Shown here: in pieces, positions 1-64,000 of the stretch
How positions within the stretch are numbered: position 1 is the first letter of the stretch
How the letters are laid out: each line of letters begins with the position of its first letter
Assembly: GCA_964035545.1 (NCBI GenBank)
Contig: OZ037767.1
Coordinates: 28,102,628-28,166,627, forward strand
Length of the DNA: 64,000 bases
Direction: 5' to 3'
DNA from: Bugula neritina
Lineage: Eukaryota > Animalia > Bryozoa
Notes under the pieces: model-generated
Databases searched by the model: none
Told to the model about the DNA's origin: nothing
The model's input: the letters and a program-made list of their open reading frames with translations, nothing else
Program-made: the position numbers and the translations under genes

Positions 1-85
1 CAAACTACTATGTATACTATTAAGCTACTATGTATACTATTAAACTACAGGGTCATTGGTTCTGTAATAATTGTTTGAATTTTAG

Positions 86-3000
86 GTCACAAATCGGCTC
101 CTGCTGACCAAAGAGGAAAAAGTGGGGATGGTGACAATGACTCGTTGATAGCATTTCCTAATGACCGATATGCAAGTGTGAGGCCAACTGAGCGAGGCAA
201 GAGGTTTAGGTAAGCTATTTCTTCTCTACCAACAAGTTTGTGACTTCCTCCTGTATTCTTATTTGTGTTACAGTTTGCTACTAGAAAATATCTACCTCAA
301 GATGTTTGTTATATTTAGTCTAAAATGAAGGAAAATATATATAAATGAGCAAAAGAATTGTTGGCCAGAGTCTATGACACAATAGAGAAGAGCACAAGCC
401 ATGAATGGTTGACAGTTGTTAGCAACTATCATTAAATAAGTTTAATTTCAATGGACCAAAAGTCATATTTTAATTTATCCGTTTAAATTCTCTATTTAGA
501 TTTGTCAATAATTAGCTTCTCAGTTTGAGTTTAAACCCATTCTCCCGCTTCACAGCACAAACTGAACTGGACAGTTTATTCAGTATAGTATATACAGTAT
601 ACAAGTCAATATTTTGTTGAAATGACACAAAACATTTTGCTGGTGTTAATATAACCTAGTAACTAATTGGTATCAAAATCTAAAAGTATGTTATGCTTTT
701 AATAGATGTTGAACAGTATTTCCTCTGAAACTGTGTTATTCATTGCTGTTTATATTTCTCTTGTAGAACTATATTCACCCGAGCTAACAGACACAACTAC
801 AGTGACCCGGACTACTCGTACACTGATGAGGAAATGGCGGCCATTGAAGCTCACAGGAAACACTATCAGTCATTTATTGACAATCTGAGAGAGGAGCGCA
901 GAGAGAAAGTTCGAGTCAAAGAGCACAAAGAATACGGCGATGATCTGAATATTGGTGTCAAGGTATGGCTTAGTGCTGTAAATATATTCCCTAAAATAAC
1001 ATTTGTCAAGGGCTGATAACTCAGGCTAGTATAATTTTCATGTATTTTTGGTAAACTTTTCATAAGCTCAAGTCGAAATTGTTAGTCAAAAATAATCATT
1101 ACTTAGCTTTTTTTCTGCAATATAAATTAATTAGTAAAGTTAAGTCCACGTCTTAGTTTATAAATTATATACATATTTTGTCTTTCTTTATAAATGTAAA
1201 TATAATTTTCTTTACAATTTATATTTTAAAGGGTTGAGTGTTGTTTAGTGGTGGTAATGTAGATAAACTACTCTTTTCTTCCAGCTCTACCACACTATAA
1301 CACAGATAAGCATGTTTTAAAATGAATAAACATTGTCAAACATGTATGGTGTGGTCTAGCATGTGTAAGCATGTTTTAACATAGATAAGCATGTTCTAAT
1401 GTAGAAAAGTATTAGTGTTAAATATTATAACAGGTTGCAGCTGGCTTGAAGCCCAAGAAACTTACCATCGCTGATATTAAGGATGACCCCAGGCCCCCCA
1501 CCCCACCAAACTCTAACTGGAAGCTCACCTCGAGCAAAGAGCTTGAAGCCTTAGAGAAACAAACAATTGACAAGCCTGTTTGCGATGGGCTCAAAGCAAT
1601 CCCCCAAACTGATCAAGAGAAGAAAGAGTGCTCAGCCTATCTCACTCCATCAGATTTACATAAGATAGTTATTGGTAATGATAGCTCACTAGTGTGAATA
1701 TTCGAATTGCATTTTCTTGGAAAATTTATATTGAGTTTTTTAGAATAATTTTATTTTTATGTATTCGTGTTCCACAGGTCCTGCTTTCATCAACTTTGGA
1801 GATGTTTGCATGAGGTCTACAAATACTAACCACATTAACATCGTCAATAATCTGGAGTCATTTATCTACGTCCAAGTTGGGGTAAGCAGAGCTGCTAGCT
1901 TACATATAATAATTGTTTCAGTATAACATATATACTGTATAGAGTAATTGGGTTTGGCTATGTTGCTTTGATATGTTACAGATAGAGTATTGAGTGTATA
2001 GATGACATTAGTGTATGTATAGATGAAACATTCCATATACCTATAGATAGAGTATGGATATTTATATATAGAGTACTGCATGTATAAATGGAGTATTAAT
2101 ATACACGTGTAGAGATAAAGTTTTAACATCTGTAGATGGGGTATTGATGGTATAGATAAAGTATAAATATTTGTATAGATGGAGTATTGATTTGTTATAG
2201 ATTGACTGCCGGGAGTTGAGACAAACTAGCCCGCTGTCGCAAGTTGTCCCCCCAATGAGTAGGGCTGCCGTCCCTGTAATATTTGAATCTAATGCTAAAG
2301 GGAAGTTCCAAAGGTACACATCAAATATTTCTATACACTCTCACACACATTTCTGCATCTCTTTTATGAGCTAGATCAGGAATTTCTGTTAGGCTAGGCT
2401 ATTTTGAAGAATTATTTAACGTTTCATTTGACTTGAACTGAATCTTTTATTCCTGAAAGAGTTTATTCATGTGACTTGAAAGGATATGCTGGTATTAATA
2501 TATTATGTTATACTTGTTCGGCAATATGTAGACTTCCTTCTATGCTTTTGCAGATCTATAAACTACAGCATCAATGGTTTCTATAAGAACCACCTGACTG
2601 TAGTGGCAAATGTCGTCCCTCCATCCCTTGTAATGCACACCGACTCGCTGGAAATTGGGCCGACTATAGGTCTACCCGCTGACGCAGGGATGAGAAGCAT
2701 CATAACCCTGACTAATCCTCTAAACTACCCCGCTGACTTCACATGGCATCCTGTGGTAGGGGACAGGGGAACTGCCTTCTCCATCAGACCTGCCAGTGGT
2801 ATGTTTTACCTCTCCATATGTAAATACTGTGCATGTCAACCTACCTGTGCTTGTTGTTTGTTAACTGCAGACTAACCTATTCCTTTAGAAAACAAAACAA
2901 TTTATACTACTAGTTGTTGTTTTGCTATACTTCATTATTTAAAAGAAAATTAATTTAGAATTAGAAATGGCTTGCTTATGTGCATAGTCAAGAATACAGC

Positions 3001-6000
3001 CACATTAGCTGGATTAGTAAATAATAAAATTAGCAGGAAAAAGCATTGTTCCACTCTATGCCTCGTGTACATATAACCTGCTTACTGTATAATGTCGTAC
3101 TAAGGTACTGTTGAGGAAACGTTTCTAGTAATTTCAAAGGTGAATTAGCAAAAATAGAATAGCTAATGGTCTCCGAGACTGTTGCTCTGTAAGTAAATAT
3201 GTCCTGCCATATAGCTCAGTGAAACACTTGTAGGCACAGTAGATACTCATCAGAAACTAGACTGTGAGGTGGTATTCCATCCCTCCTACCTGGCGCCAGA
3301 TGTTGGCAAGTTTTCCCTCAAGGTAATATCTTACTCTATATATACGTATCTCACTTTATGTATATATCACTCTGTCTATATTTATATGTACACAAACTGA
3401 CATCTTTGATCATACAGTGGGCCCATGCACATATCTGATTAGTTGTCTTACTGTCACATTTGATTTATGACATGTTGACACACCTCTGCAGGTGCATGGA
3501 GGTGTTCCTCAGACTCTAGAATGTTCTGCCAAGTTTGGAGCCACAAATGTTCAGTTCATAGAAAGAAGATTGATGTTCGGAGTTGTCCCTCTCAACCTGA
3601 CAACCACTAAGTCAGCCTTACTATTCAATGGCAGCTCTAACCACGCCTACTTTCAGGTGAAGGCTGTTTTGTTAATGAGCAGTTGGACTTTTATACGCAT
3701 TGTTTTTTCATTGCAGTTGGTGTGGAATAAACAAGTATTTTTTATGTCTTAATAAGAATTTTTTATAGCTAGCTTTTGGAATTAAAGCATTAAATTACTA
3801 AAAAGCGGAGATAGTGATTTTGAAAGTGTCTAAGTGGAACTTTTGGTTCATTACCTGTAGCTGTGTCATGTGCTGAAATTTCTGCATATTTTTGTATTAA
3901 TGTCTTTTGTGTTTTATTGCAGGTGCTGGACCCAGTGCCCTTCCACGGGCTTCTTGTTTCACCTGTTCAGGGTGTCGTCCCTGTGGGTGGCAAAGCTGAG
4001 CTGAAAATCATGCTGTCACCAAATGCACTCATAAAATTTGACACCAGAATACAGGTGGCTATTAGAGGTGGCAGGACTTTAGAGCTCAGAGTTGGGGGCA
4101 CTGTTGAACCCCCCTGCGTAGACATTGATCTGGTATGTTGATCTCACACTAAGTTTTAACTGCACAAATTTCATTAAGTTTATAAAGATACAAAATTTGC
4201 TGTTGCATGTTTATAAACTAAATTATTGTAAATATTTAGGTTGATAGCCATTTTATGGGAAACTTGGAGAAGGTACTTTGCAGTATATATGCATAAATTT
4301 TGTAATATTTTATATCCGAAATGTGCTGGCCAGTTCTAAAATTTGTATTTTATTGTACTTGTTTATATATTGTAATGGTATTTCAATTGCTTTTGTTAAC
4401 CTTATAATAACCACAACTAACCACTGGCTTATTTATTTCAAGTCTACTTTTATTTGATTTTCTTCATTTTATTAATTACGGTGTTAAAATTAAATTTCAA
4501 TTTAAGTTGATTAGTTGGTTTTAAAAATGTTATCTTTGTGAGTAACAAAGTACATCTATTCTACATTTCATTATTTTATGAAGTGCATCTCAAGATATTT
4601 ACAAGTAGTTTGGTTGAATGGCTGTAGGCAAACTTCAACCTCGGAGGTGTACCGTGCGGTTCCACAAAGAAGCTGGAATTCTCTCTACTCAACAGAACCA
4701 AGACTAAAACTCGGTGCGAGTTTGACCTAACTCGCTACAAAGACTTTTCCCTCGAGTTTCCTGGTCTGGTAACTCCTGAAGATCTGACATACCAGGCCAG
4801 AAATCCTAACAAGTTTAGCGTGCTGCTGTCGGGTGAAGAGGAAACCACAGGCTACTTGCTCTTCTCTCCCACAGAGGTGCTCAGGCTAATATCTCATGAA
4901 TTTTAGCTGACGAGATTTTTTTTTGTCGAATTCAAAGCGTCAGCACTATTAAGATGCAAATACTGAGTTGATGTCAATGAATTTATTGCGCAATTCATAT
5001 ATATATATTTCTTTTGTTGGTTTGACTTCAGCATTACTGGTTGTTTTAGGTGGCAGCCTACGACTTTGTGCTGCCGGTTTCCATCAACACTGTGTCAGCA
5101 CCTTCGCCAACCCAGACCCCCGTCCCCCCAACACCAGCTCCTAGTAACAAGAACACTATTCACAACATCATCAACCCTAAACCAGTGCCCGTTGTCATCG
5201 CAACTCCGAGGAAGCGAGTCATATGCACCGCCCTTCGACAGCCTCTGCAAATCAGTAGAAATAAGCTAAACTTCACCTTGACCTCTGACTATTATGAACT
5301 AGCAGCAGATTCTGGCTCTAATTCTACTAAAGTTCAGGTATTTTCCGTCAGTCAATGAGGCGCTCGCTGGTACCTGTCATACAGCTGCTATACATGGCAA
5401 AAATTATCTGTTTTGCAAGAACTTAGAGCACCTGTTATGAACATCATATGTGTCTTTATCATGCCATAAATCTTGTCACCCATGTGTCAGCTACAGCATG
5501 TCATCTGTGTGTCACGCCTGCATGTTGCAATTGTTAAACTTAGTTTCTGGTGCTTCCCTTAACACAGATCAAAGGCACTGTTGATGGAAATCCTTATGTT
5601 AAGTCGGTATGTGGTGATAATTGTCAAGATTGGTACTTCTGTCTCTATTCACCCAGTTATATGATTTAATACCTCATAACCGTGTTGCTCATCTGTCTTT
5701 ATGTTGACTTGTTTGAAAAACTAATGTTGATTTACTGATTAAATTTTGTGTGTGAGATTTTTGGTTGAAGAATTCAATATCTAACGCTACTTGTTCAGCT
5801 ATTTGTTTGCCTAGGTACCTAATAGCTAGAATATTAGTTAATAGAGTGCGGGTACTAGTAGATAAGGGTTTCTTCTGCAGCTATTTGGTATAAAAAATAT
5901 GTCTTATTTTTTTATATAGAATTTAGGCTAATGACGATTGCCCAACATGTTAGACCCTTTTTATGGAACTTTGGCTAAATCCACAACTCCCTTGTGTTTG

Positions 6001-9000
6001 ACTCATTTTATATATAATTTGCTTTCAGACTACGGTGTTGGCAAACGTTAGTGATAAAGTTATAGAGTGGGCTTTGGACTTGGATAGTTGTGGCCCGTAC
6101 ATTGACAACGGTAACTTCAGGTTTGTGAGGGAGAGTGGAGCCCCCTTCCTGACACACAAAACAGGTGGGGTGTGTGGCAAACTAGATCCCGGAGAAACAT
6201 TTGAACTCGGAGTTTTCTTCTGTCCTGGTAAGACTGCACTTCCAGTGTCTTTGCCAACCTATACACTATAACTTTTATACTGTGACCTATATACTAGAAC
6301 CTTCATACTGTGACCTATATACTGTAACCTATTTACTGTGACATATACTGTGACCTATATATTGCACCCTATATATTGTAACCTATATATTGTGACCTAT
6401 ATACTGTGTCCTATATACTGTGACCTATATACTATGACCTATATACTGTGACCTATACGCTGTGACCTATATACTGTAACCTATATACTGGAACCTATAT
6501 ATTGCAGTCTAGATATCTTGTTGCTACTCTAGATAAGCCAGTGGTACACGAAGCAAAGGTTCCAGTAGTCGTCAATGGAGACGTTGCCAACCCTTTCCTC
6601 TTTCTTACTTTGACTGGCGTTTTAGAGAAACCTGTCATAACCTTTGACCCTGCAGCTATCAGCCTCACTCCAGTTCCACTAGGGTTGTCCTCTTCCACCG
6701 TAATGGTGATGGCTCTCTCCGGATATAGAAGGTATTTTATGGTTACTGATTTATACAATCTGTAGGTATAGTTTTGGTTTTGTGGATGAATATTTTCTCA
6801 TAGATTTTAATCTGTAAAGGGAGACAAATCCCATAGAGGGATGCATATAGTAAGAATCTTTGGTTTCTAGATCTGGCTCTAGCCTCTGAGTTATAGGCCA
6901 TCTAAAGTCCACTTTCTTTGTTTTGTATTTTAAAGAGTTGTATGAAAGAACTATGTTTGTGTATCTAATAGACCTGCAGAGTTAAGTCTGCACCTGCCAG
7001 AGGTTGAATGTGAAGACGGGAGTCTGGTATCCCCCCTCTCTGTAAAACATGAAGATAACACAATATTTGAAGGCTATAGTATTGAACCTTGTCAAGACAT
7101 TGACCAGAAAACATTGATTACACTGAAACTGAAGTAAGACGTTATGTGAATGAGATATCCTTATCATCTTAGTTGTACCAAGCATAATGAGTTTCATACA
7201 CTGTTGTATATGTTGCGTATATGGTAATGTGTATGTTATTGTATGTGTTAATGTATATGTTGCTGTATATGTTACTGTGTGTTATAAACATAGAATGCTG
7301 TAGATTGTAGTTATCCTATATTGTGTTATAATATCCATATGACGTGTACCTACCTCAATATAGGGATTTAATATGTTGAGATGTATTTAAAAGTCCAAAC
7401 ATAAGAATTTTGAGTGACGCTTTATGTGTCCAAAGCTGGTTAGGTTTTGTGGCACAACATTTGCTGAAATACAAGCTAATAGCTAACTCAGTTTTGACAT
7501 ACAAAGCCACAGTAATTTAATCAGCTAATTTTATTGATTAGCCAAAATTGGTTCATTAGATATTGTTCTGCCAAGCTAATATATGCATTCTCTGCAGGTT
7601 TGAGTGTGACAGACCTCTGTCCTTTGAAGTTCCACTGGTGTTTGAAGATAGTCTGGGAAATAGATACGAGTTGCCTGTAACAGCTACCTCCGATAACTGC
7701 CTGCTTACCTGCTATCCATTTATAGCCCAGCATCGCATGGATCATCAGATTGTTTGTGAAGAGGTACTTTTTATCAAAATATGTTTTGCCATGGAGTTGT
7801 AACAATATTTATAACTATTTTTACACGTAGTATAATATGTAATGTAATACGTAGTATAATATGTAATGTAATACATGGTATAAAATGTAGTATATTACAT
7901 CTTTATGACATAATATACAACCTAATATGATGACGACTAGTATCCATGGAAACGGAATATATTATTACAATTGCCTAAATTCAGTGAATCTTATTCTCAT
8001 GTATGCTATTATTATAAACCTAACAAGTTGAATGTCTGATAAAAGTATGTGAATATTCAGGGTGTTCCAATATACACAGATCGCAGGGTGAGACTACTCT
8101 GATAAGCTTCGGCTATTCTATACTATTCAGTTAAACTCTCTTTGTAGAGTCTGTTGTTATAGAGCAAATACTGACACAAATTATGCTCTCAAATCTGTAC
8201 AGTTGAGCTTTATATAGTTTTAGCAGTCATTTGCCCTTGTAATTATTTCCCCCACTATATGTTGCTTGCTTTATACTATAGATTCATAGCCCGAATTGTA
8301 CATCGCTGGGTCACATGCTTCGTTTCTCTGAAAATTCTATTATTTCAGTGAGAGTTCCTGCTTTCTTATGTTACTTTTTGTGCTGTTGATTTATTATGTT
8401 TTATTTACTTGTGAGTTTAAATTGTTGGATAATTTGCACTTTGAGACAAGCAATTGACAGTAAAATTTGGTGAGAAATGCAACAAATTACTGAATGTTTT
8501 GAAATAGAATTGATACCCTATTTGCTTTCTTTTACTCCGTATACAAATCCTGTGTAATGAGGTCACCAGACTAGCTGGTATAATGAGTGAGTCATTTTTC
8601 AGGGGAAGATGCTGAGATCCTTGCGGAGGACCAGCTCTGGCAACCGCAGTGTGGGGGAGCCCATCATAACAAACATAGCCACCCCTACCAAGAGCAGACC
8701 CAGTACCAGTGCCACCATGTCTCAGTTTGAGGTGTCCAGCTCCGCCTATGAGTCTAGTGAGGCCAGTTCAGGTATGACCTTGTCCCAAGGTCACCGGGAG
8801 CAGTGAATGTGTTGAACTAATTTCAGTCTGACGTTTGAAAATCTGGGAAATACCCGTTGGTTTTACAATTTTTGAAAATTAACTTGGAAAATTTAGAATG
8901 AAATAATTGTTTTGCTGTTGGTTATAAACTCTTCTAGGTTAAATGAATGCAATACAAGCAAAGAGATGTATGTTAGTTGCGGTAATTTTGTATTGGCAAG

Positions 9001-12000
9001 TTCCAAGTATGTTTAAGCCTGTTTTAGTCTTTTCTTTCCCGTGAAAGTATGTAACTGCATATCATATAACCTTAACACCTGATTGTACGTCTGCTTTTCT
9101 CCAACAGAGTCGATTCTGCATGATGGAGGCCAGCGTAAGGGTGCTGTGAACAAAGCATACAAATCTGACAGCAATGCCGAAGCTGCCAGACGTTCTCTCG
9201 GATCCGCTGTCTTTCCAGACGAAGAGACAGAAGAAGGAATTTTCCACCAGGAAGTCCTCTATTCAATCCAGAGATGGTTCTCCGCTAATGGCTGGCCCGG
9301 TGGGGCTTATCCAATCAGAATACCTGATTCACTGAGGAGGTTAGTAAAAGCAGACTCATTATAAAACATATTGGGAATGGACAAAACATGGCTACCATGT
9401 ATTCTGTGTTAGCATGTATAAGTGTGAGAGTGCATGTTGGGCTGTGACAGAGTTTATTTGTGTTATATTTTATTAATAATATCTTTACTGCATTTTACGA
9501 CCAGATATCAATACCTGAGTGAGACTCACTAGTAAGTAAAGACAGAGAAATCTTTGGTTGTACGCACTGCATTTATTCACCTATTCACAGCTTATCATTT
9601 CTTCCATTCTTCTATATAATTGCAGAAAGTCGGACACTTGTGTCGGTCGTCTTCCCACATTTTTCCTGGATACTATAATTTTTGCTAGCTTTTAATTGTT
9701 ACTCAGAAATCATTGTATTTGAGTCATCCCCAAGGCTCATTTGATATATAATATAATGTAATAGAATATAAAAAGCATTTTCCCAAAAAAGTTAATTTTC
9801 CAAAACGTGCTAATAACAGATTATATAACACTAGGAAGTAAACTGCACTCACATCATCATTTCACTCAGCTCTGCTTCAACTTTAAATCAATAATTTAAT
9901 TTGATTTAACAAGTTGCATAAATTTTGCATGTTTTATTTTTAATTTTATAAGATATTACATAAGGAAGACCACCTGTGATACAAGTGAGAGTCAATATGC
10001 TGGCTATACTATGCACTGATAGACTTACCTACTATTCTACTTACAGTGGTGTAACCAAACAGGGTAGTGAATCTAAGTCCAAGGGTAGATCGTCGGATGC
10101 TAATAATATCCGTAAGGATTTGAAGACCATCTATGAGATGGTCGTGCATTTGGCTGGTAGACCAATACCAGGCATCCCTCCCAATGGCTCTCTCCCAGCT
10201 AATCTTACAGAGAGAGTCAAACAAATATACTGGCAACACAGCACCATGTTAACCTTCATCAGGTACTCGTATGTCCATACACTTCTGTTGAGTTGTGTGA
10301 ATGATGTTTACATATATACCATCTGTTGGTGCATGTAGGATTATGTTAAATTTATTATGCATAAGACGTTAGATAATTGAGTAGTATAGACAGAGTCAAA
10401 TCAGTATATACCAAAAACTCTAGCTATTCAACTAAAAGCTTTGTATAACTTTTTGTTTGAAAGCTTTTTCTCTGAAAGCTTTTTATAGCTTTTTCTCTGA
10501 AAGCTTTTTATAGCTTTTTCTCTGAAAGCTTTTTATAGCTTTTTCTCTGAAAGCTTTTATAGTAACAATGCTATAATGTAACTGTGTACATCTGTTTATA
10601 TTAGCCACTTTGTGGTAGTTTATACATACATGTGCATAACACTACCACAAAGATAATTTGAAATCTAATATTAATGTCTCTATCTGCAATTCTCTCTTAC
10701 TCTAGAAATCAAGGAGGGTGCGTTGCTTCTGTGAAGCCTGAGTATCTCATGGAGCCCAAAGATTACAAACATTGGAAATGGCTGCAAGAGGTTGAGGATG
10801 CGGGTGGGGATGTAGACGCCGCCATACAGAAGAGAACTGTGCCTAATGAAGATGAGGCTATGCTTGCAGACGCCATATTTGAAGCCATTAGTAAGAGGGC
10901 ATGGACAGATGTACTTCTTCAAGTTAGTTACTTGTTTTACCTATCTAGTCACATGATGTTATACGTAAATTTTGTGTTGAATGAAAAACTTCGAGATCTA
11001 AGTTTTACTTGATATTTCATGATTTACACAAGTAGTAGAAGATGACCAATTGATTTTAGATGAAGGTATAATTAATTTAAATTTAAAAAAAAAATTCTAT
11101 AAAAATTTGCTAACAGTCAATTGAATTGGTGTATATCCATTTACAGTGTTGCTATACTACTGGGTAATAGCTGGTGTGGCTTCATTCACGTACATCTATG
11201 CTATAAGGTAGTCAGTTGTCTTCTCGTATTGCATTACAGATGTGGAAAACTCTAGTATTAAGTAGGGTAACTCCTCGACAACTAAAAGCCAATCGTCTCC
11301 CAGACCGGGAATTCCCAGCTCCCAGTGTGAATGTTGACCCTCTTTGCAGTAACATCTACAGCGTTTCAGAGCGCATTATTGCTGCCTGGATGAATGACAT
11401 GTACAGCAATTATAAGGACAGGATTTGGTACAACAATGTCAAAGGTGTGTTTTGATAAACTGAGTATGTTAGTTTCTTTTGCTATTAAAATTTTGAAATA
11501 GTCGGCCAGCTTTATGTCTGCGATTTTATCATTTCTTGTGATTGAAATATTAAATGTTCATTCATGATTAATGCAAATTATCCGTTTAATTTTTGGTATT
11601 TGCATAATATAATTTTAAGTCAATAGCTGAAAATGACTTCAATGACTGAAGTGTTTCAATCTGCCACATTTATGACTTATTCAGGTGGTGTGCCTAACTC
11701 TAGATGGCTGGTAAACTTTGACTACGATCTGCTGGACGGTTTAGTTCTGGCTGCGTGTCTTGGTGCTTACTGCCCTTTCTTGATATCTACCCACCTCATT
11801 GACTTGTACACTAAACCAGAGACGGCTGAGCAGTGTCTTCACAACGCTCTCAAGGTAACTTAGTAGAACTGAATCTAAGTAACTGTGACTAGAGGACTTG
11901 CGGCACTATTTTGGCCAAACTATGTTTCTCAGCTTCATCTCTTATGCTATAATATAGACAATGTTGTAGTGTATAAATATGTTGAGTTGCATCATTTAAT

Positions 12001-15000
12001 CCATTTGTTCATGGAACCTCGGCAGTTCAAACTATTTAAGGTTGGTGAAACAACTCCCAATATTCTGCAGGTGGTGAATGCCATGAGGTATATTGGTATT
12101 GACTATGACATACAAGCCATAGATATTACCGACCCCAATCCAGTGTCCCTGCTCATGCTCTGTGTCTATCTCTATCAGAAGCTGCCAATGTACCTGCCCA
12201 AGAGCACCGTTACATTCTCTGGAGCCTTGCACCAAAATGTTCAGAGACAGGTAAAGCTTATATATCTGCCAGTTATATTTCAGCTGTATTTCTGGTTTAC
12301 TTGTTTACTTACTCAACTGTAATCAGTCAATAATTTTACCAATCACTGAATATTTATTTTGATTCAATTGCTCACTCACAATTGTCATAGATTAGTGAGT
12401 CATTGATTGTGTCAACTGTAGCCTAAGTTCTTTTGCTCATTCAGTCAGCTCTGCTCAACGTACCATTCTGTCAAGTTTAGCATCTGCTTGTTTGGTTGTT
12501 TTTATGCACTATTCTTTTCATCTAATTACCTAATTCAACAGAAATATTTTTGATGTAGAGTTGTTTAAAAAGTTTATCCACGGGTTCTTTTTTAATCTGA
12601 AGCAAGTTAAATGCCTGTTATAATGACTGAGTATTTATGAAGTTTGCCTCGGTGCATATGCTGTCTTCGGTCACAGCTCTTTAATCAACAGCAGCTGGAG
12701 GGGAAAGGACATAACTCCTTAGTAAAAACTGTGTGGTATATTGTGATTCAACTAGAGTCAAGTCAAGAATTCATCTAGCACACAACAACTACAGATGCTT
12801 CTTTATTTGCAACTTTGTGTTATTTCATGTTTTATGATTTAACAACAGATTGTATTGAAAAATGAAGGAAAAGTGACAAAGCTCAAATACGCAGCTTATG
12901 TCAGGGGAAATGACTCCAATTGTTTTAAACTTAAATCTACAGTGGTAATGCTTTATACTCCTTGCAGGTTTCTTTGTTTGCTGTTCCTTTTCTATCATTT
13001 TATACGTAACTTTATGCTAGATGATAAAGTAACAGCAGGAGACAACTTCCAACTGTTTGACTGACAGCTCAAGCTATTCTTAGTGTAAAATATCTTCTTT
13101 TGTTCAATTGTAACTTGTTGGCTTTAAAATTCTCTCCAGCCTTCTCTGCGTGAACTTTGAAAAACTTTAATTTTGTTAGTTTTTATACCTGCTCACCTCT
13201 ATACCTACTAACGAATCTTATATGCTAGACATCTATAGCATATAATATGTAGATATGCTAGACATCTAAAGCATATAGTATGTAGATATGCTATTCATTT
13301 ATAGCATCTAATATGTAGATATGCTATTCATTTATAGCATCTAATATGTAGATATACTAGACATCTACAGCATATAGTGTCTGTTAGTTGTATGTTGAGC
13401 TGTTTACAGCTAAGGCGCTAGTGAGCTAGCAGCCTGTATGTTCTCTGATTGATTAGCTGCTCATATACTAACATTCAGACATGTTGAACCTACTTCTAGA
13501 TTAAGCTGAGTAACCCAAGCGGTACGAAACCTCTTTCCTATCAGTCTATCATCAGTGGCTATGACGCCTGCGATTATCACGTCAACAGTGAGGGCAATGT
13601 CATCACGATTCCTCCCAAAGGTAAGTGAGACGCCGTTTTATATCAAGTTTTGTGATTATGTGATTTTATATGCAATTTCATAGAATGTGATAAGGTGATG
13701 CTTGTCTAAAATCCTATCTAGCAAGTCAAATAGCTGGTCTGTAAACAATAATGTGGAAATGTTGCAAAGGTTTTGCTATTTTGTAGGACAAATAAGCCTG
13801 ACTGTGGAGTTTAAGAGCAGATTTTTACGACCGGCGTCGGCCATGTTGATTTTAGTTGGTCACCGGGTTGGCTCGGCAAGCGGCACCACCATGGTATTTA
13901 AACTCTCCTCACAGATTGATGATGTCACACCTGTTGTAAGTCTGTAGATTCCTATATCAACTTTATTTGTAATTATAGTAACTAAGTAATTTAGTAGCTA
14001 GTAACTATTAATAACTATTGAATATTAACTAACTAGTAACTAGTGACTAGTAACAACCATGCTGAATGCCATATTTGTAGTTGAATGAACAACTATTTCA
14101 AAGCTAATAAATCTCAAAATATCTGTGCATACAGATGATACCTTTCCCCACTTCTTATACTTGCTATGGGATAATATGTTTAGTTGACAAATTTTATCAC
14201 CTGTAATGTTGTTTGTCAGCATTGGAACAACAGAAGACCACCTGGTGGCTCTCAGGTCTGGCTATTTGACTGTCACTTCATATTTGTTATGTAGTGTTTA
14301 TACGTGTTTTCTAAACTGTACTACCCACCTGTATCATTTACCTGCACCATTCAGGTTTATCATTCAGCTGTATCACCTGTACTATTCGTCTGCACTTTTC
14401 GCCTGTATCATTTACCTGCATCATTTACTTCTGTAATTCACTTCGCTTTGGTGTTCAAAATGTCACTTTAGTCTGCAATATGAGTCTTTACACCCACTTA
14501 CAGTAAGTGGACATGTGATTGTGTATGTAGATGTGTATGTAAGCGTGTAAGTGTATGTAAGTGTACGTAAGTATGTATGTAAGTATGTAAGTGTGCGTAA
14601 GTGTACGTAAGTATGTATGTAGGTGTGTGTAAGTGTTAAAGTTGTAGACATGAGGAGTGAGAATTATTGGAGTTCAGAGAGAAGAGTTGTGCTGAAATTA
14701 AATTGAAACTAAAACAGTTCTGTAAAAGTAATGCTGACTTTCATGCTGCCATATTGAATGATAAATGCTGCCAGTTGTTGGCATCTAGTCGCTGTTTCTA
14801 ACTACGCTTTTCTTATTGCTGCTGCCATTTTACTTCAGGGCATAATAAGAGAGGAAGCACCTTGCTATGATCTGCACAAAATTGACGTAGACGTCACAAA
14901 TCCGTTTGCCAATGAAGGGGAGTTTAGAGTGGTGTGTGTAGAAACCATGGATGACTCCGAAGTCACTCACCAAAATAAGTAAATTTCAGAAATTAAAATG

Positions 15001-18000
15001 ATCATAACATATTCAAATATACAGAATATATAGACTATCTATTGCTACTTGAACAGAAAAAGTTTCATTGCTGCTAGCATGCAATGCCATCTTTCTCAGC
15101 ATTTTGTTACTCTTATCAACCCAGTCTTGTTTATCATTTTGAAAGAGTTAAAAATAGTTTTGAGTAAATTTTTACTTTGCAGAAAGCCGGGTCCCAAGCT
15201 AAAGAAAAAGGCTAAAAAAGTGAAGAGTAGAACCAACCATGGGCAGAGGGTCATAGATACCCCGTCCCCACTTCCTTTAGAGAGTGCAGAAAATGTCGAT
15301 CTGGCTTTGAAGACTGCAGCATTGCAGAAGAATGGTATGTAGCTTGCAAACATGTTTTCAGACATCTTTTTATTACTACAATCCTCTGGTAAACAAGTGC
15401 AGTTGTAACATCGCCAAGGGCTTCACCAGGAATTAACAACCTAGCATGTGTCATGGTTGGTGGAGTATAAACATGCCTGTTATCTAATGTTAAAGATGTC
15501 AATGTAGAAATGTTTGTGATTGCAGATGACGCTACGGAGACATCAAGCAGAATGAGTGCTTTCTTCTGTCCGTCTGAAACTGTTTATCTGAAGGCCAACG
15601 AAACCCGCACCATTCAGATCCACTTCCTTCCTTTTAATCTTGGTATTATGATAATACATAGTAGCATCACAGTTACACTGCATTCGCTATGAATTTGTTG
15701 ATGTCATACAAGCTGATTGCCAGTGTCATGGTAGTCATTACTTCAGCAAGCTAGTTCATATAGTTGCATGAATATTACACTTACAGCAGGGTAGTTATAT
15801 GAGATGCAAGGCAATGTTTTCCTAGTAGTTTGTTTTTAATATAAAGTTGAGTAAATACTGCGTATGTAAAATGACGTGTGTAAGTATTGATGTTATATAA
15901 CAAATGGCATAATATAGAATGTGTTGCTATCAAATATTATGATCAAAAATATAATGAAGTGACAGCAACCATCAACTCATTACATGGACACTGCATATCT
16001 GTTACCAGGTAAATACACCTGCTCAGCAATACTGATGAACGAGAATATCGGAGAGTTTCTATATACGATTGAGGTCAAAGCAGTCTACCCACAAATCTCT
16101 GCTCTGCCGTTTAAACCCGGACCACACAGTGTGCGCATCAGCAGCGCCGCGGCAGCAAGTAGGTCTCTCATTGGCTGAATTGTTTTTCTGTAGATTCTGT
16201 GCAATTCTCTTATGTGTGTAAGTTTTTGATTGGTTCTGCTTTATAAAGTTTCTCAATCCTTGTTTGCAAATATTGTGTTGAATTTGAGTTGTTTTATGTT
16301 TGAATTTTGTTTACGGTGTGTTTATTTCAGGCAACTCTGTGGAGAAATTTGGTACTATCATATTTTCTATTAGTACATGTATACCTGTTCTATCCTCACT
16401 ATGCTACACTATTCTATGCTATGTTACTCTGGTTGTGTGGGTTGAATAGTTTAACTACAGTATATACTTCTAGCTCAGCGTTAGATTAAGTAGTTTGTAG
16501 GTAGTATGTATTTCAGTGTGGAGAATTTATATTATAAACAATTGCACATTATTACATGTGATAATATTGCGTCACCTTTTACCTGTCGCTTTCATAAGTA
16601 TACTAAATGCAGTAAATTGGTTTAAAGTCTGATGATGCATTTATTCCGAAATATTTATTCAGTTAATGGTTATAAATTTTCTTTTTTTCTTCATCATTCA
16701 ATAATCGTCAAAACCTCTCTTTCATCAGTCTTAGAACAATCAAAGCTTTATAAATGTAGGAAAGACAAATCTATCTATTTAGTTTAGTTCCAGGTGCCAC
16801 GTGTGTAATGTTAGCAGTTAAAGAATTCACTAACACAATAGCAACTATTTCCTATGGGCTGATAGGATCATTATTAGAGTAGCTAGCAGCATGTAGATTT
16901 CTGTAGTCAGCGTGTGATGCGTGTCAACAGGTACTTATACAGTTTCTGTCATAGCATATGCTCTCATTACTTCCAGCATACTGGATATTTCACCATTGAA
17001 TTTCAGCAGCTCGTACTCTGTGTTGACAGGCAGAGGTTTGGGTCAGTTTGGAGGCCGTGATGATGTCATCTACTGGAAGTGCGAAGTGGGTCAGCTGTTA
17101 GAAGAGGTGCTGACTGTACCGATGACTAACATACGGCGTGAAGAGGCTCTGATTACGGCAGCTCACCAGCAGATGACAGAAATGGAGTACGACAGACGCC
17201 GAGTTACCGGTACACTCAACAGTTCTACCATAACCACCCAGGCCGTGGAGCTGCTCACAGTGGGGAGAAAACTCCAGCATAGCCTCAAGCAACCCAAGGT
17301 ACGCGTTTCATGAGCATATTTATTATGTTTACTAGTGGTTATGAATAATATATTGTTTGTGTTTTAATTTGTACTCAGAGATTTCAGAGGCACAAAATGA
17401 TAAGATGAAGAAAGATTAAGAAGGTTTTCAGCAGCTGAGAGGACTGGGACTAGTCGGGTTGCTAAGCTAACACAGCCCCCTTATCGTTGGACATGGTTTG
17501 GTTCTCACTCTAAACTTACTATCTTGTATATTCTTCAGGCCAAACACCACCAGGGCACACAGTTCACGGTGACTCTAGACTCCAAGTACTTCAGTTGTCC
17601 TGCTAAGATATTCGCACCTCATCCGAATTCTCAGCCAAAACCTAAACAAGATGACCGGAGTGCCACCGAAGGTTAGATCTCCGCACTTTGTTTAGTTTCA
17701 ACGCTTAGTGCCTACTTCTTCAAACCTGTATTTTATCGAAGTTGGTTTTTTTACTGCAGTTTATGTCAGCATGTTTAACTGTGTTTCTAGTCATGAGTCG
17801 ACAACGACTAAAAACAGGTAAACTTTATCACATTTCCATGTTCAACACTAACCGGGTAAATTGAGTATATTTGCTGTAATTACTTCACTATTAAACATTT
17901 GATTACTAACTTTTGCTGTTTGTTATCCTTAATTCTGTTGGCGTTTAGTATTCATCTTGCCTACTGCTGATACGCTACTTGCATGTTTTATAACTGAATT

Positions 18001-21000
18001 GATTAGGTTGTGTTTTGATCATTGCAGATTTGTATTCCATAAACAATTCATGCTACATGATTAGTTTACTTTTGGATTTTCTGTTTTTCAGTTGCAAAAC
18101 TAAAATTCCATGAATTTTATTTATTTATTTACAAAGAGATGTTAATTTCTGAACTTTTTATTTTATCTCACAGAATTTATATTACTTTAAAATATAAGTG
18201 TGTGTGGTACATAGGTATGGTGCTGGATGATGGAAACATAGAACTGCCAATCAAATTTACCGCTGATAAATCAGGCCATTACCCATGTCGCATTGTCCTG
18301 GAAGCCCCTGATGACATCAGAGTGTATCAAGTAGAGTGTACAGTGAACCCTCCTGGGTGCAGGTGGGTTGAAAGGGGGTCTCCACTGCCTCCCCTTACCA
18401 CTTTCTAGTGTACATTATCCTCTGGTTATGAAGTGTCTAGTTTCTCTATATAGAGTTTAGATACACACACATACGTTACAAACCACTAGCTAATGTATTA
18501 AGATTGTATCCACTTCTAATTTTAGTGCCCAGATAGAGTTGAGTGCCCCGGTACACCAGAGTGTTCTCCAGAACATTCCAATCATCAACACCAGTAAACA
18601 TGACTGGCAACTAGATGCCATCATAGATGGTGAGTTGTCTTCTTTTCCCTCTACACGCTGAAATACCTAAAGTATTGTCTTACGATAGTGGCGTTACTGT
18701 GTTGTGTAGTTCCTTGCTTCCATCATGTCTGTTTTATGATGTTGTAAGTTATCCCACCCTGCAGGGGAACACTTGAACTCACACATATTCTACTTTGCAT
18801 TAAGAAGTGTTTGGTTTAAACTATTATCGGTTTATTAAAGTACTAAGGTTGAAGTAGTAAGGTAACATGAACTCACTTCATGCAGTACTATATGACTTTC
18901 TTATTCGGCAGGGATGGGATTTTATGGCCCACAGTCACTGATAGCTAAAGCTATGCAAGTTACCAACTACCCTCTCACCTTCCGGCCATCATATGAGACG
19001 ACCGTGGATGGAAGTCTGGTGCTGGAAAACAAGGCCGACTGTCACGAACATACCTTTGACTTAATTGGTCGAGCCACCGAACCCTTGGCTCTTGAGAAGA
19101 TTGTCGTTAAAGGAACTGTGAATGGACCTTGGTCTAGAGTAATTGATGTTCCAAATGTAACCAAGAAGAAGCTTGTGTACAGAGTAGGTGTAGCTCAAAC
19201 TTAATGCTACGTTTTATGTTTGCTGAGATGAGAAAATATAGACACTTGATAGTGTTGTTGGTGCGGTACTTTTAGTTTCCTATATTCAATTTAGTCCTTG
19301 TCTAAGGAATGTTTATTATAGCCTTTGTTCTATGATTACAGGTTGAAACTGACCTGCCCTTCCTCGGAGGGAAGCCTGTTCTTACAGTTCTTGAAGGACA
19401 ACTAGGCAAATATGAACTAACTGCACTTCCCCGGAGGAGAGGGAAGTTTACCGGAGTGGTGGCTTTTGTGGCTGGAAAGAATCCGTTGGTGTGAGTTGTG
19501 AAGCATTACTTCATTCCCTTTTTTGCTGTTTAGCTTCACCTTTTTGATAATCTGCATATATTGTTAGTCTCACCAGAGTCATTAGGTTGTCTCTGTGTGT
19601 GTACTAACTGCTGATAATTTGAATAGTTTGTGCTCCTTTGTTGAGAATTGGAGTAATATATGTTTCTATAAACAGCCAATTAGATGTTAGATCACATTTA
19701 ATATTTGAGTATATAAATACATCTTTCAGTAATCCAGGGACTATGAGCAAAAGCAGACGTTTTGTTTATGACAAATATCGAAGAATCCACGCTACTCCGT
19801 AATACATACCAGCGTTCTCTTCAGTTTATTGTTAGCATTTTCTGTTCAGTTACCATGTGTTAATGGAGTTTATATATCTAGTAAATAGTATAAACATTAC
19901 AGTTGCTGAAGTACTGAGTTGTCAGCTCCATGTGTCTGTAATGCTGATGTTATTCTCAAACTGTTAGAGATTTATGGCACTCAGAAAAAGTAGCCCAATG
20001 TTAATACTGGCTTAATGTTTACATGTGGTGTTGGGTATACAACGTAGTTTTTGTTTACTGCTACAAGATTTTCTCAAGTATAATAGTATAATAGTCATGT
20101 GTATTTGTCACGTAGTCAATACGACTCGGATGGAGACGAGATAGTTGGCTCTGACAATGAGGATGACGAGTACACAGGGTACAAAGTTTGGTACAGCGTA
20201 TCATGTGACATAGCCCCAGCTCCTGCAGAGAGAAGCATTTCTATCAAGTGTAACTGCCAAGTAAGTATAACTGTAACCAATCTGTTTGAATTGGTTTAGA
20301 CGTTGGACTGATATTTTATAAATTTGGCAACTTTTTTCCATAAATTTTCTGAATTTTTGCAGAAAAAGGCAATCGTAGAAATAGGTGTGAACAACCCAAC
20401 ACCAAATGACATCAAGCTAGAAGTGGAGATCCACGGTATGGGCTTGTCTGGAGCAAAAGATATTCTGGTACCAGCCAAGGGTAGGTTTCACTAATTCATG
20501 TATGTTCATCCCCTTTTGTAAGTATTTGAAATTTTGAGCTGTCAATCTCATTTGGGATAAAACAGAAGTTTGTGGCTAGTGATTGGTGTATACATCTACC
20601 CGAACTAGTTGACCATAAACAATGATGTCTTCTGTTACAGGAAGTGCCTCATATGAGTTGGTATTTTTCCCCACATGTATCGGGGAGACTAAAGGAAGTA
20701 TAATTTTCTACCATGACGCTACAGGAGAGTTTTGGTATGACATTGACCTTTTAGCTGAAAACCCCTCAATAACTAGCCTTCCAGAAATGACATGTGAACT
20801 GGGAAGGTAGGCTAAGTGATTATTATGGAGTTTGTATTATTTACTTGTGTTGACTGCAAATATGGATATCTGTTTATGTTTGAACGTACACTGGTCAATA
20901 GCTAACAGTTTTAGAATTTGCTAATGTAGCAAAATTTGACAATTCCATGCGTTTCAATCAATATAGATGGACCCAGCAGATGATTTCCTTGACGAACCCC

Positions 21001-24000
21001 ACAACAGAAGTGTTACAGTTTGTGCCGACGATCTCCAACGCCAACAACTTCTCTTTGGAAAGAGATGATCAGAGGCCCATTTTGATCAGACCCGGTGACA
21101 CTCTTCAAGTGCCCCTCAACTTCATGCCTTCAGCCTTAGGACCAGCTGACCACAAGGCTAAGATAACATTCCACAGTGAAGAGGTTGGCATAGAACTAGC
21201 TAAATGTGCATCACATATGTCAGTACATATTCTATACATGCATATTTAATAGAAGTATGTGTATACAGTAATATTCACTGATAAATTTTAGTTTGGAGAA
21301 TGGGTGTTCACTGCATCGGGTAAAGGTACCCTCCCACAAACGCAAGAGCCGGTTAGCTTGAGTTCTCCCGCTGGAGCCAGTACTACTATGATTATACCAT
21401 TTAGGAACCCGTTGGACACGGCCGTCAGTGTAGACGTTATTCTTACAGGTATTTGCTCCATCTGAATCTCACTTTGAACTTGGATGTGAATGCATCACCT
21501 TCATGTATGTGCACATTATCTAACCTCACCCATATATTCAACTGACAATCATTTTAGCATGTAACTGTAACACTACAGTTCGTCACGGTAATAATAAAAC
21601 ATTGTAGTTCTTGTGTAGTAACATTGCTTGTTGCTTTCTTCTTATGTGTAAAGGCGTGAGATGTGTTTCAATAGAGTTTATTTTAGATGTTATAATGATA
21701 TGTAGTGCATAAGAACTCGTTAGACGTGGCAGTGCTAGAACTTGTAGTGTGATAAGATGAGTGAAAGCTTGTAACTGATTGGTCTGAATATAAAAACAGA
21801 GATTTACCTTCGGCGGGACTTGAACCCTTTTTAGAATTTCACTCGTATAACTGTGTGTTGGTGGCTCCTTTCTGTCATGAATAACATTTTGATTGGAGTG
21901 TATTATATTAGAAGCTATTAAGTTCTATATGTATTCTTATTTATAACAGATTAATATCATTATAATATATATATACCTACCAATGTTATCTAAGGTTAAT
22001 TGTTTTAACTTGAAATTTGCAGTGTTTTATAATAATTATGGTACAATAACAAACCTTTGGCACATTATAGGTAAGCAGGCCTCTTCTCAAATAGTTTAGT
22101 TGTAGCAATTTTGCTATTTGACACTGAAATAGTTGTTAAATAGATATTAGTAGCAGTAGCAGCAGCAGCAGTAACTATTGTAAATTAAAATTGTGTTAAG
22201 TCTTACAGATTTTCTCTCTTTTAAAGAATGCAGCATTGGCCCCATAGTATTTAGCTCAAAATCTAAGTGGCTTTCAAAAATAATTCATTATTATAATTAT
22301 CAATAATTGAAGATTTACACAAAAAACGATGTTGAGATTTTTACAATCAGTTATTTTACTTTTGTATACGTATCTGTTTCCAGACGCGGAGGTTCAGCAT
22401 CAAAAAATTTTACGACCTCGGGATTTAGCTCCCGACACTCCTTTTAAACTTCTGCTGAAAAAATCGGCAGGCGTAAGAGTGGGTCCAAAGTCTACTATAG
22501 ACATCCCAGTATCATTTGCTCCAGAAGAAATGAAAATGTATGAAGCGCTGTGTGTGGTCTCAGTAAAGAACGTTGACGGGTCGGGCTGGAAGTATACAGC
22601 CCTGTCTTCCGAGAGTCTGTAAGTTACCAAGTCTATGTTCATTTATAGCAATTAATAAAGAAAGTTTCTGTAGTTTAGTTGTCAGTCAGTGAACTCTTCA
22701 ACTACGCTGTTGATTACAGAACTAATGCAGCCTTGCTTCATCAAGACGAGGTGTACGAGATCAAGTGGCTTTACCCGATCCAAGGAATCACGGAAGCTAT
22801 TGACCCTACAGCCAAGTCAGCTATCCTTGAATGTCAGGCCCGGAACCGCATGGAGGAGAGACTAGAGGTCACTCTCACCGGGGTAGCTCCTTCTTCCTCG
22901 GGTCAAACTAGAACAATAAAGGCGAGGGCAGTAACTCCAAACAACACTGATCCAGCTGTGCCCAAGGGCGTAGTCGTAGCTGAAGGTGAGGCTGTAAAAA
23001 GATAATAGAGTTTGTAACACTTGAGGTCAGCCCTGTACGTCTTCTAGTGCATCACATCATACAGAAAAACTGTTTCCTTGCTTTATCTCAGTAATTTATA
23101 TATTGAGTTAAATGTAAAGCCATATGATACTAATATACTAATTGTGAATCGAATTTGTTGGTGAGTATTTGAGCTCTTGCAGGTATCATGGTGGCCAAGC
23201 AGTTCTCCTATAACTTTGAGTATTTCTCGGCTGAACAAAGAAAGGCTCTGGAACACTGTGTTGCTCTTTCATTGGTGCGTCAGCAAAGAGATAGCCTATC
23301 AGGAGTTGTAACACTGGTGTTTAACATAGTGTATGCACCATACATACAAATGAGGTAGGCGGCTTTTTAAATTCATATTTTTTGTTTATTTTATTTAGCT
23401 TCTGACAAGTTATCACTATTAAACAAAATAATTTGCAAGCCAACAATTGTCATTTAGTAAGAACATGTGGATAGTACTTATGCCAACAAGTTTTATTCTT
23501 ACAAATTGCGCCAAAAGCTACAGAAATTTTAGTAAAGACTTATAATTTTATTATAAGCTTCCTCTTTGTTACAGTTGATGTTTTAAATGTTCATCGGGTA
23601 AACATTAGCTGCTGCTGTTTATAGACATGACGTGATGCTAGTCATCAAGTCTGCAACTGGAGGTGTCTGGAAGTTCCCAGTCAGGTTTCTCGCCTCTGAG
23701 CCAGTGGCAGATGACGTAATAACCTTGGAGGCAGCAGGTCTGGACAAGATATCCAGTGTCGGCGTCAGACTTAGCAGTCAAACTAAGTATGGTTTTTATA
23801 CGGCCATCTTAGTGTGCTTCAGATCTCAGTTATAATGAATAAGTGAACTTGATCGAGGAGTGAAGTGTAGATTAAAGATCTTGTTTATCGCTTTTATAGC
23901 TACAAATATATCGCAAAATATTCTAAAATAATTTTTCTATTGAATGTGGAATATTTTTTTAAACTAAGCTGTATAGTGTATTTTGTTTCAAAATTATGCG

Positions 24001-24912
24001 AAAACAATTTTGCTAAAACTGTGTCTTCTTGAAAGTAGCTACAAATGAAAAAGAGAAGTTACTCATTTGCACTGATTGGTTGATGGAGTTTGAAGGTGAT
24101 TTGGTATGTATTCACATTCTCTTGCAGATCTCCCGCCTCCTATCAGGCCTACCTACTGGGAAACAGTGACCCAGAATTCTCCGTTTCACCGAGTAGCGGA
24201 GAACTTCCTCCTGTAGACTGCAACCAGGGGGCGCTTCTCATTATATCTTTCACTCCAAACAAGTATGGCAAAGTATACAAGGGGAAACTTGTTGTTCAGG
24301 TATGCATAGAGACTTCTGCTAAGTCACTTCTCTTGTTATATGCGTCAATGTAGGTAAGGTGAGAGCATGCTCAAAATGGAGGGCAGAGTTTGGCAAGCGG
24401 CAGACTACAGTCTAGAATACTACTAGCAGTTGTCAGTAAATATCATAGAAAATACTAGATCTTAAGTTTTTATCAATTTTCATCCTGATAATGTTTCTAT
24501 CAACCATATGATCAAAAGTTTAGATTTAACAAAGGTTATTTGATTTTGTTTCTTGTAGTAAATTGTATTGTAAAATGCTTCAGTGTGACATTGCACACAT
24601 ATGTTTGTGACAAAATCTATTTGATATGAGACCTTAAAATTCTCAATACATTTTCAGACATCAGAGATGCAGTGGACGTACGACTTGGTTGGCACTTTGC
24701 CAGAATACACGCCACCACAGAGCCAGTTCTCTAGACCAGGTAAGGGGTTGATATCAAGGTCGGCAGACAAACGAAATTACGTACTAAGTAACCTGAAACT
24801 AACCACTACGGCAGTCAGCTCTCCTATAAAAGGCATGCCTGTTATTCAGAGGAAGTCTAAGAACGCCAGGTATTGTGAAGATTGTAATGATTGGATGCAC
24901 ATCACAAAGTAA
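86..24912 (+). CDS. CFAP47: Cilia- and flagella-associated protein 47 (5'-truncated by window; about 45 exons)
   Basis: GT-AG exons translate to motifs I recognise from CFAP47: IAFPNDRYASVRP (86-209), TIFTRANRHNYSDPDY (767-), the calponin-homology-region segments NIYSVSERIIAAWMN / VNFDYDLLDGLVLAACLGAYCPFL / DIQAIDITDPNPVSLLMLCVYLYQKLP (11240-12250), EFKSRFLRPASAMLILV, GEFWYDIDLLA, GGVWKFPVRFLASEP, and the last exon TSEMQWTYDLVG..., stop TAA 24910-24912. Exon phases were consistent where checked. Confidence 0.93.
6262..6500. repeat. ~15 bp minisatellite (ctatatactgtgac-type) in a CFAP47 intron
   Basis: Visible imperfect tandem copies. Confidence 0.85.
10455..10562. repeat. 25 bp tandem repeat, ~4 copies
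   Basis: Unit agctttttctctgaaagctttttat. Confidence 0.85.
13218..13378. repeat. 33 bp tandem repeat, ~5 copies
   Basis: Unit approx. atatgctagacatctatagcatataatatgtag. Confidence 0.8.
21805..21827 (-). other. tRNA 3'-arm / B-box fragment (tRNA pseudogene or SINE remnant)
   Basis: Reverse complement gggttcaagtcccgccgaaggta resembles a T-arm + acceptor strand and is followed shortly by a T-run; the 5' half is absent. Confidence 0.4.
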
Positions 24913-25521
24913 CTGTGCTGGATTTTTATTGGTCGGTGTTTCAAATGATTAACAGACTATTCACAGTATCATATGAACTTTTGAAAATGTTAATGTGTTA
25001 TTTATCCTGCTATCCGTCCAGTTCTCCCTCCAATTATATTTTTGTGTGTAGCTAATCATATTGCTCAGACATTTTACAGAGTGTATTTTCTGTGATATCT
25101 TTAAATCTTAAATATTCAATACTTTATTTAAATATATATATTATTTTCTTTGGTTAATACACAACTGTGAGTTGCTTTCTATAGGAAGAATTGCTAGTCA
25201 GCAATATGATGCTGTTTCATTTCCAAATCATGTTCATAAAATTGTTTTTCGCCATGACCCTAGCAGATAGATTAGAGAACTAGTAGTTACTAGTACTAGT
25301 CTGTATGTAAAGATTCATGAAGAAAATATTTGTAATCGCTTTGATTGCAATGACAATTTCATATATGATAAATGCATAGCGGAGAATGTATTTTAAAATA
25401 ATCCGTAGAAAATATAAACATGGATAATTTAATGCATCTGCTTATATAGTATATGAGTGTCAGGGTAACATAACTCTTAGTTGTTAAAGTACTAAGGGAA
25501 TGATACCACAGAGATGTGCAA

Positions 25522-28500
25522 CTACTTGGAACTCATCTGTCTGTCTTTAACATCAAGGTGAAGGTCAAACTGCTGGTCTAATGCCATGTATGAGTCACTC
25601 ATTACGTATAGCGTGAAGATTTGTCTCCCTGTAAGACATGACAATAGAGTGTATCAGTTATGGGAAAATATATTACCATATATTGCTATAAACAAAAAGA
25701 CTAGATTGTAAGACTACTATTTGCAAAATTGCTTTTTTGAAAACTTCAAATCTCTAAATAAACCGACCAAAATAAGCAAGACAAACAACTTCTATTTAAA
25801 AAGGAGTCTGCAACTTTCAATAAAGTTCTTGATTGAGTCAATGAATTATACACTTTACCAGTAGTTTCAGGGGTGACAATGACTAATGAAGCTGTGAGCT
25901 GTCCCTTGACAAACCCAACTCTCCTTAAAGCCCACAACTCCTTTGACTCGAGGTGACCAACGGCCAGTATCCATCCTTCATCTTTGGGTTTAGGCCACAC
26001 TTGAGACAAAGCTTTTGTATCACCCTTCGACCTCTTTAATAACAAGTGACAGTATTGTGACTTGAGACAAGTTAGAGCTTTCTTGTAGAAGAAAGTTGCC
26101 AACATGTGATCATTGGAAAAATGAAATGACAGGAGGGCAAAATAGTTGCATTACGCAATTTAAATAACACCTTTCTATACACTTGTCTTTTTGAGTTGCA
26201 GACAATCTCATTGCTTTGTATGAAATATTATGTTGAGACTTGAGTAAAACTGTTCAATTCATTTGCTTTTTTCCCCCAAATAAGTCATCTAAAAAGAATG
26301 ACCGCCTACACATGACAATCTTGGCCGCAGTATTATATTGGTAATTTACCAGCCATTTTATAAACTATTTATACAAACATTTTAGCCAACTGTGAGATCA
26401 AACGAATACTGATATTTACACTTGAGTGGGCAGCACAATGCCTCTAATAATCTCATCATCCCACAATACAATATGGGCATGAATTTCCACAAAACTAGTG
26501 TAGCGGAGATGAAAGATTTATGTTTGAAGCGTTTTTTCCCATCATATACACATGTTTTATTTTGAGCTAAAAGCAGTATTGAAGGAGTAAAATACTGTTG
26601 TCAGAGCATCTATTCCCAGTAAGCTTATAGCTAATGCAAAAATTTATCAATAATAAACAAATCACCTAAACCTTTAATTGATGCAGTTTCTATGAATATC
26701 ACATATTTCCCATCTATACACGGAAATTTCTTAACAACTCTCCAGAGTTTTACTCAGTGGATCTTGTCTTGATGCATGTGTTTATGTACAATAGAATAAC
26801 GGGCCTATCAGGACCTAGAAGCTACATCAGCAGGTAAGTAGAAGGCTGCACACGAGACTTACCTTGACCTTGTTCAGTCTACGCAGGTTCACTACTACAG
26901 TATACTCCTGGTTGGCTTTCACTTCCACCCACTCAAAATCCTTAGTAGCCTTTGAACCACCAGCATGAATATTAACAGGCCGTTCATCTTCTTCCCCTTC
27001 ACCATCTTCAGCTGTAGCTCTTAGACCAACAGCTACTGCAATTCTCGGCAGCAACTGGATGTGTCTCTCAATCTGTAATCAATTTCTTGTCTATGAAATG
27101 CATTATGGGATACATAGGACGGAAGATATTGGAGAAGCGTGAATGTGGAGAGAGCATGTGAAACATCTACCATGTTTGTATATCATTAGAGAGACTACTT
27201 ACTCAGTTTAAACTACACAATGGTATGTACATTGGAAGCAGACCTTCTAAATCATAGAAGAAGGAAAAAGATACATCTTAGGGCATCACACAACTTTATA
27301 TGCTGCATTTCTAAGGCACTTTTGCTATTCTATACCATAAAATTTAGTGTGCTAATGCGCTGGTCTTTTATGATAAGCCTAAACCTGTCTAATATGAGAA
27401 AGGCTATAAGTTCTGTTATGTTAATAATGTGATGATTGACAGAGTCTGTTCCAACTCAACTCTAAAACTCGTAGAATATGCTTCCATATTAGCATTCCAT
27501 ATTTTACACCTTATTAGTTAAGAACTATGAAGTACATAAAGTTGCAGATCATATAAGCTGACAGCAAATATATAGCCAATACAGAGAGGAGATAATTCCA
27601 ACCTCATCTACTTGCTGTCGAGTGAACTCGGACTGTGAGAAGATTTTCTTTAAGATCTCAGGCTTGGTATCATATTGATACATCAACTCTGGCAAACAGC
27701 GGTACCCTCTGTATATGTAAATAAAATTATATATAGTGTAGACTGTAGAGTATATTATATAGTATACAGTAGTACATATTGACAGTATATCAACTTATAT
27801 TGGCACATCTAAACAATTATGTAGTAAAAAATATATAAAATAACATAACATAACGTATATTATTAAATAATAAATACAATGCGATAATATAATATAATGT
27901 AATACAATCATACACCTTAAGTGGGTGCCTACTAACTTCATGAATCTTTTGTAAACCATTCCAAAAAGGACAGTAATTTGAAAAAAAATAATTTCATTTG
28001 TAATCTTCAAAAAAGCACTACAATATTAGGCTTTAAAAGGATGAATATGCGTGCATTCAATAACTAAAACCAATGAGCCCTTCCCTAAAGCCATGTTCTA
28101 AAACTTTGCTATGTAGCAGTGAAAACCCGATTAAGAGACACTACATTACTAAGTCAGTATAGTTTATGATTGTAAGATTGAATATAAACTAAAAAGATGG
28201 CTAGCTACTAAAGAAAATAAGAAAAGGCAGTGCACGGCTGTGAGTAGACAGAACTTGCCCTAAGTCACAGCAGGAGGGGACGCTCAGACAAGGTTCAACC
28301 AGTAACTAACCTAAAGAGGGTTTCCTGGCTAAAGTCAACGTGTGGCAGAGTGAGGAACGAGGAGTCAGTGAGCCACCGTCCCTGTATGAGCATCTGCAGA
28401 ACGAGGATAACTTGAAGGGAGGTACATAACCAACCCGCATCGGCAACCAGGTCTAGCATAGCCTGTAAAAGTCACATATAATTAGTAACAGTCACACACA

Positions 28501-29668
28501 GCTTGTCTCTATTGAGAATGTAATGGACACTGATTGGTCCAGAGAAAATTTTTTTCAACTCACCTGTAACACACGGATAGCCTGGTCCATCACACTCTTA
28601 GTGTCAGTGAGGTAGTCAGTGCTGGGCAGAGGGCACCTGCAGAGGTGTGCCTGCAGTAGGATGTATGCCTTGGTGTGTGAGTCATCCAGGGTGTACTTGT
28701 TGACCTCCAGAGGCAGCTTAGGGGCCAAATCTGCATTCAACTGATCTTCATTGTGTCTAACAGGCAGCTCTGCATATTCCTTGGCATCCTGTAAGATGAC
28801 ACCAGGTGAGGTATAGAGTGTCAGGTGACAGCAGGTGAGGTATAGAGTGTCAGCCACAATCAGGTAATAACTCACAATAGGGATAAATCACAAATAGGAA
28901 CCTCTTCCAGGATATTACCTAATATGCTTCAAAAACAAAACTAGTCAGGAAATATTTTGTAATCTAGTTAACAAGCTCCAGCAGTTTTAATGTAATTATT
29001 TTCAAACATTTGCATGTTAATCAGTTACCAAATAAAAGGAAATTCTTACTGCACTCAACGGAAACTCACTGAAAAATAATTATTCATTTGAATATCTACA
29101 GCTAGACTTGAAAGATTAGAATATTGTTTGAGATGATCTTACCAGGCCAAGAAATCTATTAAAGCACAACTCGCTATTGATAATTTGCATTCAGTGGCTG
29201 GTAACAAAACTTACAGACAATATCTTGAGAATGCCTTCTGTTGAACTCTGGTCACTCAGCTGTTCACAGAACAAGCGGACAGTAGCATGGTTGAGGTAGT
29301 AGTATGAAGATATCCTCCCCAGAGTTTCTGGCTCAATGCTATAGTTATCCTGTATGGTAACACATTATAACTGCTAATCAACAAGAAAGAGTTGACGTGA
29401 AAATATATACTCTTTCATTTTTCAGCTATTTGGTGAATATAACAGCATAAAAGCTTTACCAAGCTTTCCTTATAAGCATCAGTATTTTTATATAAATGAC
29501 GTCAGTTTTACTTAAATAAAAGCCCACATCTCACCCAAGCAGCCTAGTCTATTTACCTCAGCAATGGTAATACAACCAGAGCTTTGAATCTCTCTCAGAG
29601 TTTTCTCAACGAGAGCAGAAAGGTACTTGTTGATATGTTCAGGATCGGTATCATCCAGCTCGTAGTAA
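25522..29668 (-). CDS. ASCC3: Activating signal cointegrator 1 complex subunit 3 (Ski2-like helicase), last 8 exons (second Sec63 region)
   Basis: Minus-strand exons 29668-29557 (YYELDDTDPEHINKYLSALVE), 29349-29214 (LGRISSYYYLNHATV), 28788-28564 (EYAELPVRHNEDQLN...LPSTDYLTDTKSVMDQAIRVLQ), 28462-28311 (AMLDLVADAGWL...QGRW), 27708-27603, 27072-26863, 26033-25859 (WPKPKDEGWILAVG) and 25628-25522 (TLYVMSDSYMALDQQFD, stop TAG). These motifs are typical of ASCC3 rather than SNRNP200. Some internal boundaries are approximate. Confidence 0.93.
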
Positions 29669-31084
29669 CTGTAATGTAAAGAATGAGTGAAAACCCCAAC
29701 TAAATTAATATATTATGCTAGGAACACAGTGTATAAAGCAGTAAAACGCAACATGTTAATTTATGCCACCTTACAACCATAATTTACACAACAAACCGAT
29801 TGTACTGTCATAGGAAAGCTGGAACAACCATAGTTCCATATCCGTACACATATTTACAATTATATGTATAGTCCATCTACTGACCAGCTGATAACATAAT
29901 ATGACAATTATATACATGTAGGAGTAATAAATTTGATAGTAACACTAATTATTTGGTGTTATCTAAGACTAGTGACAGTTTAAGCTTTAGGATTAAGGCT
30001 AAATAATAGTCATGCTGATAGTGACGGGCCTACTCACTCTCCAAGCGTGGTAAGGGCAGAAATAGAGAAATGGGGAAAAGCCCATGTTCAAGGTTAGAAA
30101 TGTAGCGAACTATCCTCATTTTCATCATAATAATTGATCTGTTAACGAACTCATAATCTTTTACTATTAGCACTATCACTTACTATTTTCAATAAATTCA
30201 GGTATCTTGTTTGACAAATTGAATTATCAAGTAAGTTACTTAAATAAATCAACATGACTAATAATATAGAGTGACGGTATTACATAATTAGACTTGGTAA
30301 CTGCAAAATTTAATTATTTACCTAGTCAGCTAATTGTCACTAATAATTATGTATGTGTAACTCAACAGATAATGTAATGTATCAAAGCCAAAGGGCAAAT
30401 CACAGTATTGTTTTAAGTATTACAAACCTATTTAAGGACAAGGACTATTGAATTATTTTTAAAAAATATGTAAATTTATATCTTTTTAGTCATACGGGAA
30501 AATCATTACATCAATCATTAAATGTTTTAAATAGCTTTTTGCTTTATCATAATTATCAAATGTTGTTAAATCTTTACATAAAATATAAATGTTTAAAAGA
30601 CCTATGAATCAAGTTCACACATTACAACTATATAGATTGTCAAACTATTAGACAGATACATTTAAACTGCTATTGAATCCAGTTGCTGCTAATAATCAGA
30701 TTTAATTTGCACCAGCGAGGAAACTATTTATAGAACTGTTATCACGACTTTGCGGAAACTTACAATAACCAAGGTGCAACTAGGTAAAAAGTTCAAACTA
30801 GATGAAAATGTCAGGTAGCTATTCACTGTAAACATATGGTACTTTGGTATATATAATCACTCTAATGTACACAACTATCAATATACGAGTATCAATATAT
30901 TGTAATTATAGCTTCATAGAGGAAAGGCATGGCTGATTGGTAACACAGGGTAACATGGGTGTGTACCAATACCCTGCACTGTATAAATTATCCACCCAGT
31001 ACTGGAGTAGCCAGTCAATATGCTGCAGTAGCTTATGGTGAAGTCAACTTAGAGCTGATATAACTGAGCAGTCTTCGTAAAACT

Positions 31085-33979
31085 ATGTTTTGGCTAAAAT
31101 ATTCCGTTGTGTTTCTACTACACGTACAGTTATCTACACGTAAGTATATATTATAATATCAGACACTTACAATGATCTACAGGTAAGTATATATAACTTA
31201 GTTTTATGCTATTACATAAACTATAATTTATTAATTTTAAGAATACTCTAAAATACATACATCATACTATATATAATATTATAAACTATATTAAATACAA
31301 TATAATATACAATACTAACTTGTGCAATATCACGCATTAAACGATATTATATATAATGTTATACAATGCTATATTATAAAAGAATAATTAGGACTACAAT
31401 ATATCACGAATCTAGCAATTTTGGTATTTATGTTACTCTACAGTTTACTCCACATTGGAGACTACTGCATTGTACGTACTGTATATACTATAAGTACTGT
31501 ATATACTATAAGTACTGTATATACTATAAGTACTGTATATACTATAAGTACTGTATATACTATAAGTACTGTATATACTATAAGTACTGTATATACTATA
31601 AGTACTGTATATACTATAAGTACTGTATATACTATAAGTACTGTATATACTATAAGTACTGTATATACTATAAGTACTGTATATACTATAAGTACTGTAT
31701 ATACTATAAGTACTGTATATACCATAAGTTCTGTATATACTATAAGTTCTGTATATACTGTAATCTACTGTACGTGTATATACTGTGAATACAAGCACCC
31801 AGTATATTTACGAACCTGCGTTATTATATTCTATTACCTTTAATAGAGGCAAAAGGGATTAAGACAATTGTTTTACGAACTCAAATCTACACACCTAATA
31901 AAATTATCATCAGCTCTCTGTGGATTATTCTTTGTATGTGTAAGGATAGAGTTTATACTTGATGTACTTGTAACTAGAGATAACCTGGTGTTATACAGTA
32001 ATATACATAATCTACTCTACACACCACACTATAGTCTACTCTACATATACATGCCCTGGTCTCTACTCTACACATACACACCTGCATTTAATGTTGGGGG
32101 GGGGGGGAGACTGAAAGCTGTGACCCCAGTTTAACAGCAGCAGTTAGAGTCTGAGACAGCATCGTACATGTACAAATTGATACATGGAGTTTAAATGGAA
32201 AAGGTTAAAATATTCAACAGGCACTCCAAAATCATAACAATTTATGTGAATAAATTACTATTCAATAGTTGAATAGAAAATAATTAATAATACAATTAAT
32301 TTAATTACTGGTTACAAAGGCGGACATTTTACTATTAATATTTAAATGTTTAATGAATTATCTGATGAAGCAATTCCAACGTAGCATAGCTTTTATAGTA
32401 GATGATGGGTGAGCTAATTTATTTAAATGTCATTTTCATTGCCGATTCCATAAAAGTTGACATTAGATAATTATTATGGTTACAGAATTCTACGCAAACC
32501 TTTGTTTTAACCGAAAGAGAACCCTGGACTGCTCCATGCAGGGCGCACCATTTGCCAATGGAGAGATGTCTGTTCTCTCAGTTACTATACTACTCAGCAC
32601 TGATGCCAGCAAACTACAGGCTAACAACAATGGCAAAACCTGCACTAACGTAGAGTTTGAGTGTAGAGCTACAGTGAGAGGTGGGCTATTTATAGATTAT
32701 ACCATACATTACAAGGTACCATATTCATAGATTATACTATAGAATGTAACTAATAACATACAAACTTGTTGCTGTTATTTCCATGGGAGACAACTGATGA
32801 AACGAAAGTTAAACTACGTAGAGTATTGAAGGGGTATAATTTATGACTCAAATCATTATCACTGCATTTTTCATGCCAGAAGACAAGATGGATAGAAGCA
32901 ATACAGAGGAGCCTAGATTTTTAGAAAGTAAAACATATAATTACATTTCAGCATTTACAACACCACACATGGCTGTACTAACTATATTTCTGTTTTCAGA
33001 AAGCCAAAGAGCTGATTTTGATGCAGGCATGCTAGCAGTGAACGATTACATTAAAAGAACATGTGATGGTAAAAGTTCTTGCTTCTTGGAGATTCCAAAC
33101 TGGACAGCAGTGAATGGAACAGCAGCTGAGTGTGCTAAATGGTTTCCTGGCGAAATATTTCACTTGAGGGGAGTTTATTTGGATATTGGTTGCAGCTTAC
33201 GTAAGTAGTCATGGCAACTGAATGCTAACTCCTGACTACACAACTAAACTGCAGGTTGCTAAAAGCTTCTTGAAGTAATAGAACTTCCAAAATAAATTTT
33301 CAACAAAGAAGGCTGAGGAAAACAAAGCTAATACTGCATGAGAGAAAAAGTGTAAAATGTGACCCACGTGAATAGAAGACAGATAAAGTAGTAGTTTGAG
33401 GAATCTTACAACAGAAAATGAGAATAAATTTGTTTAGTGTGGGAGTTGCATCACCATGACAACACTTATATGTTATGATAATATTATGTATTTTTGTAGC
33501 AATAGAGGAAGGCACCACAACTACTGTACAGGCAGTAAACCTCACAGAAAACACGAACTCAAGTGGCATGATAAATGATACTGTAACAGAGAACAATATT
33601 GAGACAACAACTCCCACAAGTATGTATGTTTAGTTATATAAGAAGTCATGCGTATGATATTCAAGTGACCAAACCATTTGTTATGCAGCCCATAACTTAT
33701 ATAGACAATAAATCTTAAAATATGCTACCGGCTACTACTAACCTTTGATATCTTTTTGGCATTACTGGATATACTAAACAAGGTAAGACAATTTCCATCA
33801 TATTGGTCAGGGTAAAGCAAACCTAATGGTATGTTATTTTAGAGAAAGGAAGTTTATTGAAATGGCCAAAGAAACGCCCAACACTACATGCAGAAAATAA
33901 TATGAATGGCTCAGCAACTGGAATCAGCAATGCAATATTATTATTTTGGAGTTATGTCCTCCTGACTCACTTGTATTAG
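31085..33979 (+). CDS. Nested gene 1: signal peptide + SUEL-like 8-Cys domain + mucin stalk + GPI-signal-like C-terminus
   Basis: Exons 31085-31139 (MFWLKYSVVFLLHVQLST), 32486-32680 (4 Cys), 33000-33200 (YIKRTCDGKSSC...ECAKW...LDIGC), 33500-33619 (Thr/Asn-rich) and 33843-33979 (...NGSATGISNAILLFWSYVLLTHLY*). All GT-AG, phase 1, with an open frame. The terminal exon is less certain; alternative at 34948-35114. Confidence 0.7.
31476..31760. repeat. 18 bp minisatellite, ~16 copies
   Basis: Unit gtactgtatatactataa, near-perfect; lies in intron 1 of nested gene 1. Confidence 0.95.
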
Positions 33980-35552
33980 CCAAGTAAGAGGAATTACCAA
34001 CAGCAACTTCCCAATGCATTGGAAGGAGAAGATAAAAGGGAACTTCTGTACGTGTTACATAAACATCTCTAAAGCTGGGCAGTTAACCATGAGAGCCAAG
34101 TATACAAGGTCAAAGGTCACATATATGAATATGAACTAAAATGCAGATTGTGATATGTACTTTTTTATAAACAACAAGATTACACTTATTTATTATGATT
34201 CTGTACTGGTTTCAACTAAGGTGGTAGCAAGAGATAAATACATTAACATAACATATTATGTAATAATTTATAATAAAATTAATGATTAGTGATTAAGTAT
34301 AGTATATTGCAGACCATTACTCTGATCTAGGAAATAAAGTTAGTGATGAGTAAGTACTAAGTACAAATAGGAAAGCTAATAAATCAGAAGGTAAATGAAG
34401 CAATAAATATAACAGAGACATATCTGTAAGTCACACTAAATTAGGCTGGGGAGTAGAGGGTAACAGATATGTTGAGAGACACAAGCAATATGCAGCATCA
34501 CCTTGAAAGGGAACAGCTAGCTTACTATAACGAATCTACTGTAAAATGGGGAGGGCATTTCACATTATAGGTTACACCATTTGCTTAGCATCCTCCCTGC
34601 TAGGTGAGTTGCGAAATCATAATTTATATTTGTAATAACTCTTAGATTAATCAAAAGTTCAATCAATTTAATATATTTTCTGCTGCAGCCCTACATGGTA
34701 GCCATATTTGATTTAATGTTTACTGCAGGCTATTCTGATAAAATCATTCCTGCTTAGTAGATAAACATCTGTAATAGCTTTTATAGCAAGTATTTCTTGA
34801 AAGTAATAGCCATTGCAAGTTGGAGTGATATAGCCTACGGCTATTTGGTACAGGCTCTTTAGCACACATGCTATTTAACACACAAGTTACTAGTATAATG
34901 CATGCTATTTAGGTATACAATCATTATTATAAGTTCTTCTCAAACAGCTGTAGAATCTTTCACAACTGAATGGCGAACAGCTGGCCCAGACAGAGTAAAT
35001 GATGTCCAAACTAGCACAAAGAGCTCTACACAGCCAAAGCTCGTCACACAAACACCGGAGAAACCGAGTTCTCCATCAAGAGATAGCACAACTCATGAGG
35101 ATGGGAATAACTAGGGCCATAATATACTTAGAACACCAGTATTGGTTGTTTGCTATTTGCTACTATTGTTAGCAAGCTTACTATATTAATATAATATTGT
35201 TATTAAAATATTAGGATCGTTGATATAGCTAGTGCCTTATTCACACTTTCATTGTGCTGTACACGTCAATGTTATATATTAAATAGACTACAGAAAGAAG
35301 CTTATAATAGCATCATATAATTAATAAATCAAATAATCCCCTATAACTTTATTGTTCTCAAAAATAATGGTATAAATAAAATTGTGTAGTGAAAGACTGA
35401 TCATTTTTCAATAGATATTGGAAAGACAACTCCACGTAAAAAGTGCACCATTACTGTATGCAGTATAGTTGATGGATTAACTGATTATATAAAGTTTTAA
35501 TAAATAGCCACAACAACCAATAGGACTTCTTAAAATAATACACACTAGTCAC

Positions 35553-35695
35553 ATGTTTACTAGAGTATATACAATATGTTTACTAGAGTATATACAATAT
35601 GTTTACTAGAGTATATACAATATGTTTACTAGAGTATATACAATATGTTTACTAGAGTATATACAATATGTTTACTAGAGTATATACAATATGTT
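35553..35695. repeat. 23 bp tandem repeat, ~6 copies
   Basis: Unit atgtttactagagtatatacaat. Confidence 0.9.
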
Positions 35696-35988
35696 CGTCA
35701 TGAAATTAGGTTCCCAAGCAAACATAATAGAGTCTGTCTCACCTAACTCTAGATATGTCTTTCCCTTAGCTAAAATAGTGCTAGATGCTACATGCAATAG
35801 TACTGTCTTTTTTAAATTGAACTCCGTATATACAAGAATATTCTAAATAAGTAAACGCTTTCTTGACAGTTATTTTGAATAATTCACATTTCAAATATTG
35901 TAGCTCTTACACACACTACTTGCTAGAGAAGAATTTAATAATCTATTCAATGACTTATTTTCCTTAGAAATAGTTTTTGCTAAATGAG

Positions 35989-36339
35989 TTAGCCTAGGGC
36001 CACACGGTGCGTATTTTCGCATGCGAAAATTGAAATCACAAGTAGCAAAGGTGTCCACTGTAGCGTCAGTGATGCGTGATAAATAAAGCTTTCATTTTTA
36101 AATCGCACTCCGCTTTCAATAAAACGCAATTTACTGGAATGTAGCACTAAAATGAAGAAATTGGGCTCGCTGAATAACTACCAGCCAATTAGGTGACGAC
36201 GACAGAGACGATTCGCACTTGCGTTGAAAATGCAGAGCGACAAGTGCGAAGGTTTTCTCAACGCGCACAGTGGACACCTTTGCTACTTGTGATTTCAATT
36301 TTCGCATGCGAAAATACGCACAGTGTGGCCCTAGGCTAA
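35989..36339. mobile_element. MITE / non-autonomous DNA transposon with ~73 bp terminal inverted repeats
   Basis: 35989-36061 (ttagcctagggccacacggtgcgtattttcgcatgcgaaaattg...gtgtccactgt) is the reverse complement of 36267-36339 with one mismatch; no ORF inside. Confidence 0.88.
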
Positions 36340-36419
36340 ATGAAAAAAGGGGGTAACTCTAAAAAATCTCCGCAAAGAATATTTTTAATGGTAGCACTGA
36401 TTTCCAGTCCCACACAGTA

Positions 36420-36930
36420 CATTTATTCAGTAACTATTTATTCACATATATATTATGGCTATTGCCAGATAAACGCATCTTCAGGGCAGTGTGCCCAAGC
36501 ATATTGGTTTTATAACATATTTTGTGCATACATGTCTTGAATTAATTGGGATAATGACTCACATGCTAATGTTTTCTGTTAGCCTCAGGCACTATAAAAC
36601 TGATGCTCATTGCTGATTTTCATTGCATGCTATTTTTTGCTGTATCACTCAAATTAATCACTAAGCTGGCTTGAATGTTTAGGCCACAGGCTATACATGC
36701 TGCTAAGTGAGAAAACAAATGTTACAGATATCAAAAGCAAGTTACAGCATTAAATAGTCTCAAAAAACGTCATCAACAAATGAACCATCAACCCCAATTA
36801 ATTCAAAACATGTATGCACTAAAAAGATTATAAAATTAACACTCCTGAGCATGGTATCCTGAAGTTGTCTTTAGCTGATAGCTGAGGTATATGTGAATAA
36901 TTTAATACTACATTAATACAATGTGCCTGG
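36420..36930. mobile_element. Old degenerate inverted-repeat (foldback/MITE) element
   Basis: tattcacatata (~36439) pairs with tatatgtgaata (~36888); gtgcatacatgtcttgaattaattggg (~36524-36550) pairs with cccaattaattcaaaacatgtatgcac (~36793-36819). Boundaries approximate. Confidence 0.6.
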
Positions 36931-37305
36931 AATCCTTATTGTAGGATATACAAATATAACTTTGGTATAACACTAACACAACTTTTAATTAACTATTATT
37001 ACCATGAATAGACGTGGTAAACCAAGAAGGTGAAGGTGAAATGGATTTCCTCAAGTGTACAGACACCATCTATCCCCATGGGATTAGGGTTAGGGATAAG
37101 ACAGTAGAATTACAGATTAAAGAGATAGATAGGTGTATAAGATGGTACAGCATCATCTCTTAGCATTTAATTGCATTACATAAATTATACTGAGTATTCT
37201 AGAAGGATATGCGCTTGTCACCTCAATATGTGTAGCGCAGCTATATCATTCTCAGTTGAATATATCAGAGTAATTCCGTAAAATAATAATATCACTCCCA
37301 ACTAC

Positions 37306-37647
37306 AGCCTAAGGCCAATCTATATAACCTAAGACCAACCTATATAACCCAAGACCAACCTATATAACCCAAGGCCAATCTATAATATAACCCAAGACCA
37401 ACCTATAATATAACCCAAGACCAACCTATATAACCCAAGACCAATCTATATAACCTAAGACCAACCTATATAACCCAAGACCAACCTATATAACCCAAGG
37501 CCAATCTATAATATAACCCAAGACCAACCTATAATATAACCCAAGACCAACCTATATACCCCAAGACCAACCTATATAACCCAAGACCAACCTATATAAC
37601 CCAAGACCAACCTATATAACCCAAGACCAATCTATATAACCCAAGAC
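37306..37647. repeat. 20 bp minisatellite with 25 bp variants
   Basis: Unit taacccaagaccaacctata. Confidence 0.92.
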
Positions 37648-38045
37648 TATAGCAGAGTTCCATTTGCCAATGCTGGTAATACAGTAGTCAGTACCTGCTA
37701 TCACATGGCACAAGCTGTTGTATCAAACAGTAAGTGTGGAATCACAACTTCCTCAGAGTGAGTAAATAGTTTCAGTGTGTACTAATTGTACTACTTAAAC
37801 TGAGTAAACAAGTTGTTTTGCTTACAAAGCAGGTTATAGCAATCATCACAGAATGTGAAATATCCTTAAACTATGGCCTATACTGCTAGGAATTTATTAT
37901 TGTATACTGCAATATTAAGTCAACTATTACAGTATATAATACAGTGTATAATACAGTGTATCATACAGTATATAATACAGTGTATATATATAATACAGTA
38001 CATATTACAGTATATAATACAGTGTATAATACAGACATATTAGAG

Positions 38046-39139
38046 TAGGGGTGGGGGGGGGGCACAACGGTCATAGGGGTACAAAAAGCAGGTCAAATTG
38101 TGAGAGAACTTATTGACTTAGAGTTGTGATTTTTTTCATAAAAAGGTAATGACATAAATATTCAGCCATTGTAGTTTCAACACTTGCGGAGCATACGTGT
38201 TGAAGAGGCGGATCAAAAACTGTTTTTACCTACTTTTTGTAAATTTTTTAAGATGTCTTTAAAGCTTTATAACTTTTTACACGCAAGGGTAACAAGCTGA
38301 GATTTTGCTGATATTGTTGCCACTGCTTGTCTGTACATTGCTTAACTAGTATAACAGCAAACTCTAAAATAAATTTTCCTTGAGCCACATTTATTTTCAA
38401 CTTGGCCACACGGGGCACAATGGGCCACCTGATCCTTGCACCCTGATCACTATTATTAGTTTGTTTGCCCAAAAAGTTAAATGAAATATTAATAAAATCT
38501 ATAGATATAGCCATTTCTGACCTTTTTGTAAAGTATCAAAGACATCATGGTAAGACTACCAAACTACAAGGTGAAGCTCCCCTAATATATACATTTGATG
38601 AGGTTATAGCCATTTTATACATTATACAAAACACTCTGCTGTTGCTACTAATGGATAGTCATGATATTCATTATACATTATATCATTCAGGGAATATACA
38701 TGTATTTGACTAAAATAAATGCTGATTTGCACATTTCCTTCCCCTCCGCACTCCAGTCACAAACCTCAGCCACCTTAGCTACAGTTCATAGAAAAAAGTC
38801 CACTAGGAATTTTGTAGTAAATGTTACTAAAGTTTTTTTCTGATGAGAGTTTATGTGAAGTGAAAATAGAAAAACATCTTTAGTTCTAAACAGTAATGAA
38901 AATGCCACCCAGTGGCCCATTGTACCCTGGTACTGGGGCACAATTGGCTGATTTTTTCTTCATGAAAATTTCATGATTCTGAAAGTTGTGAGAGAGATAG
39001 AAACAACAAACTAGTACCTGTAATAGACAACAGATGCAGCATTAAGACTAGAGATTGTTGAACTAGTAACTTGAAAAACAGACGAATGAGAGCAAAAAAT
39101 GCAAATATCGGGCCATTGTGCCCTCCCCCCTTACCCCTA
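38046..39139. mobile_element. Non-autonomous Tc1/mariner-pogo-like element (~1.1 kb) with TA flanks
   Basis: Left end TA-ggggtggggggggggcacaacggtc and right end gggccattgtgccctcccccc-ttacccc-TA are imperfect inverted repeats. The motif ggggcacaatgggcca recurs internally (~38412, ~38935, inverted ~38913). It is inserted into a (tacagtatata)-type low-complexity tract. Superfamily is inferred from the TA flanks only. Confidence 0.72.
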
Positions 39140-39274
39140 TATGATGCAGTATATTATACAGTATATAATACAGTGTATAACACAGTATATATTACAGTAT
39201 ATGATGCATTATATAATATAGTCCACAATACAGTATATATTACAGTATATATACTGTATTATACAGTACTATAT

Positions 39275-39898
39275 AGCCCACCACTAACATACATACAGTA
39301 CTACTTAGCCCACCACTAACATACACACAGTACTATTTAGCCCACCACTAACATACATACAGTACTATTTAGCCCACCACTAACATACACACAGTACTAT
39401 TTAGCCCACCACTAACATACATACTGCAGTACTATTTAGCCCACCACTAACATACACACAGTACTATTTAGCCCACCACTAACATACATACAGTACTATT
39501 TAGTCCACCACTAACATACATACAGTACTATTTAGCCCACCACTAACATACATACAGTACTATTTAGCCCACCACTAACATACATACAGTAATATTTAGC
39601 CCACCACTAACATACATACAGTACTATTTAGCCCACCACTAACATACATACAGTACTATTTAGCCCACCACTAACATACATACAGTACTATTTAGCCCAC
39701 CACTAACATACATACAGTACTATTTAGCCCACCACTAACATACATACAGTACTATTTAGCCCACCACTAACATACATACAGTACTATTTAGCCCACCACT
39801 AACATACATACAGTACTATTTAGCCCACCACTAACATACATACAGTACTATTTAGCCCACCACTAACTACATACAGTACTATTTAGCCCACCACTAAC
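39275..39898. repeat. 32 bp minisatellite, ~19 copies
   Basis: Unit gcccaccactaacatacatacagtactattta, no spacers. Confidence 0.95.
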
Positions 39899-42618
39899 TG
39901 TTGCCTTATACATTAATCATGTATACTCCAAATTAATCATTCACTGGCAATTATTGTGGTAAGACATCAAGATATAACATATTATTATGTTATAGCTTGG
40001 TGTTTAGAACTTTTTACAATGTAGCACTTTCATTATCCTATACATTGTATGTAAAGCATATTGTGGGTAGAGTTTGATGCAGGTAGCATATACTGTTATA
40101 GGTAGAGTATATTGTACGTAGAATATGATACAGGTAATTTTCATTCTATAGACTATAGAGTATAGACCTTCAAAAGGAAATATATAAAACCAAACTTGAG
40201 AGATGCAGTTTACATTTAGGCTCCATGTTTACCTACAAAACAAGGCCCTGGGCTACTTAGTAGTGAGTTGTTCAAACTTTACACAAATGGGGACAATGAA
40301 AGACTTAACAACAACTTTATTTACTGTACATAGAATGCAGTATCTATATTGCGTCATAACTTTGTGAATCAAGAGGGACTAAAAACAGCTGCTGAAACAT
40401 TTTTATATCAACTTGATAATTATTCACAGCTATGTTTTCAATTTACTATAATATAATTGGCTTGCGTATGACTGACTAATCTCGGAATGCAAACAGCCAC
40501 AACTATTTATAATTTATTAATTTGAATTGCCTGGCAATATAGAGCTATCAATCAGTTAGTGCACCACTGTCACTGTGATAACTTGAGATTACATTCTGAT
40601 CTGTTCTACTGAGAGTTGGACTTCTAGACTGCTACATACTGACTCTGAGTAAGTCTAACTGAATATATGTACTTCAAGGTGAAGTTACATTGTCACTAAT
40701 ATGAATAAATTTATATTTAAATTTTGATGCGAATAATTATTTGAATGTAGCATCAGAATATCTGGCTTGAGTGCTGTTAGGATATGCCTATGGATTAGGT
40801 TATTCCGAGAGAAATGTGTGTCTGTTATTTCAAATAACTCAACAATAATAGCTCTAGTCTTGTACAAAGATATCACTTTTCACCATACTCGTTTCCAACT
40901 GCTGGTTTTCAAATTCTGTTGAGAAAGCAACTGCTATATTTACTGCGGGGCAGTAGAAAAACCTGAACAAATGCAAAAGTTTCAAATAACGAATTTGCAG
41001 TACCTTTTCAAGACACTAAGTAGGTAAGTGTTGTTGAGGCAAGTAAAACGAGAATAATTTCTACAAATATGAAATTGTCTACCTAAATCCAAAACATAGA
41101 TAAAGAAAATTTCAACAAGCAGTAAGGAGCATTTTTGCTAATAGCTTAAAAAGTTATTTGCCCTTAAAATCAATTAAACTTGTTGAACTACTAATTAAAA
41201 ATCCAAGACACAAAAATATGCATTTCAATTCTTAATAGATTGTTCAGCGGTAGAAGGCATCATTTTTTCCAAAACTGCAAGAATCGATGAAATTAATGAA
41301 GAAATTATTGCAGTTTGTAGAAATCTTACAAGTCAGCACTTATTTCTGTCCTGTATAGCAAAAGGAAATATGTCACATGCATATATCAGCTGTAGAATAC
41401 AGAGTTACAGATTTTTGCTTAGCTTGTGTTTATAGATTCTGATTGGAAGCCTAATTACTTTCTGGAAGGTTACAAAGTTTCTTTAGTTCTAAGGCTATAA
41501 AATAGACTGCAATTCTACACTGACCTCCAAAATATGAGTACATGCAGAAAACATGTGTTTAATAAATATCAAAGAAAATTACAACATAAGAGAGATGGTC
41601 TATTCTTTGCCTTCATTAAAAATTCAGCTAAGCATTATAGAATTGATAGTTGCTTGTCATGGACGGTCTAAAAAAACAATGAGATGTGAGGAGAAAGACT
41701 AGGCTTTGAAAAGTTTTAATTGGATTAGAAATTCTAAAGCATGAAAGTAGATAATGCAGAGGTTTGAACTAGAGAACTAAGGCTATAGGCAGTTATTTAG
41801 CAAATTGCAAGTCATGTCATGTTTGACACAAACCTAACCAAGAATAATTAGAGTAGCAGGCTTCATTAGCTAGCCAAGTGTGGTTACTAATACATCTCGG
41901 CATGTGCCTAATGGAGGCAAGTAGTTGTGGTTCTTTTACCATAGCTTGTGTTCTCTAGAGGGAAGATGTTATCACCCACCCACACTGATATATAAATTTG
42001 AAAACAAAATTAAGTAAACCTATCACGGAATAACTCCATAGGTGAGCAACAAAAAATAATTTGGCAACTGGTTTCTTTTACATTCAGCATTTGGGCGAAA
42101 CCCAAATTGTTTTCCTGCCTATATATTTGGTCGTGTACAGCCATGAGGAGCTTGTCAAGGTGAAAGTTATGAGTAGAACATGGTTGTTCGCCTGCAAGAC
42201 ACCAGTGGATGACGTGTGGATGCTATTATAAATAACCACAGCTCTACATCTCAGTATCATTTCTAAGCTCACATCTTAGTGGTCAGTCAACCGTGGCTGG
42301 TTGATTGAATGATATGTTGATACACACAGGATATAATTAGTATAGAGAAGTTGATGAGTGAGTGAGGTTAGAAAGAAAGGAGCTAGTAGGTTGAACATAG
42401 CCAGGGTTTCACTAGTGATGTAGCTGTGCTCTGCGGGTTTAGACTAAATATAGTATAACACAGTGTAGGCAGCAATCTTACACAGTAGAGTACAGAGGTT
42501 TATACTTTCTATGATTATATTCTTCAGCTAAACTTTATCAGGACTAACAGATTAACTTAAGACTAATATCTGGACAACAAGAGAGGAACATAGCCTCAGA
42601 TCTATCAAAGGACTGATG

Positions 42619-45600
42619 ATGGACTTTATAAAAAGTTGCTTGTTTATTTTATTAGCGTGGACACCAGTCTATATTCTTGGACAGACAAGTATGTATATGA
42701 TAATATTATATTCCTTAACTTTACAACTGTAGTACTAGTTAAACAAATGGTTGCACATGTATAAAAACATTCACAATTGAACTGAAATCCCTGAAGTTTG
42801 CTATACACTTTTCACTAGAACATTTTGGCTTTGATATAGTACTTCTGAAATAAGGCTATGAATTGAGCTGTAGTAATATTAACATTAGACAACTGAAATG
42901 CACAGCTTAACTCCACAGAGTGAATGTAATGAGGTAAATGTATGGTAATGAATTACTCATAGTGGTAGGTTACACACAATAGATAAATATGTATATCGTT
43001 ATGTAACTGGAGAAGAGGATATATCACACTGCATTGTATAACAGTTGTGATACAAGAATCCCACATCCAAAATATTTATGTAGTTTTTACTGTATTACAT
43101 TGTTGTCTGTAAAATTGTGTTGTGTTGTACTGTGTCTGGTGCATATTGTGTTTACTGTGTATGTGTTTAGTTTAGATTGTGTTTACAATATACTACATCT
43201 TTGGTTTATATGGTGTTTACTGTGTTTGGTACAGATTATGTTTACGCTGAATGAGACAGCCATTCATAGAAATTAATTTGAAAACAAAAACAAAACGCTT
43301 TGAGTTTCAGTTGAATCAGCTTTGTCACCATTTTGTTTAAACAAAAGAGCAAATGTTGACCAGGATGTGAGAGATAAGGCAGAGCCATTTGCATTGAGTG
43401 TAACATCTGTGGCAGTTATTGACACTAACTCACATTCCATTAAGTCAACCAGTAAGATATTATATAAGAATGATATGTTTATAATTGGAGTTTTAGTGGG
43501 TCACATCCTATAAAATATTCATCTCTTCCATCGAACAACTTCAACTAATAACCTAGCATTGGTGCTCCAACATAGCACAATATTTACTTATTCTATCCTA
43601 TTAATAGTTCGACTGAACTGAATGAACTTAATATTACAATTAAATGTCTAAATGAAAACATAAATAAATGGTACAGTATACTACCACAGGTCTTGTACTT
43701 CATTAGCTAATTCATCATGTGTATATCTAGGTGTTGTATGTGTGTGTGCCCTAGGTAGAAATGAATATCTAAGCTACACAAGGGCAGCAGTGGCAGCTTA
43801 ATTGATGTGAATAAATTCCAATACTATCATTTTATAACTTAAGGTATCAACAACCAAACAATAAAAATGCTTTTTAAATAGAATAAACTGGCTGGTCAAA
43901 CACAAAACTGCAAAAAACGGCATCATTCAGTTTACTTAAACTATGTCGCAACCACTACTACTACTATAAAGACTACTGCTACCACTAGTACTACTACTAT
44001 GAAAACTACTACTACTACCACTAGTACTATTACTAGTTACTACCACTACCACTACTACCACCACCACTACTACCACCACTACTACCACCGCTACTATCAC
44101 TACTACTACTATCACTACTACTACTAATCTTACTGTCCTGCACTACTTGGTACTACTACTACTGTTACTTCCTCCAGGTACCACCTATACCAACAGCAAC
44201 ACTGCCACTCTTGTAGCAATAACCAGGTGTACACATACAGGCAATATTCTACCAACCACATCTTACACCACTCTGTCCCTCTTTCCTATGTTTATCCTAA
44301 TCAGGTTATCATAGAGTAGATCACAGGATTATACTCAGGATATGAAATTAATTCACTAATCCAGTTGCACCTGCTAAGTCTATAATACACATAACTGTGC
44401 TCATCTACTCCATCTCTAGTATGCATCATCAGTGTACAATTAGTATCATATTTCTTTTACTTGATGAACTGTACAAATTATAACTTCCGAAAAAAATACT
44501 TATTTCCATCTGCACTTTACTTTACCCTAACTGCTTGATTGGGGTGAACAACTTGGACTGTCACTTCGTTTCCATTGCTTTCCAAGCATATGTGAATGGA
44601 TTTTGCATAAATCCATTCCATGTTTGGAAACAGTTGCAATGAGATGTAATGTATATGATTCAAGAGAATGATATAAAATTGAGAAGACAACTTTCAATAT
44701 TTCTAAAAGTACTTTTGATGACAATGAATATATAGTGTAGTGATTTAATGGTTTAATGTGTGTTTTGTTTCAGCTGAGAAGAACTATCTGTCCCAGACAT
44801 CTGCAGTGTGCAGTGGAGCCAGCTATGAGCTTGGCTGCGGTACAGGAAATGGTGATAAGGTCATGAATGTCACCAAGGTCATTCTGGTCATAGAGGCAGA
44901 GGCACAGGCCTTTGCATGTGAAGATTCGCAGCTCTGTTCTTTGCATTTGGGTGGAGGTATGTGACATGTGGCGAATGATAATGTTATACTGTTAAGTGTT
45001 ATACTATTTAATATAATACTATTTAGCATTATACTATTTAGTAATATTATACTATTTAGTATTATATTACAGTATTTCACTGCCCAATACATTTAGCTAA
45101 TTACAATTACAAACTAATATTAATAACTAGTACCAATTATTAGGTATTCCTTTCCATAGCATTCAAAATCCATTTCAATCCAACAGTAATTTGTCTACTA
45201 TATTTTGTTCCTATTGATTAATAAGTTTTCTGTCACTTGTTACGTAAAGATTTAATCAACTCCGTAGCCTTTCCTAAACTGAACAAGCAATTCCCACTCT
45301 TATTAATTATAACTCTCTGTTTATTAAGATGATGACGACAATGTTCAAGAGGAGGTGCTATTAAACCTGGTCAAGTCTATCCACAGCAATTGTCAAGGTA
45401 AAGCCAGCTGTACAGGAACATTGCCTGCATACCAGCAAGTCAGCGTAAACTTTCCATCAAATGCCTACGGAGGCCTCTGCGGATGGGACAGCCCAGAATA
45501 CTTGAGTCAGCTCAGCATAGTCACAAAATGTGTTGGTAAGATAGACACAAGAAAAAGCTCTTGATTTTTTGCAGCTATTCACTTTGTTTCAAGTATAAAA

Positions 45601-47138
45601 ATAACTTATATCCATGCTTTATACAATTGCAAAAAAAGTAAGAATTAGTACATCCCAGTGCCAAATTTGCAGATGACAGGTGAAAATGAATGTTTTATCA
45701 AGTCATTTACTGTAATGCCAAACCCAGTAGCTACCATTTGCAGAAAATATTATTATTTCCATTAAAGTTAAATGATTAGCATCAAACATGGAATATAAAT
45801 GAACCACTAGCTATTGTTGTACACATCTTTTAGATTCTAAAACTAAGTCAATAAGAAAAGCTTAATCCTATGAACCTTCAAGTTTAAGTTTAGAATTTGT
45901 CTTCTCCTTAGTTGAACTTAGTATAGGCAATGACTGTTTCAAACATTTTTCTTTCTGAAATTCTTTTCAATTTTTGACCACAGAACTTACAGTGTTAATA
46001 AATTTATTCGCCTAGATTGTTAAAACTCCTTTACCATGTCAGCTCTCTTAATGACGTGTTGGTAGAATACAAAAAGTTTACTCATTTATGATTATGCAGT
46101 CAGCTAGCTACCACATAAAATGACACAATGAAGTCATCAAACCTTTATTCACAAGACCTACGGATAATATTAGTATCTTTGGAACTTAATTTGAATAAAC
46201 TTGCATTGCACAGATGCTGACCTAGTGAGCACACTACCGCCGTACGAATATTCACCAGGAGAAACCCCAACAACTAAACTGTCAACTACTACCACCGCCA
46301 CAACAACTACAACTACAACACCGACAACAACTAAACCAAAGACTACAGGGAAACCTGTCATTACCACAGTGGGAGAAAAAGGGGTGAAAAGTCCAAGGAT
46401 AGGGGGTCTGCAGCAACCAGCTATAGCAGGTTGGCGCCAGTGTTACAAGTGTAAAAGAGCGGTGTTTTACGCGGCAATATGCGAAGAGAAATCGGAACAG
46501 CCACGCAGACCAATACCAGAACGGTTCTGCCGGTAAACATAAAACGTAGCCAGTGTTCTAAGCTTAGATGTGAGCAATATGAGAAGAGAAGGCTGGAGCT
46601 GTAGATCAGTGTGGTGATGGTTGGCTTTACACTTTTTGTCTAACATCGAATAAACACCGCCATAAACACCGCTCTTTATGTTTTTATTTCATTTCTAAAT
46701 TTCTTAACATTTCTTTATAATTTATAACATAACTAATACGCAACCATTTGTCTGATATTTCCTAGTAATCAATTATCTAGCATGTGGAGTTGTCAACTTT
46801 CTCATAGAGTGAGTAACTCCTAAAAATATTTATCACCAAAATTTGTTTGATATCCAATTTTACTATTACAATCTTTTGTTATTACAGTTGTCAAGCCAGT
46901 GACCTACTTCTATTCACGTATTCTATGTCTAATTCTAGGAATAACCATAGCGTTCATTGCCCTAGGCGTTGTCGCTGGCGTCGCAGCTCTCGTAGGGGTG
47001 GCTATCCTCATTTACATCCTCTACAATAACTCAAGCAGAGGAGGAGCAGTGTCTAAAGCACCCAGTATTACCGAATATCCACTTAAAGGGACAACTCCAA
47101 ACGATAGTGAATTTGTAGAAAAGCAGCCCATAACCTGA
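42619..47138 (+). CDS. Nested gene 2: type I membrane protein with SUEL-like domain, Thr-rich stalk, TM and short tail
   Basis: Exons 42619-42688 (MDFIKSCLFILLAWTPVYILGQT; extra in-frame ATG at 42616), 44774-44956, 45329-45535 (SNCQGKASC...LCGW...EYL...TKC), 46214-46429 (poly-Thr stalk) and 46939-47138 (TM ITIAFIALGVVAGVAALVGVAILIYILY, tail, TGA). All phase 1; AATAAA at ~47152. Confidence 0.82.
43950..44165. repeat. (CTA/CCA)n microsatellite
   Basis: Imperfect trinucleotide tract in intron 1 of nested gene 2. Confidence 0.85.
46454..46677. mobile_element. Small MITE-like insertion in an intron of nested gene 2
   Basis: aaagagcggtgttt (46454) and aaacaccgctcttt (ending 46677) form a perfect 14 bp inverted repeat; the interior is CpG-richer than its flanks. 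Confidence 0.5.
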
Positions 47139-49265
47139 TGCTGTAAAGCTAAATAAAAGTTGTTGTTTTTCGAGTCTCCTCCAGTAATATTTTAGTTTTA
47201 TTACCTACTCAGTTACAACACATATTATTTGTTGTCCTCAGCTCTGATAGCTGCATATCAGATGCGGTTTTGAGTACTTCTTTATTTTTGTATTATACAT
47301 GTATCAGTTTTTTATATCTCATTAACCGTTGTACCATGTACGTTAGATATTGAAATGGGAATGACAACTTCTATAGTGTATATATGTATTTTATTCAGAC
47401 AAGCAATTAAAACACTTTATATAATATGTAGAAGTTTTGTTTTTACTAGTTATTGTATGTAAATTTCAATTACTAAAAAATTTTATAAATATTGAAGTTT
47501 GTGCAATGAATAGTTTGATAAACACTTGTTGATAGTGAGCAACGCATGTTCAGAATTGAAATAATTTTAGCTAAAAACTCTGTCAAACAACAACTCCTAA
47601 AGCATACTTGCTGTTTTTGCCACTCGTTGAGTCATATAACATTGTACTTCACCCAAAATGGTTTTGTTAAAGATGTTTACAAGACTTTTAATAATAAATA
47701 AGATGGAATTGGGAAATATAGTTTTAAAACTATAACTTATGCTGATTTGACCTTAAAATATATGCTAATTGCAGGCATATGCAGATATGTCATGCAGCGT
47801 AGTTGGTGCAGAGCATATTGAGGGCCCATACGAAAACAGGGTTCTAGTCATGCCTGGAACAGTTCATAAACAGATAGTTGTAGACTAAGTTCCTTGTTGC
47901 TGAACAGCTAGCTGGGTGGTGCTACCCTACACTCTATATATTTGAAATAACAGATCAAATGTAGGATTTACGGTTTTAACACCTGAATATTATAGGTAGT
48001 CAAAGCTAGTAACACAACATGCAGTTCCCCATCTGATAGTACATATGTATTACTACAAAAATTGTCTTTTCTTGTACAAACCCATCTTGTCAATGCTACA
48101 GCTGTGTAACTGAATAAACTTTTATTTTTCATTTTTATTTTCAAAATTATGAAACTTAATTTCCTTAATTATGAGCCAAAAAGAACTTAGTTCACACTAA
48201 ATTTCTGTTATATAGGACGCTTCTCACCCCCCCCCCCCCCCTTTGATGCTAAGCTAACAGGCTGAATAATATTTATTGCTGCGTTGACGGAACTCTTTGG
48301 AATAAAACCATAAATACATGATACATGGTAACAGAATTTAGAACTGCCATGTTATGTATCTCTATTAAAATGACAGTGTCGCTTACGATTCAACACACAT
48401 TCAACATACTGATAACACCAAGACCTCACAGTCAACCCTACACAGTATATCCTGCGCAAACTTGAGACTTTTTCAGCTGAAGTTTTGTTGGCAGAGTGGT
48501 TGGAGTAAGATGGCCTCAAGTTACTGATGTAAGCCGGGAAGTTTCTTAGGCTATGACGTGTTTCACATAGGCAAGAGTGGGTGAAGTGACATGACCAGAC
48601 AAGTGAGCTATGGTGGCCTGATGCCACATCTCTTACCATCTTATAGACACTTGCCACCATCTGCCAGAAATGTGCTACTAGGAATCATCAATCAAGTAAT
48701 CAACTGATAGCAGTGATCTACTTGCCCTAGTGGCTGAACAGACTGTAGCATGGTGCTCTTACACTACACTGAGCAGCTGGGGTAAAATTGTTGTAAAATT
48801 AGGGATATTATTTGCTAGTCTTTTCTAAATATTTCTTATGTTGAAACAATAAAATACTGAACATAACACTCTCAACTCCCACCAGGAGGGTGAAGAGGCT
48901 TCATGAATTGAGAAGTTTGTAACATAATACATTATAAATAGATGAAAAATAATTTTGACCTTTGCATTCTAAGATGTGGATCAACCAGTATTTTTTTAAT
49001 AAATAACTTCATCCCTCAAATTACCAATTGCAAATGCAAAAAAAGTGTCTTCATACATAATGAATGGAGTTTTAGCAGCCCAAGCAACATTGGAAAATAT
49101 TAGCGAATGAGAAATTTTTCTCGAAGTGACAATTGTTTAGCATGACCTAAACTATGAAAACTCATTTCTTATTATAAAAAATAAAAATAATAATAATCTA
49201 ATGCGTGTGCAAATGGTCTATTAGAGTTGAACTGCTTTAGCTGTTGCAAATGAGAAAAAAATTAA

Positions 49266-49338
49266 TGCCCCGAGTGAGGATCGAACTCACGACCTTCAGA
49301 TTATGAGACTGACGCGCTGCCTACTGCGCTATCGAGGC
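49266..49338 (-). tRNA. tRNA-Met (CAT), elongator type
   Basis: Reverse complement GCCTCGATAGCGCAGTAGGCAGCGCGTCAGTCTCATAATCTGAAGGTCGTGAGTTCGATCCTCACTCGGGGCA: 73 nt cloverleaf, anticodon loop CT-CAT-AA, GTTCGA T-loop, and a T-run Pol III terminator immediately downstream. Confidence 0.96.
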
Positions 49339-51165
49339 ACTTGCTGATGAGTGTGAAAACAAAACTACTTATTATAAAGGGGCAAATGCTATGTGGGCTT
49401 TGTATTACACGAGTCTTTGCACATATCGTTAGATAGAAACAATCAACAAGTCAAACTTGGTCGGACTGGGCCAGTCGGTCTACCGAGCTTGAACCCAGTC
49501 CACTGTATAAAATACAGAAAAAAAAACTGTCAGATCAATTTTAAATGCTAATATAAGTCCAGTTATTTAATTGGTCATCTTTTTGCCTAACTACCTTCTA
49601 TTACTTTTAGAACTAGTTTCATTCACTCACCTCATTCCCCTTTGAGTTTCAAGTAGCCATGTTATTTTTAGGCTATATATTAGCCTATAATTAGTGTACA
49701 TGTATTTATAAAATTAATGTGCATAGTCAAATATATGGCCAGCTACTCCATATAGTAAAATATTGATAAATGGTAACATTAAAGTAAATATGGTAGGCCT
49801 ATAGTAAATTAATGAACAATATTTATTGATCAATGTAACTTGAGACCGATATTAATGGACAAATTATGTCTTAATTTCTTCTGAAGTTGATACTAATACT
49901 CGAAGACGGAATCATTTAAATGACAAAATTAGCTAAGCTATTTCTATTTATATGAATCTATATAGAACCAAGTGATTTTGCAACTATTTCTAGGGCTCAA
50001 GAGTTTAAAAAACCACGTAATTCCTGGTTAAAAACATCAAGATTGAGCAATAAACAAAATAAGATATTTATAGCACAGATGAACAAGAATTTACCCCATT
50101 ACCATATCTGTATCAGGATTAATGTTACTAATAGTTATGAGAAATCTGAGGAAGCATGTGACCCGAATCTAATTATTAAATAAATGACAACACTGACTTC
50201 CACACCTGAGTAGACATACTGCTTGGGGATCAAGGTAATCATTAAAACATAATCAACAGGAATTTATGAAATTATGAGAATTATTAGAAGGACATACATG
50301 TGTACTACATACCATGAAATATGCATACCTAAATTTCACCACACCTTACCATGCATATGTTACCTAGTGTTTTTCTAGTGTACAGAGGAGATAACTTTAC
50401 TTGTTGGTTATAGTTTATTGACTAATGATTGAAGATCTCAATTCTATGATTACTTAATGTTTAAGTAAATAATTGCTCTTGCCCAGTTGGGTAAAGTATA
50501 GCTGCAATTTTCAAGTTGTATCTGCTGAAATGTTATGTATAATATAATCGAAATGACATCTTCTAAGCATACAGGTTTTAGAAAAGAACTTCATGAGTGC
50601 TGAAGTTGATTTTCTGAGTGTAATGTTTAGATACCACTTGCATCAACATCAATCTACTGGAAGTTTTAAGCTTAAATTTCATATGACTAAAAGAACACTC
50701 TGGTATACCAGCTGATAGCTCCAGTTGGCTACTGTTTGTAAATTCTGCTTCAGTAGATACAGCTACCTGCACAACTTGCCACCAACTTAATGCTCAAGTA
50801 TTGTCATCACACTGGCTACTAGTTGCAGACCACCACACCAATAGTTTACTAAATATTACACAAACCTTGCACACAAATAATGATAATAAGAATAGTTTAA
50901 CACTAGAATTACATAGTAAACAACTGGTACATTATGTTCTCCACTGCCTATGTCATCTATTTTAAAAATAAACATATAGGAAAGCAAAATAACTAATTTT
51001 ATGATAAGACATTACAACTTATAAGTTACCTAATTAAAACATAAATGCTACTGAATTATAATCTACACTTCCTGAGAAAGAAACCACTTTTTATCAAAAT
51101 CAGTAATTAGTCACCCTCATGGACTGCTTCGTGAATTACTTAGCTCTGCAGCGAGGCCAAACGCC

Positions 51166-51179
51166 ATCGTCATAGCAAC
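51166..51179 (+). promoter_or_regulatory. RFX X-box candidate upstream of nested gene 3
   Basis: ATCGTCATAGCAAC matches RTHNYYWTRRNRAC, ~180 bp before ATG 51356. Confidence 0.42.
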
Positions 51180-51355
51180 CAAGGAAATATTTTGGCTCAG
51201 TCACAAAGTGGAAATGCATTAGATATAACAGACTTGGTGGAGTAGAAGAGAAAGTGGAAGTGCATTTTGCAGAAGGAGTACAGAAGGGTTTAGAGGTTTG
51301 GTGAATGAGGGAAGGGAAAGTGTATTAAAGAAAACTTGAGAATACTTGAGAAGAA

Positions 51356-54300
51356 ATGGAGATACTCAACATAATTATATTACTAAGCAGTGTCTGCTAC
51401 AGTCACACATGTAAGTATGGAATATATGTTGGTATATCAGAATAATATTGTATGGCGGACATCATCTTAAAGAAACCAGTAATTAGCAAAGAATTACATC
51501 TGCTGTAATTGAAAACAGCAAACAACAAGGTGTGTAACACTAAAGAACCCTGCTACAAGCACAACATCCATTTTTAGGTGTATAAAGTAACAATTCAATG
51601 TAATATTATATTATTTTGAACTAGTGTATATTACCAAAAGAAGGCTTCAATAATATAATATAATAATTGGGAAATAAACGGGAAAATTATATTGCAGGTC
51701 ATATCCAGATGACATCTAAACAGAAATAATTTATGAGATTTATTTGTGCAAGAATTGTTTAATTACAAATTTTTCAATCTTTTTAAAATTAAATAGACAG
51801 TTGAAACATTTTAGCTCCAAATTTTCTATTAAATTTCTGCTTCTGACATTCAGTATAAAACTGAAACTGAAACGTTTATTGCAAATTTTGATAGCTGTTT
51901 ATATGACAATCCTCTCTCCATCCATCCCACCTGCTCCCCCCCCCCCTCTACTTATTACACCTGCAGCATTCATGTCATCCTGCAGCCTGAAATATTTAAC
52001 TGAGGTAAGAATAAAATTGTGGAAAAATGATAAAATTAACTGCACATTAAAACATCCAACAATGTTTTGATAGTTTAATAAAATTCTTGTAGAAAGATAA
52101 TATAGAGCTGCAGTTAATTCTTAAGTTTACTGAAAAAGGCATTCGTGATTTGACATTTAAACTACACAATTTCTTTTCCCCATCATTAACTTACAGTAAA
52201 AATATTCAACTTACAAGTCAATTATTTTAATTTGTGTCTTGCGTAGATGATTTGAGCACTGGCCAATGTCACAGATAAGAAACTGTAGCTTTAGACTTCA
52301 GTGCCAAGTGAAGACAACTTTGGCAACTTTCCAAAGCCACAGTACTTGAAACAAAACAGGGATAAATAAGTTGGGCTCCAAAGTTGAAAGTAGGTTGTGA
52401 GATGTGTCGGCTTAAATTATACAGCTTGCGAATGCTACATGGGTACACCCTGGATAAGCTAGAATACATAAAAACTCTTAAGAAAGCCTTAAGGAACGGC
52501 ATTACTGAGACAGCATAGAATAGAATATCTTGTACGAACAAAACTTGGTGATTATCAAAGAAAACCTGCAGAAAATAGAAATACAATTAAGGAAGTAACT
52601 ATAAACTGTAAGTTGTAAGAGAAAGATCTGATAATGAAATAAGACATAGTTTAGGCTAATCTTGTCACACTCATAAGTTAGCAATTTATTGACTACTTTG
52701 GGTGTGAGTCATCAGCACATATAAACCGTAAACTGTGCCGCAAAATAGGAGATGAATCAGAGAACATGCAGAGGCTATAGCTTGAGTTCTAAGATAGTAA
52801 CTTATTGTGCTATTGAGAGGTGTGAGCAATGGTGCCCCTTGTTCTTTTGCAGCCTTCAGAATTAGGGTTGATCATAAATCTGCACTCTAAGCTAGATCTG
52901 TGTTAGGAAAGTTCTAAAAATCTAAAGAATAATACAAAAGAGAAAGCTATGCTAAAATCAAAGAACCCAGGCTAAAGCTGAATTGGAAAACAACTATTTC
53001 TGTTAAAAAACATTTTAAACCGAAAAACAATAAAAAAGAAATGTTATGAGCTATTTTTGTAGTCTAGTCAGACTAGATAATGATGCGTAACATTTTATCC
53101 AGAGTTGAAAACAACTTTAAGTGTGTTTGAGAAATAATTATCCCCTGCTGGAATTTAAATTGCTGGTTGATATTTTGCAAGTTGGATAATCATAACCATA
53201 AGTCAAAATTGTGCAGAAGGGCTGTTTACGAGTAGATATAGCAAAACAAACCTAGATATACACTCATGTAGAGAAACTTCGCACCAATTTTTGTGAATAT
53301 ATATGGAAAACAACTCTTAATCTAGCGTAAATATATTCTAGGTTAATAAAAAAATTAATGTTTATCTAATGATTACCATATACTACATATATTTGCTTGA
53401 GTCTTTATACTAATAAATTAAAAATATGTTGAAAACACATTTGGCTACTTTATATCTTAAAATACCTATGCCTTCCTACCATTAAAAATATTTATGGCAT
53501 TTTATAGTTACAATATCATTTGCTGTTTTGTAGTTGAAATTGCAACTAACTTCCTGTCAGCTTGTTCCGGAAGAAACATCAACACAGAGGAAACAAGATG
53601 CCCGACAAGCTCCATAATTAAACTCAAATCTGTAACAATCTACGCATCACCCGACTCGACAGCAATAGAGGCAGCAGATAAACAGTGTCTTCAAGTCTCC
53701 CAATGCAAGAGAGTCATTCACAGTGAGTGGAGTGTCTAGCAGACATAGTCAGTAAGGTGTCACACAGTAGGGTATCACACAGTAGGGTATCACACAGTAG
53801 AATATCACACAGTAGGATATCACACAGTAAAGTGTCACACAGTAAGGTATCACACAGTAGGGTATCACACAATAGGGTATCACACAGTAGGGTATCACAC
53901 AGTAGGATATCACACAGTAGGATATCACACAGTAAGGTGTTACACAATAGGGTATCACACAGTAAGGTGTCACACAGTAGGGTATCACACAGTAGGGTAT
54001 CACACAGTAGGATATCACACAGTAAAGTGTCACACAGTAAGGTATCACACAGTAGGGTATCACACAGTAGGGTATCACACAGTAAGGTATCACACAGTAG
54101 GGTACCACACAGTAGGGTATCACACAAAAAGGGTATCACACAGTAAGGTGTCACACAGTAAGGTATCACACAGTACGGTATCACACAGTAAGGTATCACA
54201 TAGTAGAGTACCACACAGTAAGGTGTCACACAGTAGGGTATCACACAGTAAGGTGTCACACAGTAGGGTATCACACAGTAGAGTACCACACAGTAAGGTA

Positions 54301-57300
54301 TCACACAGTAGGGTATCACACAGTAAGGTGTCACACAGTACGGTATCACACAGTAAAGTGTCACACAGTAGGGTATCACACAGTAGGGTATCACACAGTA
54401 GGGTATCACACAGTAGGGTATCATACAGTAAAGTGTCACACAGTAGGGTATCACACAGTAAGGTGTCACACAGTAGGGTATCGCACAGTAAGGTGTCACA
54501 CAGTAAGGTATCACATTATAGTTGAGCCATCATTTTCAGGTTTTAACTAAAGGTAGTTTTAGTCATGTGTGTATAGTATACAGGAAATGCTAAACAAGTT
54601 AGAATTTGAGAAAACAACTCCTAATGTTAGGACAATGCTATTACAGTGTGCTGTTGAAGACCAATTGTAAGTGACAATGATATTATGGTAACAATGATAT
54701 ATTGATTTAATTTCTCTTCACCAAAAAATACAAATATTGCTCTTCACATTTTTTTAATATAAGCTATTGCATTACAGTTACCATTACCAGTGAACTATTG
54801 TGCATTCACCTAATTGAGAATTACTTGATATATAGAATTGATTTTACATTAAAATGGGAGTTGTATACCCAAAATAGCTTCCTAGCAAGAATGGACAACT
54901 CTCAAAAACTCCCAAAGTCGATATTCTGAATTAAATACAAAGCACAGTGAAAACAACAACTTCTTTATAATATTTCATATTCAATTTTAACATGTCTTAT
55001 ACTTATAAAGATTTCATTTGCAATATGCTTTGGCAGATGCCCGTGATTTTGGCTTATCTAAAGAATATCAACATCTATTTGCCTGGTTCCAAAACAAATG
55101 CGAAGGTAAGAATGTATGTGATGGTGGAATGCTGCCGTTATGGTGGGCGCTGACGGGAAATATCAAGGACGACGCTGGGCCATCCAGGAAATGCCCCGAA
55201 ATTGGCACTAAATATTTTACAGGAGTGTACGTGCATCTGGATTGCTTACGTAAGTGATATAACTTCAGCCTCTAACCAAAAACAATCTTCAATTAGGTAT
55301 GCAAATGAATTCAGCGGCTGGAGCTGGTGCATGGAATGGTGCCAAAGTAGCATATTTCTTCATCAATAATCTTATACTGAACTCACTATGGAATAGATTA
55401 GATCGCACTTTGAATGTATAGCTACAGATTCCATGATGCATTTTGATAGTTGGAGAGGAGGTAAACACGGTGCCCCCACCACCTGATACGACACCTAAAA
55501 CTAGGCCTACTACTCCTACTTCCACTACAGCCTTCCCTGTGTTCATACCAATATACCAGCCGTACCTGGAAGGACGAGAGAGTGAGTGGAGCATTAGTTC
55601 CTTTTAGTAACCTCTTTTCCAACCCTCAATTAACTAATACGGACATGTAGTGGAGCCCTTCTATGGTCCCCCTCCATGGTCCACACAGCGACACTTAAAC
55701 AATGCTATTATCCCACCACAATCCATCCTAATCCCAAGATTAGCTTGACTAATCATTACATATGAAAGAAATTCAAGTCCAAAATCCAACGGCTTTAAGA
55801 TCATAAACATGACAAATGTTTGCCGTGAAACCCATCTCACTGCTGACACTTTTATAAAACTGTCAATAAAGATGGGAGGCTAAGAATTTAATAGTCCTTT
55901 ACCTAAATGAAACCAGTGATGTAATATAATTATTTAAAATATAGAAAATGCAAATAGTATTCATTTGATTAGCATCCACGGTTTAGATTGTCATGAATTA
56001 AGCAGTGGACAGTAAATTGGTGTCGCAATAAGAAACTTTGCAAATATTAAACTATACATTATATGTATGCTGATACATTTGCTATGCATCGTAAGAGCAG
56101 GTTTTTACTAGAAGAAATACATATCCCTGCCACGTAATATAAAACATCTTGGCCACCTTTTAAAGGATATTTGCTACTGCAAAATACAAATTATGTTTAT
56201 CTCAATTCATACTTAACTAACTAATGCTCCGATACTAGTGCTCTGACTATATAAACTATATTATATAAAGTGCATATAATATATAATTTCAAACAGAGAT
56301 CATCCTGGCAGTGGCTATAGGGCTAGCCATAGCCATACTCATAGTGCTGCTCATTGTCCTCTACTGCTGTGAGAGATACAGAAATCACAAGAACTTCCTG
56401 AAGCTGTTGAGGTCTCTGGGAGCGCCACAAGCTCAGGACAACTACGATGATGACTACAGTAAGACTGAGACATGGACCAATGAGCCCATTAGTAAGTGTA
56501 CATGACACATCAATGTAAATTATTAGCAAGTATGAAGACATCAATAAAAACTGTCATCGGCTGCTTGGGTAGAATAGATTTCAATGACTGCTCTATATGA
56601 CACTAAGGTGCAGTAATGGAGAAATTAAGAAAAACCTATGTTCTAGATTAAAGATGTAGCAAAAGAAGTTATGTTCTCGCAAAAATTTCAATCCGGACCC
56701 CAAACCAAAATTTTATAAAGAAGTTTAAAGAACTTAGGCTATCTCAATTTCTCCACCACTGCTCCTAAGTGCTATAAGTTCCTTACTAAAGACTGCTTGT
56801 GAGATTGCTTTACATCTGAGTTGCAAGGTTACAATGAAGTCAAACTGCTTGGTCTCCCTTTGATCCCTCAAACTAAACGAAGACATCATTGTAGATCCGG
56901 ATGCTCTGGGAGAGTACACCGGAGTGAAACCAGACGAGTTCCTGACCATGACGAAGCAGACGATGGAGAACAGCGGACAGATAATGTATGAGTCAGCAAT
57001 AGGCAGCATGACTACTGGCAGAAGAAACAGCTGCTCCACACTCAACAGAAATAGTAGTTATGGGGGGTATAGCAGCCACCCGCATGTGGAGTCAGGATAT
57101 GTGAATAGAGCAATGGCTTACGATTCTGGTGAGTACAAGAGTATTTATATAAATGCTGATACCTTCAGACACTTTAGTGGAATACAGGCTACTTTTGGCC
57201 ATTACCATTTCTAGAAAACTATTGACAATTTAAACATGCAACTTTCATACAAATTTAATGATGGCTGGAGAAACAAATGAGTCCTTAGAAATGAGAAGCC

Positions 57301-58831
57301 CAAATAAGCTGTCACAGTCCTTAGAAAATACATATTCACATAATCCTATATGATTTACTCCAAGCTCAAATTTGAAATTAACGCACAAAAACCTTCCCTC
57401 TGTTCTTATTAATTACCCAAATGTTTGCAAACCAGAAATGTCTTGTGCTACAAATTTCGCTGTCTAAATGTGTCAGCCATTTTGATGCCGTTTTCCTTCA
57501 ATAGCTGTGTTTTCTCGTAAACATCTCAATATGAACCAACCTTCACTCTGTTTAGCCTGTAATCTCAAGCTTTTAATCAGCTCTGCAAGCAAACTATACA
57601 CGAATGTTAAAACTCTTTTGAACTATAAAATTAGCAGTCAAATTTTAGTGCTTTATAAGCACATCTGACTATACCAAGATTGCTCGCTGATAGTTTACTA
57701 GAAACAGTTGATACATAGATCAGAAAAGTGTCAAAAATCTCATGTCAAGAGTCTCTATAATATAATATAGCTTAGCAAGTTGAACTTAGATTTCTAGACT
57801 AACGAGTATGAAAATATCCCACAGGAACGGAACAACCCTTCATTAAGATAAATGTCTACATGCCTGTCAATTATAATACTCTATAACAAAGTCAAGTCTA
57901 CCTATATCTGCTCCAGTTTCTCTCTTTAAAACCATGAAGTGAGATCTTGCAGGCAATATAATTGAGTAATTTGCTATTTATTAGTCAATTTAGATTACAC
58001 TCTGCAGTCTACAATATAGGACCTATGAATAATTCTAACATAATAGCCATAAGGAACCCTCAGAGAAACTATTTCATTGGTTGCAACAAATATAATATGA
58101 AATTGTAAGCAAAGGCATGAGCTATTTAGGGTATTGAAGTGGCTTGAAAGTTTACCATAGTCACTTCCTACCTAACCCATGCACTTGAGTTAATATGACT
58201 GAAAACAACTGCAAAAATGTACAATAAATATACAAGTGAGATTTCCTTGCAGCCAATCAGAATTAGGTATGTTAATAGTAGAAAACCAGGTTTTTCGCTA
58301 ATTTTAGAGGAAAACTTGGATCTAGAGGAAAGAATGGCGGCTACTTTGAACGTCCATGATGAGACAGAGGAGGAGGATGGGGTGAGTGAGTCAGAAGATG
58401 CAGGCGAGTATGTAGAGAGAGCAGACGGATATGAAGAGAGAGCAGAAGGATATGTAGAGAGAGCAGACGGATATGAAGAGAGAGCAGAAGGATATGTAGA
58501 GAGAGCAGAAGGATATGTAGAGAGAGCAGACGGATATGAAGAGAGAGCAGAAGGATATGTAGAGAGAGCAGACGGATATGAAGAGAGAGCAGACGGATAT
58601 GAAGAGAGAGCAGAAGGATATGAAGAAAGAGCAGATAAATCCGATGACAAGGTAGATGAGTACGATGACAAGGTAGATGAGTACGATGACTTCCACGAGG
58701 AATATTCTGACGACACTTTCACGTCGTTATCAGATGAAATCTGGCAGTCCATTTCCACGCCAACCATGAGTGGAGATCAGCAGATCCAGGAGATGGCAAG
58801 AGAACTGGAACCGAAGACTGACATTTCATAA
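51356..58831 (+). CDS. Nested gene 3: type I membrane protein with SUEL-like domain, Pro/Thr stalk, TM and long acidic Tyr-repeat tail
   Basis: Exons 51356-51410 (MEILNIIILLSSVCYSHT), 53534-53722, 55037-55249 (NKCEGKNVC...RKCPEIGTKYF...LDC), 55450-55581, 56297-56491 (TM + YCC), 56895-57128 and 58308-58831 (heptad repeats, stop). All GT-AG, phase 1; paralogous to gene 4 exon for exon. The last exon is less certain. Confidence 0.82.
53750..54515. repeat. 15 bp minisatellite, ~50 copies
   Basis: Unit cacacagtagggtat with variants; lies in the intron splitting the Cys domain of nested gene 3. Confidence 0.95.
58409..58639 (+). repeat. Coding 21 bp repeat x11 (Y[E/V]ERA[D/E]G)
   Basis: 231 nt = 11 x 21 nt, in frame within ORF 58217-58831. 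Confidence 0.9.
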
Positions 58832-59738
58832 AGTAGAGCCCAACTAATGAAACACCATGTTTCTATATTGAACATGAACACAGACAGCACAGAAACAATG
58901 CGACAGCCACTCAACTCAATGGTGTCTGGTCAACAGTCCCTGTAGAATTCCTGCATCAAGTTATGTAATACAGAGTCTAAGAAGTTTATAATTATGGCTC
59001 TTCGTGACCTACAATATGCTTGGCAAAATTGAAACAGAATCAATAACCATTAGGCACAAATTAGATGCTATTATACACTGGAAATAGTGACTGTCAGCAT
59101 ATATGCTTGAGCTCTGGTGGTACTAACTTGTATACAATTTCAAATTACTGTATACGTATATTAAATCAGTATAAGTATTTTTCATAGTTCTATTAGACTA
59201 CAAGTAAGTTACTTTAAGTTGATGAGGTTGTGTTATAATCTTTGTAGTATAGTAACTTACTGCAACACCGTAACAGTTGTTTACTTACTCTTAGTTATAT
59301 GTTATAATATGTAAACTTATTTTACTTGATACCTCTGAAGGAGCTTGCTTGCACTTACTAATTTTATTGTTTAACAAAATCAACGGTTGGGTAAGTAATG
59401 AAAACTTGCATATGATTTAAGATATAAATGTAACATTAACATAGCCATAATTACTGTTACGGATGTTATGCTCTAAAGTTTATGTTACATTATTTAAGTG
59501 TATATAACATCATAGTATTTATTATCATGGTCCTTATAAGATCAAATAAACTCCACGTCTACCCTGATTAATTACTTTTACGTGAATTACTGAAAAAGAA
59601 CTATGAATTATGTAGCTATAGAACCAGTTGGGTTTATCACTACTGCAAATCTTGAACTGCAGGAAACAGGTAAAGCCTATACACACACTAGCATTACAAT
59701 ACTGGAACATAATAGTGTATGTCATAGAAAAAAGTGAC

Positions 59739-59752
59739 GTTTCCATGGCGAC
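59739..59752 (+). promoter_or_regulatory. RFX X-box candidate upstream of nested gene 4
   Basis: GTTTCCATGGCGAC matches the RTHNYYWTRRNRAC consensus exactly, ~230 bp before ATG 59985; it overlaps TGACGT. Confidence 0.5.
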
Positions 59753-59984
59753 GAAAATTTATGAATTCACTGCTTAAGGATAGATTGGTTATCGTAATTC
59801 TATGTGCAGGAGATTTAGTGTAGACACACTCCAGTTCGTGGCTGAAATATCTACGGCTAGGGTGTGGTTCACTTGTACAACTAATTTACTTAATTTACAT
59901 CTTCGACCTGATTTAAATTAGCCAGACTTGGATTATATAATAAACTGTATGCATGCATCGTACCAAACAGTTGTGTAACAGATC

Positions 59985-62900
59985 ATGGCGTGTAAAATAA
60001 TGCTGACCGCTGCCGGATTACTCATCACCCTGTCCATTGACCCTACAGAGTCGTGTAAGTATTGTAGCACTTCATCTAAACCTAACCTTAGAGTTATTGT
60101 ATATAACGAAACTCAAGAAAGTAACACCCTGTGTTTTGACAATCCGCGTGAGCTCCCAGTCTAACTAAGCAATTATATTGACAGACTTGCTGTGAGCATG
60201 TATTTCTATCTGGATGCTGAGATTATATAAGATTATTAGATACGAGATAAAATTGCATGTCACAACAATTCCCACTTTTCTGACATATTCTATTGTATTT
60301 GCTGCCACATTTTATTGTATTTGCTGCCACATTTTATTGTATTTTCTGACATATTCTATTGTATAACTATTGAATTGTTGTTGCGCAGTTGTGACTGGAG
60401 GGTTCAACTTAGTGGGCTGCCAAGGCAAGAACATACGGCAGCAGAAGTGCGGTGCAAGCAGCGCAGTGTATAACGTACAGTCTATTACCGTGCTCACCTC
60501 CTCTGATGTCAACTACATTAAAAATATTTCCAAGATAAGTAACAGGTGCCAGGTGGCAGAGCAGTGCAGAAGAACTATTCATAGTAAGTACCAGCGCAGC
60601 CCTAAAGTTTGCAGATCAACACAAGTGAGGAATTAGCTAACATGCTTGGCACGTGAATACAACTTTGTGTGCTGTTTCTTGAAGTAAACCCACCAATAGG
60701 TGTAAGGTTAAACTTGAAAAGTCTCTCAATACCTGACTAACTAAGGGTTCAAAACTCCTATTTTCATAAGTTGAGTTAGGGGGGGATAACTAATGACAGA
60801 AGTAGGGGTGGGCGTAGTGTAGCCCCAAACAATAGGCACTCATTTTATAAGATATAAATCTGTAGAGTATAATAACTCTTCATCAGAAATGTGCATCAGA
60901 TCTTGTAAGACTAAATTGAATTTGCAGAGTTGTGGTAGTCTTAGGAAAGCAATGTTTCAGTTGTCTTAGTGTTCATGGTACAGAAGGCTAATAGAATGAA
61001 TATAGAGACTTCCATTTGTGGGTGTAACACTACGTCTAGTAGTAGGTATTATAGTACGATATCTAGAAGAAATTACACTATTAAATATATCTAATACTAA
61101 AACATGAAAAATATACTTTGTAAAAAACTTATCAATAGACTTAAAAAAATACAAAATGCTTATATAATAAAAAGTATAACACTATATATAATGATATTAT
61201 TGTAATAGAACTAGTAAAGTATAGCAATAGACAGCGTATAACCCAAACTATCATAAATTAATTTAGTAAGAAGAATAGCAAACTATTGAGTAGAAAGTAT
61301 AAAATAGTAGAAGTAGTACTGCATGGGCACAAATTAACAACTGGCATTTAATTTGTGGAAAGAGAAACTACACAATATTCTCATAGGTGCGGGAGACTCA
61401 GGACTATCAGAGGAGTACCGCCATCTATTCAACTGGATACTTCACAAGTGTAACGGTAAGAAAACATGTGATGCAAACGCAACTATGCCAGAGTGGTGGA
61501 GAATAGCAGAAGACGATACTAACTGTGGAAATGGAAGAATACAACACATAGTAGGAGCTATAATAGACGTCCAGTGCAGAGGTGAGTACATGTCACATGT
61601 GGTTACTGCCTCACATACTTCACAATGACAACATATCTAAATCCGACAGCTATATCAAAGTTCAAGTATATGACTTTAGAAATTGTCTTCTCATGAACCA
61701 TAAAATGAGGTGGTCGGTACGTTGTGATTGGCCAGAGCATCCTATATCCACACACAAGTTTATCTACGGATATTGATCTCCATCCAGGTATGCAGTACTA
61801 GGTTATAACAATCTAATGCACCTTTACAGTTGGAGAAACAATACCCACATTCCTACCGCCAATAGACACAACTCCAAAGACCAGACCAACTACACCGACA
61901 ACAACCACGCCATTTCCTGTGTATGTGGATGTATACATGCCTGGACTGGAAGGGAGAGAGAGTAAGTAAACTCATTTAATGCTACTTGTGTGATCAATGA
62001 TATGTGTGATAGGACTATTGTCTGGCAGTGATGTAATACCAATAAACAATAAACCGTTCTATATTAGGAATATATAGATAAATTTTATAGCATTGTAACA
62101 AATTTTCTAAATCAATCTTAACAATCTGCCAAAAATACTCACTTGTAAATTTAAACTTTGCTGAAGTTCATAACGGTTTTTTGTGAAAACAAGAGATGAG
62201 AGAATGACTATGAGTATGTAAGAGAGCATGTAGAGGGGTGAATAAGAGCAGAGGGGGGCAGAAGGGTGGATAACAGCAGAGGAGATAGAGGGGTGGACAA
62301 AAATACACATGAAGAGAACTATGCTTGCAGCCCTCTGTTAGACCATAAGATTCAGACTCCTAGCTCTGTCTTTTCTAGACATTCTATAATCTACTTATAA
62401 TGAGAATATATATTAGCCCTTGCATAGCAATTAGTTCTGGAGATAGATTACATGAATGTAATAGATTTATACTAGCTACTAATCTGAATGTATAAAGATG
62501 TCATCCTTAATAGTCTTATCTCTAAAATCTCACTTAAAGTAAAGAATGTCTACTCAGTAATAAGATTAGAATACTAATACACAAGAGTTAGAGGATGTTG
62601 TCTTTACAGTTTATACAGACTCTGGTGACTCTCTGAATATGCAGAGACAGTAACTCACACAAGCTAGTACTGTCTATTCACTTAGCTCTAAATACTTGAA
62701 CTATGTAACTATTGATTAGTTGGAAAAATATGCAATTCACAAATTTAGGGAGTTATGTTGTCCTGGATTATGTTGCCTGTTGTGTTACTATCACCACATT
62801 TCCACCATTGCATTATGCCAATGGATTTGTGATTGCCTAATGGAAACTGTTACATCGAAGGAAATCACAACCATAAGTTAATGCAAACTGGGCATCCATT

Positions 62901-63908
62901 CGCATAATGACAGTCATGGAAACAGAGTGTATTTGCAGAGAGTGCAGTAGCTGATGGGAAATGAAAACAGCAGTTGATTGAGCACATTTACTTGTAGAGA
63001 TCATACTGGGAGTTGCGATAGCCTTGGCCATAGCAATACTAATATTCCTACTCATAGTGTTATACTGCTGCGAGAGTTACAGAAATCACAGGAAGTTTGC
63101 TAAGCTGCTGCGAATGCTGGGAGCCCCTCAAGCCCAAGACGACAATTTTGATGACTTTGAGGATTATGGGAAATCAGATGCATGGAGAGAGGAAACAGAT
63201 GCTAGTAAGTGCTTTTTGAAATACAGAAATAGAAATACTAACTGAATAATGGTGAATAGATGTCACATGAATTGTCTTTCCCTGGTAAATCTGCATTATT
63301 CGGGCCTTCAAACAGTAGATACAGTTTATATGGTCATAGAAATTACTCCAGTCAAATCGGAATAGATAGGAAAAGTAAAAACAGCTCAGTGAATTTGAGA
63401 AAATATAATACTACTTAGTCAACCTATTGTCTCTGGAAATGTCGTTTGTTAGAAGTTTACAAAATCTCAGACTAAGCCTACACCTGGCATGACATCACTG
63501 TGTCTATACACTGCGTAACTGTCAACTCCTAACATTATACACCACCATAATATTCTAAATGTTATTCTTTAGTGTGCAAAGTATGTCTGCTACACACACT
63601 ACCTCAACTCCCTTTTTAGATACTAAAATTACCTGTACAGAGAAATGTTTATGTATTCTTATTACTTAATACAGACTTCAAAGACTTAGGAGAGTACACT
63701 GGAGTCAAACCCAATGAGTTTCTAACCCTCGACAAGAAGGCCATGGAGAGTTCAGGGCAGATAATGTACGACACTCAGATGAGCACAATGACTACTGGCA
63801 GGGGAAACAGTTGCTCTACTATCAGTAGAAGCAGGATGTCTTCCCACCCCCCAACCAGTCCCATACACACCAACTATGGCTATAGTGAGGCACTAGACTA
63901 TGAGACGG
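59985..63908 (+). CDS. Nested gene 4: paralog of gene 3 (probably continues beyond the window)
   Basis: Exons 59985-60054 (MACKIMLTAAGLLITLSIDPTES), 60389-60583, 61387-61581 (HKCNGKKTC...TNC...VQC), 61830-61961 (DTTPKTRPTTPT...LEGRE), 62998-63204 (TM) and 63675-63908 (LGEYTGVKPNEFLT..., ending at a phase-1 GT donor, or read-through stop at 63911-63913). Confidence 0.83.
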
Positions 63909-64000
63909 GTTAGTTGCTTTCCTGCAATTCTACAAACTGTATTGACGTAATATATCATGTAAATACTTACTTAATTTGGATTTATCTTATCCCGTCTTAA

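Follow-up and report, generated by a model that had tools for sequence, protein, structure and literature searches.

A tandem array of SUEL-like cell-surface protein genes within an ASCC3 intron of the bryozoan Bugula neritina

The window that we analyzed is a stretch of 64,000 nucleotides from Bugula neritina chromosome 3, and it contains four related cell-surface protein genes on the forward strand (Table 1). By searching past the window end, we found that these are the first four of eight genes in a head-to-tail array, and that all eight are antisense to ASCC3, a DNA-repair helicase gene, within a single 67,341-nt intron. The ASCC3 reading frame runs on across this intron, from ...VQNP into T-Y-Y-E-L..., with GTAAGT as donor and TTACAG as acceptor. 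The cluster of four genes reported in a preliminary description is real, but it is half of a nested array of eight.

Table 1. Features of the array and its host gene in the window
Feature	Position	Strand	Exons	Remarks
ASCC3 3' exons (second Sec63 unit and C-terminus)	25525..29668	-		these exons match Sec63 (Pfam) in GCA_010799875.2
ASCC3 intron, part holding the cluster	29669..64000	-		phase 2; full intron C3:28199636 down to 28132296
Gene 1	31085..33979	+	31085-31139, 32486-32680, 33000-33200, 33500-33619, 33843-33979	235 aa
Gene 2	42616..47138	+	42616/42619-42688, 44774-44956, 45329-45535, 46214-46429, 46888-47138	~309 aa
Gene 3	51356..58831	+	51356-51410, 53534-53722, 55037-55249, 55450-55581, 56297-56491, 56895-57128, 58308-58831	513 aa
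21-nt coding tandem repeat, gene 3 exon 7	58406..58720	+		15 heptads
Gene 4	59985..63908	+	59985-60054, 60389-60583, 61387-61581, 61830-61961, 62998-63204, 63675-63908	369 aa

The four gene models in the window follow the common exon plan that had been proposed for them. All give open frames after splicing, with AG/GT (GT-AG) ends and every intron in phase 1, and the signal exons are 55, 70 (73 if an upstream ATG is used), 55 and 70 nt long. Exons 2 and 3 each encode four cysteines. The motif C-x-G-K-x-x-C, placed in exon 3, occurs four times in the window, always on the forward strand; 0.5 occurrences are expected from shuffled sequences, and none of 100 shuffles reached four. Identity between paralogues is 17-45%, and the sequence comparisons support mutual homology of the cluster genes.

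The C-termini differ as had been described, and anchors are mixed across the cluster (GPI-type, TM with short tail, TM with long tail). Gene 1 encodes a signal peptide, a SUEL-like domain, a Thr/Asn stalk and a GPI-type hydrophobic end. It has no TM segment, and its last 15 residues are hydrophobic (mean hydropathy 1.61), as is the end of its Watersipora orthologue. The pattern of a putative GPI anchor, seen by eye and from hydropathy, consists of the signal peptide, small omega residues, the hydrophobic end and absence of a cytoplasmic tail; an identical gene model is present in GCA_010799875.2 (KAF6036680.1). Gene 2 has a Thr-rich stalk, a TM segment and a tail of ~36 aa, with uncertain exon 4/5 edges (a weak GTTGGC donor and a second possible acceptor). 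Genes 3 and 4 have a TM segment and a long tail. For gene 3 the tail reaches 292 aa once a previously missed seventh exon is included, and for gene 4 (counterpart protein KAF6036676.1) the supposed end at 63908 proved to be a splice donor, with the last exon ~240 nt past the window end. Beyond the window, gene 6 has a mucin-like stalk of up to ~410 residues.

Exon 7 of gene 3 starts with the motif E-N-L-x-L-E-x-R-M-A, common to genes 4, 5, 7 and 8, and also contains an array of heptads with Tyr at position 2 in 14 of 15 copies (G-Y-[EV]-E-R-A-[DE] eleven times, then acidic variants). We rejected this array as a conserved signalling module because gene 3 alone has it and because its copy number differs, with 15 copies here and 9 in the other B. 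neritina assembly.

The ectodomain is predicted to have the alpha/beta SUEL fold, with modest scores. An AF2 model reached pLDDT 91.4 and pTM 0.85. When it was compared with 48,161 chains, the best six matches were all SUEL/RBL-type (Z 5.5-6.0, modest at below 8; rmsd 3.0-3.9; 83-91 residues aligned), and the first unrelated fold had Z 4.2. SUEL/RBL-type structures again took the top ranks in Foldseek, but with E of at least 0.03, and Atlas models gave TM 0.50-0.53. The SUEL-like fold suggested earlier is thus borne out by structure prediction. Sequence profiles gave less: Pfam had no match exon by exon, and full database proteins stayed below the 31.4-bit cut-off of PF02140 (best 12.9 bits, E 0.15, and E 0.041 for one Watersipora member). 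A whole-genome PF02140 search had matches at other loci and none at the cluster, and the ectodomain profile had no match among PDB sequences at E 10. In UniRef the protein of gene 1 from another B. neritina assembly is already annotated as SUEL-type, and therefore the guess of a SUEL domain is not new.

The cluster ectodomains share with SUEL/RBL domains (PF02140; SUL-I 5h4s, CSL3 2zx0) the predicted fold, eight cysteines, C-x-G-K-x-x-C, the Cys1-Cys2 and Cys5-Cys6 spacings and a putative Cys4-Cys7 bond. They differ in the remaining cysteine spacings, in lacking YGR and DPC, in being single domains on a membrane-anchored stalk, and in length (~130 aa versus ~95-100 aa, about 30 residues longer with added helices). 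Seven of the eight Bugula ectodomains have eight cysteines. Gene 8 has six, and both it and its Watersipora counterpart (XP_067947752.1) lack Cys4 and Cys7. The latrophilin RBL disulfide pattern is 1-3, 2-8, 4-7, 5-6, including a Cys83-Cys115 pair (PMC2430599), and the paired loss in gene 8 is consistent with a 4-7 disulfide in the other members.

The canonical sugar site, as judged from its residues, is lost in all members. YGR, DPC and KYL are the rhamnose-binding lectin motifs (PMC10817417); YGR and DPC were each found in 0 of 16 ectodomains examined, and a KY[LF]-like motif lies at the expected place in three Bugula genes. Rhamnose binding depends on two residues, a Glu at Cys1+1 and the Lys of KYL (loop 2), and changing this Glu to Gln cuts latrophilin RBL affinity about 80-fold (PMC2430599). 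None of the 16 ectodomains has the two residues together; one has the Glu, without the Lys, and genes 4, 6, 7 and 8 have Gln. It is doubtful that the cluster proteins are lectins in the sugar-binding sense, but a new glycan site may exist because the loops are remodelled.

Nine homologues are present in Watersipora subatra, likewise inside ASCC3 and in broadly the same order as in Bugula. Several paralogues have positional orthologues there, including gene 4 (XP_067947753.1, 62% identical), and gene 2 has three co-orthologues (clade support 100/99). A search for members beyond the window and in related species had been suggested. We found no credible homologue in any named non-bryozoan, no match in metagenome scans, and, in the literature searched, no paper on bryozoan SUEL proteins or ASCC3 nested genes. 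A Biomphalaria match (P0004) was rejected; it is a tandem-repeat protein with 14 short scoring stretches, and the Cys motif is absent from the matched stretch. These searches support restriction of the family to the bryozoan lineage, in agreement with the earlier proposal of an undescribed, lineage-specific family. EVA-1/EVA1C resembles the cluster proteins as a type I membrane protein with a SUEL ectodomain without sugar-binding residues (PMC2430599), and EVA1C-type Atlas models gave TM 0.53. However, EVA-1/EVA1C has two SUEL domains and a FAM176 tail, whereas the cluster has one SUEL domain, an unrelated tail and eight tandem paralogues. EVA-1 was absent among the homologues and there was no FAM176 match, so orthology to EVA-1, which the preliminary description had not recognised either, is not supported.

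Strong purifying selection acts on the ectodomains of genes 1, 3, 4, 5 (exon 3) and 6. When two B. neritina assemblies were compared, with one haplotype per assembly and genes 2, 7 and 8 omitted, these ectodomains had 14 nonsynonymous and 66 synonymous differences over 582 codons (dN/dS 0.06, dS 0.19). Values were similar for tail exon 6 (0.05), ASCC3 (0.06) and CFAP47 (0.08), and Fisher P was 0.84. A ratio equal to that of ASCC3 argues against allorecognition or gamete recognition.

The cytoplasmic tails contain motifs conserved across species: a juxtamembrane Cys-Cys, G-E-Y-T-G-V-K-P-D-E-F, S-C-S-T and an E-N-L-E-L-E-R-R-M-A helix. Exons 4-7 are encoded, joined, in an intronless 962-nt JGI contig. 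Between gene 4 and its Watersipora orthologue the cytoplasmic part is 68% identical and the ectodomain 56%; this better conservation of the cytoplasmic motifs implies intracellular partners. Searches with the tail gave no Pfam or Atlas match and only bryozoan sequence matches, and a single-sequence fold prediction was disordered (pLDDT 51). The cluster tails have no ITAM and no conserved ITIM.

With a lectin shape that lacks the sugar-binding residues, and with slow evolution, these proteins resemble a conserved set of receptors for contact more than a system for telling self from non-self that changes fast. Given the gene structure, predicted fold, sugar-site loss, purifying selection and conserved nesting, we put at about even the chance that they are a bryozoan family of protein-binding contact receptors with a single SUEL-fold domain and GPI, short-tail and long-tail forms. 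The tandem expansion inside the ASCC3 intron would predate the Bugula-Watersipora split, with slow turnover continuing. In each protein, a stalk open to O-glycosylation would carry a single enlarged SUEL-like domain. Like the SUEL domains of latrophilin and EVA-1, each paralogue may bind a protein of the animal itself, always the same one, where cells or zooids touch one another. Members with long tails may signal or be trafficked through short conserved motifs in the disordered tail, and GPI and short-tailed members may be adhesion partners or co-receptors. The latrophilin (ADGRL) lectin domain gave the top Foldseek and VIA matches (8djg, 6ska, 6vhh, 8suf), structures in which it contacts proteins (teneurin, TOL-1); unlike latrophilin, the cluster proteins have no olfactomedin, GAIN or 7TM parts.

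The great divergence of the paralogues would fit any recognition role, and it counts against the contact-receptor reading.

It is unlikely that the proteins instead serve in pattern recognition, sensing microbes, settlement cues from biofilms or the bacterial symbiont through a rebuilt glycan site, with paralogues for different conserved microbial ligands. Purifying selection would be expected to tolerate such ligands, binding of bacterial LPS is known for rhamnose-binding lectins (PMC10817417), and conserved exon 3 aromatics (Y/W-W) could stack on sugars. However, the canonical site is gone from every member, canonical SUEL domains with YGR/DPC/KYL are present elsewhere in the B. neritina genome, and the genome has just eight copies, without a large expansion.

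The immune, allorecognition or gamete-recognition role favored earlier fits poorly with the dN/dS, the Watersipora positional orthologues and tails that have no ITAM and no conserved ITIM. An allorecognition or histocompatibility complex, with receptor, co-receptor and decoy members assigned from anchor types, is very unlikely, even for a colonial animal with clustered single-pass paralogues, Tyr-rich tails and a GPI form. Hydractinia Alr and Botryllus fuhc/fester are likewise clustered cell-surface paralogues of colonial invertebrates, and such loci are exceptionally polymorphic (PMC3342096). The products of Alr genes are Ig-like and their polymorphism is high, whereas the cluster genes are SUEL-like, and the few nonsynonymous differences in the ectodomains compared, as well as the lack of an ITAM or conserved ITIM, speak against such a complex. 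We consider equally improbable a purely structural role in glycocalyx, cuticle attachment or larval adhesion, without signalling; mucin-like stalks and the GPI form would suit it, but cytoplasmic motifs more conserved than the ectodomain would not. Gamete surfaces typically carry both GPI and TM forms, and rapid divergence between sibling species is common among proteins of gamete recognition. Eggs were the first source of SUEL lectins (PMC2430599), but the cluster ectodomains do not diverge fast, and gamete or fertilisation recognition is the least probable role considered.

A further reading is distinctly doubtful: a bryozoan-specific combinatorial cell-contact code of 8-9 receptors derived from SUEL domains, in which both the protein-binding surface and the conserved tail module would be new. 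Such a code would pattern the budding of zooids, the contacts between them or self-recognition by the colony, and be co-regulated as an array in the ASCC3 intron. On present evidence, the cluster does not open the question of bryozoan allorecognition. Cell-surface signalling in bryozoans is almost unstudied, and with this family colony development, settlement or symbiont recognition can be studied on a receptor set that is small, defined and conserved. The family also exemplifies a lectin fold that was rebuilt while its sugar site was lost, and a tandem array that two bryozoan families keep inside a single intron of an essential gene for a helicase. An NF1 intron similarly holds several antisense membrane glycoprotein genes of a housekeeping host (OMG, EVI2A and EVI2B), but those are mutually unrelated, whereas the ASCC3 intron holds paralogues in tandem.

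Four plus-strand genes (window 31085-63908) had been described as sharing one exon plan, and this plan was borne out: frames were open after splicing, intron ends were canonical, and every intron was in phase 1. There were four C-x-G-K-x-x-C motifs in the window, all on the plus strand, compared to 0.5 expected by chance. The annotation of a second B. neritina assembly (GCA_010799875.2) has genes 1 and 4 modelled in the same way, and the closest protein match, KAF6036676.1 from that assembly, differed from gene 4 at five residues over the aligned exons. Two of the models were corrected: a seventh exon was added to gene 3, and the final exon of gene 4 lies just beyond the window. These last exons are supported because both open with E-N-L-x-L-E-x-R-M-A. 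Splicing in this genome is predicted from the gene models, and signal, TM and GPI features were judged by hydropathy. An intronless 962-nt JGI contig, in which the equivalents of exons 4-7 are joined, suggests that a related species transcribes and splices such a gene.

The four genes proved to be half of the cluster. Genome searches identified four more members downstream, making eight in all, and each of genes 5-8 had a candidate signal exon, two Cys exons and one TM exon in open frames. Pairwise ectodomain identity across the eight paralogues was 17-45%. A further copy at C3:12.98 Mb, a genomic duplicate of gene 4 (86% identical), is a pseudogene: its exon 2 is frameshifted and its exon 3 contains a stop. 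It retains introns, and its neighbours are three mucin-like genes that have signal-like starts and Thr-Pro repeat frames 1000-2300 codons long.

Features of the cluster and its surroundings (ext, window numbering carried on beyond 64000; C3, chromosome 3)
Feature	Position	Remarks
CFAP47-like gene, 3' part	window 1-24909 (+)	convergent with ASCC3, ends ~600 nt apart; basis, Ig_CFAP47 match to this gene in GCA_010799875.2
MITE-like element	window 35987-36342	~350 nt; long terminal inverted repeats (by eye)
tRNA-Met (CAT)	window 49265-49339 (-)	between genes 2 and 3, within the ASCC3 intron
Gene 3, exon 7	window 58308-58831	
Segment between genes 4 and 5	C3 ~28167.4-28172.7 kb	~5.2 kb; no long ORF; missing from the other assembly
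Gene 5	ext 71530-75.7k	genome search
Gene 6	ext 77712-82.0k	~410-residue Thr stalk; short tail without Tyr
Gene 7	ext 82977-88.2k	genome search
Gene 8	ext 89488-92.4k	6 Cys; no clear stalk exon defined
ASCC3 exons, in order	ext 114.5k down to 97.0k, resuming at window 29668 (-)	probe, the genome's own SNRNP200
Gene 4 pseudogene	C3:12983-12989 kb	

We found that all eight genes lie inside a single intron of the DNA-repair helicase gene ASCC3, on the opposite strand. Minus-strand Sec63 matches flank the cluster on both sides, and the ASCC3 frame joins cleanly across a 67,341-nt GT-AG phase-2 intron, compared to a spacing of at most ~2.3 kb between the mapped upstream exons. The older B. neritina annotation assigns the 3' exons of ASCC3 to several small genes, so the nesting was hidden. 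In the bryozoan Watersipora subatra (OY755166.1), nine homologues fall within the span of the annotated minus-strand ASCC3, in the order gene-1 type, three gene-2 types, gene-4 type, three other long-tail types and gene-8 type; no ASCC3 exons were detected at 34.326-34.475 Mb, in sequence with one 10-kb gap. Because order and nesting are conserved, the array and its host intron are older than the split between Bugula and Watersipora. In a tree, gene 2 grouped with its Watersipora co-orthologues (support 100/99), pairings were weaker for gene 1 (93/87) and gene 4 (84/84), genes 3 and 7 grouped together, and most deep forks lacked resolution. Some genes were gained or lost after the split.

A profile from four exon-3 peptides, searched against 1.84 billion representatives, gave 41 matches. 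The named ones were from Bugula, Watersipora and one snail; the remainder were Logan/ENA/JGI fragments. The snail match, a repeat protein, was spurious. Searches with full-length and with tail sequences yielded these matches again. Because all credible named matches are from these two bryozoans, restriction of the family to bryozoans is supported but not proven. Literature searches turned up no paper describing this family or any gene nested within ASCC3, and the family is apparently undescribed.

Searches of Pfam and PDB with family sequences gave no match above threshold. The proposed SUEL fold was recovered from predicted structure. AlphaFold2 modelled the ectodomain of gene 4 confidently (pLDDT 91.4) from a database protein and an alignment of 41 rows. 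Among 48,161 chains, the six best matches to this model (Z 5.5-6.0, with 83-91 residues aligned at rmsd 3.0-3.9 A) were SUL-I, latrophilin lectin domains, CSL3 and the SUEL domain of a plant beta-galactosidase. Plasmodium P113 and RIPR came next, then unrelated folds (Z 4.2 or less); Foldseek and both Atlas searches agreed with this ranking. The ranking is uniform and argues for a SUEL fold, with Z under 8 indicating modest similarity. Independent support comes from the joint loss of Cys4 and Cys7, and of no other Cys, in gene 8 and in its Watersipora counterpart; in latrophilin RBL the equivalent pair is bonded (Cys83-Cys115; PMC2430599). In UniRef, the product of gene 1 already carries the name 'SUEL-type lectin domain-containing protein'.

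RBL domains have YGR, DPC and KYL motifs (PMC10817417). In latrophilin RBL, rhamnose is contacted by Glu at Cys1+1, Tyr of YGR and Lys of KYL; E42Q weakens binding (Kd 141 mM compared to 1.8 mM) and K120R eliminates it (PMC2430599). YGR and DPC were found in none of 16 ectodomains, Glu at Cys1+1 in one and a KYF remnant in three, never both together. The family therefore appears to work unlike a classical rhamnose lectin and, by sequence criteria, is a SUEL-fold derivative outside that functional class. In contrast, canonical SUEL domains elsewhere in the genome (C4:10.59 Mb; C3:21.46 Mb) have YGR/DPC/KYL, and their internal intron follows Cys3, in contrast to the cluster genes, where it follows Cys4.

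The cluster is real and represents a lineage-specific form of a known kind of receptor, and its nesting is conserved. We give about even chances to the products being conserved contact receptors that would bind fixed protein partners, as latrophilin and EVA-1 SUEL domains do; receptor-attached RBL domains have been argued to bind non-carbohydrate ligands (PMC2430599). Ligand, tissue and signalling are inferred, and the putative GPI form (gene 1) and the short-tail forms could act as partners or co-receptors. The main competing explanation, recognition of microbial patterns through a rebuilt binding site, seems considerably less probable.

Allorecognition seems improbable. Across the locus, identity between the two B. 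neritina assemblies is 83-91% (dS ~0.17), consistent with the cryptic species known in B. neritina (PMC11480708). Between one haplotype from each assembly, 582 ectodomain codons of genes 1, 3, 4, 5 (exon 3) and 6 had 66 synonymous and 14 nonsynonymous differences. The resulting dN/dS of 0.06, compared to 0.06 for ASCC3 and 0.08 for CFAP47 (Fisher P 0.84), shows these genes to be functional and speaks against diversifying selection on the tested ectodomains, and so against the diversification expected of allorecognition loci. Constraint on gene 1 was more relaxed outside its domain (dN/dS 0.22 overall). A structural coat seems just as improbable, and gamete recognition slightly more so.

The long-tail members have in common a juxtamembrane Cys-Cys, G-E-Y-T-G-V-K-P-[DN]-E-F, S-C-S-T and a terminal E-N-L-E-L-E-R-R-M-A, which is predicted to be helical in an otherwise disordered tail. 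There were no ITAMs and no conserved ITIM in the tails; Y-T-G-V would fit a Y-x-x-hydrophobic sorting or SH2 motif. The tyrosine array of gene 3, present in none of its paralogues, is a 21-nt coding minisatellite with 14 Tyr in 15 heptads here; the other assembly has 9 heptads and 8 Tyr. Tyr is kept in each unit and adjacent residues vary; the array may be a phosphorylation array, though recent and variable.

The last residues encoded by gene 3 exon 7 differ between the window and GCA_010799875.2 because of a 1-nt indel close to the end of that exon, which is either a true variant or an assembly error. The MITE-like element is not at its window site in that assembly, which has a copy in gene 1 intron 2. 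Another copy, 96.6% identical, lies in the C3:12.98 Mb pseudogene, and these differences suggest that the element was recently mobile.
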